Counted from the first letter of the stretch, positions 1 through 64,000 are shown. The stretch is 64,000 bases of DNA from a virus (IMGVR_UViG_3300031853_000025:9412-73411); one strand, 5' to 3'. Made by a program: numbers and translations. The notes: a model not told the origin generated them from the letters alone.

Positions 1-364
1 CTGAATATGCAATTGCTGATGGTAGATCTTTAAGATCATTATAAGAACCTGAGAAAGCAACTTTTTTCAGTGTAGCTTTCCAGTTATTAAAATCTGATGT
101 TAGTAAGCGTTGAGCGATAAGATCCATGATAGTCTTACCAGCATCTTCGTAGTTACCAACGATCGCTTTAAATCGTTTATCAGTGTAAGTATTTGATTTC
201 TGCTCTACAGAGTTCCAATAAGTACGTTCTGCGGCAGTAATGTGAATATTATTATTAGAAATATGCTTATTAAAATCATCATTATTTACTTTCCGATTTA
301 ACATGTCTTGTAGACTTGGTGCTAATTCAGCATAAGTAACTTTGTTTTCTTTATTAAAAGCCAT
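1..364 (-). CDS. tail fibre-like protein, paralog family member (truncated at left edge; not in ORF track)
   Basis: ATG at 364 with AGGAGG RBS. Manual translation MAFNKENKVTYAELAPSLQDMLNRKVNNDDFNKHISNNNIHITAAERTYWN...VAFSGSYNDLKDLP is open to base 1 and has the same N-terminal H-x6-H-x3-ER-x2-WN module as the other fibres. Confidence 0.8.
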   Translation of the reverse strand, partial: MAFNKENKVTYAELAPSLQDMLNRKVNNDDFNKHISNNNIHITAAERTYWNSVEQKSNTYTDKRFKAIVGNYEDAGKTIMDLIAQRLLTSDFNNWKATLKKVAFSGSYNDLKDLPSAIAYS

Positions 365-398
365 AACTTTTTAACCTCCTATTAGATATAAATGGATT

Positions 399-410
399 TA
401 TATGATTGTT
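399..410 (-). promoter_or_regulatory. late-type promoter AACA-N6-TA
   Basis: AACAATCATATA on minus strand, 35 nt upstream of ATG 364. Confidence 0.65.
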
Positions 411-434
411 CTTGGGGTTAAAAAGATCTTAGCG

Positions 435-446
435 AACTTATAATTA
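435..446 (+). promoter_or_regulatory. late-type promoter variant AACT-N6-TA
   Basis: AACTTATAATTA 33 nt upstream of ATG 479; one mismatch to consensus. Confidence 0.4.
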
Positions 447-478
447 AATTAATTGTTTATATTGAGGTGATAAATAAT

Positions 479-1705
479 ATGAAACGCATGGGTAAATTAA
501 TTACAAATAAAACCGATGTAGATTATATTCTTAGCATTGATGAAAAGATCGGTACTAAGAAATCTACTATTATGGAATTATTCGGAGAATTTAATGGTAA
601 AAGAAGATTTAATACATATGATATGATTGATGTTCCCCCTGGAGCATATGGCCCCGAAGGTAGAAAAAATAAAAACAAATTTAGAACGACTATTGGTATC
701 TGGATTTTCAATAGAGTATTTATCGAAAGAGAATTATTCGATATGTATCACTATGTAAATAAAACCATTACCAAGAAAGTATTTAATAAGATTGCTAAAG
801 AGATTACTTTTAAAGTGCTTGAAAATAAGTATCCTCTGGATGCATTGAAACACTATATGCTTAAATGCCAGAAGTTTATGCCTTACGTAACTATTCTATC
901 TGAAACGACTACAATGAAATTATTAACTATTACTCAAAAAGTCGAAGTCGAAAAAGCTAAACTCTTAAAGAAATATGAAAAAGAAGTTAAAGCTAAAGAC
1001 CCATATGTAATTATTAAAATTCAAAATGAATTACTTAAAATGGCCGAGGACGAATTAAAAGATGATCCATCTATGGATATTTATCGTTCTGGTGCTAAAG
1101 AAAAACTTAACAACGACTTCAAGAATATGTATATCATGAAAGGTCTTACTAAAAACCCTGACCCAACTAAGGGTTACAACTTAATTACCTCTAGCTATAT
1201 GACTGGTATTAAAAAAGAAGAATATGCTGATTTTGCTAACTCACTAGCCGAAGGCCCTTACGCTCGTGGTATTAAAACTGGTTTAGGTGGTTACTGGGAA
1301 AAATTAGCTTTACCAGCATATCAGCATATTAAAATGCTTCCTAAGGGAAGTGATTGCCATACAAAAAGACATATTAAAATTAAGCTAACTAATGATAATT
1401 ATGATAAATACATTTATAGCTTTGCTAAAGTTGGTTCTAAGTATGTAGAATTGACTAGTGAAAATAAATCAGATTTTATTGGCAAGGAAGTGCAATTACG
1501 TTTTTCTTCTCTATGTGAAGCAAAAGACGGTATTTGTAATATGTGCGGCGGTAATGCTTTTTATCGTCTTAGTATTACAAATATTGGTGCAGCCATTCCA
1601 CAGGTTCCTGCAAAACTTAAATTAATTTCAATGAAAGCTTTCCATGATTCTCAGGTCGTAATGGAAACCATGGATCCAATGAAAGCTTTTGGATTTGATG
1701 ATTAA
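479..1705 (+). CDS. rpoC: split multisubunit RNA polymerase beta' subunit, C-terminal part (phiKZ gp80-like, probably virion RNAP)
   Basis: ARGIKTGLGGYWEKL matches the bridge helix (KTANSGYLTRRL); SDCHT and LRFSSLCEAKDGICNMCGG match the beta' zinc-binding DCGT and RSPLTC...VCAKCYG motifs. No DxDGD, as expected for the C-terminal piece. GAGGTG RBS favours ATG 479 over GTG 467. Confidence 0.85.
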   Translation: MKRMGKLITNKTDVDYILSIDEKIGTKKSTIMELFGEFNGKRRFNTYDMIDVPPGAYGPEGRKNKNKFRTTIGIWIFNRVFIERELFDMYHYVNKTITKKVFNKIAKEITFKVLENKYPLDALKHYMLKCQKFMPYVTILSETTTMKLLTITQKVEVEKAKLLKKYEKEVKAKDPYVIIKIQNELLKMAEDELKDDPSMDIYRSGAKEKLNNDFKNMYIMKGLTKNPDPTKGYNLITSSYMTGIKKEEYADFANSLAEGPYARGIKTGLGGYWEKLALPAYQHIKMLPKGSDCHTKRHIKIKLTNDNYDKYIYSFAKVGSKYVELTSENKSDFIGKEVQLRFSSLCEAKDGICNMCGGNAFYRLSITNIGAAIPQVPAKLKLISMKAFHDSQVVMETMDPMKAFGFDD

Positions 1706-1719
1706 AGGAGGTATTTATC

Positions 1720-3384
1720 TTGGGAGAAATCCATAAAAATTATCAAGTGCCAGATAAAATATCTTCTGATAAAGATGGTAATATTGAAGTTGGACGAATT
1801 ATAACATGGAGGGATCCCGGTGATCCAGGTAATTTAGTTCCATCAAATCCTAGACATCCAGATGATAAAAAATATCCTAATGACCAACATAATCGAGGTC
1901 ATTCAACAGGAGATATGACATCAGATAATACAGATGAAAAATATACAAATAACTATGGTGAATCTGGTGTTGTATTAGGTGATAAGATTAATCATAATGC
2001 TGAAAAGTATAGACCGATTAATTTCGATAATTTAGTTCCAATTAAAATTACTACCACACAACAACAAAAAATGTTTAAGAATCTTTGTATTCCATCAGCT
2101 ATGCACGCATATTCTGTTGGGGTAGAATTCTTTAAACAATGGATATTAAATAAATTTGATCCAAAGTATTTTAAAACTGTCTATGTAGATGGTAAACACC
2201 TATTCGATGATTTTTCTAAAATCAATGAATTAGATTTAGTCAAGAAAGGTAAACCAGCTATTGGATTCTTTCCTAATATTGATATTGATTACAACCGTGA
2301 AGGCATTGAAGCACAAACATATGACTTAATGTATTACGCTAGAACGTTTGACAATAGAGATGCTTTCTTTAAAGATAATGAAAATAAACTATATATCTCT
2401 ATTGCCTTAGAGCAATATTTAATGAATTTCAATATTAAGATTAAAGTAGATACGAGAGCTAAGCAATTAGACTTAGCTAAGTATCTTAGAATTGCCCTTA
2501 AAGTTGGTGCGACAAGTGGGTATTATCTTGATTTAGATTTACATGTACCATATGAAATGCTATTTGCCTTAGCTGAGCAAGCTGGCTTTGAAGTAGACTA
2601 TGAAACTGGTCAAGTTAAAGATCCATTTAAATTCTTATTATATTTGAATAGTAAATCAGACGTACCATTTGTATATAAATTACGCTCGATCAATGGGATG
2701 AATGAATTCTTCTTACGAGCGCCAAATCTATATACACATATCAATGTACAAGATATGAGTATCGACGATGGTGAAAGACAAAATCAAGTTTCATCAAACT
2801 ATTTTATTGAATTGAATGCTAAACTATTAATGCCTGCTCCTAAGATGTATTGCCTGTTTACTACAAAGAGAAACGATATTATTTCTATGATAGATAAATC
2901 AGGGAATATCAAATCTTATGTGGCTAACTTTACAAATGTACCGACTTTGAACAATCGTGGATGGGAACAGTTTGTAACTCTAGATTACCAAGAGGAAGAT
3001 AGAACTCGTCCATTAGTTATTGATTTAAATGAAATCTTCCAAGGTGAAAATAATATATATAGTCTTATCGAGTATAATAAATACAATATGATTAGTCCAT
3101 CTACATTTATTGATTTCAAATTATTCAATAATAATAAAGAATGGGACTATGATTTAGACTGGGATAATATGATTATTAAAACTAAGAAACCAGTAGATTT
3201 TCAGCTAACTGAGATTGTAATATACATTGATAAAAATTATGTAAATACACAAACGATTACTATGAGCAATGATAGTAATTATAGAGTCACGTATAACAAG
3301 ACAGCTGGTAATAATACTAATGAATCTTTCCGTAGCCAAGAAAAAATGAAACGACTCCGTTTAGGCTTATTTCACAAAAAATAA
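1720..3384 (+). CDS. hypothetical protein, probably virion structural (554 aa)
   Basis: Long ORF, TTG start with AAAGGAGG RBS, same strand directly after the RNAP piece; no motif recognised. Confidence 0.6.
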   Translation: MGEIHKNYQVPDKISSDKDGNIEVGRIITWRDPGDPGNLVPSNPRHPDDKKYPNDQHNRGHSTGDMTSDNTDEKYTNNYGESGVVLGDKINHNAEKYRPINFDNLVPIKITTTQQQKMFKNLCIPSAMHAYSVGVEFFKQWILNKFDPKYFKTVYVDGKHLFDDFSKINELDLVKKGKPAIGFFPNIDIDYNREGIEAQTYDLMYYARTFDNRDAFFKDNENKLYISIALEQYLMNFNIKIKVDTRAKQLDLAKYLRIALKVGATSGYYLDLDLHVPYEMLFALAEQAGFEVDYETGQVKDPFKFLLYLNSKSDVPFVYKLRSINGMNEFFLRAPNLYTHINVQDMSIDDGERQNQVSSNYFIELNAKLLMPAPKMYCLFTTKRNDIISMIDKSGNIKSYVANFTNVPTLNNRGWEQFVTLDYQEEDRTRPLVIDLNEIFQGENNIYSLIEYNKYNMISPSTFIDFKLFNNNKEWDYDLDWDNMIIKTKKPVDFQLTEIVIYIDKNYVNTQTITMSNDSNYRVTYNKTAGNNTNESFRSQEKMKRLRLGLFHKK

Positions 3385-3388
3385 AGTT

Positions 3389-3421
3389 TTTGGAGAGAAG
3401 GGAAATTCCCTTCTCTCCAAA
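3389..3421. terminator. bidirectional terminator/palindrome
   Basis: TTTGGAGAGAAGGGAA-A-TTCCCTTCTCTCCAAA between convergent genes. Confidence 0.85.
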
Positions 3422-3428
3422 CTTTTAT

Positions 3429-3815
3429 TTAGCAGTCTTTAAGCCAGTTGTTGAGATCCTTTTTAAGGTCTCTTGTTTCATAATATTTATGCCAGCAGAT
3501 CTGTTTTAGAGTCTGTTCAAGAGATCTCTTCTGGTAAACGTTAAAACCTTTAGTGAAGTCATCGAAAGATTTTAAACGGTCAATTCCAAAATGGTATCCG
3601 CTTCCGGATTCAGTATAAATATAGATTTTTTTACCGTTTTTATCAAATCCCACAAAAGCCTTTCCTTCGACACTAGAAATGATAGAAGTTCCGGTTTCTT
3701 CACTTAACTGCTCTAACGCATTTGCTAAATGAAACAAATCTCTTTTCAACGGGCTATTGAAGATGTTGTTGTATGCACAAGAGACTGCATTTTTTAAAGA
3801 TTTAAGATTTAACAT
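3429..3815 (-). CDS. small hypothetical early-cassette protein A (128 aa)
   Basis: ATG 3815 preceded by AGAGGAGA RBS (the track start 3845 lies inside the leader); isolated gene between two terminators. Confidence 0.75.
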   Translation of the reverse strand: MLNLKSLKNAVSCAYNNIFNSPLKRDLFHLANALEQLSEETGTSIISSVEGKAFVGFDKNGKKIYIYTESGSGYHFGIDRLKSFDDFTKGFNVYQKRSLEQTLKQICWHKYYETRDLKKDLNNWLKDC

Positions 3816-3923
3816 GGTATTTCTCCTCTCTGGGATCATAGACATTTTCTATTTAATCCCAATGCAAATGATTAAAATATGAATAGATGTGTATTCTTTC
3901 ATCCATTCACAATTATAATATAT
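3816..3923 (-). promoter_or_regulatory. early-type promoter plus structured leader (cassette A)
   Basis: ATATATTATAATTGTGAATG at 3904-3923, then a 5' hairpin, TTTGCATTGGGAT...GTCTATGATCCCAGAGAGGAGA, then ATG. Confidence 0.75.
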
Positions 3924-3954
3924 GAGCGAATATATTGAGTTTTCAAAATTTTAT

Positions 3955-3982
3955 CCCCCTAGAGGAATTAACCTCTAGGGGG
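3955..3982. terminator. terminator hairpin
   Basis: CCCCCTAGAGG/CCTCTAGGGGG inverted repeat after the fibre operon. Confidence 0.8.
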
Positions 3983-4138
3983 TATTATTCATTTTAGAAG
4001 TTTAAATGCTGTTGTATCCGGTTCAGTATGCTTAACCGTAAAATATACTATAGCAAGACTAAAAAGAATAATAGGAAATAGCATTTTATAACACCTCTAT
4101 TTAGATTATTTCTGAATAGATTAGTGTTATTATTAATT

Positions 4139-5710
4139 TTAATCATAATAGACCAAAGTATAATCAAATGGGATATGACCTGTACCAGTACAATATACAG
4201 TAACTGTCTTGTTAGTTTTAATACACCAAATATCACCGACTGTACCATTTGGATTTGCCGTAGGAATTACAGATACGGAGAATGAGGTGTTTTCAAACTC
4301 GTGTTCAATGATAGTCCCGTTAGTCCCATTAAAGAAACCTGTACCAGTAACGATAGCATTTTTATTCTTTTTGTTTTCCAAGGCAATTCGTTCTTTATCT
4401 GTAAAGAAACGATTGTTTGGATCTTGAGTAATAATAGATGCCGGTAAATGATCTGGTAGCTTATAATTATTAGCCCCATCTTCAATAGCATCTAATTTAG
4501 CTTTATCTTCTTTAGACATGTAGCCATTAACTTTAGATGTGGCTGGAACTGTGTCTAATTTAGAATTCCACCGCATCTTTTCTACATCTGATACAAAGCG
4601 GTTATACGCATCTTGTCGAATAATGCTAGGTTCATGATAAAGTGGATGTTCATAATAGTTAGCATTAGCTTGTACAGTATTGAGTTTGATTTTATCATAA
4701 TGACTCATCAAACCATCTAGTGTTTCATTAGCTAAGTTATTATTCGCTTTATTACCCCAGAGTCTAATCTGGTTATCTGTTACAAAGCGATTCTTTTCAT
4801 CTTGTGCAATAATAGATGGAGGAAGATGATCTGGTAAAGTAAAGTTAGTTGCGCCCTCTTCAATACCATCTAGTTTATACTTATCTTCTTTAGACATCAA
4901 ACCAGAATACTGGTAAGTTACAAGTCTATCTTCTGCTTTGGCATTCCAATATGCTTTTTCTTTATCCGTTACGTGACGAATAGAAGAAGTATTTGGATGC
5001 ACATAATGGTTAGCTTTTTTTTCAATTCCATCTAGCTTAGTTTTGTCTTGATGAGACATTTTACCATCTAATTCATGTGTAGCCATAGGAATTGAGTTTG
5101 CTGAAATAGGAATCCAGTTTTCTCCATCAAAACGATATACAATACCAGTATCGTTTACTGATACAGTCCAACCCTTTTGAGGAGATGGATATCTAATAAC
5201 GATGTCATCAAATCTTTCAACGTTTTCTTTCCAAGTATTATCATATTCTAATTGAGAGAATTTATTATTGATTTCTTCTTTAGAATATGTATTATTCCAT
5301 TTGGTTCTATCAGCAGTGGAAACATGCAATGCTGTATTAGAAACGTGTTTATTAAAAACGCTATAGTTAGCATTAATAAGAGCTAAAGCCCCTTCTTGGT
5401 CAATCTTATTATCCCATGTTTCACGTTCTTTTTGAGAAATATGGATCTCAATATTATTTACATGGTCTTTTAAGATTTTATCATTTTTAAGAATACATCC
5501 TTTTTCTGCTGAATTAAGGTGGATGTTTTGGTTAACTAAGTGAGTTAAAACTGCATTATTATTAGCCATTACCTGCTTTAAGTTTAATGCATTAATCCCA
5601 CTGTCTTTAGATACAGTCCCTGAATCATCATTAAATACTAAGATATTCCCTGGGGTGGCTGTACCTAAAACGTTATTGTTAATCTTGTCTAGCAATTTAG
5701 GTTTAGCCAT
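4139..5710 (-). CDS. tail fibre-like repeat protein (523 aa)
   Basis: Repeated H-x6-H-x3-ER-x2-W motifs, four GxMS-x2-DKxKL(D/N) units, and a KGWTVSVNDTG..YRFDG module shared with the 1678-aa fibre. Confidence 0.75.
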   Translation of the reverse strand: MAKPKLLDKINNNVLGTATPGNILVFNDDSGTVSKDSGINALNLKQVMANNNAVLTHLVNQNIHLNSAEKGCILKNDKILKDHVNNIEIHISQKERETWDNKIDQEGALALINANYSVFNKHVSNTALHVSTADRTKWNNTYSKEEINNKFSQLEYDNTWKENVERFDDIVIRYPSPQKGWTVSVNDTGIVYRFDGENWIPISANSIPMATHELDGKMSHQDKTKLDGIEKKANHYVHPNTSSIRHVTDKEKAYWNAKAEDRLVTYQYSGLMSKEDKYKLDGIEEGATNFTLPDHLPPSIIAQDEKNRFVTDNQIRLWGNKANNNLANETLDGLMSHYDKIKLNTVQANANYYEHPLYHEPSIIRQDAYNRFVSDVEKMRWNSKLDTVPATSKVNGYMSKEDKAKLDAIEDGANNYKLPDHLPASIITQDPNNRFFTDKERIALENKKNKNAIVTGTGFFNGTNGTIIEHEFENTSFSVSVIPTANPNGTVGDIWCIKTNKTVTVYCTGTGHIPFDYTLVYYD

Positions 5711-6491
5711 AAAAAATATTATCCTCCTTTCGGGTAATGTCTTGCTGTTTCATAAAGCTAGATACTTGTAGAGCATAAGAAGCTTCTTCTGCTAATTTAA
5801 TTAAAGTATCTATTTTTTCTTGCTTTGTTTTCTCATCAATATTTTGAAATTCAGCCATTAAGAAACCAATAGGTGGTTCTTCAAGTTCAGACTTATCTAA
5901 AATAGCAATAGCTATATAAGAATTAAGTGTGTCATCTTGGTTTAATAATAGCTTATCTACAATATTTAAGTCTTTAGCACTTTTAGTTGAAATAAAAATG
6001 CTGTTATGAAATAAATCACTAAGAAAATCATCTACGGCATTGATGGGGATATTTACTTGCTGTGGTTGTTTTAAAATAGTATTTGAGTGTGGTTTAAGAA
6101 TCTCACAAATGCAACTCATCTTAATAAAAGGAAATCCGCTTAAGCTGTAGGTACCATTATGAAAAAGATAAATTGCAATCCGTTCAGCATCTACCTCTTC
6201 GCAGGCTTTCTTTAGATCTGTTTTCAATAAAGTATTTAGTTTCACGTAAAGCTTAACTAATTGATTTGGTTTCTCTTCAATTTTCCTCTCAGCCTCCTGG
6301 CTTTGGTGTGTAACTTCGGCTGCAATTCGTTTATGAATAAATTCATCTTTATCTAAAAATTTTAAGAAAACTCTTAGGCTAAGAAGAATAATTGCAAGAG
6401 AAAAGAAAACAGCCAAAAGCAAGAAGATTGCGAGTTCAAAAAATGGATCATTGGAGAGAATTAATTTAAAAAACTCTAAAATTGTTTCCAT
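5703..6491 (-). CDS. holin candidate: N-terminal TM helix plus GAF-like domain (T4 holin T-like architecture)
   Basis: Hydrophobic FFELAIFLLLAVFFSLAIILLSLRVF followed by AERIAIYLFHNG...KMSCICE...YIAIAI...PIGFLMAEF, a GAF-like pattern. Confidence 0.5.
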   Translation of the reverse strand: METILEFFKLILSNDPFFELAIFLLLAVFFSLAIILLSLRVFLKFLDKDEFIHKRIAAEVTHQSQEAERKIEEKPNQLVKLYVKLNTLLKTDLKKACEEVDAERIAIYLFHNGTYSLSGFPFIKMSCICEILKPHSNTILKQPQQVNIPINAVDDFLSDLFHNSIFISTKSAKDLNIVDKLLLNQDDTLNSYIAIAILDKSELEEPPIGFLMAEFQNIDEKTKQEKIDTLIKLAEEASYALQVSSFMKQQDITRKEDNIFYG

Positions 6492-6529
6492 TCTTTACCT
6501 CTTCTTTTAATTAAATTATATTACAAACT

Positions 6530-6541
6530 TAATTAAATGTT
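6530..6541 (-). promoter_or_regulatory. late-type promoter AACA-N6-TA
   Basis: AACATTTAATTA 39 nt upstream of ATG 6491. Confidence 0.6.
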
Positions 6542-6573
6542 TTGTGAGGGGCTAGCGAGCTATGTTCTTTGTT

Positions 6574-8562
6574 TTATTTTTTACTAACCTGAATATTGTA
6601 GCTATCACCGTAAGTATTACCATAAATAAACTGTGTCTCTAAATTAGTATTTTCTCTAGGATGTAATTGATAGCGCAAATAATCTATAAATAATTTTTCT
6701 TGTTCAGTTGGGAACGTTGGATTTAAAGTTATATTAATACCGCTACTAACAGCTTTATTTTTAATACTAATAACTGGTCTTTCTTTTAAAGTAATTATAT
6801 TACCTTCTTCATCTTCTTCGGTGTCTTTATCATCAGCAAACTCCTTATATTCGTCACCAATATCTACGTCTTCGGTGACGAACGGTTCACAGCAAAGCTT
6901 GTTAAGAAACTCTTCATTCTTTGAAATATTAAATGGATAATTGATGGCACTAATACCAGATAAATCTGTAAATTCTACTTTGATATCACTAAAGATAAAT
7001 GAATATAAAGAGTATGGTGTATCTAAGAAATCAACTACACCAGTCTTCCAATGAGACATATCTAAAATAATTCTTTTAAGATAAAGATGATTTGCTACAT
7101 ATTCTCCTAAAGATTCATATCCATAAATAATTTTCTTATTGAATACATCAATAGCATATGAAGACAAATCTAATTTATTATTAATTGTTTTTGCTTTATA
7201 TATTTTATCAGGGAAAGTTTCTTCTAATTTACAAGCCTTAATAATGAAATTAGTATACACTTGTCTTGGTCTAAACTCATTACCAACTGGTACACTATTG
7301 CTAGGCTTTAGTGTAACAAATCCATTTAAATTTACTTTATCATCAGAAGAAAATACTATAGCTGATTTACTAGCTTTAATATTCTTATATGTAATTCCAT
7401 TCGATAATGCTTCATCACGACCTGGATGAATTGTAGGCATCTTAGATGTGGTGGTGTTTGTGCTACCAGTTTTAAAATTACCATACGTCAAATTATTCGT
7501 TTTAGTATAATCATAAAATGCTTGAATATTGCCTTGGAGGTGTTTAACGGTAAAATTCTTAGTTTTACCGACATCTCCTAAAGTGTTTGTATACAATGGT
7601 TCGCCAAAGAATGCTGGAACACGGAAAGTATTTACTCCATCACCAGAAGAAAATAACCCAGCTGCAATATTATAGTTAGTATTATTTAGCTTATTCTTAT
7701 ATAAGGTCTTCCATTTATCATCAGAAACAACTAACCCTTGGGTTTGTGCGTATTCCCATAATTCAGGTAAGTCTTTTCTAAAATATAATGATCCATCTAA
7801 TGATACCCAACCCTTTGGGGGGCGTTTGCTCATACACATAGCAATTTCACCGACAGGCTGTTCAAATGATGAATCATCTGGAATATATTTAGATGGAATA
7901 AACCCATCTTTATCTAGCTTGACTGTATTATTACCACCAATCAATACCCACTCTTTACCATCAAAGAAGTAAGCATTATCAGTGTCAGTATTAATATAGA
8001 TTTTATTTGTTTCATCAGTAGAAATGATTTCTGAATTTCCTAAAGTATACGCTTTATCTAAGGTTTTATTCATTAAATATTCTAGACTAGCAGTTGATCT
8101 ATCAGTCATTGTTAGATATGATGCATTAATCATTGGCTTCTTAGGGAAATTAGTCCCATCCACATATAAGAACCCTGAAGATTGAGTCTTATTCAACGTC
8201 ATAGCATTATTAACTTTAGCTGTAATTTTAGCTGGATTATTAGCATAATTGACATGACCATATTCATCAAAATGCACTTCTAAATATTTGCCAGGAACCA
8301 TATTTCCTGTGGGGTGAATATATTTATTTGCATTTTCATCAATAGCTGCTAATTTCTCTCTAGCTGATTGTGAGAAGAATGAACTTCCTAAACCAGCATA
8401 TTCTGGAATTGTCTTAGAGTTATTATTCCATCTTTCTCTATCAGCTTGAGTAATATGTCTATCTTTATCTTTAGTGTGAGTGTAAATATTATCAATCGTA
8501 TTTGAAAATTCTTTAATAAACTCATGCTTAGTAAGTTTATCTTTATTATTATCGAATGCCAA
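6574..8562 (-). CDS. tail fibre protein with tail-collar domain (662 aa)
   Basis: Shared N-module (HTKDKDRHITQADRERWNN); collar motif PVGEIAM...PKGWVSLDGSLYFRKDLPELW and FSSGDGVNTFRVP; TTG start. Confidence 0.8.
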   Translation of the reverse strand: MAFDNNKDKLTKHEFIKEFSNTIDNIYTHTKDKDRHITQADRERWNNNSKTIPEYAGLGSSFFSQSAREKLAAIDENANKYIHPTGNMVPGKYLEVHFDEYGHVNYANNPAKITAKVNNAMTLNKTQSSGFLYVDGTNFPKKPMINASYLTMTDRSTASLEYLMNKTLDKAYTLGNSEIISTDETNKIYINTDTDNAYFFDGKEWVLIGGNNTVKLDKDGFIPSKYIPDDSSFEQPVGEIAMCMSKRPPKGWVSLDGSLYFRKDLPELWEYAQTQGLVVSDDKWKTLYKNKLNNTNYNIAAGLFSSGDGVNTFRVPAFFGEPLYTNTLGDVGKTKNFTVKHLQGNIQAFYDYTKTNNLTYGNFKTGSTNTTTSKMPTIHPGRDEALSNGITYKNIKASKSAIVFSSDDKVNLNGFVTLKPSNSVPVGNEFRPRQVYTNFIIKACKLEETFPDKIYKAKTINNKLDLSSYAIDVFNKKIIYGYESLGEYVANHLYLKRIILDMSHWKTGVVDFLDTPYSLYSFIFSDIKVEFTDLSGISAINYPFNISKNEEFLNKLCCEPFVTEDVDIGDEYKEFADDKDTEEDEEGNIITLKERPVISIKNKAVSSGINITLNPTFPTEQEKLFIDYLRYQLHPRENTNLETQFIYGNTYGDSYNIQVSKK

Positions 8563-8571
8563 TTAATTCAC

Positions 8572-10053
8572 CTACTCTCTGACCCTGACATATGCTGATA
8601 CATATGTACACGCTGGGCAATTTTCGTCGCCTGTATTATATAGAGTGCTATTATCATACTGATAGACTTGGTTCTTTTCTTTAAGAGAATCCATATATCC
8701 ATCAGCTACAGCATTTTTTAAAGCTTTATAATCTGGAGAGTTTTCTTCTTTAAAAGCATATGGGAATGAATAATATGAACCACCATATTTAATATGCTTT
8801 GTGGCATCATCCCGTTTATAAGCTGACCATTTATCAAATGGGCTTTGCACAAACGATTCAGCTTCAGAGGTTTTGATAACTGAATTATTATTTGAATTAT
8901 TATATTTAATCATTGTATTTGTAGTCTTATCATAGAAATTAAATACTGGGAATTCACCAGAGATATTTCTAGTAGACTCTTTATAAAAATGATTTTCATT
9001 AGAGTTAATATAAGTCTTAGCTCTAATATTAGCCATATGAATCTTTGGAAGAATAATAGAGTCTGGGGCATTATCTTGAGTTCTTACAAACGCATAGCAA
9101 GATTTATATTTTGTACCAGTGTTTCTTTCCGTAGTATACATATTTAAATAATCGGCATAAGATATAGTGTAAATATCGCCTTTATCAATTAAAGCAAATA
9201 ATTCTGGATAGTCACTTCTACTAATAGTAGATCCATCGCATAATCTATATTTTTTATTATTTAATCCAGTTCTAGAATTGATGGTAATAATATGACCTAA
9301 TGGCATAGAGTTTTGACGAATCAGTGATTTATCAATCTTACCATCTGCGTTTAATGTAATCATATTAGCAGCAGCTAATGAGATAATAGATTTCCATGAT
9401 TGATCTTTATCATCATAATAATACAGCGTTTTATTATTCTGATTATAAAAAATCTTCTTATGAGAAGAAGGCCATGTAGTTCCTAAAGATACAGCTGAAT
9501 CGATAGCATATTCTTTTACTGTTTTTACATTAACCATCTTCTCAATATTATTTACATCATTTACATTAACATCTGGTGAAGATAATCTAAAGAAACTTGT
9601 AGTTGATGTAGGCAAGAATTTAGAATAGTCTAGTCCACCGAAAAAATAAACATTATTTACTGTAATTGGTAAATACCTAGTCTCTAATACATCAGTGATA
9701 TGGCCTTCATTAGAAACCTTATACATGTACGTATTTCTTAAAGCTGAGCCATTATATAATGGGTGAGAATAATTGTTTGCATTGTCTGCAATAGCATTTA
9801 ATTTATCTTTCTCTTCTTGAGAAATTAGACCATCGGATGCTGTGGTTGCTAATGGATATCCTTTAAAAGAATTCCATTTTGCTTTCTCTTCTTTTGTAGT
9901 GTGTACTTCATTATTAGCTACATGAGAATCTGCTTCAGCAATCTTAGATTTTAAAATAAAATTTAGTTCTTTGCTAGAAAGCTTATCTAGCTCTGTATTA
10001 AACGTTTCATATGTACTCCACCATTTACGGCGGGTAACATCACTTAGACTCAT
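8572..10053 (-). CDS. tail fibre protein with tail-collar domain (493 aa)
   Basis: N-module HVANNEVHTTKEEKAKWNS; collar motif PLGHII...YRLCDGSTISRSDYPELFALI. Confidence 0.8.
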   Translation of the reverse strand: MSLSDVTRRKWWSTYETFNTELDKLSSKELNFILKSKIAEADSHVANNEVHTTKEEKAKWNSFKGYPLATTASDGLISQEEKDKLNAIADNANNYSHPLYNGSALRNTYMYKVSNEGHITDVLETRYLPITVNNVYFFGGLDYSKFLPTSTTSFFRLSSPDVNVNDVNNIEKMVNVKTVKEYAIDSAVSLGTTWPSSHKKIFYNQNNKTLYYYDDKDQSWKSIISLAAANMITLNADGKIDKSLIRQNSMPLGHIITINSRTGLNNKKYRLCDGSTISRSDYPELFALIDKGDIYTISYADYLNMYTTERNTGTKYKSCYAFVRTQDNAPDSIILPKIHMANIRAKTYINSNENHFYKESTRNISGEFPVFNFYDKTTNTMIKYNNSNNNSVIKTSEAESFVQSPFDKWSAYKRDDATKHIKYGGSYYSFPYAFKEENSPDYKALKNAVADGYMDSLKEKNQVYQYDNSTLYNTGDENCPACTYVSAYVRVRE

Positions 10054-10068
10054 AATAATTAACCTCCG

Positions 10069-12480
10069 TTATTTGGCTTTAATATAAAACTGCGTGATTA
10101 AATAATTATAAGAAAATTCTGTACCATTACATCCATTATCAAATTTATATACTTCTGGTAATGCTACAGGCGTATTTGATTCAGTGGTTCTAACTAATCT
10201 AGTGAATACAGTATTTTGAATTTGATCTATTACAGCTGAATCACTATATGATAAATTTAGTTTTGCTGGAGATAGATCAGCGTAATTCTTAGTCAAAGCA
10301 ATCTTAGACTCTACAACGATTTCTGGTAAGTGAGCATTATCAATACTAAAATGGCATAACAGTCCATCACTTGTGCTCATGGAATTAATTATAGTCTTTA
10401 GACTAGTTGCTGAATCTTTAGTTAGATATATTGCTGGAGAGAATACTTCATATGTAGCAATATCTTTATAGTAAACGAAATTCATTCGTAAGAACTCTGT
10501 AGTCTTTTCTGTGTTTGTTACACTAGATAAAGCAGATAAAATTCTAGTTTTATCATCTACTGTATTTAAAGCTAGAATAAATTTATGAGTTGTATCTGTC
10601 TTAATCTTATTTAAAGTTTCTACATCTGGTACATGGTAAATGATTGGAGAATCTTTGATCTCATCATCTACGGAAACTGTGTCATAGGCAATTTTATAGT
10701 ATCCTTCGGTAGCGTTCTTTAGTTTATAAATAAAGCAGTCGCCTTTTTCTGTTGTACTATAAGTTCTTCCATAAACATAAAATTTATCATAAATATTATA
10801 TTCAGCATCTAATACTCCCATATATAATTTATTAGATATGGAATTCTTTTTACTATAATCAGAGTATGTGGCTTCTGTACTTGGGGTAATTACATTAGAT
10901 AGCTTATCTTTTCTAAGTGTTAAAGATTTTGCTTCCATCGTTCCAGCAGTTTGTTTATAAATAATTGGATCGTATGAAAGATCATCATCTTCTGATGTAT
11001 GAAAAATTGGATCATCTTCAAAACTTTCTTGGAAGAATTCTTCTTTTTTATCTAGTGTTTCATCACTTTCTGGGCCGTCTGGATTATAATCTGGATTTGG
11101 ATATTCTGTTACTTTAGTTAATTTATATGATGTACCGTCATGAGGATAAGACATATATGGATTTCCATATAATGAAAATACAGTATCAGCTGTTGGAAAA
11201 CCTGGCTGGAAAATTCCCTTAAAGTCATCTCTATATTTAGAAAATACTGAGTCTGTCATTATATATATTGATGCTTGGTCTTCATTAGTATTCTCTTTAT
11301 CTACATAAATTGCAGTTGGCTGATAATTCAGTATAGGGTAATAAAATGAGGATAGCTTATATGTATTAACCCCATATGGGTGAAATCCTGTAGCATCTGA
11401 TGCTGGGTATGCATCATCATATACTATTCCTAAAGGGATACCATCATCTGTAGTCTTATAATTTCTAGGTTCTACATTTGATAATTGAGGAAGTCTAAAT
11501 GTAGTAGATCCATCACCAGTAGAAAAGAAACCACAAGCCCCATTATATTGTAAATATGTACCCCATAAATCATCTGAAACAAGATATGTACCATTATCTG
11601 GGTCATTAATATAGTTCCATAGTTCTGGATAGTCGCTACGCTTTAATAAAGACCCATCAAGCTGTAAGAATCCCAATGCTCTAAGCTGAGCATCGGAATA
11701 AGAAGACAAAGAAAATTGTGGAAGAATAACTCCTACTGGATAAGGAGTCATTTTACTTCTAAAATATTTTTCAGCAATTTTACCTTTATTGTCACGATCA
11801 ATATTTGAAGTTTTATTTAGTTGAACCCACCCACGATCTTTATTATAATAAAACATATTTGAGCCTGAGTCAAATCTAATTTTATTTTCTACAATATCTA
11901 GTGAATCACTTACATAATAAGATGAAGCAATACAATAGTTTTTCATTGTTTTTACATTGACTGCTTGATTCTTATTATCTGTAGTAAAATCTTCAATAGT
12001 TCTTATCGTCGGTGCAGATGTAACCATTGGATCAGATGATTTCATAAAAAATGAAGTATCTTTACCATTTAAATGAAGTGATTCATTTGCATCTACATCA
12101 ACACGGCTTGGATTATCTCCATAAACAATATGACCATTTGAATCAATGGTTAAAACCATATAAGTCTTAGATGTATCTAATGAGTTATATTTTGGATGTG
12201 TGTATTTATTGGCATAATCTTCAATACTAGCTAATTTCTTTTTCTCTTTAGCTGTAAATAGTAATCCCTGTTGCTGAACTGCTTTAAGGGAATCCATTCT
12301 ATTCCATCTTTCTCTTTCTTCTTGAGTCAGATGGATTTCTTGATTATAAATGTGATCAAAAGATTCGTCTATTTCTTTTCGTAAAGAAATAGACAGCTCT
12401 TGCTCTGTGACTTTCTCTAATTGTGGTTGAGTTAGTATTCTTCGTGTATCACTATAAGAGTGTGCTTTATTATCTCCCAT
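10069..12480 (-). CDS. tail fibre protein with tail-collar domain (803 aa)
   Basis: N-module HIYNQEIHLTQEERERWN; collar motif PVGVILP...GFLQLDGSLLKRSDYPELW and FSTGDGSTTFRLPQL. Confidence 0.8.
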   Translation of the reverse strand: MGDNKAHSYSDTRRILTQPQLEKVTEQELSISLRKEIDESFDHIYNQEIHLTQEERERWNRMDSLKAVQQQGLLFTAKEKKKLASIEDYANKYTHPKYNSLDTSKTYMVLTIDSNGHIVYGDNPSRVDVDANESLHLNGKDTSFFMKSSDPMVTSAPTIRTIEDFTTDNKNQAVNVKTMKNYCIASSYYVSDSLDIVENKIRFDSGSNMFYYNKDRGWVQLNKTSNIDRDNKGKIAEKYFRSKMTPYPVGVILPQFSLSSYSDAQLRALGFLQLDGSLLKRSDYPELWNYINDPDNGTYLVSDDLWGTYLQYNGACGFFSTGDGSTTFRLPQLSNVEPRNYKTTDDGIPLGIVYDDAYPASDATGFHPYGVNTYKLSSFYYPILNYQPTAIYVDKENTNEDQASIYIMTDSVFSKYRDDFKGIFQPGFPTADTVFSLYGNPYMSYPHDGTSYKLTKVTEYPNPDYNPDGPESDETLDKKEEFFQESFEDDPIFHTSEDDDLSYDPIIYKQTAGTMEAKSLTLRKDKLSNVITPSTEATYSDYSKKNSISNKLYMGVLDAEYNIYDKFYVYGRTYSTTEKGDCFIYKLKNATEGYYKIAYDTVSVDDEIKDSPIIYHVPDVETLNKIKTDTTHKFILALNTVDDKTRILSALSSVTNTEKTTEFLRMNFVYYKDIATYEVFSPAIYLTKDSATSLKTIINSMSTSDGLLCHFSIDNAHLPEIVVESKIALTKNYADLSPAKLNLSYSDSAVIDQIQNTVFTRLVRTTESNTPVALPEVYKFDNGCNGTEFSYNYLITQFYIKAK

Positions 12481-12492
12481 TTATATCACCTC

Positions 12493-13560
12493 TTATTTTT
12501 CTTCAGTTAAAGCCACTGAATATTTTTTGCCACCGCTTAAGAGTTTAAGTTTTCCATCTTCTACATAAAGCTCAAAGTCTTTTGCTTTAAGATGGTTATT
12601 AGATACAGAAACTCCATTGGGGTCATCAGAATCAATAATTTTAATAGCTGGGTTCCATGTCTTATCTCCACTACGGAAATACATATCATTTCCAATAAAA
12701 ATAAATTCATAAGATGTTCCATCATCTGTAGCACGCATACCAAATACAGTTGCATACGTTTGATCAGCATGACGTTTTAAGATATCATCGCTTAATTGTA
12801 AAGACGATAGCTCTTTATAACCATAGAATTTAAAAAATGAAGCATAGTCACTTGGAATAGTATTTACATCTAATTTTTCATTTAATGCTAACTGAAAATA
12901 AGATGCTTCAGTAAATACTGAGTTCCATTTCTTCTTTTCGTCATAAGCACTTAATACATTTTTTGGGCCAATCCAAAAAAGATTCTTTAAATACGCTTTA
13001 TTATTATCTGGTTCTTCTTCTGATTTAGTATATGGATGCATATGGTTTAGATAGTAGCTGATATTAATAGCTTCCGTTTCCATAGCATTATCAGTTGGGG
13101 TTGGAATATTTACTTTGCCTAAGAATACGGGGTTTGCTAGTGTAGCATATTCTGCTGCTGCTTTATTACCTAGCTTATCTGCATTAGATACAGTAATATC
13201 TAAATGTGATGGGTTATAACCAGCAGTAACGTGTCCATATTTATTAACGTCGACTACAAGGAAGTTCCCACCGTTTTCACCTAGCTTATTATAAGTCGGA
13301 TGAATATAATTATTTGCGTGCTCTTCAATACCATCTAATTTGACTTTATCTCTCCAAGACATCATACCCTTTTTAGAATGGGTTGCTTCTGGATAGTCTA
13401 AAATTAAATTCCAATTTCTTCGTTCTTCTGCGGTAATATGTCGTACATTATCTGAAATATGAGCATAAGCCTGATTGATCTTTTGTTTTAAAGATAAAGA
13501 TAATTCATGCAGAGTTAGTTTATCTATCTCTGGATTATAAACCGGTTTAGAATCTGGCAT
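12493..13560 (-). CDS. tail fibre-like protein (355 aa)
   Basis: N-module HISDNVRHITAEERRNWN; GMMSWRDKVKLDGIEEHANNYIHP unit; C-terminal VFGMRA...MYFRSG segment typical of fibre tips. Confidence 0.75.
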   Translation of the reverse strand: MPDSKPVYNPEIDKLTLHELSLSLKQKINQAYAHISDNVRHITAEERRNWNLILDYPEATHSKKGMMSWRDKVKLDGIEEHANNYIHPTYNKLGENGGNFLVVDVNKYGHVTAGYNPSHLDITVSNADKLGNKAAAEYATLANPVFLGKVNIPTPTDNAMETEAINISYYLNHMHPYTKSEEEPDNNKAYLKNLFWIGPKNVLSAYDEKKKWNSVFTEASYFQLALNEKLDVNTIPSDYASFFKFYGYKELSSLQLSDDILKRHADQTYATVFGMRATDDGTSYEFIFIGNDMYFRSGDKTWNPAIKIIDSDDPNGVSVSNNHLKAKDFELYVEDGKLKLLSGGKKYSVALTEEK

Positions 13561-13592
13561 TTATTTTTACCTCCTATTGATTGGGATTAGAT

Positions 13593-13604
13593 TATAAATA
13601 TGTT
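13593..13604 (-). promoter_or_regulatory. late-type promoter AACA-N6-TA
   Basis: AACATATTTATA 33 nt upstream of ATG 13560, heading the fibre operon. Confidence 0.65.
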
Positions 13605-13645
13605 GCTGGGGGCATTTACGGCCGGTTATAGAGGATAAAGGCAAC

Positions 13646-13657
13646 AACTTACAAATA
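13646..13657 (+). promoter_or_regulatory. late-type promoter variant AACT-N6-TA
   Basis: AACTTACAAATA 25 nt upstream of ATG 13682. Confidence 0.35.
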
Positions 13658-13681
13658 ATTTTATTTCCTAGAGGTGGATAT

Positions 13682-13939
13682 ATGAAAATTTATAATGTAA
13701 GTTGGAATTTAGATGGATCTTATGAATTAGACGGTTCGTTAGATGAGTTATTCATTTTAAAAACATTTGATCCATTACAAATTAAGAATGGTGAAATAAT
13801 TCCATATAAAGTTATCGATAAATACGGAAAAATAAAAAAATATAAGCCTGATGTGGATTCAAATAATTTTCTTGCAGTTTTAGATTATAATACTCTTTAT
13901 ACACGTATGGGAGTTAGATGCCTACTTATACAACGTTGA
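13682..13939 (+). CDS. hypothetical protein (85 aa)
   Basis: ATG with AGAGGTGG RBS. Confidence 0.65.
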   Translation: MKIYNVSWNLDGSYELDGSLDELFILKTFDPLQIKNGEIIPYKVIDKYGKIKKYKPDVDSNNFLAVLDYNTLYTRMGVRCLLIQR

Positions 13940-14229
13940 CTGATTTTGCATCCAAGCATAATAAGATTAATTGTATTTATGCTATTGGAAATGAAGTTGG
14001 TATTCTTACATCTAAAATTCTTAATAAAGCATATATCGTTGGCTTCGGACCATATGGAATTATCAATGGTTTAGACGTATATAAATTCTATCCACTTGAA
14101 TCATCAATTAAAAAAGAAACTAGTGTAAATAATCTAGCAAGATGGTTTAAAGATAAATTACAACAACGCAAAATTGATAAGATGTCTGGTAAAGAATATC
14201 TCAATACGTATTTTGAATATATCAAATAA
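13918..14229 (+). CDS. hypothetical protein (103 aa)
   Basis: Overlaps the previous ORF by 22 nt; weak GGGAG RBS; followed by a terminator. Confidence 0.6.
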   Translation: MPTYTTLTDFASKHNKINCIYAIGNEVGILTSKILNKAYIVGFGPYGIINGLDVYKFYPLESSIKKETSVNNLARWFKDKLQQRKIDKMSGKEYLNTYFEYIK

Positions 14230-14240
14230 ACAAAAAATAA

Positions 14241-14266
14241 AGAGAAGAGTCAAAAGACTCTTCTCT
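14241..14266. terminator. bidirectional terminator
   Basis: AGAGAAGAGTC-AAAA-GACTCTTCTCT between convergent genes. Confidence 0.8.
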
Positions 14267-14281
14267 CATTATTGTGGCATA

Positions 14282-14614
14282 TCAGATGTGTCCCAAGGAC
14301 TTACATCCAATGATGCGTCCATTGCTGTCACGGACGCTTTCGTTAGGGATGAAAACATCCTCTCTCTCTGGCACCCTCTGCGCCACAAGCGATGACACAA
14401 TGAAAACCTTGCCATCTTCAGGCTCAGGCAGGTTTTCTACTTCACCAAACACGGTCTGCGTAACAGGGATGGTGCCTTCAGGGGTTACGATTTCTCCAAC
14501 TGCTTCGGTTTTTGACGACACTCGTGCAACCAAGCCGGACGGCTCGACTACAATTTTGCGGTCTCCAACTACGACGAAAACAATGGAGTGCGGTGTGAGA
14601 TTCATGATCTTCAT
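14282..14614 (-). CDS. conserved phage hypothetical protein, early cassette B (110 aa)
   Basis: NLTPH...EPSG.VARV...LPEPEDG...IVSSLVA...VRD..G.IIGC pattern recalled from a widespread viral family of unknown function; about 50% GC in the lines counted. Confidence 0.8.
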   Translation of the reverse strand: MKIMNLTPHSIVFVVVGDRKIVVEPSGLVARVSSKTEAVGEIVTPEGTIPVTQTVFGEVENLPEPEDGKVFIVSSLVAQRVPEREDVFIPNESVRDSNGRIIGCKSLGHI

Positions 14615-14711
14615 AATGTTCTCCTCTCTGGGATCATAGATATTTTTTTATATTGGATCCCAAAACCATGTAAGTATGGATACTATTTATCCATTCACGT
14701 ATATAATATAT
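14615..14711 (-). promoter_or_regulatory. early-type promoter plus structured leader (cassette B)
   Basis: ATATATTATATACGTGAATG at 14692-14711, ATGGATA/TATCCAT hairpin, TGGGATC...ATCTATGATCCCAGAGAGGAGA, then ATG. Confidence 0.75.
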
Positions 14712-14739
14712 AATTAGAAATCTTTATTATTCAACAAAT

Positions 14740-14769
14740 ATCCCCTATGGAGAATTCTCCATAGGGGAT
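14740..14769. terminator. perfect 30-nt palindrome / terminator
   Basis: ATCCCCTATGGAGAA|TTCTCCATAGGGGAT after the lysis genes. Confidence 0.8.
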
Positions 14770-14775
14770 TTATTT

Positions 14776-15057
14776 CTAATGATTATTAGTAGTATTATTT
14801 GTTGTAGATGAAGAAGTATTGGCAGCTTTAATATATCCGCCAAATACACCAGCAATAGTTGCTGATAATGTAGATTGATCCCAAATAATAGCTAGAATTA
14901 AGCCTACACCTAAAAAGGTAATAATAGCTGCATCTAATAAACTAATTGGGAAGAATCTAATCTTTTCATATGCACGTTTACCAGAATCAATAGAAATTGG
15001 TTTAAACATATCTGTTGGTGTTGGTTGTTTAATTTCGCTTTGTGGTTTATCTTCCAT
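14776..15057 (-). CDS. small two-TM holin candidate (93 aa)
   Basis: Two hydrophobic segments (AAIITFLGVGLILAIIW; ATIAGVFGGYI), directly downstream of the endolysin. Confidence 0.55.
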   Translation of the reverse strand: MEDKPQSEIKQPTPTDMFKPISIDSGKRAYEKIRFFPISLLDAAIITFLGVGLILAIIWDQSTLSATIAGVFGGYIKAANTSSSTTNNTTNNH

Positions 15058-15072
15058 AAGCTTTACCTCAAG

Positions 15073-15669
15073 TTAGGCATTGTCTTTCTGGTTCTTATAC
15101 CATAAAGCTTTGCCACGTAGTACATTACCACCAGTTGCAGGGTCATCATAGTCTGCTGTATAAACTGGGCTTTCATCCGTTCCAAGGAACTGGAGATCCC
15201 AACGTTCTACTGTAGATTGAGGGCCATAATCTTCATGAGCATAAAGACCATCCATATTATCAGCAGCTTCACCATGAGTCATTACATGCTTCATATCAAT
15301 ATTAAGCCAAAGTGCATCGGCTACTACCTGAATGCATTGAGCCATGGCTTCAATCTGCTTAGCTGTAGGTGGTTCATCACCGAGATCTTCTGAAGTTGCA
15401 CCAGCACAGCAGTCTAGGGTAATACCTACAGAACCACTATTGCGTCGCCAAGTGTGTGTAAGTACATCAGAGAGGTCATCAGTAGACACGAAGATACGGC
15501 CATCCTGGTCAATATTTACATGATAATCATCAAACTTCTGATGATAATGACCAGCAGTCCAATGAAGATAAATCTTCGGTTCGCGACCATAGTCTTGAGC
15601 TAAACTCCAGATTGCTTCTCTAGCATCTGAGGCCATTGTTGAAAGTTCTTCAAGTGTTACTTCTCGCAT
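15073..15669 (-). CDS. endolysin, N-acetylmuramoyl-L-alanine amidase (Amidase_2 type)
   Basis: IYLHWTAG, YHVNIDQDG, HTWRRNSGSVGI, PTAKQIEAM, VMTHGEA zinc-amidase motifs; catalytic domain only. Confidence 0.9.
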   Translation of the reverse strand: MREVTLEELSTMASDAREAIWSLAQDYGREPKIYLHWTAGHYHQKFDDYHVNIDQDGRIFVSTDDLSDVLTHTWRRNSGSVGITLDCCAGATSEDLGDEPPTAKQIEAMAQCIQVVADALWLNIDMKHVMTHGEAADNMDGLYAHEDYGPQSTVERWDLQFLGTDESPVYTADYDDPATGGNVLRGKALWYKNQKDNA

Positions 15670-15712
15670 ATATTTAATACCTCCATTTTTTCAAACAATA
15701 ATAAATAGGTCT

Positions 15713-15724
15713 TATTAGTGTGTT
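15713..15724 (-). promoter_or_regulatory. late-type promoter AACA-N6-TA (lysis genes)
   Basis: AACACACTAATA 44 nt upstream of ATG 15669. Confidence 0.65.
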
Positions 15725-15726
15725 AA

Positions 15727-15738
15727 AACATACTAGTA
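15727..15738 (+). promoter_or_regulatory. late-type promoter AACA-N6-TA (long fibre)
   Basis: AACATACTAGTA 29 nt upstream of ATG 15767. Confidence 0.65.
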
Positions 15739-15766
15739 ATCGAACGAAAGGAGGACTACATATCTT

Positions 15767-18700
15767 ATGATTAAATTCAATGATATCTTAGATAAGATAG
15801 GTATGAAAGAATTATCTGATGACCTTGTCGTAAAAATTAATAACGCAGGTCAAGCAGCTATTACTAAACTTAATGAGCATATTAATGATTCTACAGTTCA
15901 TGTAACTTCTACAGAAAAAGATAACTGGAATTCTAAAGCTCCAAACCATTCTCCTAATTTTACTGGTGAACCTACAGCTCCAACTACAGTACAATCCACT
16001 AATAATGATCAAATTGCTACAACTCGATATGTAACAGAAAAGATTAATGCTTGGGTTCCTGATGTAGCTAATGAAGCTAAAAAATTAGTTTCAAAAAATA
16101 ATTTCTCAATTAAAGGCGCTATTAATTCTTCTGTACAATCATTCGATGGTACAGGTAACGTTGTCTTAGTTGTGGATAATGTTCCGACTAAAAGTTTAGC
16201 TGGTGTAATTGATCCACTTAACTTAGATGGTACTTATAATATTAGTATTACTGGTACAGCTGGTTCTGCTAATAATGCTAGTAGCCTTGGTGGTGTATTA
16301 GCTAAAGATTTTGCTAAACTTGAAAGCCCTACATTTACTGGTAAACCTAAGGCTCCAACTGCTGAAGCTGGAGATTCCAGTATGCAAATTGCTAATACGA
16401 ATTATGTAACCAATGCTATTAATGCAATTCATTTCCCTGAAGATGTAAAGACCGCTGAAAAACTTAAGAATCCGGTCACATTTAAGATCTCTGGTAAGGT
16501 TATTTCAAATGAAGTAGTTTTCGATGGGTCTGAAAATGTAGATCTTAAAGTCACTACAGTTAATATCCAAGATCAACTAGATGCTTATATGCCAACCAAG
16601 GTTAATAACCATACAGTTGATTCTGACGTACCTGTAAATGCAGTTTTCACGGATACAGTTTATACTCACCCTGATACAGTACAAGACCTTACAGGTAAAT
16701 CCTATACTCAGGTTGTAGTTGACCGTCAAGGCCACGTAGTTTATGGTGCTAACCCAGATAATCTTGCTGTTAGTATCGCTGGTAATGCAGCTACAGCTAC
16801 AAAACTAGCAAATACATTTAAGATTAAATTAACTGGTGATGCTGTTACAACTGATGCCACTGGTGTAACCGATGGTCAAAACGATGCAACTCTAGCATTA
16901 GATTCTATCAATGCAAATGCTATTGCTACAGATAAAGATCATCGTCTTGTAACGGATGATGAAAAAGCAAATTATCTTGATAAATATACTAAAGCTGAAA
17001 TGGATGCAAAACTAGAAAAATTCAAATTAGATTCTGGTTTTGATATTATTGGTTCTTCTGATACTGAAGAAGATATTGCAACTGACTTTCCTCATCCAGT
17101 AGATGGCAATGTAGTTGTCGTTAAATCTACTGGGCTTTTATACCGTTTCAATGGTGTATCTTGGAGATGTATGGCAGAATATACATTAGTCACTAAGACT
17201 AAGAATGGTTTAATGTCTGCCGTAGATAAAGTTAAATTAGATGGTATCGAAGAAGGAGCTAATAACTATAAGCTTCCTGATAAATTACCAGCTTCTATGA
17301 TTACTGAAGATGAATCACGTAAATTTATTACCTTTGATGAAAAGACTAAGCTTGATAATCTTTATACTAAAGATCAGATTGACCAGCAAATTACAAGTGC
17401 AACTCCTGAAGCATCAGTAGATAAAGCTGGTCTTTTATCAGCGGCTGATAAGATTAAACTTGATAGCATTGAAACTGGTGCTAATAAATATGTATTGCCT
17501 AAGACTTTACCTGCATCTATTATGACAGAAGATGAAGAACATCGGTTCACTACAGATACAGAGAAAGCTTCTTATGCTGATAAATATACTAAAGTCGAAG
17601 TAAATACTTTAATTAGTAACGCTACACCATTAGCTTCTCATACAGTAAATGGTTTAATGCGTTCTACAGATAAAGTTAAATTAGATGGTATTGAAGAAGG
17701 GGCCAATAACTATACGCTTCCTGATGAACTACCAGCTAGTATGATTACTGAAGATGAAACGCATCAATTCGTTACATCTACTGATAAGACAGTATATGCT
17801 GATAAATTTACTAAAGCTGAGACAAGAGATGCTATTGCTAAGGCTACACCAATTGTAACCACTGGTACAGCAGGTCTTATGTCTGCTGCTGATAAAGCTA
17901 AATTAGATGGTATTGAAGCTAACGCTAATAAGTATGTATTACCATCTACTTTACCAGCTTCTATGATTACTGAAGATGTAAACCATCGTTTTGTAACCGA
18001 TCAAGATAAATCAGACTATGCTGATAAATATACTAAAGTCGAAGTCGAAGGACTTATTAATGCAGCTAAACCAGAAATCGTTACTAAAGAAGCTGCTGGT
18101 TTAATGAGTGCATCTGATAAAGCTAAGCTTGATGGTATTGAAGCCAATGCTAATAAGTATGTATTACCTAAGACATTACCAGCAACAATGATTACGGAAG
18201 ATAAAGATCATCGTTTTGTAACTGACTTAGAAAAGACTACATACTTAGATAAATATACTAAGAACGAAACAATTGACTTAATTGATGCAGCTAAACCTGG
18301 AGTAGTTACTCAGGAAATTAATGGTTTAATGTCTTCTACTGATAAAACTAAACTTGACGGTATTGCTGAAGGGGCTAATAACTATGTATTGCCTGACACA
18401 TTACCAGCATCTATGATTGTTCCAGATGAACAGCATCAATTTGTTAATTTAACAGAAAAAGCTTCTTATGCTGATAAATATACTAAGGCTGAAACACAGA
18501 ATTTGATTACCACTAGTATTCAAAATGCAAATACAGATGGTATGATTTGGCAGAAAGATGTAAACTCATTTAGTGATATTGCAACTACATATCCAGACCC
18601 CAAGAAGGGATGGACTGTTTCTGTAAACGATACAGGTAAGATTTATCGTTATAATGGTACAGAATGGGTTTCATTATCTGGTTCAGGTTCTACTTATCAA

Positions 18701-20803
18701 TTAGTAACACAAACTGAAGATGGCTTAATGGCAGCTACTGATAAAACTAAATTAGATGGTATTGAAGCTGGAGCTAATAATTATGTATTGCCTAAGACTT
18801 TACCAGCTAATATGATTACAACTACAGATGATAAGCAATTTATTAGCAGTGTAGAAAAGACTTCTTATGCTGATAAATATACTAAATCTGAAGTCACTAA
18901 CCTTATTAAAGAAGCTAGACCAGCTAATGCAACTACAGCAGCTGCTGGCTTAATGAGTGCTGATGATAAAGCTAAACTAGATGGCATTGAAGCTAATGCT
19001 AATAGATATACGCTTCCTAACGATATTCCAGCTAGTATGATTAAAACCTCAGATGATTTACAATTTGTTTCTCTGACGGAAAAGACTTCTTATACTGATA
19101 AGTATACTAAAGCTGAAACAGTAAATCTTATTAATCAGCATGTACCTGATGTAGTTACTACAAAAACAAATGGCTTAATGATTGCCGCAGATAAAGTTAA
19201 ACTTGATGGTATTGAAGCTAATGCTAACCATTATGTATTACCTGAAACACTACCAGCTAGTATGATTACTGAAGATGAAACACATAAGTTTATTACAACG
19301 GATGAAAAGACTAAGATTGCTAATATCTATACTAAAGATGAAATTACAAAAATTGTCAGTGAAGCAACTCCATCAGCTTCTGACACTAAAGCTGGTTTAA
19401 TGTCTGCTGCTGATAAAGCTAAGCTTGATGGTATTGCTGCTAATGCTAATAATTATACTCTGCCCGCAACATTACCCGCTAGTATGATTACTACAACGGC
19501 TGATAAACAATTTATCAGTAATACAGAAAAGACTTCTTATGCTGATAAATATACTAAAGCTGAAGTAGATCAAAAACTTACTGATATCGCTTCAGGTAAT
19601 ATTAATCTTTCAAATTATACTCGCTATAAAGGCAATATTAGTGCAGCTCAGCTTACAGGTTCTGAAACATACTCTGGTAAAATTGAAAAAGATGACTTAT
19701 TTTTCCAAGGTAATGGTTTAATTATTATTACTAAAGCTCCGGATGAATCATCAACAGTACCAGAGTATCAACGCTTGAGTACATTATCATTAGTTGATTC
19801 TAGCTCAGCTGGTCTGATGTCTGCTGCTGATAAATCTAAGCTTGACGGTATTGCAGCAGGTGCTAATAATTATAAGCTTCCAGCTACTTTACCAGCTTCT
19901 ATGATTACTGAAGATACTTCTAGACAATTTGTAACTCCAGCTGAACATACTAAACTTAAGAACTTAGCAAATGCAACTACAACTGTAGATGGGTTAATGT
20001 CTTCTAAAGACAAGACTAAACTAGATGGTATTGAAGCTAATGCTAATCATTATGTATTACCTGAAACACTACCAGCTAGTATGATTACTGAAGACAATAC
20101 TCATAAATTTGTAACTGCGGATGAAAAGACTAAACTTTCTCAAGTTTATACTAAAGCTGAAACGGATAATGCAATTAAGACAGCTAAAGTAGATAATGCT
20201 ACAAGTACAACCGCAGGGCTTATGTCTGCTGCTGATAAAGCTAAGCTTGATGGTATTGCTGCTAACGCTAATAACTATGTATTACCTGATACATTACCAG
20301 CATCTATGATTGAGCAAACTGATTCTTTGAAGTTTGTTTCATCAGATGAAAAGACTAAGATTGGTAATACATATACCAAAACTGAATCTGATGCTAGATA
20401 TCTTACTAAGGTTGATTCTCAAACAGATAAACTTGAAATTGGTACAGGTTGGGAAATTAAACCAAATAGTGATGGCAACTTAGAAATTCTGTATAACGGT
20501 GTAGTTAAAACAACCATTAGTACAGATGGTAAAATGCTTGCTCCTAGCATCATTGAAGGTACTTCACTTACTGGTACTGGAGTAACTTCACTAAATGATT
20601 TAATTAATACAAAAGAAGATAAAACTTCACATGATGCAGATATTAATATGCTTCAAACAAGCTTAGATACTAAAGCAGAAACTACTGATCTGAATACTAA
20701 AGTATATACAAGAAGCTCTGTAACCAATAATATTTCTAGTTTCCCAGCTAATACTGGTATCTTCTTCATTGAAGAATCTGACACTATCACTATCCCGAGC
20801 TAA
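15767..20803 (+). CDS. long repeat-rich tail fibre protein (1678 aa)
   Basis: Shared N-module, SPxFTGxPxAPT fibre motifs, 13 KLD(G/S)I-containing repeats. Confidence 0.85.
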   Translation: MIKFNDILDKIGMKELSDDLVVKINNAGQAAITKLNEHINDSTVHVTSTEKDNWNSKAPNHSPNFTGEPTAPTTVQSTNNDQIATTRYVTEKINAWVPDVANEAKKLVSKNNFSIKGAINSSVQSFDGTGNVVLVVDNVPTKSLAGVIDPLNLDGTYNISITGTAGSANNASSLGGVLAKDFAKLESPTFTGKPKAPTAEAGDSSMQIANTNYVTNAINAIHFPEDVKTAEKLKNPVTFKISGKVISNEVVFDGSENVDLKVTTVNIQDQLDAYMPTKVNNHTVDSDVPVNAVFTDTVYTHPDTVQDLTGKSYTQVVVDRQGHVVYGANPDNLAVSIAGNAATATKLANTFKIKLTGDAVTTDATGVTDGQNDATLALDSINANAIATDKDHRLVTDDEKANYLDKYTKAEMDAKLEKFKLDSGFDIIGSSDTEEDIATDFPHPVDGNVVVVKSTGLLYRFNGVSWRCMAEYTLVTKTKNGLMSAVDKVKLDGIEEGANNYKLPDKLPASMITEDESRKFITFDEKTKLDNLYTKDQIDQQITSATPEASVDKAGLLSAADKIKLDSIETGANKYVLPKTLPASIMTEDEEHRFTTDTEKASYADKYTKVEVNTLISNATPLASHTVNGLMRSTDKVKLDGIEEGANNYTLPDELPASMITEDETHQFVTSTDKTVYADKFTKAETRDAIAKATPIVTTGTAGLMSAADKAKLDGIEANANKYVLPSTLPASMITEDVNHRFVTDQDKSDYADKYTKVEVEGLINAAKPEIVTKEAAGLMSASDKAKLDGIEANANKYVLPKTLPATMITEDKDHRFVTDLEKTTYLDKYTKNETIDLIDAAKPGVVTQEINGLMSSTDKTKLDGIAEGANNYVLPDTLPASMIVPDEQHQFVNLTEKASYADKYTKAETQNLITTSIQNANTDGMIWQKDVNSFSDIATTYPDPKKGWTVSVNDTGKIYRYNGTEWVSLSGSGSTYQLVTQTEDGLMAATDKTKLDGIEAGANNYVLPKTLPANMITTTDDKQFISSVEKTSYADKYTKSEVTNLIKEARPANATTAAAGLMSADDKAKLDGIEANANRYTLPNDIPASMIKTSDDLQFVSLTEKTSYTDKYTKAETVNLINQHVPDVVTTKTNGLMIAADKVKLDGIEANANHYVLPETLPASMITEDETHKFITTDEKTKIANIYTKDEITKIVSEATPSASDTKAGLMSAADKAKLDGIAANANNYTLPATLPASMITTTADKQFISNTEKTSYADKYTKAEVDQKLTDIASGNINLSNYTRYKGNISAAQLTGSETYSGKIEKDDLFFQGNGLIIITKAPDESSTVPEYQRLSTLSLVDSSSAGLMSAADKSKLDGIAAGANNYKLPATLPASMITEDTSRQFVTPAEHTKLKNLANATTTVDGLMSSKDKTKLDGIEANANHYVLPETLPASMITEDNTHKFVTADEKTKLSQVYTKAETDNAIKTAKVDNATSTTAGLMSAADKAKLDGIAANANNYVLPDTLPASMIEQTDSLKFVSSDEKTKIGNTYTKTESDARYLTKVDSQTDKLEIGTGWEIKPNSDGNLEILYNGVVKTTISTDGKMLAPSIIEGTSLTGTGVTSLNDLINTKEDKTSHDADINMLQTSLDTKAETTDLNTKVYTRSSVTNNISSFPANTGIFFIEESDTITIPS
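17207..20390 (+). repeat. tandem coding repeat, 13 units of mostly about 74-75 aa
   Basis: Consensus GLMSAADKxKLDGIExxANxYxLPxTLPASMITEDxxHxFVTxxEKxxYxDKYTKxE, counted by hand; two inserted non-repeat modules and one shortened unit. Confidence 0.9.
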
Positions 20804-20812
20804 TAAAACAAT

Positions 20813-20843
20813 TACCACTAGGGTTACTTAAACCCTAGTGGTA
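20813..20843. terminator. terminator hairpin
   Basis: TACCACTAGGGTT/AACCCTAGTGGTA followed by a T-rich tail. Confidence 0.8.
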
Positions 20844-20897
20844 TATTTTTATTTATAAATGCACTTATTAATAAACTTATCTTTTGGAGGCGGTATT

Positions 20898-21641
20898 ATG
20901 AATCAATTAGATTTACTGGTTAAAAAGTATAATAAAATCTATAAAGGTGATGTAAAATTCGATAAGAAAGACAATTATTTTTGTTTAGTCCAATTAGTCA
21001 TGGGTCTATTAGATGTAGGAAATGAAGATGAAGCAGTATTAATTATTAATAGTTATTGCATATCTTTTCCTGAGGGCAAAGGAAAATCTATTCTTACTCT
21101 AACAGCTTTAATGTATAATCATTATAAGTTATTTAATCTACTAAATACTCTATATGAAGTAGACGTTAATAATAACTTTATCTATAATGCTATTAAATAT
21201 AAAGCTGATAAGATTATAGATGGTATTATAGATGATTATAATTCATTTAATATCAATTTCTCAGCAGATAATTATTCTTGTATTCAAAGAGCTATTCTTG
21301 AATGTAATGAAATGGAATATATGCAAGTATTCACTTCTATTATGAAACTATTCTTAACAAGAGCTAAGTCATTAGATTTCTCTAAAGCTAGAATGATTTA
21401 TAATTGTTTTATGAAAGATGCTATAGTAGAAAGAAAATGGTTCTTCCTTAGCTTTATTATTTCTTTCTATGGAGAAATCTGTATGAGAGAAAAAGATGGT
21501 AAGCAAATTATGAAAGAAGACTTTAATAACCGTTTACAATCCGATTTATTATTTACTTTAGACTCTCAAGAAGAAATAGATCAGGTAATAAAAGATATTA
21601 AAGAAGTATATGTACTCAATCTATATTTAGACTTAGAATAA
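20898..21641 (+). CDS. hypothetical protein (247 aa)
   Basis: GGAGG RBS favours ATG 20898 over 20859; predicted helical; no motif recognised. Confidence 0.65.
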   Translation: MNQLDLLVKKYNKIYKGDVKFDKKDNYFCLVQLVMGLLDVGNEDEAVLIINSYCISFPEGKGKSILTLTALMYNHYKLFNLLNTLYEVDVNNNFIYNAIKYKADKIIDGIIDDYNSFNINFSADNYSCIQRAILECNEMEYMQVFTSIMKLFLTRAKSLDFSKARMIYNCFMKDAIVERKWFFLSFIISFYGEICMREKDGKQIMKEDFNNRLQSDLLFTLDSQEEIDQVIKDIKEVYVLNLYLDLE

Positions 21642-21647
21642 CATTTA

Positions 21648-21677
21648 TCCCTCTAGGAGATAATTCTCCTAGAGGGA
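21648..21677. terminator. bidirectional terminator
   Basis: TCCCTCTAGGAGA-TAAT-TCTCCTAGAGGGA between convergent genes. Confidence 0.85.
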
Positions 21678-21685
21678 ATATTTTA

Positions 21686-22516
21686 TTAATAATAAATCTG
21701 GTATGTAATATCCAGCCCTTTGGAAAGTTCAATGAGCTGTTCGTTAGGCATATTTAATTTAGTAAGTGGACGAATATCCTGATAGTAACCAATGCCATCA
21801 ATATTTTTAAGCCATGCAGTGCAAAGACTAATTGTATTTACACGAGCTTCGTTGATACCTACAGTATTGATGAACCATTCACGACATTCTTCTTCAGTTA
21901 CTTTAATCTTTACTTCAACTAATGTTTCAACTTCAAGTTCATTATTATAGCTGTAAATATTGCTATCAATGATAGTACCATCTTCAAGACGTTGAATTAG
22001 TTTAGGTTCAGATTCAAATGTCTTGAAATAATACGCGGCACGTTCACCAATAACTTTACGACCATGATAAATTTGTTTTTGTGCAGTCGTAATATCTTCA
22101 GTAATCAATGGGAATCTAAATGGAACCAATGCGTCAGTTGTAATCCATTTAGCATAGTTGACTTCTTTAACCTGTGAGTTTTCACGACCGCAACCATCTG
22201 TACCAACACAGAAAAGATAACAACGTTCTTTAGAAGATGGTTGTTCTAATACAGTGTGTTCCAAATTCAATACGGTATTATAAGATGGAGTAATTTCGTT
22301 TCTAGGTAGATCGAAATGTGCTCTTGCAGTAAATGCTGCGCCTGGAAGAATAATTTTATTCTTACCACGGAATAGAACTTTATCGGTACCATTAATCTTT
22401 ACAATGATATCTGTATCCTTATGAGTAGCGGTTTCACGCTGAATGCTTCGTTCAATACGCCCGCTTGTCGTATCTTTAATATTAGAATAATCTAATAATA
22501 GCAGAGATTTTGACAT
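21686..22516 (-). CDS. probable baseplate/tail structural protein (276 aa)
   Basis: Directly downstream of the 1458-aa structural gene and has its own late-type promoter; start 22516 chosen from GGAGG position (track start 22534). Confidence 0.5.
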   Translation of the reverse strand: MSKSLLLLDYSNIKDTTSGRIERSIQRETATHKDTDIIVKINGTDKVLFRGKNKIILPGAAFTARAHFDLPRNEITPSYNTVLNLEHTVLEQPSSKERCYLFCVGTDGCGRENSQVKEVNYAKWITTDALVPFRFPLITEDITTAQKQIYHGRKVIGERAAYYFKTFESEPKLIQRLEDGTIIDSNIYSYNNELEVETLVEVKIKVTEEECREWFINTVGINEARVNTISLCTAWLKNIDGIGYYQDIRPLTKLNMPNEQLIELSKGLDITYQIYY

Positions 22517-22551
22517 ATTTTCATTGCCCTCCATTTTAAGTTAAAATTAAT

Positions 22552-22563
22552 TATCTATATGTT
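22552..22563 (-). promoter_or_regulatory. late-type promoter AACA-N6-TA
   Basis: AACATATAGATA overlapping the upstream stop codon, 36 nt before ATG 22516. Confidence 0.55.
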
Positions 22564-25500
22564 TTTATACGGCACAATATAGAGCTTTTCAGTCGGTTGA
22601 ACAATTTCTTTTGGATGAGAAACTGCATACAGTCTATCTATACCATCAATATAACTTACTGCCATAATATCAGATAGTGTCATATGAGAAATATAGACTA
22701 GCTTATCAGTAATCTCCATACCAATTTTATCTTTAAATACAAATCTACAAATGATATTCCATACTTCACGGATATCATCGCCTTCATCAATAAGACCAAG
22801 TTTCTTAAACCAGTATCTAAATAAGTAGATTTTATCTACTAAGTTGACTACTTCTTTAGGTTTAAATCTTGACCATTCTACGCCAAAGCCATCAATATAT
22901 TGTACAAAATCAATATAGCTAATTCTAGCATAGTATTTAATACAGTCTATGGCCCTGAGAGTTTGTTCATATTTATTATCGAATTTATATAATGTATTAA
23001 TTGAAGAAATAGTAATCTTATATGACTTGAAGAAGTCAATGACTTTCTTTACATAGTTACGAATAAAGTCAATGCCTACACCCGGGAATTTACTCCATAA
23101 GTAGTCATATTCTTTAGAATCTAAGTATGTATCAATAGAACTACAAACAGCAAGAATACGTTCTGAAATATACTTTCTCTTTTCAGCTTTATCTTTAATA
23201 TTAGAGATATATACGATATTATTATATAATACATCGTCTCTATATTTTAAGAAATTACTATATGTAGCATCCGAAGGAATCTTTTCACCCGTAGCAATCT
23301 TAAAGAATTTAGTGTTATAGTCTATCTGCATTAATGATTCATAAGCAATTTTAAATGCATCATATTCTCGCTTATTATCAGCATCAACCATACCACGTAA
23401 TAACACACGACGTACATTAATATTTTGCTCAAAGATATTCAAGTATTCTTTGATTGAATTTAATTGAGATTTATAAAATCTAAATTTATCTACGCCAATA
23501 TCTTCTGGTTTAAAACCTAGTTTGATAATCTTCTTATTAATAAGATCAATATCAGCTCTAAAGTTAAAACCTTTCATATACATGATCCCTTCAGGATCTT
23601 GCATAATGTCATCTTCTAATTCATAATAATCAAATGTAATGCTAAATAAATAGCATAAGATGTCTGATAGTCTAAACATCTTATACGTTTGAATATCAGG
23701 TACCTGAAGACGTAATCTATCTTCAAGTTTAACATCATCAAATAGCATTCCAAAGAAATATGGTAGCTCAAAAGTTAATTTACTAAAGCTCATAACGGTA
23801 TCGATGGAAATATATTTAGTATTTACATAAGAAAATTCTTTATGTAGAATAGCTTCTTTAATATCATCATGTAAGTCTTGCTCTGTATCCCATAATTTAT
23901 CTGGTCTAACGAAAGAATCATATGGTTCATATTCGCCTTTATCTTTTAGATACATATCTGGCTTATGGCCAATCGGGACTTTAACAAATTTCAAAGTAAA
24001 GTCTTTATCAATATTTTCTTCATAGACTTTCTTAAATCTATTATTGATATAATTATAGATAAGACGGATCTTTGTACCATGTTTTGAGATTTCCGAATAT
24101 GGTTTGATGAAATAAATAAATCCATCAATTAATTCATATTCTTCCGGAGGTACTACTGTACCATCTTCTAAAGCTACAATAAATGAATTATTCTTTGAAG
24201 TCAAATAGTCTTCAGTCGGTAAAGTAACCTTGGCATAACGTTCATCTTCAATATCTACAATAGATTCATTATTGATGATATACTTATTATACTTTTCAAA
24301 GATATTATTATAGATAAATAATAGAGTAATCTCTCTATCGTCTTTAATTTCTACATCATCATTGAAAGTAATATAATTATCTGCTATAGTATATCTGTCT
24401 TTAGTCATAATCAATGAACCCACTAGTACAATAAATGAATTCCCTGATTGCATATATCTAAAGAAAGGATATGTGAAGCTATACTTGTTTTTAGTTAGTG
24501 TTTTCTGACAATAGACTTGGTCTACAGAAATATTATAAATATTATTTTCAATTGAATAGAAGTAGCAAACAACTACATCAGATAGATTGAATTTATCTTC
24601 TGGTTTAATATAAACCATCTTATGCTGATTAATTTGATAGCTTCCTGGATCTAGTAATTTACCATTATGCATAATTCTTACAGCATTGCCTGTGTTTAAG
24701 AATTCTGGGAATGGTTCTGGTAATGTAATTTCAGTCTGCCCGTTAGCATTAATTACTACATAATTTACATCAATAAATGTATTATTCGGATCTTTAGGGT
24801 AGTAAAAATGTAAGACAATCTTATGACCTGAATTATATGCTAACGATCTATCTACTAACGTAAGTTTTTCTTTAAGAATAGTATATTGATCTGGACGAAT
24901 TACTTTACCGTCATAAAGAACCTCAATAAGATTATGCTTTTCTGAATAATTTGCAAATGGGTATTGAATCTGATATTGATATAGACCAGTCTCTACATTA
25001 ATGGTCTGATATGATTCTTGAAATTCAATTACTTTAGATTTATTATATAAGAAATTGAATTCAATATCTTTATCTTTTGTAAACTGATCAGATGAATCAA
25101 TAAATGAAAGCATCTTATTGTTTTCAACGAAATATCTACGGCTATCTAAGAAAGTACCATTTCTTGTAACGAAGAAACTTCTATTAGCCGCTACATAATT
25201 TTCAAATGGTTCTGGTATTTCTACTGAACCAGTATATTCTTTATCAGTAATCTTAGTTATATTTTTAGCATAAATAAATTGGTTATTTGGATTATCATTA
25301 TAAATAAAAATTATCGTTACTATTCTACCAGCGGATAAAATGTCTTTTGTATTATCTTTATCGAAAGTAATTGTCTTTTTCGTTGAGTCAATTGAATATA
25401 ATTGATTATTTAGAAATACAGAACCAACGGATACAATAACCTGATTATGATCTGTAAAATATTCAGTTGCTCCATCAGGAATATCTAATGAATATTCATA

Positions 25501-26931
25501 TTTACTATTTTCAAATGGGAATTGTTGTACTTTCTGCTTGATTATATATTCATCAAATTTCTTAGATGAAACATCTTCATTCTTTTCATTATAGATGAAT
25601 CTAATTTCTAGATTTGTATTAGCTTTAAGAATAGATTTATCTTTAAAAGAAAGATTTCCATTCGTTACCGTATATTGTTTTGGATCAATAATTACTCCAT
25701 CAGCAATTACATGATACATATTACCTAGATCTTCATACTTAGCTAATGGGTAGTCTAATTTAAAGCTATTGGAAGAAATATTTGAATTCGTTAATTGAAT
25801 ATTTTGAGATTTAATGCTAACTGGGTTATCTGTATTATCATAAAATCTAGTATCATAATTAAATACATACTCATTGGTGATTGGATCAATATTTCTATCT
25901 TTAAGCATATAATACTTAAAGATATTAACGGAGTCAAATCCAAATAATGAGCAAATCTCTACCATGCATTTTGCAGTAGATTTATATTTTAAAAGTGTAT
26001 TCAGGCTACGGAGCATATTACACTGGTATTTGAATGGGATTTCATCATAATATGGAACCCCATTGGCTTCAAAAATATAACGTACACAACGTTCATCAAA
26101 TGCTTCTCTTTTAATAATATGATCTTGTACTTCAGAGATAAGATCAATCATGGTTTGGATAAGAATAAAAATAATTAAGAATTGATTATAGTAGTCTGAC
26201 TGAAATTCATATGCATCACTCTTTATAGTCTGAATAGTGAATACTCTATTTACTCCATAGCGATCTTTAAACTTTTCCATAATAGTCTGGAAATCAATAC
26301 TTGGAATATAAAGTAATTCGTATTCAGCGGCTTTACGTGCAGCATATAAAGATACATCTGTACCAATATAATTAATATAATCATATTCTGGAGCTGTATA
26401 ACGTTCAATCATCTTAGCATAAATCCCATAGTCATTTAGACTATTTAATTCATACTGAGTCATCTTATCTATAGAATGAGTATAGTCTACACCAATATTA
26501 TCAATACGAATATCTTCATCAATATATAACGGTGCAGCATCTTTAGGTGGTTTACCTAATATCTTTCTATAATAGTCATTTTCTTCATCATAATTAGCTA
26601 AGAAATGTTTTCTAGCCACATCTAATGCATCTTTACGAAGATTCTCTGGAATAGCAGATGGGCTATACTTGCATCGTTCTTTTAAATTATCCGGTACACC
26701 GATTTGTCTAAGCATAATATCGGTATACTTAAACATATCGTATGTGGCTCTATTTTCTATACATTTGCAATACAAATCACCTAAATAGAGTGATCTTCTT
26801 GATTCATTTTTATCGGCTTCTTCTTGATTTTTTACTACAGCTCCTAAGGCTAATAATTTTGTATAGTATACAATATTATCTACGTAAGGTGAATCTGAGT
26901 AATTTTTCTGAATCAGATTTTTGATAATCAC
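22555..26931 (-). CDS. large virion protein, probable baseplate wedge-like, with seven internal beta-sandwich-like repeats (1458 aa)
   Basis: GTG start with AAAGGAGG; central repeats of the form V-x2-(D/N)G-x5-Y-x6-(I/L)-x-F...F-x-YN; structural context. Baseplate call is inference. Confidence 0.55.
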   Translation of the reverse strand: MIIKNLIQKNYSDSPYVDNIVYYTKLLALGAVVKNQEEADKNESRRSLYLGDLYCKCIENRATYDMFKYTDIMLRQIGVPDNLKERCKYSPSAIPENLRKDALDVARKHFLANYDEENDYYRKILGKPPKDAAPLYIDEDIRIDNIGVDYTHSIDKMTQYELNSLNDYGIYAKMIERYTAPEYDYINYIGTDVSLYAARKAAEYELLYIPSIDFQTIMEKFKDRYGVNRVFTIQTIKSDAYEFQSDYYNQFLIIFILIQTMIDLISEVQDHIIKREAFDERCVRYIFEANGVPYYDEIPFKYQCNMLRSLNTLLKYKSTAKCMVEICSLFGFDSVNIFKYYMLKDRNIDPITNEYVFNYDTRFYDNTDNPVSIKSQNIQLTNSNISSNSFKLDYPLAKYEDLGNMYHVIADGVIIDPKQYTVTNGNLSFKDKSILKANTNLEIRFIYNEKNEDVSSKKFDEYIIKQKVQQFPFENSKYEYSLDIPDGATEYFTDHNQVIVSVGSVFLNNQLYSIDSTKKTITFDKDNTKDILSAGRIVTIIFIYNDNPNNQFIYAKNITKITDKEYTGSVEIPEPFENYVAANRSFFVTRNGTFLDSRRYFVENNKMLSFIDSSDQFTKDKDIEFNFLYNKSKVIEFQESYQTINVETGLYQYQIQYPFANYSEKHNLIEVLYDGKVIRPDQYTILKEKLTLVDRSLAYNSGHKIVLHFYYPKDPNNTFIDVNYVVINANGQTEITLPEPFPEFLNTGNAVRIMHNGKLLDPGSYQINQHKMVYIKPEDKFNLSDVVVCYFYSIENNIYNISVDQVYCQKTLTKNKYSFTYPFFRYMQSGNSFIVLVGSLIMTKDRYTIADNYITFNDDVEIKDDREITLLFIYNNIFEKYNKYIINNESIVDIEDERYAKVTLPTEDYLTSKNNSFIVALEDGTVVPPEEYELIDGFIYFIKPYSEISKHGTKIRLIYNYINNRFKKVYEENIDKDFTLKFVKVPIGHKPDMYLKDKGEYEPYDSFVRPDKLWDTEQDLHDDIKEAILHKEFSYVNTKYISIDTVMSFSKLTFELPYFFGMLFDDVKLEDRLRLQVPDIQTYKMFRLSDILCYLFSITFDYYELEDDIMQDPEGIMYMKGFNFRADIDLINKKIIKLGFKPEDIGVDKFRFYKSQLNSIKEYLNIFEQNINVRRVLLRGMVDADNKREYDAFKIAYESLMQIDYNTKFFKIATGEKIPSDATYSNFLKYRDDVLYNNIVYISNIKDKAEKRKYISERILAVCSSIDTYLDSKEYDYLWSKFPGVGIDFIRNYVKKVIDFFKSYKITISSINTLYKFDNKYEQTLRAIDCIKYYARISYIDFVQYIDGFGVEWSRFKPKEVVNLVDKIYLFRYWFKKLGLIDEGDDIREVWNIICRFVFKDKIGMEITDKLVYISHMTLSDIMAVSYIDGIDRLYAVSHPKEIVQPTEKLYIVPYKNI

Positions 26932-26993
26932 CGAGATGTCCTCCTTTCGGGCTAATTATATCTATGTAAAAATTGTCCCAATTTATATATCAA

Positions 26994-27005
26994 AACATTT
27001 ATTTA
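26994..27005 (+). promoter_or_regulatory. late-type promoter AACA-N6-TA
   Basis: AACATTTATTTA 25 nt upstream of ATG 27030; a divergent TACA-N6-TA variant lies at 26957-26968. Confidence 0.6.
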
Positions 27006-27029
27006 ATCAATGCTAGGAGGTAATACGAT

Positions 27030-27695
27030 ATGGAAGATAATTCTATTCCAGGAATTACGTCTATACAAGACAATATAAATCCTACAGTACAATCCCCATT
27101 TGTTCCATTTAATATTTCACTATATCACACTAAATATAGCTTTCTGGATACAGATGAATACGTTAATTTTATCAAAAATAGCGTTTCTAGATTTAGACGT
27201 TCTCGTTTCTATAAAAACTATAAAAGTTATCTAATGTCTCTTGGTATGTATCGTAGTCAATTAAGCGCAAATATTTCTTCTGATATGGCTACAATTGAAA
27301 TGCACCATAATATTCTAACGATATTTGATATTGCAGTTATTCTTACTGAGCATGAATTAAATAAAGTCGGAATGATCTCTTCGTTTGACTTAGTAAATCT
27401 TATGAAGAAAGTCCATAGAGAAAACAAAGTCCAAGTTGTTATGCTGACTCTAACGGAACACCAAGAATTCCATAACAATACAGGATTATTTATTCACCCA
27501 GATATGTGCTTCGGTAATTGGGTTGAATTTGTAAAAGAATATAGCGATGGCATCACTATTGAAATCGCAAATAAAATTATCAAGTACATTAATAGAGCCG
27601 AAGAGCTTGGATGTACTTCGGATAATAATTTATTGAAATTGCGGGATGAACTCGTAGATTGGAGTAAAAATAATGAATATGCAAGTATGCGATAA
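27030..27695 (+). CDS. hypothetical protein with HNH-like His pattern (paralog of 37385-38116)
   Basis: IEMHH..LTIFDI...V..LTLTEHQEFHN...FGNWVEFV aligns by eye with the 243-aa protein. Confidence 0.65.
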   Translation: MEDNSIPGITSIQDNINPTVQSPFVPFNISLYHTKYSFLDTDEYVNFIKNSVSRFRRSRFYKNYKSYLMSLGMYRSQLSANISSDMATIEMHHNILTIFDIAVILTEHELNKVGMISSFDLVNLMKKVHRENKVQVVMLTLTEHQEFHNNTGLFIHPDMCFGNWVEFVKEYSDGITIEIANKIIKYINRAEELGCTSDNNLLKLRDELVDWSKNNEYASMR

Positions 27696-28152
27696 TTTAT
27701 CAGCCGCTGATAATATTTGGGAATTCCTGCAATTCGCGGGTCTAATTGATGGTCTATTTTCATTTGTTAGCATTTTAATTTTATGCGGGTTTATCTTTCT
27801 ATTAGTAAATCGTATTGTAATTACTATTATTAACTTTTATCGTTATAAGTTCATCATTTCTATTGATGTAAATTATGATGAACTAACATCTGTGTTAGAT
27901 ACAATCATTACTAGCAGCATAACTGATTACGTTATGCTTAATGGTTTATATGAGCAATTTATCGGAGAACAGCAAGAAGCAAGTCTACGTCAATATGTTT
28001 CAAGTGCATTAGAAGAACAATTATCAGATGCATTTCTTCAAAAGCTGGAGATCATCTATAATAAAGATGCTATCCCAGATTTATTGGCTAGACGAATTTT
28101 GACTACAATTTCTATTTATGTAGCAAAAAATAATGCAGCCACCAAAAAATAA
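27673..28152 (+). CDS. hypothetical membrane protein (159 aa)
   Basis: N-terminal hydrophobic segment GLFSFVSILILCGFIFLLVNRIVITII. Confidence 0.65.
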   Translation: MNMQVCDNLSAADNIWEFLQFAGLIDGLFSFVSILILCGFIFLLVNRIVITIINFYRYKFIISIDVNYDELTSVLDTIITSSITDYVMLNGLYEQFIGEQQEASLRQYVSSALEEQLSDAFLQKLEIIYNKDAIPDLLARRILTTISIYVAKNNAATKK

Positions 28153-28161
28153 ACAAAAAAT

Positions 28162-28189
28162 ATCCCTAACCAGAATTCTGGTTAGGGAT
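28162..28189. terminator. perfect 28-nt palindrome / bidirectional terminator
   Basis: ATCCCTAACCAGAA|TTCTGGTTAGGGAT between convergent genes. Confidence 0.85.
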
Positions 28190-28962
28190 TATGTAGTCTT
28201 AAAACTTAATTGCACTAATAATGAAAACAACTGTTGAATTATATTCTTATTATAAGAAATATCTAAACTCAATTTGTCATTTTCTGTGGCATCAAAAATC
28301 TCATATTTAGAGTTGCCATAGACGATGACAAATGAGGAACTTAGATTAAAAGCCCTATAATATTCAACCGGCAGCTTATAACTATTATAATCGTTATACA
28401 GTTGTCTTACGAATTGTAATGCGGGCAATGGTCCACTAGTATTCAATGTGTTTAATGCTTGGGTGATAGCATTTATCATGAAATCGAAATGCTTTTGTAC
28501 TCGATACCGATCGATTCCATTTATTTTTATTTTTGTTCCAAGCATATCTACCATTGAATATATTCTAATGGAATTTATATTAATAAAGTTACTAAATTGG
28601 TCTTCTAATGTATACTCTAAATAACCTATTCTAGTAACTTTAGCTAATCTATTTTTTACTATTATGTTAGAAGCATCTATCTCCAATACATCTGGTAACT
28701 GTATATTATTTACAGCTAAAAACTTTGAATTAGCGTCTTTTATAATATTATAAACTAACGCTTGAATATTTGGATCCTTTAATACATTTTCACTATAGTT
28801 TCTTTTTATCTCTTCGGTGTTGTTTTTCAAAAAATAATAGACCTTGCGATCTATTATTTTTTCATTAAATAGAATCTCTAATACGGCATCATGAATCTTA
28901 TAGATTCTAATGTCGTAGTCTACTAATAAAGACAGATTGGTTAAATATGGTTGAGTTACCAT
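28189..28962 (-). CDS. hypothetical protein (257 aa)
   Basis: Last gene of a tightly overlapping minus-strand operon. Confidence 0.7.
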   Translation of the reverse strand: MVTQPYLTNLSLLVDYDIRIYKIHDAVLEILFNEKIIDRKVYYFLKNNTEEIKRNYSENVLKDPNIQALVYNIIKDANSKFLAVNNIQLPDVLEIDASNIIVKNRLAKVTRIGYLEYTLEDQFSNFININSIRIYSMVDMLGTKIKINGIDRYRVQKHFDFMINAITQALNTLNTSGPLPALQFVRQLYNDYNSYKLPVEYYRAFNLSSSFVIVYGNSKYEIFDATENDKLSLDISYNKNIIQQLFSLLVQLSFKTT

Positions 28963-29474
28963 AAGAATGCACTCCTAGCTGGCGTTCTAACTACATAACT
29001 AGTTAGTTGTTGCCCGCTGCATACTTTCTCATGTAGCATTAAAAATGTATCCATATACTTAATGATGTTTGATACATCAAATAAATCTGTCTCATTTATA
29101 GACTTGAGATTGTCTAAGTCTTCTTTTAAGAAGACTAAATTACATCTCACACCGAAGTAGAATAGGAAACTATGAATGATTGTTTCTACTATGGGAATAT
29201 CGATTTTACGGTCGAATATAATAACTACATCCGAACCATTATATGCTTCAACAATTAACCCAAAGAGTTCATAAAATAACCCTTCGGATTTCTGAAATAA
29301 AGCGTCATGGAATTCTTTATCAAACTCAATGGAGTCTGAACTAAAATGCCTTAATACGGATAAGGCATTATTAAGATAATCCATATTATTAATATCGAAC
29401 ACCATTGGATTGTCTTTTAGTTCTTCTAAGAGAGAGTTAGCTATTTCTCTTTCCGAGAAGCTGATTGTCATCAT
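28956..29474 (-). CDS. hypothetical protein (172 aa)
   Basis: Overlaps both neighbours. Confidence 0.7.
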   Translation of the reverse strand: MMTISFSEREIANSLLEELKDNPMVFDINNMDYLNNALSVLRHFSSDSIEFDKEFHDALFQKSEGLFYELFGLIVEAYNGSDVVIIFDRKIDIPIVETIIHSFLFYFGVRCNLVFLKEDLDNLKSINETDLFDVSNIIKYMDTFLMLHEKVCSGQQLTSYVVRTPARSAFLW

Positions 29475-30183
29475 TCATAACACCCCATTCAAATGCTGGC
29501 ATCTTATGTGTCTGTAGAATACCACCATTAATTTTTCTATGCAAAAATAGCTTTGCATAGTAATTTCTCATTTCTGGAGACAGCATATTGTACTTATCCC
29601 CATATACTGAATACAAAATATAAGATTCAGATTCCGGAGGAAGTCTAGTATACTGATTTTGTAAAACTACATCAACAGTTCTAAGATCTACTACACCAAC
29701 ATTTAACAATCGTAATGCTGCACCAAGCACTGAGTATTCACTATTCTCAATACGATATGTGATATCCGTATCTCGGAATGTACGCCCTAGAGAACGATTT
29801 TGAATATACATCATCATTGCCGTAAAAAACGGAAAATCTGGATTCATCATATCATTCAATCCAACGTACATAAAAATCTGATTATGCATTGAGGATAGCA
29901 CAATCATATCCAGTGTTTGATTTAAATAATCATTCGATGCCAGATAATCTTGATACTGACAAATAAATGATTCAACACACTGAAGCTTAGTATAGCGACC
30001 ACTTTCCAAGTCATTTATTAACTCATAAACTGTTTCTGTTGGCGGTAATAGTATAGGCAAAGAAATGACTCCGGGCATCATTTTGATACCCGGGTCACAA
30101 TCTTCACTGACTATAACCACTCTAGTGTTTTGTGAATGCAAAGCATTCACAATAATATTCATATCACTAGTGATTATAATCAT
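29437..30183 (-). CDS. hypothetical protein (248 aa)
   Basis: ORF in operon; no motif recognised. Confidence 0.7.
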   Translation of the reverse strand: MIIITSDMNIIVNALHSQNTRVVIVSEDCDPGIKMMPGVISLPILLPPTETVYELINDLESGRYTKLQCVESFICQYQDYLASNDYLNQTLDMIVLSSMHNQIFMYVGLNDMMNPDFPFFTAMMMYIQNRSLGRTFRDTDITYRIENSEYSVLGAALRLLNVGVVDLRTVDVVLQNQYTRLPPESESYILYSVYGDKYNMLSPEMRNYYAKLFLHRKINGGILQTHKMPAFEWGVMNDDNQLLGKRNS

Positions 30184-30199
30184 ATCATCTCATCTCCAA

Positions 30200-32098
30200 T
30201 CAATAGTCACGACGTTTCTGCTTTTTGATAATTACAAAGTTTTCTTCATCTTCTTTACCGTAGATATCTTCTTCCAATGCAATTTTAATATCATTGATTG
30301 CATTATATAATTTATCGAAGTACGGTTTCACTTCATCATACTGTTCTTTAGTGATGGCTAATTTATCCAAATTCTTTTCATCAAGCTCTCCGCCATCCTG
30401 ATAGTTCATGCTAACCAAGAACACTGATGGAATAAATGAAGATACTAAATATTTATCTCTAACCATTTCTGGAGTCTGATCCATCTTATTAATGAATCGA
30501 GTCACTTCCTCTAACGAGAAAGGGCTACCATTTTCATTCTCATCTAAAAATGCCTGCGTGTTTTCCTTAATAGCCTCAATTAAATCTTTTACATTTTCCA
30601 TTTCAATAATCTCCTTTACTTCTTCAGCTTTACTAGTTATTTCATTGTCCTTTTCAGGTTGTTTTTCTACTTCAGCCTGAACTGGTTCAACTACATTAGT
30701 TTCTTCCTCAGAGTCATCTAACATAAGTACACGTTTTCTCTTTGGTTTAACTACAGTTAAGTTTTTCATTTGAGGTTTTGTACCAGTAAGTTCTTCTTCT
30801 GTATTAGAAGAATCATCATCCATAACCATACGACGTTTCTTAGGTTTGACTACTTTAAGCGTAGTCTCTTCTTCACGTTTCTTCTTTAATTCATCTTTAT
30901 GTGCTTCATAATCCTGAAGCTCAGATTCATTTCGTGATAAGAATGTGAAGTTACTATGCTTTTTATCTGTATCAAGAACTTTGTCTTTATCAATTGGGTC
31001 GATAGCTTTACCAATATTAAGAAGTTCTAACCCTCTTGATTTCTTAATACGAATAACTTCTTCTTCTTGAGCTTTGTTATATTGCTCAATCTGATTATTC
31101 GTATCCTTGATCAGATTATTAACGATAAAATCGTTATAAGTCATTCCAGTTTTTTCTGTAGGATGATTCTTCTCATACTGTTCTTTAGCCTCCGGACAAC
31201 TACTATCAAACATAACTTCATTAGTTTCCGGATCGATAAATTTGATACCCATAGTATTCTCCCTTTTCCGTGGCACACGCACTGCCAGCTTTGGTTTGCC
31301 TTTAAATTCAGCGGCTTTAGCTGGCCTACCACAATCCAAACATACTAAACTATTATAACCAGCGGTATATCCTATTCTACCGCCACAATACTTAAGATGC
31401 TTTGGATCACTCATATCTGCTATCCCTCGACAGTATAATGTCTCTGGGTCTATTAGATACATATCTGCATAGTCTAAAAGAACTGGGCCAAATCCTGGAC
31501 GAACTCCCCAGTTCTTAAATACCTTAGTCCCAAAATCATCTATGACAAATCTCTTGATAAACTTCTGGATAATCTCATATACATCTCCACGGATTTCCCA
31601 GAATTGATCAAGATTTAGAATCGGAATAACTCGTTCATATACACCAATATTACCATGCTTGTCAATATCAAAACACTTGCATACAAATGGTTTCAAATAC
31701 TTTTGATTGACAATTTCATTTGGCATATTTGCTTTAGCAGCCCTGTCTAAAGCAACTTTAACAACGAACTTATCACTCCACAACGGAACATAGACAACTC
31801 GATTAGTTCCACAATGTCCTCTCTTATACCCCTTAGGTTTAAAGATGGAATCGAGAACCTCAAACTTTTGTCTAAATCTCCAACCACTCTTTTTCGTCAG
31901 AGCTTCGATTTCTTCGATTTCTTCTGGACTTAGAAGCATATCTACTGAAGGGCCTTGAAGTTCATCAAATGCGATTTCCGATGCGGTTCTATATCGCAAT
32001 GCTTCATAAAGCCCTTCAACCCATACATACCTTAAGTCTATCTTTGTATGCTGCAAGTTATACCTTAGGTCATCAATTAGAGTGCTGTTTAGTTGCAT
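30200..32098 (-). CDS. protein kinase-like domain plus Cys-rich zinc finger plus acidic tail (632 aa)
   Basis: GHCGTNRVVY (Gly loop), VVKVA (catalytic Lys), NEI, DDFGTKVFKNWG (catalytic-loop-like), VLLDY (DFG-like); YCRG/YCGG/CLDC cysteines. GGAGGG RBS favours ATG 32098. Confidence 0.6.
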   Translation of the reverse strand: MQLNSTLIDDLRYNLQHTKIDLRYVWVEGLYEALRYRTASEIAFDELQGPSVDMLLSPEEIEEIEALTKKSGWRFRQKFEVLDSIFKPKGYKRGHCGTNRVVYVPLWSDKFVVKVALDRAAKANMPNEIVNQKYLKPFVCKCFDIDKHGNIGVYERVIPILNLDQFWEIRGDVYEIIQKFIKRFVIDDFGTKVFKNWGVRPGFGPVLLDYADMYLIDPETLYCRGIADMSDPKHLKYCGGRIGYTAGYNSLVCLDCGRPAKAAEFKGKPKLAVRVPRKRENTMGIKFIDPETNEVMFDSSCPEAKEQYEKNHPTEKTGMTYNDFIVNNLIKDTNNQIEQYNKAQEEEVIRIKKSRGLELLNIGKAIDPIDKDKVLDTDKKHSNFTFLSRNESELQDYEAHKDELKKKREEETTLKVVKPKKRRMVMDDDSSNTEEELTGTKPQMKNLTVVKPKRKRVLMLDDSEEETNVVEPVQAEVEKQPEKDNEITSKAEEVKEIIEMENVKDLIEAIKENTQAFLDENENGSPFSLEEVTRFINKMDQTPEMVRDKYLVSSFIPSVFLVSMNYQDGGELDEKNLDKLAITKEQYDEVKPYFDKLYNAINDIKIALEEDIYGKEDEENFVIIKKQKRRDY

Positions 32099-34298
32099 CG
32101 TAAGTCCCTCCCAGCTCTTTGGTGACCCACATCGTATATTCACCATTTGAACTTAGAGTTTTATCATATTCCTCCTTGGTTATATCTTCTATCGTCATTG
32201 TACTATGATATGGGTCAAATTCTGGATTTTTGATCCAAGCATCGTCATCATCAGGCAGTGGACGATTTACCTGATTAAATTGCTCAATAATAGAGTTATC
32301 AAATTCTACTCTATCTCTATTATAGGCTCTCCCTAAGTTATCTGGTGTATCAATACTTAAAAGACCTTTATTCATTGCCTCCTTAAAAGAATCATTAGTA
32401 TCATACTCTGAAAGTAAATCAGACAAAGCGCCAATCTTAGTTTTCAGACCATAATTCTGAAGAGTTTCTCCAAACTCTCTATGGTCATACATTCTCTCTA
32501 AGTGTCTTGGAACTTTAGCAGCTTCAGCCGCAGCTAAACCACTCGTAATTAAATCACCAATGATTTTACCACGCTTAGTCTTATCTGTTTCTTTCAAATC
32601 TTGAATCTCCATCAATCTAGCAGTGAACGGACAACGTCTAATATCAATAGCATTTACATAATGCTTTTGGCTATTACGCCATTCTAATTCAGACGCTTCA
32701 ATGAAAGTTTGTTCAATCTCCTTTCTTCTTCTAGACCAGAATAACAGTCTCTTTTCTTTCTGGTTTAAATCTTTCTCACGTTTATCAAATCTAGGAATAT
32801 AATCCGGATAGTCTTCTGGCTTTTCTCTAGATAATTCTTCTGCTTTGATGGATGCTCTAGTCGCATATTCTGGACGTTTCAAAATTTCATTAAATCCAAA
32901 TGGATCTTCAGCTGTCACCTCTTCTAAAATCTTCTCATAATCCTTTCCAGTTTGATATGCTAATGCTAAAGCATAACGTTCATACGTAACTCTCTGGGTT
33001 TCTATCATTTCCTTTCGACGATCAAAGTTAGCAGCAAAACGTTGAATCTCCTGCTGCTTATTTAATATAGCTTGGAATAATACACGATTTTCTCCTGTAA
33101 GATAGCTTCCGTATTCTCTAAACCATTGCCGATTAATAGAATTCTTATTGATTTCTTCAATCGGCATGGAATCAGCTGCTTCAGGATGCCTACGTACATT
33201 ATACCGTTCCATAGAACGGTGTTCAAAATCCACAAGTCGTTGATTATAATTTTTGATCAACCAGTTTGTTTTAAGCATATTTATTTCCTGGTTAAACTCT
33301 TCTTGTGAATTATACGTCTTAGCCATTTTAGATAATTCGTCCAGCTGTTTCTGAATGTTCTGTAGCTTATAATTGAATTCTCCTACAACACGTTTATCAA
33401 TCAACCATGGAGAATTCAGCTGTTGAATGATCTTTTCTCTTTCAAGCTGTAGATCAGCAGTCTGATTAAAGATCTCCTGCTTATGTTCTTCAGCATACTT
33501 TCTGGCTTCGTATGCTTTGAGTTCTTCTTCCGAATTATCTTTCGGAGGCTGAACGCTCATCTGTGGCACATATACATATTCCTGAAGACGAGTTGGAAGA
33601 ACAGCCGATGTTTGAATCGGCATATCGGCTTTAGGGAATGGTACAGTCTGATAGTTATGCTGAACCGGTTGGCCTACAGCAATCATAAATTCATAATTTG
33701 AATTTGTAACCATCATCGGTCGTTGCTGCATATTATATAGATCGGTATAAATCGGTCTAGCATCAAACTGCCCAGTCTTTTGGAAGCTTTCAGTTCTCTC
33801 TGCGTCTTCATCATATTGAAAAGCTTCCGGTATTGGTTGACCATTTCTAAAATATGGTCTATTTGGACTAGATAAGAATCTAGTCCCTGGTTGGATTTTA
33901 AATCCTCCACCAGTCGGATCTAAACCCATGCTAAGACAACGATCTTCAAGCAGCTCCAATTCATGGAGCTGCTTGTTGGTGTTGTTGTTATAACACATGC
34001 GTGCTACATCTTCATATGTGGAAAATTCATTCCATGGAGGAATAGGTCTTTCTAATCCACATACAACGCTATTTACGTAGTTTCTATACATCTCAGACAA
34101 ACCAATATCGCTGTTTAATGGATTACCATTAACCATATATGTAGCCTCATTGTTTGACTGATTAATAGCTGTCTCAATGCTATCAGTATCATAGATATCT
34201 TCTGAAATTCCTCCAGAAAAATCTCCTTGAGACTTAGGAGTGAATGTTGTGGGATTTGAATAAACATCAAATCCCACAAAAGCCTGTTTCTTCTTCAT
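32073..34298 (-). CDS. hypothetical protein, coiled-coil rich (741 aa)
   Basis: Long ORF; no family recognised. Confidence 0.7.
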   Translation of the reverse strand: MKKKQAFVGFDVYSNPTTFTPKSQGDFSGGISEDIYDTDSIETAINQSNNEATYMVNGNPLNSDIGLSEMYRNYVNSVVCGLERPIPPWNEFSTYEDVARMCYNNNTNKQLHELELLEDRCLSMGLDPTGGGFKIQPGTRFLSSPNRPYFRNGQPIPEAFQYDEDAERTESFQKTGQFDARPIYTDLYNMQQRPMMVTNSNYEFMIAVGQPVQHNYQTVPFPKADMPIQTSAVLPTRLQEYVYVPQMSVQPPKDNSEEELKAYEARKYAEEHKQEIFNQTADLQLEREKIIQQLNSPWLIDKRVVGEFNYKLQNIQKQLDELSKMAKTYNSQEEFNQEINMLKTNWLIKNYNQRLVDFEHRSMERYNVRRHPEAADSMPIEEINKNSINRQWFREYGSYLTGENRVLFQAILNKQQEIQRFAANFDRRKEMIETQRVTYERYALALAYQTGKDYEKILEEVTAEDPFGFNEILKRPEYATRASIKAEELSREKPEDYPDYIPRFDKREKDLNQKEKRLLFWSRRRKEIEQTFIEASELEWRNSQKHYVNAIDIRRCPFTARLMEIQDLKETDKTKRGKIIGDLITSGLAAAEAAKVPRHLERMYDHREFGETLQNYGLKTKIGALSDLLSEYDTNDSFKEAMNKGLLSIDTPDNLGRAYNRDRVEFDNSIIEQFNQVNRPLPDDDDAWIKNPEFDPYHSTMTIEDITKEEYDKTLSSNGEYTMWVTKELGGTYDATKQHSN

Positions 34299-34303
34299 AC
34301 AAC

Positions 34304-34852
34304 TTACCCCTTTAACTTGGAGAAAAGAGTTTTCATAAAAGATTCTTTATCTGGCACCAAATTAATAATCTGATTAGCGATATAAAGAATTTTATTTCTG
34401 TCTGTCTCCATTACCAGTCTAGCATATAACTCATTGATCTTTTCTTCTACCGTTCTAAAATCTGTTGCAGGAGAAAAGGTAATTTGATTAGTTACTCCTG
34501 TGTTTCCATACAAATTATTTGCTACAGATGGCTGATATGCTACCGTAGCCTTTGAAAATTCTTCTTTAGGCTGGTCTTCGGCAGTCTCTCTAATACCAGC
34601 AAACAATTTGAATGCTTTCTTTTTATTCGTTTCCGTTTTTACTTCTGCTGTTTTATTAGTCTCCTCTCTTCTTTCACAATTATCGTTTAAATTCGATGAC
34701 GGCGAAACTACATTATTAATTTGAGTATTTTCTATTTCTTTTTTTGGTTCTGAATCGGTGCATTCATAACGACGACGATTTTCTTCACATGTTTTCAGTA
34801 TTCCAGAAACAGCGGCCGAAAGCTGATCATGTAAACTCTTTTCTGTAGTCAT
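34304..34852 (-). CDS. hypothetical protein (182 aa)
   Basis: First gene of the operon; AAGGAGAGG RBS. Confidence 0.7.
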   Translation of the reverse strand: MTTEKSLHDQLSAAVSGILKTCEENRRRYECTDSEPKKEIENTQINNVVSPSSNLNDNCERREETNKTAEVKTETNKKKAFKLFAGIRETAEDQPKEEFSKATVAYQPSVANNLYGNTGVTNQITFSPATDFRTVEEKINELYARLVMETDRNKILYIANQIINLVPDKESFMKTLFSKLKG

Positions 34853-34898
34853 AATAAACCTCTCCTTTACATAAGTAAATAAAATAATAATGGATCTT

Positions 34899-34917
34899 AC
34901 TCACAAATATAATATAC
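34899..34917 (-). promoter_or_regulatory. early-type promoter variant
   Basis: GTATATTATATTTGTGAGT, close to the cassette consensus, 47 nt upstream of ATG 34852. Confidence 0.5.
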
Positions 34918-34989
34918 GGTTAAATATGAATTTAGCAATTGATATTTTGCATATTCATTTATTGCTTATTTACTATGATGATGAATTTA

Positions 34990-35018
34990 TAGGAGAAGAG
35001 CGTTATACTCTTCTCCTA
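34990..35018. terminator. hairpin/terminator insulating cassette E
   Basis: TAGGAGAAGAG/CTCTTCTCCTA. Confidence 0.7.
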
Positions 35019-35038
35019 ATAAACTTAATATTTTTTTC

Positions 35039-35058
35039 ATATATTATAATTGTGAATG
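35039..35058 (+). promoter_or_regulatory. early-type promoter (cassette E)
   Basis: Exact ATATATTATAATTGTGAATG, as at 3904 and 49386. Confidence 0.75.
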
Positions 35059-35087
35059 ACCTGTAAAGATGAAAGGGGAGGCTCATT

Positions 35088-35267
35088 ATGAAGAGAAAAG
35101 ATATAGAGGCGCTTACGTGGAGGGAACTTGTCGACGGGCAAGCCCCAGAACTGGAAATGTTTTTTCCAGAAACAATGTGGTATTATAATGAAGCAAAAGA
35201 TGAGGAGTGGAGCTCCTACTATTTTAAGAAAGAGAGGAGGGAGATATTAAAGCAATTAGTATTCTGA
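35088..35267 (+). CDS. small early-cassette protein E (59 aa; below the ORF-track cutoff)
   Basis: MKRKDIEALTWRELVDGQAPELEMFFPETMWYYNEAKDEEWSSYYFKKERREILKQLVF; GGGGAGG RBS; between promoter and terminator. Confidence 0.75.
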   Translation: MKRKDIEALTWRELVDGQAPELEMFFPETMWYYNEAKDEEWSSYYFKKERREILKQLVF

Positions 35268-35276
35268 TAAAATAAA

Positions 35277-35301
35277 GGGAATTGGATTTACTCCAATTCC
35301 C
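35277..35301. terminator. bidirectional terminator
   Basis: GGGAATTGGA-TTTAC-TCCAATTCCC; near-identical to the one at 49473. Confidence 0.8.
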
Positions 35302-35313
35302 CTTATTTATTTT

Positions 35314-35784
35314 TTATTTTTCTGCGGCTAATTGAAGCCCCTTATTAATACAATCATATTTAAGATACTTCATAAAACGATCAAGTTCACCTAGCTTAGT
35401 TGGCATCTTTGTATAATCATTTTTCGATTCCGCTGCTTCTTTAATGAAATGAACTTGTGCGTTAGGAATCGTAACCACATAGTCATATTCACTACGATCT
35501 TCGATATTGTTTTGAGCACAAATATCATCAAAGCATTTAGCAATATCCAAATCTTCATCTCTTGAATTTGCTGTTGCATAACGGAAGATATCATAAAGAT
35601 TAATGCAAAGACATTTTTTACCATTTACTGAATTTTCAAATACAGGAATCTGTTCTGCTTCAATACGGTTCCTTCTATCAAGTGTAACTAACGCTTCAGT
35701 AAATTCTTTTACTTCATTAGAGTCTACACTTGTGTTTTCTACTAAAAACATATTTTGCAGCTCCTTCTTAATATCAAAATTCAT
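35314..35784 (-). CDS. hypothetical protein, probably late/virion (156 aa)
   Basis: ORF with GAGG RBS and a late-type promoter. Confidence 0.65.
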   Translation of the reverse strand: MNFDIKKELQNMFLVENTSVDSNEVKEFTEALVTLDRRNRIEAEQIPVFENSVNGKKCLCINLYDIFRYATANSRDEDLDIAKCFDDICAQNNIEDRSEYDYVVTIPNAQVHFIKEAAESKNDYTKMPTKLGELDRFMKYLKYDCINKGLQLAAEK

Positions 35785-35827
35785 ATATAATAAACCTCAC
35801 TTTCTTTTTTGTAACCTAAAATAGATT

Positions 35828-35839
35828 TACTATTATGTT
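35828..35839 (-). promoter_or_regulatory. late-type promoter AACA-N6-TA
   Basis: AACATAATAGTA 44 nt upstream of ATG 35784. Confidence 0.6.
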
Positions 35840-35850
35840 TTTGCTATCAA

Positions 35851-37377
35851 CTATACGTCTACTTCAAATTTCCAATTTACTGTCGGTGAATTTTTTAATG
35901 TATACATCCCATGCTTATATATAAGCATAGAAAACAATTTAGTTACATTTTCATCATTAAATCCACCAGAAAAATTATATAAATTAGGTTGATATGTTAG
36001 ATTGTTTAAAAAATTAGTTTTTGCATTTTCTACTAAAGTCTGTTTCTCCGAATCTGTTTTATTAGCTAGTTCATTTATTTGTTTATCATACTCAGTTTTA
36101 TCACCATAGTAATTCTTTGAAAGTTCACTATAATAATCCGTTAAATAAGAATACAATATTTCAAATATTTGTGCCGGTGAATGCTCTTCTAACTTACTGA
36201 AATCATAATAATTTGATTTATTAACAGTATACCAATCATAATTAGAAATGAGTGTGGAGTCGCTTAAAGTATAAAAATTACAATCATTTGTAGTTTTTTG
36301 GTAGACAAATGGTGAAGAAGATGTACTGTTGCCTATCATGAGTTTGTTATCTTTTGTTGAAAAATAATAGAAAAAGTTATTTGTACTGCCTCTAACTAAT
36401 GGGTTTATTAAATAAAAATAAGAACCTGCATTGGTTTTTATTTTTTCAATTATTGAATCACTAGGTAATCTATCGCTAAAAAGAAAATCACCAATATCTG
36501 CTAGAAATGTTTTTGTTGGTTCTTTTTCACTTAAATAAAAAAACTTTACAGTATCTCTATCTGTACCACTATAATCAGTGATTTTCATTTGTTCATTTAA
36601 AATTTTAAAATCACTGTCTTTAAGATATAAATTAGTTAATACACTGTTTCTTTCAAGCTCATTAAAATTACTCAAACCATTTGTTTTATCTATTATAATA
36701 CACATGTTTTGGGTATCAAATGTAGTTTCACCAATACATTCATATGATACATCTGAAGATGAATACGTAGGTATATATTTTATGGTAAGTTTCTTCTTAT
36801 TACTAAAAGTTAAATTACTTATAGAAACATCAGATTTAAGATTTAATTTTATGCTATCAGTAGCAATATCTATACTAGAGAATAATTTATCATTTTCTAA
36901 GTCTACATGATTACCTGTACTCCAATCAACGGTAAAATTCTGTTTAGTCATTACATATTTAGACGGAAATTGGGGAGGGGCGGTACAAGCTTCACCTGTT
37001 ACATATAAAGCATCATTGGTTGAATCAATTTTTGCAGTATAAATATTAGATGGTAAATAACCGGATTCTAACGTTGGCTCAATTTTAAATGAACTTTTTG
37101 TCATTCCTAGATCATCATTATGAATGGTTGTTAATTCATTATCTCCATCTAATAAAGAAATTTTAACACTCTTAGCATGTAATGCTGGGTCAATTGTGAC
37201 CTTTTTAAAATTAAATACACTACTAAAATCTGCACTAGTGCTTGAAGAAGATAAATTCTTAATCTGTCCAGCCATTTCAGATGGTTTATATTTTACTACT
37301 GTGCCATTCTTTTCACGTATTGCGTCACCAATTTTGGTTAGTGTGGCTGCACTAACCAATACATTGTCGTTTGCCAT
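35851..37377 (-). CDS. hypothetical, possibly tail-associated protein (508 aa)
   Basis: N-terminus ATLTKIGDAIREKNGTVVKYKPSEMAGQI resembles a leader motif recalled from Firmicutes phage tail-associated proteins. Confidence 0.55.
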   Translation of the reverse strand: MANDNVLVSAATLTKIGDAIREKNGTVVKYKPSEMAGQIKNLSSSSTSADFSSVFNFKKVTIDPALHAKSVKISLLDGDNELTTIHNDDLGMTKSSFKIEPTLESGYLPSNIYTAKIDSTNDALYVTGEACTAPPQFPSKYVMTKQNFTVDWSTGNHVDLENDKLFSSIDIATDSIKLNLKSDVSISNLTFSNKKKLTIKYIPTYSSSDVSYECIGETTFDTQNMCIIIDKTNGLSNFNELERNSVLTNLYLKDSDFKILNEQMKITDYSGTDRDTVKFFYLSEKEPTKTFLADIGDFLFSDRLPSDSIIEKIKTNAGSYFYLINPLVRGSTNNFFYYFSTKDNKLMIGNSTSSSPFVYQKTTNDCNFYTLSDSTLISNYDWYTVNKSNYYDFSKLEEHSPAQIFEILYSYLTDYYSELSKNYYGDKTEYDKQINELANKTDSEKQTLVENAKTNFLNNLTYQPNLYNFSGGFNDENVTKLFSMLIYKHGMYTLKNSPTVNWKFEVDV

Positions 37378-37384
37378 TTATTTG

Positions 37385-38116
37385 TCACCTCCGAGAATAA
37401 AATTTCTCAATCATTTTCTTCTTGCATTCTTTAAGAAGATTAATAATTTCTTCATTAAGATCTTTAGAGTATCCATCGTTAATATATAGCTCTTTATGAG
37501 CTAAGATTTCTTTATATTTATCATAATCAAATTCTTTACTAGCTCTTTCGATTTCATTTAGCATATCATTCTGTTCAATTGTAAAGAACGGTTTATATGC
37601 TTCTACAAATAATTTATAATTACCAAATACATGAGTTGTCGGAATAAAAATAACTCCATTATGAACTAACTCATGAATAGTTTCAGATAATGGAATTAGT
37701 CCAACCATATTATTATAATGAAGCCACATGACTTCTTTAGCTACATTATCTTCATCTAATGGTTCACCAGCTGCTTGACGTTTACGAAATACAATTAAGC
37801 AAATATCATATAGCGTTAATGGATCATGATGAATTTCAATTTTAATATTATTCGTTAAATTGTTCGATACGTTCATATATATAGTGCATCGATTCATTTC
37901 AAAAGCATTTCTTAAGTATTGAATATATTCTCTGTATTCAATAGAACCACGGATAGTTTGTTCCAAGTACTTAATATATTTAGTAAAGTCTTTTGAGTCT
38001 TTAAACTCCCAGTCTTCTAGATTATATTCTGGAATATCAGTCATATTTAAGATCTCAGATGGCTCATTTGAATTTACAAATAATTGATTCATTCTAGGAT
38101 CTCTCATTAAATTCAC
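37385..38116 (-). CDS. hypothetical protein with HNH-like His pattern (paralog of 27030-27695)
   Basis: IEIHHDPLTLYDI...VGLIPLSETIHELVHN...FGNYKLFV. Confidence 0.65.
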   Translation of the reverse strand: MNLMRDPRMNQLFVNSNEPSEILNMTDIPEYNLEDWEFKDSKDFTKYIKYLEQTIRGSIEYREYIQYLRNAFEMNRCTIYMNVSNNLTNNIKIEIHHDPLTLYDICLIVFRKRQAAGEPLDEDNVAKEVMWLHYNNMVGLIPLSETIHELVHNGVIFIPTTHVFGNYKLFVEAYKPFFTIEQNDMLNEIERASKEFDYDKYKEILAHKELYINDGYSKDLNEEIINLLKECKKKMIEKFYSRR

Positions 38117-38133
38117 CTCTAATTATAAAAAAT

Positions 38134-38156
38134 AAAGAGCCTAAGGTAGGCTCTTT
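38134..38156. terminator. terminator hairpin
   Basis: AAAGAGCCTA-AGG-TAGGCTCTTT. Confidence 0.75.
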
Positions 38157-38165
38157 AAATTTCTG

Positions 38166-38918
38166 TTATAGCAGGTCTCCTAGAATTTCAGCTCTAGAAA
38201 GAACTACGTTATTGTATAATGATAAGCTACCATTATATGGTGGAAATGCTAGTCTCATTCCAAGAGATGGATTAGCTAAACTATTATAATTAGATTTAGC
38301 AGTTTGAATATATTCTCTAGTCATCGTGTCTACGTATACATTATAATTCAATAAACGTTTTAATTCAGTCTTAAGTTTATTATAGTAATCAGTAGATACA
38401 TTAAAATTAGATGGAAAATTAGAACGAATGAATGCACTTACATAGTTCTTTTTAATCTCATCCGTATGACCATTAACGTGGATTAGTTTAATTCTTAAGC
38501 CTTGGGAATATGCTGCGTTCATAATAATAGCGTCTATTAATTCTCTATTTTTTAATTCATTACCAGATGAAGTCAGTATAGATTCATTACCATTATTAAC
38601 GTTTCTATACCAACCATATATCCAATCTCTTAAACTATAAACGCTATATTGAGAATCACTAAAAATAGTAAAAGATCTTTCTCCATATCTCATACTCAAT
38701 TCTTTACATATTCTCATAGCCGCATAGATGGAATACATTTCTCCATAGTTATTCGTGCAATGCTTAAATGGAAATAGCTTTACATCTACTATGGAGTCTG
38801 ATGACTGGTGTACAATTACAACGCCTCCTACAACGATATTACCATTTCTAGTATCGACTTTACCATCGACACTAGCATCTGTAAATAATAAAAACTTGTC
38901 TTTAAATATTCTATTCAT
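38166..38918 (-). CDS. rnhA: ribonuclease H (RNase HI family)
   Basis: LFTDAS, TNNYGEM, IFSDSQYS..SL.DW...W, LKNRELI, HVNGH, NVYVD catalytic D/E/D/H/D motifs; GGAGGG RBS favours ATG 38918. Confidence 0.85.
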   Translation of the reverse strand: MNRIFKDKFLLFTDASVDGKVDTRNGNIVVGGVVIVHQSSDSIVDVKLFPFKHCTNNYGEMYSIYAAMRICKELSMRYGERSFTIFSDSQYSVYSLRDWIYGWYRNVNNGNESILTSSGNELKNRELIDAIIMNAAYSQGLRIKLIHVNGHTDEIKKNYVSAFIRSNFPSNFNVSTDYYNKLKTELKRLLNYNVYVDTMTREYIQTAKSNYNSLANPSLGMRLAFPPYNGSLSLYNNVVLSRAEILGDLL

Positions 38919-38966
38919 AGAAATCCCTCCAATCATTTTAATAATATATGGTTTATCCAATATTTA

Positions 38967-38996
38967 GTCTCTATACACTAATTAGTGTATAGAGAC
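38967..38996. terminator. perfect 30-nt palindrome / terminator
   Basis: GTCTCTATACACTAA|TTAGTGTATAGAGAC. Confidence 0.8.
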
Positions 38997-39006
38997 ATTT
39001 TTGTTT

Positions 39007-39525
39007 TTAATCTGCGAATAATTGTTTATAAATATTTCTACGATATTTGACTTTGGTATCAGGGTCTTCCATTAGTAAAGAAGATTTAATGATTCTAAAT
39101 TGCTTTCTAAATTTAATAGGGAATTTAGCATCCCCTGTAAGATCACTTACAATCTCTGTAAGATTAAGATATTTGGCTTTTGTATAGAACGCTTTATATA
39201 TTTCTTCCCCACCAATAACAAAAATCTTTCTTCTAGACTGAAAGACTCTGCAATATAAGATAGCCTCGTCTACACTATGAACTACCATGGCTCCTTTGAC
39301 TTTATAGTCCTTATTATGAGTCAAAATTACATTCACTCTATCAGGTAATAGATGTCCAATAGACTCATATGTTTTTCTACCCATAATAACTATATTATTT
39401 GTAGTCAGTTCCTTAAAGTTTTTCATATCTTCTGGTATATGATAAAGAAGCTTACCATCTTTACTAATAGAACCATCTTTAGTTATTGCTGCTAATAATG
39501 TAATATTTTTGCTATGGTCTATCAT
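39007..39525 (-). CDS. folA: dihydrofolate reductase
   Basis: IPEDMKNFKELT, VIMGRKTYESI, LPDRVNVILT, IFVIGGEEIY, GDAKFP. Confidence 0.95.
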   Translation of the reverse strand: MIDHSKNITLLAAITKDGSISKDGKLLYHIPEDMKNFKELTTNNIVIMGRKTYESIGHLLPDRVNVILTHNKDYKVKGAMVVHSVDEAILYCRVFQSRRKIFVIGGEEIYKAFYTKAKYLNLTEIVSDLTGDAKFPIKFRKQFRIIKSSLLMEDPDTKVKYRRNIYKQLFAD

Positions 39526-39538
39526 TATTATCCCCTTC

Positions 39539-40048
39539 TTAAAGATAAGTTATTACGGTAAGATTAGTCTCTAAAGATTTTTTCACATCAATAATTCTTT
39601 GATTAGGCGAACCGCGTAATGGTAGTGTGATATCTCTATATGCTATTTGAAATTCCCCATCAATAAGAATATCAATTAATTTAAGTACTTTAAGTATTTT
39701 ATTATTCTTTTTTAATTCTTCAAATAAACCACCAGTCCAAATGAATATTCTAATTTTAGGATAAACTTCTTTAACTTTCTTTACTAGAGGTAGTACAATA
39801 CCTATATTTTCTTCACATAATGGTTCTCCACCTAGAATAGATAAATCTCTATGAATACCATTTTTATTAATTAATTTAATAATTCTATCAATATAATCTT
39901 CAGGTAAATCATATCCACCATTAAAATTCCATGTTTGTGGATTATGACATCCATCACAATGATGCGGGCAACCTTGAACCCAGAAGCTTACAGCAATTCC
40001 ATGATCTATATCTACTGTATCATTTGTAATCAAACCAGAATATTTCAA
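39539..40048 (-). CDS. nrdG: anaerobic ribonucleotide reductase activating protein (radical SAM)
   Basis: FWVQGCPHHCDGCHNPQTW (CxxxCxxC), SILGGEPL, IDGEF...LRGSPNQR; probable TTG start at 40048. Confidence 0.95.
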   Translation of the reverse strand: MKYSGLITNDTVDIDHGIAVSFWVQGCPHHCDGCHNPQTWNFNGGYDLPEDYIDRIIKLINKNGIHRDLSILGGEPLCEENIGIVLPLVKKVKEVYPKIRIFIWTGGLFEELKKNNKILKVLKLIDILIDGEFQIAYRDITLPLRGSPNQRIIDVKKSLETNLTVITYL

Positions 40049-40081
40049 GATACACACCTGCCTTCTATTAAAACAAAAATA

Positions 40082-40114
40082 AACCACCTCTATAGAATTT
40101 CTATAGAGGTGGTT
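40082..40114. terminator. palindrome/terminator between nrdD and nrdG
   Basis: AACCACCTCTATAGAA-T-TTCTATAGAGGTGGTT. Confidence 0.75.
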
Positions 40115-40126
40115 ATCTTATTTAAA

Positions 40127-40537
40127 TTAGAATTTTTCTTCTGAATTATCTACATGAAGAACGCGTTCTTTAATTTCTTCCGTTCTTCCTTGATTCCAGA
40201 AGTTTGTTCCTATATAGCCGCATGTTCTGCGACTAACGTTTAATTTAGTCTTATCAGTATTTCCACAATTCGGGCATTGCCAATATAAGTGGCCTTCTTC
40301 GCCTTTAATTTCAATTTCTCCAGTGTATCCGCATACTTGGCAATAATCATGCTTAGAATTTAATTCAGCATACATGTTTGTATTATAAATAAATTTGATA
40401 ATAGTCATTACGGCATCAATATTATTACTAAGATCAGGGCATTCTCCGTAGGAGATGTTTCCACCTGGTGATAGTTTTTGAAATTCAGATTCTAATTTTA
40501 ATTTTGAGAAAATATCAATGTTTTCTCGCACATTAAC
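40127..40537 (-). CDS. nrdD: nrdD exon 4 (zinc ribbon plus glycyl-radical loop)
   Basis: SPGGNISY, CQVC/CPNC, RRTCGYIG. Confidence 0.9.
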   Translation of the reverse strand, partial: VNVRENIDIFSKLKLESEFQKLSPGGNISYGECPDLSNNIDAVMTIIKFIYNTNMYAELNSKHDYCQVCGYTGEIEIKGEEGHLYWQCPNCGNTDKTKLNVSRRTCGYIGTNFWNQGRTEEIKERVLHVDNSEEKF

Positions 40538-43500
40538 CATACTCACTTAAGAGTATCAGACTATATCATCATCTCATAAGCTGTTATGAGACGCCATGCG
40601 CTTCCACTATACCATTTCAGATATAATGTACTCTACTCGGTTACTCACCCAGACTACGCTCTGAGCTACCCTTTCGATAGTCGTTACACTTTTCTAACAA
40701 AAGTCTACCATAATAAACACTCCTGTTAGACTTAGCACGGAGTTATTGCACATATGTACAGTTTTCTCCGTTAACATTACAATCTATACTTATGTAATAG
40801 CATAAATTGTAACATACCCCACAAATATGGGTTCACATGGTTATTCGTAATATCTCACGATATTAAGCCACATTTTTTTAGTCTATGGTATGAATTAGTG
40901 ATGTAATCTTTATCAGTTACGTCTTTAATAATGCCAAATCGTTTCTTTAGACATTTTGCAAATTTATAAGTTGTTGATTCGATAGGAGATCCGTATAAGC
41001 TATATCCAATATCTTCTTCGGCTCTCCATTTGGCACATTTGTCATTCATATATTGCATGACTTTAAGACCAAATTCTTTACCATTAGTCTGTGTATGAGA
41101 TTCACCAGTCATGTATTTTACACATTCATACAAACCAGCGTAACCTAAAGAAATAGTAGAATAATTATGCTTCAATAATTCATTAATAGTTTCTCCTTTC
41201 TTTAGACGGGCGTATGCACCATTTTGCCAAAGAATTGGAGCAATATCAGATTTTGTACCTAGCAATCTATTATGTCTACATTTTAATGCTTTATGGCACA
41301 ATTCAAGTCTTTCATCAAAGATCTTCCAGAATTTATCAAAGTCTTTATGAGAAGACAATGCTACATCTGGTAAATTAATAGTTACGACGCCTTGGTTAAA
41401 GCGTCCATAATATTTATGGCCTTTATATTTTTCCCAATTTAATGCTTTAGCATAATTTTCTGTACAGGTATCATTAGTTAAGAATGAACGACACCCCATA
41501 CATGTCAGTTCATCTCCATTTTTTAATTCTCTTTGTACTTTATTGGAAATATAATCTGGAACCATTCTCTTAGCTGAACATTCAGCTGCAAGTCTGGTTA
41601 ATTGATAATACTTAGAATCTTCATTAATATTGCATTCATCAAGGGCATAGATGATCTTTGGGAACGCCACTGTAATGTATACACCATTAGCATTCTTTAC
41701 CCCTTGAATACGTTGTTTTAAAACTTCTTCAGCTACTAAAGCTAAATCTTGGCGTTCTTTTCCTTCAGGCACTTCATTTAAATTAATATAAACAGTTACA
41801 AATGGAGCTTGGCCGTTCGTTGTCATTAGGGTTATGATCTGGTATTGTAAAGTCTGTACACCGGCTTCAATATCACGTTTAACTAACTCTTCGATCTGCT
41901 CATCTGTAAATGTTTTATATCTCTTTTTAAAAGTATCTCTTGTTGTTTGGACAAAAGGAGATAAATGTGCCAAACTAACAGATTGTCCCACCCTAGAATA
42001 ATTTTGTGTTTTATTCTAAGCCAGACTATTTCTTATTGACATGGGTATATGTCAATCGATACGTTTCAACTGTAATCTCTTACAGCTTACATATATAGTC
42101 GTTACAATGTGTTATTTTTTAACAATTTTAATTTCATATTTAGACGGAGTTTCTAAGTATCTTCTAGTTTGAGTTTCTGATTTACAGATAAATCTAGCAA
42201 ATGCAGCAACTGTTTTAAACTCATATTTATTTTTATAAATAATTTTTTCAAACGGTGCTTTATTATTTCTAACTACAGATTTATTCAAAAAATAATAAGC
42301 ATGTTTATTGTTTTCACTCTGAGATACCCATTCAAGATTACTTGCTAAATTACAAGTCTTATCACCATTCTTATGGTTAATTGTATTATTAATTTCTGAA
42401 TACCCTGGAACAAATGCAAATCCAACGAGTCTTGCAATAGAAAGATTTGCAGATTTAATTCCATTAAATAATTTGATATACATATAGCCACTTAAAATAT
42501 TTTTAGAAGGTTTTAATAAATAATATGCTCCATATCTTTGAGCATAATTTCTTACTCTACCATAATTAGAAACTTGGTAATTTGGATATCCTAGTATCGG
42601 TTTCCACTCTTCATCGGAAATTTTTTCATAAGAATAATTTCTAGATGAATTATTCATTATATTTTGTTTACGTTCTTCTGCTTTATTAGAAGCTCTCTGA
42701 TCATGAAGAATTCTTTCTCTATTAATATCGTCGTCTACTGTACAAAAGGTTCTAAATTTACCTCTATCAATTCCTAAATCTTTACATAATTTAGTAATTG
42801 GTTCATCTTTACGTAATAACGAAATAATTTGATTCTTTTTCTTATTAAGAATTTTTTGATTGGAAGGAGTTAAATGCTTTAAATTAGCCTTTTCAAATCC
42901 CCATTCTCTAATTAGAGTAGTAATAGTTTTTCTATCTATTTTAAGGAGTCGTTCTATATAACTAAAACTTCTACCCTCTTTTTCGTATAAAATTTGAATA
43001 GTATCTTTTAATAAAATCGCTTTATCTCTATTATTCATTTAGGCGTTCCACCTTTCAAAAATAACACATCACGAGATTAGAAATTCCATCCTACCTCGTT
43101 AGCCACGAAATTAAATTTCGTAACCCATCGTTTTTCTTCGATGTTAGTATCGTTTTACTACGGCAGATTAGAAACCGTACTGCGAAGACGCAACTTGAGC
43201 GATTACTTGTGTTGCAATATTGCAAGCTGTAGAAAATCTATGAGGTTTTTCAATAAGCACATCAGAAATTACTGTACCATTTTGAAGCATGTCTTCTAGA
43301 TTGACAAGCCCACAATTATTAATTCTTTCAATGAAATAATCAATATCCAACATAGCAGTTTAACTATGTCTGACTATATCACATTCTGAAATAACTATTA
43401 CCGCTACTTCAGAACCCAGGAACTTAGGTGATGAATTAAAAATTCACCTTGTAGTCTTGATACTACTCCTACTCTACTCACTTCGTGTAGAAACTCTACC

Positions 43501-44281
43501 TTATTTTCAACTCAGCCTATGCCTCTGACTAATTATGAGGACTTATTATTTATACATTTCTGTAAATGCTGTGTTTCTAGTTTTCGATAGTCGATTGACC
43601 TTGATTTGTATTTATATATCAGCGACAAATACAAATCCTTGGCACAGGATTATGCGACCAGTATTAGTAGTCACCCTTCCCTGTTAGCAGAATGTCTAAT
43701 CACCATTTACTGTGATTCCTAAATCGTTCATTCTACACCCCATATTCTATGGGTTCACCTGGTTTTCTTAAACAGTCACCTGCTTAAGCCACAATATTTT
43801 TATGGAAATGAATAATACCAGCTTTATGTGCTTCTACTACATCTTTAGGTAATAGATTTCTCATAGACTGATCAGTAGAAACGGCACCGGCAATATAATC
43901 TCTTTGTGTTGTAGCTAATGCAGAATTCTTGTTAGAATTTTCATTACTCCAATAATCATTCCTATCTTCAACAATTTCATTGACTACATCATCAATCGTA
44001 GATTTGCGTGCATCTGTACGTTTCTGACGATAACGAATATAATCTCTTGCAGTCTCTTTATACTTGCTATGAAGAAGTCTATCTTCTACATAATCTTGTA
44101 CTTCTTCAACTGTCATTTTATCTTCTTTAGTTTCATCTAAAATATCTTTAGCTACAGTATTGGTAAAGCTAACAAAATCATCTGTTAATTTATACACATC
44201 AGTTCTGGCTTTAGTCATAGCATTTACAATCTTTTCAGCATTAAAATCAACTACTCTTCCGTCTCGTTTAATAATTTTCAT
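40127..44281 (-). CDS. nrdD: anaerobic ribonucleoside-triphosphate reductase (class III), 4 exons, spliced product 722 aa
   Basis: Exons 44281-43802, 43347-43174, 41988-40885, 40537-40127. Splicing restores IHFH|DIDY, SQYG|GQS and NSYH|VNVRE. ATP cone, CMGCRSFL, RRTCGYIG glycyl-radical motif. Confidence 0.95.
40538..40884 (-). mobile_element. group I intron 3 in nrdD (347 nt, no ORF)
   Basis: P1 CCAU/GUGG; core motifs GTTAACGGAG, AACTCCGTGCTAAG, TGTAACGACTATCGAAAG, GATGATATAGTC; terminal G at 40538. Confidence 0.9.
40885..41988 (-). CDS. nrdD: nrdD exon 3 (368 codons)
   Basis: GQSVS...NGQAPFVT...FPKIIY...CMGCRSFL...GRFNQGVVTINLP...YITNSYH. Confidence 0.9.
41989..43173 (-). mobile_element. 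group I intron 2 in nrdD (1185 nt) carrying a homing endonuclease gene
   Basis: P1 UACGGU/GCCGUA; core motifs GCTAACGAGG, AATCTCGTG, TGTAACGACTA, AAGAAATAGTC; terminal G at 41989. Confidence 0.9.
42112..43038 (-). CDS. intron-encoded NUMOD4-HNH homing endonuclease (308 aa)
   Basis: EEWKPILGYPNYQVSNYGRVRN (NUMOD4); TINHKNGDKTCNLASNLEWVSQSENNKHA (HNH). Confidence 0.9.
   Translation of the reverse strand: MNNRDKAILLKDTIQILYEKEGRSFSYIERLLKIDRKTITTLIREWGFEKANLKHLTPSNQKILNKKKNQIISLLRKDEPITKLCKDLGIDRGKFRTFCTVDDDINRERILHDQRASNKAEERKQNIMNNSSRNYSYEKISDEEWKPILGYPNYQVSNYGRVRNYAQRYGAYYLLKPSKNILSGYMYIKLFNGIKSANLSIARLVGFAFVPGYSEINNTINHKNGDKTCNLASNLEWVSQSENNKHAYYFLNKSVVRNNKAPFEKIIYKNKYEFKTVAAFARFICKSETQTRRYLETPSKYEIKIVKK
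43174..43347 (-). CDS. nrdD: nrdD exon 2 (58 codons)
   Basis: DIDYF...NCGLVNLEDMLQNGT...VASSQYG. Confidence 0.9.
43348..43801 (-). mobile_element. group I intron 1 in nrdD (454 nt, no ORF)
   Basis: Exon ends in U and intron ends in G; P1 CCAU/GUGG; core motifs GCTAACAGGGAAG, AATCCTGTGCCAAG, TCAATCGACTA, GTGATATAGTC. Confidence 0.9.
43802..44281 (-). CDS. nrdD: nrdD exon 1 (ATP cone plus N-terminus)
   Basis: MKIIKRDGR ATP-cone start; ends GIIHFH (CAT). Confidence 0.9.
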
Positions 44282-44316
44282 ATAACCATCCTTTCTATAA
44301 TAAAAATATAAAAAAA

Positions 44317-44347
44317 TTGAGTAAAGATTTCATTAGTCTTTACTCAA
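44317..44347. terminator. terminator hairpin
   Basis: TTGAGTAAAGA/TCTTTACTCAA. Confidence 0.65.
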
Positions 44348-44410
44348 ATTTTTATTAGTAATTAAATGTCTATTATAAAATTTAGATTTTCATCTTTGAC
44401 CTATTATCGG

Positions 44411-45208
44411 TTAAACTGCAACTTTCATCTTTAAGACTCCTAAATCGTTATAACCATTTAGACAAATATCATCAATAGTAAACTTATAGAAGTCTTTAAC
44501 CTCTGGATTGATTTCTAATTTTGGAGCAGCAATCTTAGTTGCAACATCCATTCTTTCAATCTGCTCTTTAATCATTGGTATATGATTTTCATAAATATGA
44601 GCATTATTAATTACATGAGTAAATAAACCAGGTTTTAAATTAGTTACTTGAGCAATCAAGTATACCAGAGTAGCGTATTGCGTTAGATTAAAGCAGATCC
44701 CAATGCCCCAGTCCCCGCTGCGCTGGCTCAAAATACAGTTTAGATAGCCATCGGTTACATCCCACATGGTTTCAAAAGCACATGGCTGCAATGCCATATC
44801 AGGTAAGTCTTCATTATTCCATAATGTAACAATCATACGCCTAGACTGATTGTCATTCTTAAGAGTATCGATAAGATTATCTAATTGATGATACTTTTTG
44901 ATTTGATAGCCATACGCTTTACCAATTGTACCATCTTCTCTCATCCATTCATCCCAAACATGACAACCCATTTTCTGTAGTTCTCTTACGTCATTTGACT
45001 GTTTTTGCCAAATCCATAAGAGTTCTTTAATTGCTGTTTTAAATGCTACATGCTTACTAGATAGAATTGGAAATTCTTTTCTTAAATCAAACTGCATAAT
45101 CTGATGAGGTAGTTTGTAAGTCGGAATTCCTGTTCTGTTATTGCTATAATATCCATGATCTAAGATATTCTTAGCAATTGTTAAATATTGTACATCTGCA
45201 TTTGCCAT
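44411..45208 (-). CDS. thyA: thymidylate synthase
   Basis: NRTG, FPIL, ELLWIW, YGYQ, SRRMIV, ALQPC (catalytic Cys), QRSGD...[12 protein letters not shown]. Confidence 0.95.
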
Positions 45209-45263
45209 AATTTAACCTCCTTAAAATAATTATTTAAATGTGCCGTAAATAATCAAATATAAT

Positions 45264-45290
45264 CCCAGTAGAGTCAATGACTCTACTGGG
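45264..45290. terminator. palindrome/terminator
   Basis: CCCAGTAGAGTCA-A-TGACTCTACTGGG. Confidence 0.75.
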
Positions 45291-45299
45291 TATAGTTTA

Positions 45300-45833
45300 T
45301 TAAATACTAAATTCGTTTAAACCAATCTCTTTAATTACATCTTCAAATGGTTTATTTAAATATTCAGCAATAGTCTTCTGCTCTGTGTAATTCTTCTCTT
45401 TAAGATAAGACTCAATATCCTTATTGGTAGTTGTTAGATAATCTAGAATCTTCTTGCTAATAGTAGAAATTTCATCATCTGTATTAGCATAACGTAATGG
45501 TTCATCAATATCGAGAAAAGCTTTTTTCCGTACAATTTTATTCATATACTTTTCTCTTTGTAATTTGATATTATAATAGATTGTGTAATAAATCTCATCA
45601 GGTGTCATGTAATTCTCTTCCTGAGAAACACTCGTCGGAGATTTTAAAACAAAATTACCTGATTCATCTACACCCTGGATGTAACCGACTTCAACGTTTG
45701 GCATATTTGTAACATCGATCCAAACCGTCTTTGGGTCGAAGTAATTCGATAGTTCATCCATTGCTAATGGTGTTTCATAAATATAAATTACTTTTTGCTT
45801 ATATAATTGAGCAAATTTATTTAGTTTAGCCAT
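45300..45833 (-). CDS. hypothetical protein (177 aa), possibly tail-fibre-assembly-like
   Basis: FAQLYKQKVIYIYE...WIDVTNMPNVEVGY resembles small proteins seen beside Firmicutes phage fibres; weak. Confidence 0.55.
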   Translation of the reverse strand: MAKLNKFAQLYKQKVIYIYETPLAMDELSNYFDPKTVWIDVTNMPNVEVGYIQGVDESGNFVLKSPTSVSQEENYMTPDEIYYTIYYNIKLQREKYMNKIVRKKAFLDIDEPLRYANTDDEISTISKKILDYLTTTNKDIESYLKEKNYTEQKTIAEYLNKPFEDVIKEIGLNEFSI

Positions 45834-45841
45834 TATTTATT

Positions 45842-46729
45842 TCACCTCTCTTTATCTTGTAGTTCACTTTCTTCGACAATTTCGTCGACATCGTCATCGA
45901 GATCTTGTATATTTGCAAATATACTATTCTTAGTGGATTCTTCTTTCATTTTCGAAAGATAATGGATATTCTCTATATCACTAAGATAGTCAAACTTAAA
46001 AGTTGGTTTATAACGTGGATTTGTTATAGCCTCATAAGTTATAGTATATTGCAAATTCAAAGTCTCTTCCGTCTCATTATCTATTGTATAATTCTCTAAT
46101 ATCTTTTTTATACTATCAAAGTCTACTTTATTTAATTTTTCATGTCTCGCCTGCACCGAGAATAAATACTCAGGAAGATTGTCATCTTTTCCAGAGTAGT
46201 TCTTATAATCGTAATATATCTTATGAATATCCGGGATATTGTGCAAGGCAATATTATCCGTGATAATCTTTGTCTCTATGCAATTAATGCTGCATAGATC
46301 TTCCGTTAGCATATTAAGAACCTTGACTGGTTCTGCATAATCTATATCTTCCGTTAACCGATGGTATTGATCTAAAGCAAATACCATTGAAGATACTCCG
46401 TCTATCATGTAATATCTATTAATAAAATATACCATCTCCATTATGGATATTTTATATATAGATTGATAATGTGTAAACTTATCAAGATAAAACGTGAGTT
46501 CTTTATAAATATCGGTTTCGTTAGGCTGTATATAGATTAATAAATAATACTGCTTTAAATACTCTCTAAGTATATCCGATATATATAAGTTGTCTCTGCA
46601 ATTTTCTAAATATTGTATCGGTACGGCTGGTCTACATAGAATATTTAGATTTAGTGCATTATATTCTTTAAATTCTTTTGTAGGGTCTTCTTGCCGTTTT
46701 TTAAATAATTTATTTAAAAATTTAAGCAT
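45842..46729 (-). CDS. hypothetical protein (295 aa)
   Basis: Long ORF; no motif recognised. Confidence 0.7.
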   Translation of the reverse strand: MLKFLNKLFKKRQEDPTKEFKEYNALNLNILCRPAVPIQYLENCRDNLYISDILREYLKQYYLLIYIQPNETDIYKELTFYLDKFTHYQSIYKISIMEMVYFINRYYMIDGVSSMVFALDQYHRLTEDIDYAEPVKVLNMLTEDLCSINCIETKIITDNIALHNIPDIHKIYYDYKNYSGKDDNLPEYLFSVQARHEKLNKVDFDSIKKILENYTIDNETEETLNLQYTITYEAITNPRYKPTFKFDYLSDIENIHYLSKMKEESTKNSIFANIQDLDDDVDEIVEESELQDKER

Positions 46730-46756
46730 ATTATCTACACTCCCATATAAAAAATA

Positions 46757-46784
46757 AACCGAGACGATAACTATCGTCTCGGTT
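46757..46784. terminator. terminator hairpin
   Basis: AACCGAGACGATA-AC-TATCGTCTCGGTT. Confidence 0.8.
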
Positions 46785-46788
46785 ATAA

Positions 46789-47220
46789 TTATACAATAAT
46801 TTCTTCACAATACCCATCATTTGTCGTATAATAAATATGACGGATTCCCATAGCCTTAATTTGTGCCATACACGCATTACACGGACGACTCATAGCTACT
46901 TTATGGGTTTTCTTTGTCTCTCTATACACATACAATTTAGCTTTGCTTAAATCATAATCAAAATAACGGATTTTAAGAAGACAAGCCATTTCCGCATGTA
47001 ATGTATTTTTACACATTTCGGACGGCTCATCTTCAAATCTCAATTTGTTTAATCTTTTTTGCAATGGATGTGATTTATTATTATTAGCGGAAACAAAAAT
47101 GTTATCATTACTAATAACCAATACAGCTCCAATATGAGCACTTTTAACATTGCTTGTTTTACTAACTTCTTTCGCAATATTAAAGTATTTCATATCTCTA
47201 TGAGTAATCAATACAATCAA
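46789..47220 (-). CDS. CMP/dCMP-type zinc deaminase
   Basis: HIGAVLV, TLHAEMACL, MSRPCNACM (HAE...PCxxC), GIRHIYYTT. Confidence 0.85.
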   Translation of the reverse strand: MIVLITHRDMKYFNIAKEVSKTSNVKSAHIGAVLVISNDNIFVSANNNKSHPLQKRLNKLRFEDEPSEMCKNTLHAEMACLLKIRYFDYDLSKAKLYVYRETKKTHKVAMSRPCNACMAQIKAMGIRHIYYTTNDGYCEEIIV

Positions 47221-47978
47221 CCTTCTTTAAGAAAATGTGCCAAGTTACTATCAAAGATTTGCCTAATCATATTAAAGATTTGATCTTCTGTTTTACAACT
47301 CTTATCAATATTATCAAGCTCAATGTCATATTGCCTAAAATCGGTTGCTCCATAACTAAACGGAAACTCTTTAAGAAAATTATTTACCTTATCTAAATAA
47401 GTATACTTGTCTTCATTAATTTCGTCATTATGTGATTTATCCACTACTCTACGTTGCTCAATAATGGTCTTACTATCAATGATATTATGAATCATCTTAT
47501 AAATAAGATTTGCTTTCGGTAATTTAAATTCTTTTTCATTTAATTCATATATTTCTCTTTCAAAGTCTTTATAAAGATTTTCATATGAATAAATATTAAA
47601 CTTTGCTTCTTTATTGCCTGTCTTTAATGCATATGATGCACCCTGGTAATAAATATTACTATACCAAAATCTATCAAATATCATAATGTAATTCTTATCA
47701 TAATATTCTTTAAGCTGCTTATAATATACATCATACATATCAAGCATAAATAATGTACTTACCATCTTCGGAGATAACGGTTGTTTATTAATATTCCCCT
47801 TAAAATACTCTCTCAATAAATAACTCGAATCTCCATCATAATTCGGAAAGCTTACTACAATTACATTACTCGTATATGTATCTTCAATATAGTCTTGCAA
47901 CTTACAAGCATTCGTATACTTAAAAGTACCATCTATACCCTCAAAGTCAATAATAAATGGTTTACTAAGTTTAAACAT
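47217..47978 (-). CDS. tmk: thymidylate kinase-like dNMP kinase
   Basis: IIDFEGIDGTFKYT (variant P-loop), VSFPNY, IFDRFWYSNIYYQG. Confidence 0.7.
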   Translation of the reverse strand: MFKLSKPFIIDFEGIDGTFKYTNACKLQDYIEDTYTSNVIVVSFPNYDGDSSYLLREYFKGNINKQPLSPKMVSTLFMLDMYDVYYKQLKEYYDKNYIMIFDRFWYSNIYYQGASYALKTGNKEAKFNIYSYENLYKDFEREIYELNEKEFKLPKANLIYKMIHNIIDSKTIIEQRRVVDKSHNDEINEDKYTYLDKVNNFLKEFPFSYGATDFRQYDIELDNIDKSCKTEDQIFNMIRQIFDSNLAHFLKEG

Positions 47979-48024
47979 GCCTCATCATATCCTCTCTCTA
48001 TTAAATAATACTATTATATTTATT

Positions 48025-48348
48025 TCAATTATTTTTATTAATAAAATAAAATTCATTATTGTCTTTGTCTAATACAATATCCTTCAAATCTAATAGCTTA
48101 TTTATCTTATCTGAATCTTCGAAGTTCTTTAAGTAATATTTTTTATTGTTAATATATATAAACAATCTTGTCTCTCTATATATCTTAACAATATCTTTAT
48201 CTGGTTTAAACTCTACTATATTGAATCTTTGTCTTTTCTTATTGCTTCTTAAATAATCTACTATTACACATAATGCAGTTAATGATATTATAAGAACAAT
48301 ATTATTTCTAAAAGTCTCTTGTATATATACTATTATAGAATCAATCAT
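48025..48348 (-). CDS. small membrane-anchored hypothetical protein (107 aa)
   Basis: One hydrophobic segment IVLIISLTALCVIV; AAAGGAGA RBS. Confidence 0.65.
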   Translation of the reverse strand: MIDSIIVYIQETFRNNIVLIISLTALCVIVDYLRSNKKRQRFNIVEFKPDKDIVKIYRETRLFIYINNKKYYLKNFEDSDKINKLLDLKDIVLDKDNNEFYFINKNN

Positions 48349-48570
48349 TTTCTTATCCTAATCTCCTTTGCTAGATTAATATTAAACAGAAACAATTTTC
48401 TCTATATTATATAGAATCAATCATTATCTGCTTATTTAAGCTTTTAATTATTGTTTTTACTTATCTCAATTTCTATGGTTAATTGGTCATTTTTAATTAA
48501 CACTACTTGGCAAGTTAGTTACTTCTAGACTTTACTCTGTAGTAAATGATTAAACGTTAATTTTATACAT

Positions 48571-48963
48571 ATTTTTTATTTTTTGTTTTTGGTTTGTTCA
48601 TTGACTTTGTTTTAGTTTCTTTTACTCTTGTTTGTTTGCCCAGCCTCATTCATCGGGGAAACTACGTTTCCCCAGGCCATTGAGGTGTGGCCTTCCCCTT
48701 CCTTACCCCATCCTAACACTCTAACCCCCCTACCCCCCTTCCTCTCTTCCCTTCCCCAAGCGGACAAAATGCCCCTAGGAACGCGGCCTGACGTTCCTAA
48801 AGACTCCGATTGGTTCTTTCTGGGAAGTTACGCCTCCCTACGCTCACTCGGGAGTGCGATTTAATGGTTCTCAGCTACTACTGACCCAGGCTCTCCACCT
48901 GTTTGGTATGGCCAATAATAGGCGCGTATAACTGTGCCAGCTATACTATTTTACTTCATAGTT
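48571..48963 (-). other. non-coding GC-rich structured island with G-tracts and a flanking T-rich stretch (candidate origin or ncRNA)
   Basis: 134/240 GC in 48661-48900; hairpins at 48655-48673, 48675-48692, 48776-48799 and 48841-48858; C6-TA-C6 at 48725-48738; 47/68 T in 48571-48638. Confidence 0.55.
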
Positions 48964-49000
48964 GTATACGTAATATTTTATTAATTTTTTACAAAAAATA

Positions 49001-49028
49001 TACAGGCTGAAAATTAATTCAGCCTGTA
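49001..49028. terminator. terminator hairpin closing cassette C
   Basis: TACAGGCTGAA/TTCAGCCTGTA. Confidence 0.75.
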
Positions 49029-49041
49029 ATAAGAATTCAGT

Positions 49042-49327
49042 TTAGTCAGCAAGCTTTAGCAGGTCTTGTACACCATAGACCATGCGACAAAGCTTTTCAT
49101 CGAATTCACGTCCTTTACGATAGAAAACATATGTATCTACGTCGTTCGTCCAAGTGCGGCTATGACATTTGCCGACTTCTCTGAATCCATAGAGCCATAA
49201 CGATGCTGCGTCTTCTTCCATCAATTCTACCGTTACTTCGTCCTTGGTTACAGTTATAGCTACAGTGGAATTGATATTGTCAGTAGCATAAACTTAATAA
49301 ATTAATAAACTTTTCAAAATCTTTCAT
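49042..49327 (-). pseudogene. early-cassette gene C with a 1-nt frameshift (94 aa if corrected)
   Basis: RBS-preceded ATG 49327 stops after 15 codons (TGA 49280-49282); removing one base from the run at 49290-49292 joins it to the open frame ending at 49042. Confidence 0.6.
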
Positions 49328-49405
49328 AATTAAACTTCCTTTCTGGGATCATAGACCCAATGCAAATATTGGTGAGCAAATTACTCATTCACAATTATAA
49401 TATAT
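49328..49405 (-). promoter_or_regulatory. early-type promoter plus structured leader (cassette C)
   Basis: ATATATTATAATTGTGAATG at 49386-49405; TGAG/CTCA hairpin; TTTGCATTGGGTCTATGATCCCAGAAAGGAAG. Confidence 0.75.
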
Positions 49406-49472
49406 AATATAAAAAATTTTTCCCTATGTATGATTATACTAGTAAAGAGCTTATTTACAAAAAATAAAATCA

Positions 49473-49500
49473 GGGGAATTGGATTTTACTCCAATCCCCC
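49473..49500. terminator. terminator closing cassette D
   Basis: GGGGAATTGGA-TTTTAC-TCCAATCCCCC. Confidence 0.7.
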
Positions 49501-49517
49501 AAAATTATTTTTACAAA

Positions 49518-49898
49518 TTATTTAAAGAAGGGAATATGATAAACTGTGTATCTCCCCCATACTTCATCGCCTTCAGTAAATTTTTTAACTTTCACCCCGT
49601 GACGTTTACGCCACTTGGCCGCACGGACTGGATTCTTCACAGAATACACTGCATTGATTACTTCCAGGTTAGACGGAATTCTGACGCTATAGTCGTAATC
49701 GAAACCATTTGCGAACATGCTGTCTGGCCAGATGTAGCCATTCACATCATCGTCTAATGGCAACAGACTAGTATCGATATCGGCATAGTATTCGTGGTTC
49801 TTGATGCAATTGTACTTGAAGGCATTCAAGATATTAGTTTCTTTTTTAGTAGTCGGAATCAAGATCATGCCATCATTCTTAGTCATCAGTTTTTTCAT
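49518..49898 (-). CDS. small early-cassette protein D (126 aa)
   Basis: AAGGAGA RBS; about 43% GC in the line counted; isolated between terminators. Confidence 0.75.
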   Translation of the reverse strand: MKKLMTKNDGMILIPTTKKETNILNAFKYNCIKNHEYYADIDTSLLPLDDDVNGYIWPDSMFANGFDYDYSVRIPSNLEVINAVYSVKNPVRAAKWRKRHGVKVKKFTEGDEVWGRYTVYHIPFFK

Positions 49899-49979
49899 TT
49901 TAGTTCTCCTTTTCTCTGGTTATATAAACCAGAACCCGTTTTTATGTACACTAATGGTACATTCATAATTATAATATAT
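49899..49979 (-). promoter_or_regulatory. early-type promoter plus two-hairpin leader (cassette D)
   Basis: ATATATTATAATTATGAATG at 49960-49979; ATGTAC/GTACAT and TCTGGTT/AACCAGA hairpins before the RBS. Confidence 0.7.
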
Positions 49980-50010
49980 TTATATGATAGTTTTTGAATG
50001 ATTAAAAATC

Positions 50011-50036
50011 CCCCAATGGAGAATTCTCCATTGGGG
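50011..50036. terminator. perfect 26-nt palindrome / terminator
   Basis: CCCCAATGGAGAA|TTCTCCATTGGGG; shares a 16-nt core with 14740-14769. Confidence 0.8.
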
Positions 50037-50047
50037 TGTTAGTTTTA

Positions 50048-53000
50048 TTATAAAGCAGCTAATTGGTCTAGTGATAGACTCATGTGTTGTTGTTCATAAG
50101 ACATTCCGTTATTAGAAGAGATCATTTGACTTACACCGTTCATCATAGACTGATTACTTGCTGCCATCATTTGACCAATAGAATTAATTGCAGAATTAAT
50201 TGAAGCCTGTTGTTTTTCAACTGCTTCTTTAGACATAGAACCCATATTACCAGTATTAGTAGCAATAGTGGTCAGTAATTGAACTGCAATCTTAAGAAGC
50301 TCGATTACCCCAGCTTGAGATAAATCTGTATTATTAGTTGCACTTGCATCAGTTTGAGGAGTTGGTAAAACTTGATCTAGAATATTAGAAATATCTTTAT
50401 TCCCTCCAGTAACTTTACCGACGATTCCTTGGATAGAACTATTCAAAGCTCCAGAGTTAAATGCAGATTTAAGTGTATCTGAAATAATACCTTTACCGTA
50501 TCTCTTATTAGCAGAGCTAATAGATTTACCCATAGCATTCATAGCTTTATTAGAGGATTTTCCTCCTCTACCAAATCTTAAAGCTAATGGCCCGTGTTTA
50601 CCAGCAGCTTCAGCGTTATCATTAGCGCCTTGTTTACCATCTGTTACAACTTGACCGTTGCCTGAACCAGTAGAAATATAACCCCAAATATTACCGAAGA
50701 AATCTGAGTGTCTACCATGGCTTACTTTATGACCAGATGTCATATTTGACCAGAAGCCACCTTGACCATCTTCGATTACAGCATGGTCTGGTTCATCCAT
50801 GCTACCATCAGTATCAATAATACCAACGTCACCTTCGGCTGCTGGTTGTGAAGCATCTTTCCACATACCAGCTGATTTAGCTTCAGCCATTGCTGTTGGT
50901 ACGTATAGATTAATTGGATTAACTCCAGCATGTTGTAAGTAGTCATTAGCAAAAGCGGTACATCCAGAAGGGCCATACCAATATGGAGGATTTACAGAAT
51001 CTTGTACGTGATCTTTAATCTCTTCAGCCCAAGCCGAAGCTTGCCTAATGCCTTCAGATGTAGCCGTAGAACCTTTCCAAGCACCACCAGATTTACCACC
51101 TTGCTGTTGTTGCTGAGGTGATACTCCGCCTAACATGCTACCGAAAATTTTCGTTGATACATCACTAATTTGTTTAAATGGACCTTCGGAAGTTATTCCG
51201 CCCATAACTTGGTTTAAAGAATTATTCAAGCTGTCAAACGGTTTCATTACAGCATCGAAAATACCATAGCTATTTTGTGGAGCAGAAGCGCCAGATGATG
51301 ACATCCCTGAAGAATTGATTGCCCCAGCTGAATAACCTTGTTCTTTCAAATTCTTTAATACAGAAGTTACACCATTAGTATATTCAGACAAAGGAGCTTC
51401 ATAATAACCAGCATCTTTAAGTATTTGAGCAAAAGCCGCAGGATCGCCAGCTTGTGAAGCAGCAGCCAATTCACTACGATGGCCGCCTTCACCGTCAGCA
51501 TAAGCGATTGTTTTATTTGCCATAAATTCAGCAGCTTCTTCTAGAGAATTATATGTAGCAAAACCATGCGCACCGCCAGCATTACCGTAGTTGTAGCCCG
51601 GCTTGTGTGTTCCAGGTTTAAAATACTCCCAACCAGACTCTTGAATAATCTGAGCTAGGATAAAATCAGATCTAACACCTGTAATTCCAGAAACAATTTC
51701 AGCATATCTAACTAATTCGCAGTTTTCAGCAGTAGGTGTTTCTTCTGTACCTCTGCCCCATCTCAGTACTCTATTATTATAAGAAGTATTTTTATTATTC
51801 TTAGAAAAAGACTTAGCCATTGTAGTTTTGCTAAGTACATTAGAAAGTTTATATCTTTGGTTATCATATCTAGATTCAGGATCTTGAATAGTTACTGTAT
51901 CATTTTTAGCATTATAACCAGTAGCGGTTACATAATGAGGATATTCAGCAAATGGATGCTTATTAGATTCACCATTAGGGTCTTCACCAGATAATACAAC
52001 TGGATGACCTTTTTGCAGTTCTGTTTTTACATTACCTTCAGCTATATCTTTAGCTGATGCATTATATTTACTAGCATAAGAATTAAAGAAACGTGGATCG
52101 GTTCCTGTATCTTTACCTTTGAAACCGCCGTTTAAAGCATAACTTGAAGCTTGAATTACTGGATCATTAGCACCTGATCCACGACCTAATGCTTGAAGTG
52201 CATTAACCGCCGCTACAGGACCACACCCAGAATCACCAATAGTTTGTCTAATTGTGTCTCCAGGAACATTAAACCCTACATTAGCGTATTGAGTTTGTTT
52301 ATAATAACCTCTACCAAATAGACCATGTTTACCTTGGCCTTTAGCATCAGAATCTGAACCGGAAGAAGAATCCGATGAGGAACCTGAATCAGAAGAAGAT
52401 TTATCTGAACCATGCTCCTTTTTATAATCTTCAGAGCTTGTTGCAGCTTGGCCGACTGCAACTACAGCACCTATACCGCTGTTGTTGTTCCATGCGTCAG
52501 CTACATTACCTGCTCTAGCACTAACTTCATCTTTAACTTCACCTAAAGTTTGTTTAGCACTTTCATATTTATTTTTTACAAAACTGACTGCTCTATCTTT
52601 AAGATTAGAAGCTGTAGAAGCCACAGATTGATAAGCTTGTTTAAACCAATTCATTCCATTTTCGGCAAGCCATTTAGCATTATTTTTAGCCCAATTCTTT
52701 GCAGCTGTAGCTTTATCACCCACGTATTTGTAGATGTTTTTAGCCGCTTGATTCATCTTAGTTAAAGTATCTTTACCGAAAGAAATTAAAGTTTCGCCAG
52801 TGTCTTTTACAGACTCTAGTAATCCCTTTTCATACATAGCATTGTATTCTTCAACATCTGCTACAGTGTCAGGAGCACCTTTAGGGTGAGATTCTTTATC
52901 TGCATTATAATCATCGACAGCTTCTTGAGCACGAGCTTGTGCTTGAGAAAGATCAAGACCTAAAATAGAAGCTAATGTTTTAAATACCCATTTAACTGGG

Positions 53001-56000
53001 ATAACGCTGAAAAGCAAAGTAGAAATAGCACCAGCTAATACAGAAACATATTTTACATCATCGCCAAGGTCTTCGTTATAAAGTACATCAGCGTTGTTGT
53101 ACCATCTTCTCCAACCTTCGTTATAGATATTATCAAAAGCAGATACAAGATTTACTATAGCTACAGGGATAGCTCCGACACCTGTCATAGCTACACCGAT
53201 TTGAGCTGCGATTTTAGTCATATATTTAGAACCATTTTTTACAAGACTAGCAATAAATTCGTTAGATAATTTTTGCACCATTGATGCCGGTAGTTTCTTA
53301 CTAAGCCCAGGCATTAATGTCTTAACTTTATCAATACCAGCTGTAAGTAAGTTCTTTAAGTAGATTAATGCCTTATCAGACATTCCTTTGACTTTGCCTT
53401 TAGTTTTACTAGCTGCATTAGAAATAGACTCAGTAATTGGAGTGATTTTATTCATAGCTTTAGTCTTAATATCATTCATCTTTTGAGTAAATTTACTAAA
53501 GGCAGATGTTCCTTCAGGTTTAGTATTCCTAGCATCTTCAGCGATAGAACCAGCTTCTTCACTTAAGCTTACATCCGATGTATCTTTCTTAAAGAAATCA
53601 GAAACGCTATATTTAATATCAAGAATCGTATTTAGCGTATCCATGAAATCTCCACTAGAGTTGTCTTGATCACCATCATTAATTGCCTTACCATTCTCAT
53701 CTATTAATTCAAGTTCGCCATCTTCATTTGCAGCATACATCTGGCCTGGTTGAATACCACCAGATGCCTCAGCGGTTTCAGCGGATGATTCAGACATAAA
53801 TGGAAGAACTAACCCAGCAGCTGTAGCGACACCAGATAAGATACTACCCCATTTACCTTTGGAACCAGATTTACCACCAGTTTCCGCAGCAACAGTAGCT
53901 TTAGTTTCAGTAGCAGCAGTACTAGCGTTTTCACTCATCTTTGCTGCTTTATTTTTTTGCTTAGAGCGTTTATTCTTACCTTTACCTTTTTTACCCTTTT
54001 TATTAGATTCAGTTGTCTCAGTATTTTTAGTAGTTGTTTCTTTACCTTTATTGCGATTTTTAAATCTGTCATATAACATACCGCCACCTTTAGATAATAC
54101 CATACCAGGTAAACCACCTAGCATTTTATTACCAATAAAAGCACCAGCAACAATCTGTAGTAAACCAGTAGCAAAGTCACCATTTTTAAAAGAATCAGCG
54201 ATACTATCGAAGATCATACCGACTGCTTCTTTACCTATTTCGACAATGCCTTTGAATACTTCTTTACCAGCATCAATAATAGCGTCTTTATTATCTTTTA
54301 AGAATTGAGTAATAATTGGCAATGCTTTAATAATTAATGGCCCAGCAATAGCAGCAAGAGCACCGCCTTTAAGAATAGAGAATAATGCACCTGATTTACC
54401 CATAAGAGAATCAGCTAAGTTGTGTAAGAATCCTCCTTCTTCTTTCTTTTCTTTCTTACCGCCTAGACCAACAAAACCTTTAAGTTTATCACCAATAGAA
54501 GCAAACCAACCTTGCTGCTTCTTATCTTCAGCGTCTTTAGCACGTTTCTTATCTGCATTAGCTTCAGAACCTACGAGGACTTTACTACCATCGGTAGCCG
54601 TCTTCCAAATATTACCTTCTGCGTCTGTTGTAGTCGTGCTTACATTATTTTTAGCTTTATCTTTTTCTTTGTTTTCAGATTCAGCTTTACTATCATTTTT
54701 AACATTAGTCAATGTATTCTGAGGAACATCACCAGTTTCACTAGTTCCTAGAATTGCAAAAGCTGTTGGGTCAAATCCAAATTTCTTAGCAATCATAGAA
54801 CCAATAGACTGTGTAACACCATAAACTTTCTTAAGGTATACTAGTTTATCTTCGTCAATCTTTTTAGATGCTTCAATAGCTTTCTCTGCTTCATTTTTAA
54901 CATTCGTCAATGTATTCTGAGGAACGTCACCAGTCTCACTATTATCAAGAATTGAAAAAGCTGCTGGATCAAATCCAAATTTCTTAGCAATCATAGAGCC
55001 AATAGATTGTGTAACACCATAAACTTTCTTAAGGTATACTAGTTTATCTTCTTCGATCTTTTTAGATGCTTCAATAGCTTTTTCAGCTTCATCTTTATAT
55101 GCTGTAGATTCTTTAGCAATTCTATCTTTATGAACAGCGTTTAGAGCATTATTAATGTCTCTTCCATTCGTAAAGTCGTATCCTTTGCCTCCGAATTTAT
55201 TCATTAATTCAGTTCTATATTGATCTTGTAATTTAGAATCTTCTTGAGCTGCTTTACGTGCAGTTTCAATTTTCTTACCATAATCTGTAAGAACTTTAAC
55301 AAGAGCTTCTTTTTCTTTTACACTAAGATTCTTATCTTTAGCAATATTATCAGCTTCTTCAGCAATCTGTTCAGGAGTAAGGTCTTCATTTTCAAAACGT
55401 TTCCGTAAGCGTTTAATCAAATCATTTTCTTTACCTCTAAAGTATCTAGACATCTGTGTGCTGAAATCTTGTCTAGCATTACGATAAGCTTTCTTAGCTC
55501 CAGACTTACCTTGGAGAACTAATAATTTAGCTTCAAGTTCTTCAGCTTCTTTAGCATCCATACCAGCTAAGTCTTGGTCAAATCCCATTGTCTTATAAGT
55601 TCTACCCATGGATGCAGCATCCATAAGACGTTCAGTTGAAATAGTATTACCAATAGCTCCACGACCATATTGATTTAGTTTAACTTTATCAGCAAGATTA
55701 CTAGTAAATTTACCTACAGCCCTTACAGCATTAAGAGGATATGACGCGCCTTTAAGAAGAGTCTTACCTACAGAAGACAGACCTTTAGTAATAGGACTTA
55801 TAATTTTTTCATTAATAACTTTATAAAGTGGGACACCTACGGTTTTTTCAAATGCCCAGCTAATACCTTCTTTAATATAGTAAGTTAAATTCTTACCTTG
55901 ATGCATAAGTTCTCTTCCGATAACAGAAGTCCATTTTGAAATTGGAGTAATAAAAGATTCTTTAAACCATTTATAAGCCGTTGAAGTCATAAACTTACCA

Positions 56001-59000
56001 AACTTAATCATTGGATTAACAAAGTTATCTTTTAATACACCAACTAAACCACCATGACGAGACTTACCTTCAGGGTCACGAGGATCTTTATAGCCAAGAA
56101 TCAAGTTCTTAAAAGTTTCTGATGTCCCAACCATTCCGACACCAGTGCCTAGAATCATATTTGGAAGCAATCCACCAAATGGGCCAAAAGCTATTGTACC
56201 AAGAACAGATGCTCCAATACCTGGAATATTCTTTTTAAAGTGATCTTGAACTTTCTTTGAAATTAAACCTTCCTTGTGGAATTTTTTAACACTGCCATCG
56301 TCATTAGTGATAGTAAAGTCTTTACCGAATAAAGATTCTTGCAAAGATTTACTATTCTTAGCCATTACAGCGCCACTGCCGATTACAGCCATACCAAGTG
56401 GGCCTGTGCCTAGAAGTAATCCACTAGCTACAGCTGATGGTAAGCCAATCTTCATTAAATCTGGAGCGTATTTATGAATTGTATCTTGTAAGCTTTTTGG
56501 AATTACTCCGCCAGTACGTTTTTCGTTTTCATCTTTCTTACCAAGCAATAAATCTTTAGCTGACTCAGAATCACGTAAAATATTAACTACACCGCCAGCT
56601 AGAGCACCGGCCATAATACCTAGTGGGCCAGCTAAAATGCCGCCAACTAAAGCACCTGCACCGCCACCCATGACTCCTCTAGCAGTTAATTTAGATTTAT
56701 CTTTTGAAACTTCTTCAAGGTCATTACCAATACCTTCATCTTTACTCTTAACGAATTCTACAAGATTATTGAACCAGCTACTAACTTTATCTTTAACTTT
56801 TTCACCAGCAGCTTGTCCTAAAGATTTATTATTTTCTTTATTTAAAATCTTTAGTGCTTTCATAGCTTGATTAAATTGTACAAAGTTGAATTTGCCTTTG
56901 CCAGCACCAGCTAATGGGTCAAATGAAGTTGTACCATCGGCATGAGAATAAATCTTTTTAAGGAAGTTATCTTTAATAGCTTTTTCTCTTCGTCTATCAT
57001 CATTTCTATCAGCTTTATCTACATCTGGGTTAAACGGATTTAGATCTGCTGGAATAATCATTTCACCTTTAGAGATAGTGGTTATTCCATCAGCTGGTAC
57101 AGATAAAGAACCATTGTAATTGTTGTCCAAATTTTCTTCGGGGGGTTTACCTTGTGATGTATCAGTTGTTTTTTGAGTTTTGTCATCTTTTTGCTCATCT
57201 TCTGGTTTATTTCCATTTAATTTATTTTTAACAGCAGCTACTGCACTGTCAGCTGTACTTGTAGCAGCATCAACAGCATTTTTTCCAGCATTTGTAATTT
57301 TATCTCCAACGCTTCTAGCATCACTCTTGATAGCTTCCTTAGTATCAGAAAAGAAGGTTTTACCAAAAAATGCACTAGCAAAGTCATTAGCTGTACCCTT
57401 AATCCAATTCCAAGCTGGCTTAAATACTTTTGTAGTTAAATAATTTTTGACACTGGTAAATGTTTCAGTTACCTTGTAACCAAGAAGATCAAAGAAACCT
57501 GAGATTTCTTTGCCGTCTTTATCTTTGAATTTATGCTCAAAGAATAGATTATATAAACCACGATCTGCAATAGATAAAGAACCAGCAATAAAGTTTCTTG
57601 GTTCTTTAACAATCATTTCTGCTAAATCAAGAATAGCATCTACTTTTTCAGTTTTAAATTTCTTACCAATATTACGAAGTTTTTCTTCATTGGCGTCTTT
57701 CCTAGTAGACATATCTTTCGATGCATCATACTCAACGTCATCGTATTTATCTTTTTCGATAACTTTATCTGGATTATTCTTTGCGGCTTCAGCTGCTTCT
57801 TGATCTCGTTTTTCTTTTTCTGCTCTAGCTTTCTCAAGATAATTTTCTGGGAGTTTAAAATCGCCACCGTCTAAGTTTTGTTTTTTAGCATCTCGTGGAA
57901 GATCGCCGCCGATTGCTGAACCGTATCTACGAATAACATTTAATTCTTCATAAATATGCTGTAAATAATCAAGCTGGTCAAACCCATACTCATCTGTGGT
58001 TCTTCCAAAGATCGAAGGCCCACCTTTAGAGTTCTTACCACCTGCTGTAGTACTTTTAAACATTTTGTTGCTTTTATTAAATAGAATAGACCGAATGTCA
58101 TCACCATTTAATTCAGCTCTTTTAAGATCTTTAGTGATAGTGTTTTTAGCACTTAAAGTATCATTAGCAATATTACGTTTATCAATCTTACTAGAGATTT
58201 GAGAATAAATTTTCTTGCCTTCTTCAGAAAGCATATTATTTTGCTCAAATCCAGATAATGTATCATGAGCATATGCATACTCTTTAATAGCATCATTTAC
58301 AGACTTTTTAAGCGTATCATCTACATTTTCTAATGAGGCTAATGCATTCTTTACAGATTCCTCTAGTGTTGAAGTAGCATATTTTTTAGAATCTTCTAAT
58401 CTTTTATTAAAGTCTTCTTTAACTTTAGAACGTTTAGTCCATTTACCAGCATCGAAATCAAAATAAACAGGCTCTTCTCCTGTTAATGCAGAAGTAATCT
58501 GACTCAAATATGTCGGAATAACTTCAAGAATAGATTTACGTGTCTTACCATCAAATGGTACAGCGCCTTTTTCGTATTTACTTGTATCTATTGATGTCTT
58601 TTTATTGGTTCTTAGACCAAAAATTTTACTCATGGTAGATGCAAATAAATTATCTGAGTTATCACTTTTGAGATTCAGTTCAGCAATAAGATTACTAAAA
58701 ATACCTCCAAAGGTTTTATCTAATGATCTGTGAGCTCTTTTAACGTCATCACCCAAGGCAGATGATACCGCCATTGTAATTAATCCGCTTAAGGGATTAG
58801 CAAACATGGCTTTAAGTTGCTGAGGATCCATGTCAATGACACTAGAAATACCTGGAAGAATATCATCAATATTATTTTTAAAATTCTTCTTTATAGCTTC
58901 ACCATACTCTAGTAAGTTTGGTAAGCCATTTGCATCAAGAATATCATAGAATGAAGTATGTTCTTTAGGATTCCTACGTTTATTATTGCGATCACGAATA

Positions 59001-59734
59001 GCTTGTTCTTCTTTAAAGCGTACTCGCTCCATATCAAGCATTTCTTTTAAGATAGCATTATTTTCTCTAGCTAACTTAGTAGATTCATCAAAGAACTTAC
59101 GGGAGTTCTCAATATGAGTCCTCATAGCATTTTCATTAAAATTAACTAAATTAGATAAAGTTTGATTTGTATTAAAAATACCGTTTTTAAGATCACCAAA
59201 GAATTTAGCTTGCTGAGAAATAATAAGCGAAGTAGATTGCTTAGTGATTTCAGCATTATATTTACCAGATTTAACTACAGCACCAGCTATTGCGTCCGTA
59301 CTAATTTCAGCTGTATTCTGTAATGTTTTAATTGTAGCTATAGTATCAGAAGATGGCCCTTCCGAAGAAGACGAGTCTCCGCCTTCTTCGTCGAAATTGA
59401 AATCATCGAAGCCCATATCTTCGTCAAAGCTTTCTTCAATAAGTTTACCTTCTCTTGCTGCATCGTAGAATTTACCAGTTTTTAAATCACTTAATGCTGA
59501 TTTAAAACCAAAGTCTGCGGCTTGATAAACATTAGTAGATTTAATTGCTTCACTGGCTCTACGTAATGTAGTTTTATAATCTCTAATACCATGGTAAACG
59601 TCTTTAGCTAACTGCTGATTGTTTTCATCCATAATGAATTTACCAATATTGGTATTTTCTTTATAGGCTTCAGCACTAGCATAAACGATTGATTTACCTA
59701 GATTCTTTAGATAATTTGTAACCTTAATAGCCAA
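50048..59734 (-). CDS. tape-measure-like tail protein with C39-like peptidase, glucosaminidase-like and CHAP/NlpC-P60-like domains (3228 aa)
   Basis: YKQ...DSGCGPVAA...HYVTATGY...IQDP (C39-like); ILAQIIQESGW...YNYGN...AGYYE (GH73-like); GCTAFAN...GDVGII...DHAVI (CHAP-like); Gly/Ala-rich hydrophobic middle region; TTG start with AAGGAGG. Confidence 0.85.
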   Translation of the reverse strand: MAIKVTNYLKNLGKSIVYASAEAYKENTNIGKFIMDENNQQLAKDVYHGIRDYKTTLRRASEAIKSTNVYQAADFGFKSALSDLKTGKFYDAAREGKLIEESFDEDMGFDDFNFDEEGGDSSSSEGPSSDTIATIKTLQNTAEISTDAIAGAVVKSGKYNAEITKQSTSLIISQQAKFFGDLKNGIFNTNQTLSNLVNFNENAMRTHIENSRKFFDESTKLARENNAILKEMLDMERVRFKEEQAIRDRNNKRRNPKEHTSFYDILDANGLPNLLEYGEAIKKNFKNNIDDILPGISSVIDMDPQQLKAMFANPLSGLITMAVSSALGDDVKRAHRSLDKTFGGIFSNLIAELNLKSDNSDNLFASTMSKIFGLRTNKKTSIDTSKYEKGAVPFDGKTRKSILEVIPTYLSQITSALTGEEPVYFDFDAGKWTKRSKVKEDFNKRLEDSKKYATSTLEESVKNALASLENVDDTLKKSVNDAIKEYAYAHDTLSGFEQNNMLSEEGKKIYSQISSKIDKRNIANDTLSAKNTITKDLKRAELNGDDIRSILFNKSNKMFKSTTAGGKNSKGGPSIFGRTTDEYGFDQLDYLQHIYEELNVIRRYGSAIGGDLPRDAKKQNLDGGDFKLPENYLEKARAEKEKRDQEAAEAAKNNPDKVIEKDKYDDVEYDASKDMSTRKDANEEKLRNIGKKFKTEKVDAILDLAEMIVKEPRNFIAGSLSIADRGLYNLFFEHKFKDKDGKEISGFFDLLGYKVTETFTSVKNYLTTKVFKPAWNWIKGTANDFASAFFGKTFFSDTKEAIKSDARSVGDKITNAGKNAVDAATSTADSAVAAVKNKLNGNKPEDEQKDDKTQKTTDTSQGKPPEENLDNNYNGSLSVPADGITTISKGEMIIPADLNPFNPDVDKADRNDDRRREKAIKDNFLKKIYSHADGTTSFDPLAGAGKGKFNFVQFNQAMKALKILNKENNKSLGQAAGEKVKDKVSSWFNNLVEFVKSKDEGIGNDLEEVSKDKSKLTARGVMGGGAGALVGGILAGPLGIMAGALAGGVVNILRDSESAKDLLLGKKDENEKRTGGVIPKSLQDTIHKYAPDLMKIGLPSAVASGLLLGTGPLGMAVIGSGAVMAKNSKSLQESLFGKDFTITNDDGSVKKFHKEGLISKKVQDHFKKNIPGIGASVLGTIAFGPFGGLLPNMILGTGVGMVGTSETFKNLILGYKDPRDPEGKSRHGGLVGVLKDNFVNPMIKFGKFMTSTAYKWFKESFITPISKWTSVIGRELMHQGKNLTYYIKEGISWAFEKTVGVPLYKVINEKIISPITKGLSSVGKTLLKGASYPLNAVRAVGKFTSNLADKVKLNQYGRGAIGNTISTERLMDAASMGRTYKTMGFDQDLAGMDAKEAEELEAKLLVLQGKSGAKKAYRNARQDFSTQMSRYFRGKENDLIKRLRKRFENEDLTPEQIAEEADNIAKDKNLSVKEKEALVKVLTDYGKKIETARKAAQEDSKLQDQYRTELMNKFGGKGYDFTNGRDINNALNAVHKDRIAKESTAYKDEAEKAIEASKKIEEDKLVYLKKVYGVTQSIGSMIAKKFGFDPAAFSILDNSETGDVPQNTLTNVKNEAEKAIEASKKIDEDKLVYLKKVYGVTQSIGSMIAKKFGFDPTAFAILGTSETGDVPQNTLTNVKNDSKAESENKEKDKAKNNVSTTTTDAEGNIWKTATDGSKVLVGSEANADKKRAKDAEDKKQQGWFASIGDKLKGFVGLGGKKEKKEEGGFLHNLADSLMGKSGALFSILKGGALAAIAGPLIIKALPIITQFLKDNKDAIIDAGKEVFKGIVEIGKEAVGMIFDSIADSFKNGDFATGLLQIVAGAFIGNKMLGGLPGMVLSKGGGMLYDRFKNRNKGKETTTKNTETTESNKKGKKGKGKNKRSKQKNKAAKMSENASTAATETKATVAAETGGKSGSKGKWGSILSGVATAAGLVLPFMSESSAETAEASGGIQPGQMYAANEDGELELIDENGKAINDGDQDNSSGDFMDTLNTILDIKYSVSDFFKKDTSDVSLSEEAGSIAEDARNTKPEGTSAFSKFTQKMNDIKTKAMNKITPITESISNAASKTKGKVKGMSDKALIYLKNLLTAGIDKVKTLMPGLSKKLPASMVQKLSNEFIASLVKNGSKYMTKIAAQIGVAMTGVGAIPVAIVNLVSAFDNIYNEGWRRWYNNADVLYNEDLGDDVKYVSVLAGAISTLLFSVIPVKWVFKTLASILGLDLSQAQARAQEAVDDYNADKESHPKGAPDTVADVEEYNAMYEKGLLESVKDTGETLISFGKDTLTKMNQAAKNIYKYVGDKATAAKNWAKNNAKWLAENGMNWFKQAYQSVASTASNLKDRAVSFVKNKYESAKQTLGEVKDEVSARAGNVADAWNNNSGIGAVVAVGQAATSSEDYKKEHGSDKSSSDSGSSSDSSSGSDSDAKGQGKHGLFGRGYYKQTQYANVGFNVPGDTIRQTIGDSGCGPVAAVNALQALGRGSGANDPVIQASSYALNGGFKGKDTGTDPRFFNSYASKYNASAKDIAEGNVKTELQKGHPVVLSGEDPNGESNKHPFAEYPHYVTATGYNAKNDTVTIQDPESRYDNQRYKLSNVLSKTTMAKSFSKNNKNTSYNNRVLRWGRGTEETPTAENCELVRYAEIVSGITGVRSDFILAQIIQESGWEYFKPGTHKPGYNYGNAGGAHGFATYNSLEEAAEFMANKTIAYADGEGGHRSELAAASQAGDPAAFAQILKDAGYYEAPLSEYTNGVTSVLKNLKEQGYSAGAINSSGMSSSGASAPQNSYGIFDAVMKPFDSLNNSLNQVMGGITSEGPFKQISDVSTKIFGSMLGGVSPQQQQQGGKSGGAWKGSTATSEGIRQASAWAEEIKDHVQDSVNPPYWYGPSGCTAFANDYLQHAGVNPINLYVPTAMAEAKSAGMWKDASQPAAEGDVGIIDTDGSMDEPDHAVIEDGQGGFWSNMTSGHKVSHGRHSDFFGNIWGYISTGSGNGQVVTDGKQGANDNAEAAGKHGPLALRFGRGGKSSNKAMNAMGKSISSANKRYGKGIISDTLKSAFNSGALNSSIQGIVGKVTGGNKDISNILDQVLPTPQTDASATNNTDLSQAGVIELLKIAVQLLTTIATNTGNMGSMSKEAVEKQQASINSAINSIGQMMAASNQSMMNGVSQMISSNNGMSYEQQHMSLSLDQLAAL
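54693..55092 (-). repeat. 198-nt (66-aa) tandem duplication inside the tail protein
   Basis: EAEKAIEASKKI(E/D)EDKLVYLKKVYGVTQSIGSMIAKKFGFDP.AF.IL..SETGDVPQNTLTNVKN occurs twice; copies offset by 198 nt. Confidence 0.95.
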
Positions 59735-59759
59735 GGGTTAAAACCTCCTTTCTAAACAT

Positions 59760-59771
59760 TACTAAGATGTT
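59760..59771 (-). promoter_or_regulatory. late-type promoter AACA-N6-TA
   Basis: AACATCTTAGTA 26 nt upstream of TTG 59734. Confidence 0.65.
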
Positions 59772-59791
59772 CCTGTAGAAAGACAGCAGGA

Positions 59792-59819
59792 GTCCCATAT
59801 GGCAATAGCCATATGGGAC
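59792..59819. terminator. hairpin/terminator
   Basis: GTCCCATATGGC-AATA-GCCATATGGGAC. Confidence 0.7.
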
Positions 59820-59923
59820 ATTGGTATTAGACAGGTTTAAATTATAAAAAGTAAGGAGAAGATGTATGAAATCAAATTGCCCTTACTTATATGTATATAA
59901 TTTGTAAAATAAAAAGACGACGA

Positions 59924-59956
59924 ATCCCTAGTAGAGTGGCTAACTCTACTGGGGAT
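59924..59956. terminator. terminator hairpin downstream of the HU-like gene
   Basis: ATCCCTAGTAGAGT/ACTCTACTGGGGAT. Confidence 0.7.
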
Positions 59957-60070
59957 AGAGGTGTCGTCTTGCTTAATCTTAGGCTTTAGGAATAATTAGT
60001 AGATGCGCGAAATTATGGGGAATCGCGATACATGAGTATCAAATTAATGTTGACTTTTTCTAAAAAGATA

Positions 60071-60595
60071 TTATTTAATGTGGCTCGGGCATGGAGAAAT
60101 AACTTTAATGCTTTCATATGCAGGAACCTTTGTTTCTCCCTTAGTGAAGATAGCATTGCCATTATCGTCAACACCAGTCTGCTTCGGGAAATAACGAGTG
60201 GATGCCGGAATGTCTTTCTTAATAAGAGAAACATTAGACTTTTCACGGCAACCGAGACCAATCTTACGACCAGTCTGTAGATAAGAGTTAAAGAACTCTT
60301 TGCTAAGGCCAATCATCGTTTCAGCATCGCTGCGCTTTACTTCATACTTTTCAGCAATAGCAGCTGCTTCCTCTTTATTCATCTTAGTCGTATCAGCAAT
60401 GATACCACCAATCATAGATTTAAATTCCTTAGCTGGGCAGTATTCGCCTTCCTTACCTTCTTTACCATAGACACCTACAACATAAGAGGTATCATTGAGG
60501 AAAGCACGCATTACACGTACTTCATCTCGGTTAGATGCAGATGCATGAGTGAGATTCGTGTTGATCTCTTTAATCAAATCAGTAACTTTTTCCAT
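60071..60595 (-). CDS. putative HU/IHF-like DNA-binding protein with N-terminal extension (174 aa)
   Basis: C-terminal half FFNSYLQTGRKIGLG...PASTRYFPKQTG...GETKVPAYESIKV parallels the HU pattern ALKKGEKVQLIGFG...ARTGRNPQTG..I.IPA...KF. Confidence 0.45.
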   Translation of the reverse strand: MEKVTDLIKEINTNLTHASASNRDEVRVMRAFLNDTSYVVGVYGKEGKEGEYCPAKEFKSMIGGIIADTTKMNKEEAAAIAEKYEVKRSDAETMIGLSKEFFNSYLQTGRKIGLGCREKSNVSLIKKDIPASTRYFPKQTGVDDNGNAIFTKGETKVPAYESIKVISPCPSHIK

Positions 60596-60635
60596 AATAA
60601 ATTTCTCCTTTCGGTTTTAACCAAATTACTTGATT

Positions 60636-60647
60636 TATCAAATTGTT
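60636..60647 (-). promoter_or_regulatory. late-type promoter AACA-N6-TA
   Basis: AACAATTTGATA 41 nt upstream of ATG 60595. Confidence 0.6.
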
Positions 60648-60668
60648 TAATCTATAATAATTAACTAT

Positions 60669-60839
60669 TTAATTATTATTGCGTGTTTTGAGGCATTTGA
60701 TATAATCAACATAATCAAATGCTGGAATCTTTTTAACCTTACCCTTAGAGATAATTAAATCATTAATCTCCTGAGGCGTATACTTACTGAGTTCTAAAAT
60801 AAAGTCTTTTTTAGAAATCAATTGTTCTTTTTTAGCCAT
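60669..60839 (-). CDS. small basic hypothetical protein (56 aa; below the ORF-track cutoff)
   Basis: MAKKEQLISKKDFILELSKYTPQEINDLIISKGKVKKIPAFDYVDYIKCLKTRNNN; GAGGT RBS. Confidence 0.65.
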   Translation of the reverse strand: MAKKEQLISKKDFILELSKYTPQEINDLIISKGKVKKIPAFDYVDYIKCLKTRNNN

Positions 60840-60910
60840 ATTTAGTACCTCTTAGAACGAATTTGATTACTTTAACGTTGCTGTGTTAATAAAAAACAAA
60901 ATGGGCAAAA

Positions 60911-60937
60911 CTCCCATACACCAATGGTGTATGGGAG
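60911..60937. terminator. palindrome/terminator
   Basis: CTCCCATACACCA-A-TGGTGTATGGGAG. Confidence 0.7.
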
Positions 60938-61218
60938 AAATATGTGGTTGAGTACAAAAATGTTGAACATATCACCGATAACCTATTATTTAGGGTGTAC
61001 CAAGAAACGGTGTGAGTGATTTGAAACTACTACTGAATGATTATTCTAAAAACCATTAGCTACTAAAAGGGAAATACAACTTGAACATTGTATTTTTAGA
61101 CTGTCAAATGATACATTTTTAGAAATTAGAATTTTTACTGCTCACATATTTTTTTCTTTATGAATATGTTAAAGGCATTTATCATAATTATCACTAAAGT
61201 CTAAAAGCCCTTATCTTG

Positions 61219-61230
61219 AACAATACAATA
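61219..61230 (+). promoter_or_regulatory. late-type promoter AACA-N6-TA
   Basis: AACAATACAATA 29 nt upstream of ATG 61259. Confidence 0.65.
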
Positions 61231-61258
61231 ACTATAGTTACTTTAAGGAGGTTTAAAT

Positions 61259-64000
61259 ATGGCAATTCATATTGATAAGATTGCTCCCCTACGAGTGGTA
61301 AAAACTAAATTCTATACGCCTGTAAATAAAGAAAATAAAAGATATGGAAGTTTAATCTTTTTATTGCTACCGCCTAATAATGGCGAAATGCTATATGATT
61401 TTATTAATATTCATGCCAAGTACCGTAAGTATAATAATAGTAATAAACTTATGGTTAACTCGAATATGTTTTATTCACTATATGAAGAACGTAATATCTC
61501 TTACTTTATTACTGATAAGGGATTACAAACTGCATCTGGTGAAGTCTTAGAAAACACACAAGATTATTATATGCAAAAGCAACAACTGCTAAATGAATCT
61601 ATGGATTATATTATGACTAGAGATTTCTTCATGGATGATACACAGATTAATTTCTTCTCAGAAAATACAACGGATAGCAATATCAGACGTTATCTTTATA
61701 GAGATAGATTCAAATCTATTAAAGAACTCAATGAATACTATGAAGTAATTAAGAATAATAGTTCGATTAAATATACTTACCCTGATATTGAAAAATATAA
61801 AAATAGAAATCTATTTGTAACTATGCAGAAATACTTATCATCCTTGATGACTAATTTAAAACCTAGCATGAATAGCATTAGAGGCATCGATATGCTATTC
61901 AGTATTATGAGTAGATTTTTCTTAGATTTTAGATTCAATTCTTATACTAAGAAGTCTGTAGTTATTCCTGTAAGTGAATGGGTTAAATATTTAAATATTG
62001 GAGAAAATACGAATACGATTCTTAATCCTAAGGCAAAGCTTAGTCCATTGAATACTATTTTCTATACACTGAAGCATTATCCTACAAAGATTCAAGCTTG
62101 GAGAGATATTGATTTTATCTTTGTAGGTGACAATGGTTTCTTTAAATATAATTTTAATGATCCAAACAAAGTAGATACGAATAAATTCTTTAGATGTTTA
62201 GACGTACTGATTAGACATGTAGAAATCGAAGATACACCTAAAGAAGATTCAGAGGATAAAGCGACTACTATCTTATCTCGTATTGAAAAAGAGACTGAAG
62301 TAGAAATTAATCATATAACTGGTAAGAATGATAATCCGATTGGTAAATACTCATTAGTACAAGATAAGAATACTAAAACACCAGAACAAATTATTTCCAA
62401 TACGGTTAAATATGAAGTAGAAGAAAATCCTGATTTAGATGGAGAATCTATTCCTGAAAACTTAGATAAAAATAATACTTTTAAACAAAGTCTTATTGAT
62501 TTAAAAATGGCAGAAGAAGCCAAAGTTAAAAAGATTTCTCCAGAACGACAAAGACGATTTAATGAATTAAGTAATAAATTCTTATCTAGTCAAGTAGATA
62601 AGAAGAAGGTTGCAGATTTATTAAAAACTGATGATATTCCACTTGAACCAGTTAGTTATCCGAACGTAGAGTCCGTTGACGATACTTGGGATGATTTAAA
62701 GAAACCTAACTTTGAAAAACAATATGACGTAGACTCAGATATTTATAAGTGTATTGAATCTTTCGCTAGAGAAAGTAAAGATATTCCAATGGCTGTAGTC
62801 AGCGTCAATAGAGAAGATACATCGACTACAGAAGATTCTGTATACACATATAAAGTAGTCTTAGAAGATTCATTGAATAAACGTCATACATTAACTTTTG
62901 ATGCGCCTAAGATTGTAAATAATAGATTCTTACGTCTTAGAGGCAATGATAAAGTACTTGGTGGACAGTTGATGAATCTACCAATTATCAAAACGGAAGA
63001 AGATACCGTACAGGTTGTATCAAACTATAATAAGATTTTTATTCGTCTAAATAAACCAGTTGGTAAAGCATCTCAACGTGTAGATGCCGTAATACGTGCA
63101 TTAAATAAAATGATTGAGACAAACTATACAGACCCAGATGGTGATGATAAAAAAGAATCATCTGATTATATTAAAGAAATTATTCCTGGTAATAATACTA
63201 AGATCTGTAAAAAGTATGTACTTCCAATTGAGTATATTGATTTAGCTAGTTTCTTTAATAAGATTAAAATGAAAACCCATACAATTTATTTTAACCAAGA
63301 CGAATTTAGAGCTAGAGTTAAAGATAAAATTAAACCAAATGAAATGGCTTGCATCACATTTAATAAAAATGATGATGTATATATAGCACTCTCTATGGAT
63401 GAATACATGAATAATATTATTGAAATATTATCATTAGATAACTATTTCAAGAAACTTTATGACCATTATTTTACAACACAAAAATCAGCAGCGTTCTCAG
63501 ATGCATCTATTCTTAGCAGCCGTATTCCATTAATTATTATTATGGCATATAACGTTGGTTTGACAACTGCCCTGGAACGTGCTAAGATTCGTTTTGATTT
63601 CCAAGAAAAACGTCCACCGAGAAATGAAGCGTTTATTAAATTTAAAGATGGTTATCTTGTTTATAATCCAGAGGCGTCAAACATTATTCTTTTAAACGGC
63701 TTATATAAATTTAATACAGAAGATTATAGCATTAAAGAAATTGATTCAAAACCAATGTGGTTAGATGCACTAGATCTATACGGTGCAAAATATAAAGCAG
63801 ATGGTTTAGATTCTTTCTATAATTTAATGATTGACCCAATGACAGAAGAAGTTTGCCGTCATTATCAATTCCCTACAGAATATATTGAAATTCTAGCTTA
63901 TGCTAATAGTCTATTAGTTACGAATGAATACAATCGCCATGTAGATATTACTGGTAACAGATTTAGAACTAATGAGCGTATTGCTCACTTCGTCTATAAA
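61259..64000 (+). CDS. rpoB: split RNA polymerase beta subunit, N-terminal part with a long N-extension (phiKZ gp178-like, probably virion RNAP); truncated at right edge; not in ORF track
   Basis: ATG with AAGGAGG; the codon at 63962 is in frame with it (914 codons to the edge). FLRLRGNDKVLGGQLMNLP resembles FIINGxERVxxxQLxRSP; GNRFRTNERIA resembles GNRRLRSVGELL. Confidence 0.75.
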   Translation, partial: MAIHIDKIAPLRVVKTKFYTPVNKENKRYGSLIFLLLPPNNGEMLYDFINIHAKYRKYNNSNKLMVNSNMFYSLYEERNISYFITDKGLQTASGEVLENTQDYYMQKQQLLNESMDYIMTRDFFMDDTQINFFSENTTDSNIRRYLYRDRFKSIKELNEYYEVIKNNSSIKYTYPDIEKYKNRNLFVTMQKYLSSLMTNLKPSMNSIRGIDMLFSIMSRFFLDFRFNSYTKKSVVIPVSEWVKYLNIGENTNTILNPKAKLSPLNTIFYTLKHYPTKIQAWRDIDFIFVGDNGFFKYNFNDPNKVDTNKFFRCLDVLIRHVEIEDTPKEDSEDKATTILSRIEKETEVEINHITGKNDNPIGKYSLVQDKNTKTPEQIISNTVKYEVEENPDLDGESIPENLDKNNTFKQSLIDLKMAEEAKVKKISPERQRRFNELSNKFLSSQVDKKKVADLLKTDDIPLEPVSYPNVESVDDTWDDLKKPNFEKQYDVDSDIYKCIESFARESKDIPMAVVSVNREDTSTTEDSVYTYKVVLEDSLNKRHTLTFDAPKIVNNRFLRLRGNDKVLGGQLMNLPIIKTEEDTVQVVSNYNKIFIRLNKPVGKASQRVDAVIRALNKMIETNYTDPDGDDKKESSDYIKEIIPGNNTKICKKYVLPIEYIDLASFFNKIKMKTHTIYFNQDEFRARVKDKIKPNEMACITFNKNDDVYIALSMDEYMNNIIEILSLDNYFKKLYDHYFTTQKSAAFSDASILSSRIPLIIIMAYNVGLTTALERAKIRFDFQEKRPPRNEAFIKFKDGYLVYNPEASNIILLNGLYKFNTEDYSIKEIDSKPMWLDALDLYGAKYKADGLDSFYNLMIDPMTEEVCRHYQFPTEYIEILAYANSLLVTNEYNRHVDITGNRFRTNERIAHFVYK

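Follow-up and report, generated by a model that had tools for sequence, protein, structure and literature searches.

[quoted passage not shown] A sequence-only reading of a 64,000-nucleotide stretch of viral DNA (IMGVR_UViG_3300031853_000025:9412-73411; here called the window) had noted AACA-N6-TA upstream of 11 genes or gene blocks, together with genes for thymidylate synthesis. This raises the question of how an AR9-type late promoter might operate in a phage that appears to make thymidine DNA. The window is about a quarter of a jumbo phage genome and lies on a 73 kb contig that represents ~30% of it.

AR9-type late and early promoter motifs in the window

All 11 sites were found at exactly the coordinates given earlier, and each is in the sense orientation relative to the next gene (Table 1). 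The distance from the last A to the start codon had been given as 25–44 nt, which is correct for 10 of the 11; the site at 22552 (18 nt) widens the range to 18–44 nt. Two further good sites, at 29000 and 38156, had been overlooked. The sites at 15713 and 15727 form a back-to-back divergent promoter pair.

In the -70 to -8 windows of 61 genes there were 13 sense matches to AACA-N6-TA; 2000 shuffles that preserved dinucleotides gave 2.07 ± 1.40 and never as many as 13. The computed chance of 3.4% per window agrees with the earlier estimate of a few percent per upstream region, and the view that the pattern is unlikely to be random is borne out. When the spacer in AACA-Nk-TA was varied from 2 to 11, k = 6 alone peaked (13 sense matches versus 1–7), and antisense matches at this spacer numbered only three. 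The total count for k = 6 was the lowest among these spacers, and over the whole window the motif is depleted, with 36 occurrences versus 74.7 ± 8.6 expected. A peak upstream of genes combined with depletion elsewhere is what one would expect if the motif works as a signal and is selected against in other places. The extended consensus in this phage is aaAACA-N6-TAA.

Genes directly downstream of the motif include fibre-like, lysin-like, virion-structural, and virion RNAP genes, which from their functions are presumably expressed late, and the nucleotide-metabolism genes have no such motif upstream. AR9 and PBS1 resemble the window in the consensus, the 6-nt spacer, and the ~30 nt that separate the start codon from the presumed transcription start (PMC5312081, PMC5449584, PMC9209446), as well as in placing the motif before virion genes, including those for virion RNAP. 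The motif, its fixed spacing, the start-codon distance, and the association with virion genes all match the mapped late promoters of AR9 (PMC5312081), which supports the earlier claim of an AR9-type promoter grammar. Two AR9-like virion RNAP subunits and an AR9-like early promoter give this claim further backing. A second motif, TATATTATAWT-N3-GAATG, occurs seven times on the contig, six of them in the window. Its copies precede small cassettes and fit the AR9 early promoter consensus (PMC5312081); like the window, AR9 and PBS1 combine homologous RNAP subunits with a companion AT-rich early promoter that has a G six nt downstream.

Table 1. Predicted promoters and selected genes in the window; distances run from the last A of the motif to the start codon.
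Feature	Position	Strand	Remarks
late promoter	399..410	-	35 nt before gene ending 364 (203-aa Cys-repeat protein, first of minus-strand operon)
late promoter	6530..6541	-	39 nt before 5703-6491, then tail-fibre-like gene 4139-5710
late promoter	13593..13604	-	33 nt before 12493-13560, first of four-gene tail-fibre-like operon down to 6574
late promoter	15713..15724	-	44 nt before 15073-15669 (endolysin-like, phrog_5867)
late promoter	15727..15738	+	29 nt before 15767-20803 (1678-aa fibre-like protein)
late promoter	22552..22563	-	18 nt before 21686-22534 (virion structural protein family, weak match)
late promoter	26994..27005	+	25 nt before 27030-27695 (phrog_12252; kept in G008 and G013)
probable late promoter	29000..29011	-	38 nt before 28189-28962; within upstream gene
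late promoter	35828..35839	-	44 nt before 35314-35784
probable late promoter	38156..38167	-	40 nt before 37385-38116 (kept in G008, G013, L143)
late promoter	59760..59771	-	26 nt before 3228-aa gene 50048-59734
late promoter	60636..60647	-	41 nt before 60071-60595
late promoter	61219..61230	+	29 nt before virion RNAP beta-like subunit gene
early promoter	3904..3922	-	TATATTATAAT-TGT-GAATG, before 3429-3845
early promoter variant	14692..14710	-	TATATTATATA-CGT-GAATG, before ORF 14282-14614
early promoter variant	34898..34916	-	before 34304-34852
early promoter	35040..35058	+	before 35088-35267
early promoter	49386..49404	-	heads minus-strand block holding nucleotide-metabolism genes
early promoter	49960..49978	-	before 49518-49898
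dihydrofolate reductase DHFR	39007..39525	-	1.3e-46
thymidylate synthase ThyA	44411..45208	-	predicted catalytic residues all kept; no late motif upstream
dCMP/cytidine-deaminase-fold enzyme	46789..47220	-	fold match; dCMP or dCTP substrate not assignable
diverged dTMP-kinase-like P-loop kinase	47217..47978	-	N-terminal half match only; not diagnostic
virion RNAP subunit	467..1705	+	AR9 g264 homologue, 28.5% identity; G013 63% identity
virion RNAP beta-like subunit	61259..64000	+	AR9 g189 homologue, 25% identity; runs past window end

The same spacer test was applied to other genomes. AR9, as the positive control, gave 74 sense matches at spacer 6 versus a mean of 23.7 at other spacers, and its known late promoters were recovered. 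Spacer 6 also peaked in LPJP1 (42 versus 16.4), S6 (33 versus 14.2), and phiR1-37 (54 versus 14.9), and in relatives that encode a thymidylate synthase (G008, 46 versus 13.8; G013, 26 versus 7.7; G018, 33 versus 13.3; G025, 24 versus 11.4), so that about nine related genomes, including AR9, have this spacer-specific peak. The window and G008 share lineage-specific extras, namely A at +2 and an A-rich -13/-12; the +2 base is T in S6 and LPJP1, G in phiR1-37, and A in the window.

The motif specifies only six bases and intergenic DNA is AT-rich, so it could be a by-product of base composition or a promoter for the host polymerase, with no role as a phage late promoter. A weak excess (13 versus 6.4) is indeed seen in the outgroup G051, in which gp226 was not detected. 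However, sense and antisense matches in G051 are about equal and the motif is not depleted there. In the window, by contrast, no shuffle reached the observed count, spacer 6 alone peaks, sense matches predominate, and the motif is depleted within genes; the peak also recurs in relatives, among them the experimentally mapped AR9. These results largely refute the by-product or host-promoter explanation, which we regard as very improbable.

Thymidylate synthesis genes

The sequence-only reading listed a ThyA with the dUMP-type FN asparagine, a DHFR, a dCMP-like deaminase, and a dTMP-like kinase as a route to dTTP. ThyA matches PF00303 at 5.6e-89 (298 bits), passes the TIGR03284 equivalog model of NCBIfam (208 bits, cut-off 108), and has what appears to be an intact active site, with Cys143, Arg123/124, Arg163, Asp166, Asn174 (the 'FN' asparagine), His204, and Tyr206 kept. 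Among solved structures it best matches 1B02, the ThyA of B. subtilis (1.5e-62), and it is 46–50% identical to the ThyA of Bacillus phage and B. subtilis. Relative to 1B02 it has two odd substitutions, Pro to Cys in 'GNPFN' and Asp to Asn in 'GDCHVY'. The DHFR call is upheld by its profile score. DHFR recycles DHF, a product of the ThyA-type reaction only.

The remaining two enzymes carry less weight. A deaminase fold is present but is not diagnostic for T or U, because AR9 also has a 'dCMP deaminase', the PBS1 homologue of which is a dCTP deaminase feeding dUTP (PMC12697855). The kinase fits its profile in the N-terminal half but falls below the equivalog cut-offs, and is not evidence for T-DNA.

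Thymidylate synthases among related phages

Neither ThyA nor ThyX was found in the proven dU-DNA phages AR9, BpSp, S6, and phiR1-37, or in LPJP1, G001, G003, and G004. Of 41 large relatives, 22 encode ThyA; ThyX occurs in G014-G019 and G023. A virion RNAP tree pairs the window with G013 as its sister (support 99) within a 20-row clade (support 100), and the dU-DNA isolates form one separate clade (support 97). All genomes in the window's clade that are at least 89% complete carry ThyA or ThyX. G013 is syntenic with the window (27–71% amino acid identity) and its ThyA is 59% identical. With its intact ThyA, the window does not share the absence of thymidylate synthase that marks the dU-DNA phages and that keeps their dUMP from being drained to dTMP. 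Together, the apparently intact ThyA and DHFR and the lack of ThyA and ThyX in proven dU-DNA relatives suggest that this phage makes thymidine DNA, and the earlier statement to that effect stands as an inference.

It is also conceivable that the packaged genome is still dU-DNA, in whole or in part, and that the late polymerase of this phage depends on uracil like that of AR9. ThyA and DHFR would then serve otherwise, as an early transient supply of dTTP or as a recently acquired, dispensable gene. The late promoter is the same as that of AR9, the nearest characterized phages all have dU-DNA (PMC7598289), and the deaminase could be a dCTP deaminase like that of PBS1 (PMC12697855). A dUTPase was detected neither on the contig nor in G008 and G009, and with ~30% of the genome on the contig, uracil-pathway genes could sit elsewhere. 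Against this, the clade keeps thymidylate synthesis through non-orthologous displacement between ThyA and ThyX, which argues for selection on function rather than for a passenger gene, and ThyA adjoins DHFR in both G008 and G013. A tblastn search with the AR9 uracil-glycosylase inhibitor gave no match outside AR9, which also counts against dU-DNA, but S6 and phiR1-37 likewise gave none. PF06941, which covers the thymidine-nucleotide-degrading Dtm/Dtt, had no match in any genome, including the AR9 positive control. Two features of gp226 described below, the absence of thymidylate synthases from genomes with the canonical helix and the variation of the U-discriminating residues within the clade, also argue against packaged dU-DNA, which we consider unlikely.

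The gp226 specificity subunit in relatives

In AR9 gp226, the C-beta of Val206 shuts out the thymine methyl and Tyr210 stacks on -9G; engineered V206G lets the enzyme accept thymine, rescuing -10T only, and -11T is shut out by DNA conformation with no side chain involved (PMC9209446). Protein searches and a profile HMM run without filters detected no gp226 homologue on the 73 kb contig, and the non-virion RNAP genes are not on it either. Because the gene of this phage is missing from the contig, gp226 was read in relatives. It is also missing from the genome fragment of G013, the closest relative. Among relatives at least 90% complete, it was found in 10/10 in a first search batch and in 10/12 in a second.

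Val206 in helix 2.1bis is invariant in five isolates and 13 IMG/VR homologues. The canonical helix YSDxVIW with Val206 occurs in eight near-complete or complete genomes, AR9, BpSp, S6, phiR1-37, LPJP1, G001, G003, and G004, none of which encodes ThyA or ThyX and four of which have chemically proven dU-DNA. By contrast, among 21 near-complete genomes in which the helix has diverged, 17 encode one or the other (Fisher 1.2e-4, although this is essentially a single phylogenetic split). In the window's clade and two neighbouring thymidylate-synthase clades, Val206 and Tyr210 are replaced and Ile207/Trp208, which wall the pocket, are retained. Position 206 is occupied by G, I, P, M, R, or K in the window's clade, where V is also seen, and by Q/L/R/K in other clades. 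Gly followed by Ile207-Trp208 occurs in G018 and G024-G030, all in the window's clade and encoding ThyX or ThyA, and BLASTP independently pairs AR9 V206 with Gly in G025. These relatives thus resemble the AR9 V206G mutant, which likewise keeps Ile207-Trp208 (PMC9209446). They differ from it in that the mutant has a uracil-adapted background, whereas the natural helix differs throughout and Tyr210 is replaced by K/M/Q. The pocket-wall Arg363 (gp105 R363, beta-N subunit) is retained in G009.

A rule linking a non-Val residue at 206 to thymidylate synthase is imperfect, with exceptions both ways. Val is found at the aligned position in diverged helices of G023 (ThyX) and of the G032/34/36/53 clade (ThyA), and four complete non-Val genomes lack ThyA and ThyX (G038, G048, and G049; G033 aside). 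In addition, Q, R, K, L, and I still have a C-beta, so that their presence alone is no sign that a methyl group would fit.

Residue 206 is unusually variable among closely related clades (G, I, P, M, R, K, Q, L, V), which could mean that it is adapted to different C5 substituents of a modified pyrimidine, neither plain T nor U, at T positions. DNA modification is frequent in jumbo phages (PMC13282480). Modification genes were not found among the scanned ORFs, and the equivalog score of ThyA, its identity to bona fide ThyA, and the presence of DHFR all speak against this explanation, which seems to us improbable, more so than packaged dU-DNA. Known thymidine hypermodification starts at 5-hydroxymethyl-dUMP, made by a ThyA-like hydroxymethylase without production of DHF.

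A proposed model for late transcription on thymine DNA

We favour an account in which the window belongs to an uncultivated jumbo phage of a large radiation that is sister to the AR9/PBS1-S6-phiR1-37 group. Phages of this radiation would rely on two split multisubunit RNA polymerases for their own transcription. As homology with AR9 suggests, the AACA elements would serve as late promoters, recognized on the template strand by the non-virion RNAP together with a gp226-like subunit whose gene probably lies in the part of the genome that the contig lacks, and transcription would start at the final A of the motif. The injected virion RNAP would recognize the AT-rich 19-nt element. The distribution of ThyA and ThyX suggests that the DNA contains thymine, in which case the template element is 3'-TTGT-5' and not 3'-UUGU-5', and gp226 of the relatives suggests that the clade's enzyme tolerates thymine, which would make uracil dependence a feature of the AR9 branch and not of the promoter grammar. 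We give this whole account, from AR9-type late promoters on thymine DNA to a thymine-tolerant clade enzyme and uracil dependence confined to the AR9 branch, a probability of roughly 0.65. The sequence-only reading had proposed either that the specificity subunit lost its uracil dependence or that the DNA is of mixed composition, and the first of these has indirect support. The word 'lost', however, presumes a direction, since a gain in the AR9 branch would fit the tree equally well.

The broader proposition, that gp226-type template-strand recognition with AACA-N6-TA is not bound to uracil DNA and that an uncultivated radiation of dozens of near-complete IMG/VR genomes uses this promoter on thymine DNA, stands in our view at about even odds. 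If true, uracil dependence, and perhaps dU-DNA itself, would be a derived speciality of the AR9/S6/phiR1-37 branch, and the radiation would show, at the position on which AR9 relies to tell U from T, a range of naturally occurring residues, Gly among them.

Among known systems, AR9 differs from the window in its dU-DNA, its lack of thymidylate synthase, and its gp226 helix YSDVVIWTY, whereas the window encodes ThyA and DHFR, has a consensus extended by A at +2 and an A-rich -13/-12, and has RNAP proteins only 25–30% identical; in gp226 homologues of the window's clade, unlike AR9, Val206 and Tyr210 are replaced. Staphylococcus phage S6, Yersinia phage phiR1-37, Bacillus phage BpSp, and Listeria phage LPJP1 share gp226 homologues, related RNAPs, and the spacer-6 AACA-N6-T(A/G) peak upstream of genes (counted in S6, phiR1-37, and LPJP1) with the window's group, but the four retain the helix Y[SKN]DxVIW and encode neither ThyA nor ThyX. 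The phage proposed here would resemble phiKZ, a jumbo phage with thymine DNA and two split multisubunit RNAPs, the non-virion one having a fifth, sigma-like subunit, gp68, that is homologous to gp226 (PMC7598289, PMC7618050). Unlike the window, phiKZ has the late consensus T-3ATG+1 and lacks an AACA element, and phiKZ-like phages build a phage nucleus (PMC7598289, PMC7618050). The virion RNAP subunits of the window are nearer to those of the AR9 group than to those of phiKZ.

Phylogenetic setting of the contig

The contig (73,411 bp, with the window as its bases 9412-73411) is ~30% complete according to CheckV, which suggests a jumbo phage of roughly 250 kb. The GC content is 29-36%. The closest cultured phages identified with tblastn were AR9/PBS1/BpSp/Goe21, Staphylococcus S6-like phages, Listeria LPJP1, Yersinia phiR1-37, and Fusobacterium JD-Fnp, with identities of only 25-31%. 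The 1678-aa gene had no megablast match among phage records.

Features of the window
Feature	Position	Strand	Observation
AR9 g264 homologue, virion RNAP subunit	467-1705	+	28.5% identity
1458-aa virion structural protein	22555-26931	-	98-nt upstream gap, good RBS, no exact AACA-N6-TA
Exact motif	28657-28668	-	Inside gene 28189-28962; spacer identical to site 35828
Additional fitting late site	29000-29011	-	AACA-N6-TA upstream of gene
Additional fitting late site	38156-38167	-	AACA-N6-TA upstream of gene
DHFR	39007-39525		Clear match
NrdG	39539-40087		After nrdD pieces
Anaerobic ribonucleotide reductase nrdD	40127-44281	-	Three coding pieces: 43784-44281, 40855-41991, 40127-40546
Exact motif	41999-42010	-	Within nrdD intron, 8 nt before GTG opening ORF with nrdD exon 2
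HNH/NUMOD4 homing-endonuclease ORF	42112-43038		Occupies first nrdD gap
ThyA	44411-45208	-	Pfam 5.6e-89; above TIGR03284 equivalog cut-off
AR9 g189 homologue, virion RNAP subunit	61259-64000	+	25% identity

Late and early promoter motifs

A sequence-only reading had placed AACA-N6-TA upstream of genes at 11 sites. All of these proved to be exact matches on the sense strand of the gene that follows, and their terminal A lies 18-44 nt ahead of the start codon. To evaluate enrichment, 61 genes were called on the whole contig and sense matches were counted at -70 to -8. There were 13 upstream matches compared with 2.07 ± 1.40 in 2000 dinucleotide-preserving shuffles, none of which reached 13, and this bears out the earlier estimate that the pattern is unlikely to be random. 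When the spacer was varied from 2 to 11 nt, the sole peak occurred at 6 nt (13 versus 1-7; antisense 3), and this same spacer had the lowest total count. Across the window the motif was depleted to half of expectation (36 seen, 74.7 ± 8.6 expected). A motif that is enriched before genes and avoided elsewhere shows the pattern of a real, selected signal. Alignment of the sites gave the consensus aaAACA-N6-TAA. The genes led by the motif are mostly virion genes (tail-fibre-like, endolysin-like, virion structural, a giant protein of 3228 aa, and one virion RNAP subunit), and no nucleotide-metabolism gene carried AACA-N6-TA. Judged by sequence, these elements are AR9-type late promoters, a class that is already known.

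AR9 late promoters include 17 variants, and the gene for the 1458-aa virion structural protein may likewise use a variant promoter. Two further exact motif copies, one in an nrdD intron and one inside a gene, may be internal promoters or chance matches.

A second motif, TATATTATAWT-N3-GAATG, occurs in seven copies on the contig, six of them in the window, each ahead of small genes. It agrees with the AR9 early consensus, AAATATATATTAT-N6-G(+1), and shares its G six nt downstream (PMC5312081). For late promoters, the AR9 consensus is AACA-N6-TA/G, and transcription begins at its last base (PMC5312081). Because the early and late motifs both match AR9, both halves of the AR9 promoter grammar are present here.

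Thymidylate synthesis genes

The same reading proposed a dTTP supply route consisting of ThyA, DHFR, a deaminase, and a kinase. The first two hold up, but neither the deaminase nor the kinase, which is diverged, is diagnostic. The best solved relative of ThyA is B. subtilis ThyA (1B02, 1.5e-62), identity to Bacillus phage ThyA proteins is 46-50%, and Cys143, Arg123/124, Arg163, Asp166, Asn174, His204, and Tyr206 are kept. DHFR is relevant because dihydrofolate is produced only by the ThyA-type reaction. An alternative is that the enzyme is a dUMP or dCMP hydroxymethylase. This was rejected on the basis of the equivalog score, the identity to bona fide ThyA proteins, Asn174, and the presence of DHFR. 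The deaminase is not diagnostic because AR9 is also annotated with a "dCMP deaminase", the PBS1 homologue of which is a dCTP deaminase making dUTP (PMC12697855).

No match to PF00303 (ThyA) was found in AR9, BpSp, S6, phiR1-37, LPJP1, or JD-Fnp1, and no match to ThyX in the first five of these. A thymidylate synthase is unusual among these cultured relatives. A search for dUTPase (PF00692) gave no match in the contig, the IMG/VR genomes G008/G009, AR9, or S6, and is uninformative since AR9 and S6 are blank too. The search for a PBS1-type dTMP phosphatase (PF06941) missed even its positive control.

Uncultivated relatives share the promoter

A scan of IMG/VR with a single virion RNAP subunit protein gave no match; an alignment-based scan with this subunit recovered 66 relatives with 25-63% identity to the window. 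ThyA was present in 22 of the 41 large records and ThyX in seven others. Maximum-likelihood analysis of the virion RNAP subunit placed the window as sister to the IMG/VR genome G013 (support 99). Both lie within a 20-row clade (support 100), where all genomes at least 89% complete have ThyA or ThyX. A single separate clade (support 97) holds AR9, LPJP1, S6, and phiR1-37, all of which lack both enzymes. Within the window's clade some genomes have ThyA and others ThyX, which argues for selection on thymidylate synthesis itself. The G013 record (161.8 kb) is colinear with the window, with amino-acid identities of 27-71%, and its ThyA, 59% identical, lies beside DHFR.

The upstream test was applied to cultured phages and IMG/VR relatives (G numbers).

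Upstream motif counts by genome and spacer
Genome	Spacer 6	Mean of other spacers
AR9	74	23.7
LPJP1	42	16.4
S6	33	14.2
phiR1-37	54	14.9
G008	46	13.8
G013	26	7.7
G018	33	13.3
G025	24	11.4
Own contig	12	3.6

The AACA-N6-TA promoter is clade-wide. In an outgroup with no detected gp226 (G051), the counts were only 13 versus 6.4, sense and antisense were about equal, and the motif was not depleted. Promoter alignments showed that the +2 base differs by lineage. S6 and LPJP1 have T (79% and 84%), phiR1-37 has G (78%), G008 and the window have A (71% and 85%), and AR9 is mixed, a pattern suggestive of co-evolution between the initiating region and each polymerase.

The promoter-specificity subunit

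The AR9 non-virion RNAP is the textbook example of template-strand promoter reading with a strict need for uracil, a property explained as a means to ignore host DNA. In its specificity subunit, gp226, Val206 (helix 2.1bis, YSDVVIW) is 3.9 Å from C5 of the -10 uracil, the V206G mutant accepts thymine at -10, and Tyr210 stacks on -9G (PMC9209446). Thymine at -11 is excluded in AR9 by the DNA conformation itself (PMC9209446).

No gp226 was found on the contig with the AR9 query, by tblastn with two variants (AR9 and P0017, a gp226 with Thr206), or by profile HMM (--max) over all ORFs, nor was one found in the G013 fragment. Because the contig lacks a homologue, we examined relatives. Val206 does not vary among five isolates and 13 IMG/VR homologues; of the IMG/VR genomes concerned, three are complete, and these lack both ThyA and ThyX. 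As a metagenome probe, the 19-mer early promoter of the window gave >116 matches, mostly chance, and yielded two gp226-bearing contigs. In L099, gp226 lies directly behind an early promoter and has Gln at 206; in L143 it has Arg-Phe at 206-207. The L099-type gp226 occurs in G008 (202.6 kb, 82% complete), in which ThyA adjoins DHFR and an AR9-like early promoter is present.

Homologues of gp226 were recovered from 34 of 41 large relatives. Within the window's clade, residue 206 is Ile (G014, G015, G019), Pro (G016), Met (G017), Gly (G018, G024-G030), Arg (G020), Val (G023), or Lys (G031); in other clades Gln, Leu, Arg, and Lys occur, as does Val in a diverged HNSVIF context. BLASTP independently pairs AR9 Val206 with the Gly of G025 in an ungapped block. 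Ile207/Trp208 are mostly kept, Tyr210 is replaced by Lys, Met, or Gln, and G009 retains the beta-N subunit residue Arg363, which stacks on the -10 base. In genomes with at least 89% completeness, which are not phylogenetically independent, a thymidylate synthase was found in 0 of 8 with the canonical helix versus 17 of 21 in which the helix is diverged (Fisher 1.2e-4). As a predictor, residue 206 is imperfect; Val alongside ThyA or ThyX in G023 and the G032 clade ruled it out as a strict one. We dropped gp105 Lys375 as a marker because its alignment was unreliable and it is not conserved even among phages with uracil in place of thymine (dU-DNA).

LPJP1 (MZ422438.1) has a canonical helix (YKDKVIW), neither ThyA nor ThyX, and a spacer-6 peak, and its DNA is predicted to be dU-DNA. 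G038 (locus L346), G047/G048 (L347, L348), and G049 (L354) are 84-100% complete (CheckV), have neither enzyme, and show Lys or Arg where AR9 has Val206; in the RNAP tree, G038 falls with the dU-DNA isolates. For these genomes the helix and ThyA/ThyX markers cannot give a guess of DNA chemistry.

Proposed mechanism and implications

From gene content and promoter motifs, this phage and the large radiation of uncultivated phages to which it belongs appear to pair AR9 promoter grammar with thymidylate synthesis, which is new. Also new are clade relatives whose gp226 seems to be without the conserved uracil-gating residues, including putative natural counterparts of engineered V206G. Our search of reviews and papers gave no description of such phages. 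The most economical mechanism would be thymine DNA in which the template-strand 3'-TTGT-5' is recognised by a polymerase with a remodelled helix 2.1bis accommodating the methyl groups. For this phage, we infer such remodelling from its relatives and the AR9 structural work.

If close relatives read AACA-N6-TA on thymine DNA, promoter grammar and base chemistry would be separable, and those phages must tell self from host by another route. The natural V206 series (G, I, P, M, R, K, Q, L) would provide ready material for structural work on the thymine methyl at -10 and -11. The gp226 helix motif together with ThyA/ThyX absence would serve as a working genomic marker pair predicting dU-DNA in uncultivated jumbo phages.

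Other observations

Some gp226 homologues match in two pieces 0.6-1.9 kb apart (loci L331/L336 in G016, L332/L335 in G023, and L333/L337 in G020), some with an in-frame TAG, and the LPJP1 gene (L010) contains an in-frame TAA. Insertions (introns, inteins, or homing elements) or stop-codon recoding seem to affect this gene repeatedly. G009:73564-131360 and G008:1-57797, from different samples, are 99.998% identical over 57.8 kb, indicating one phage of at least ~276 kb; the "provirus" flag of G008 in IMG/VR looks wrong for such a phage. The gaps in nrdD are presumably group I introns because the first contains an HNH/NUMOD4 ORF.
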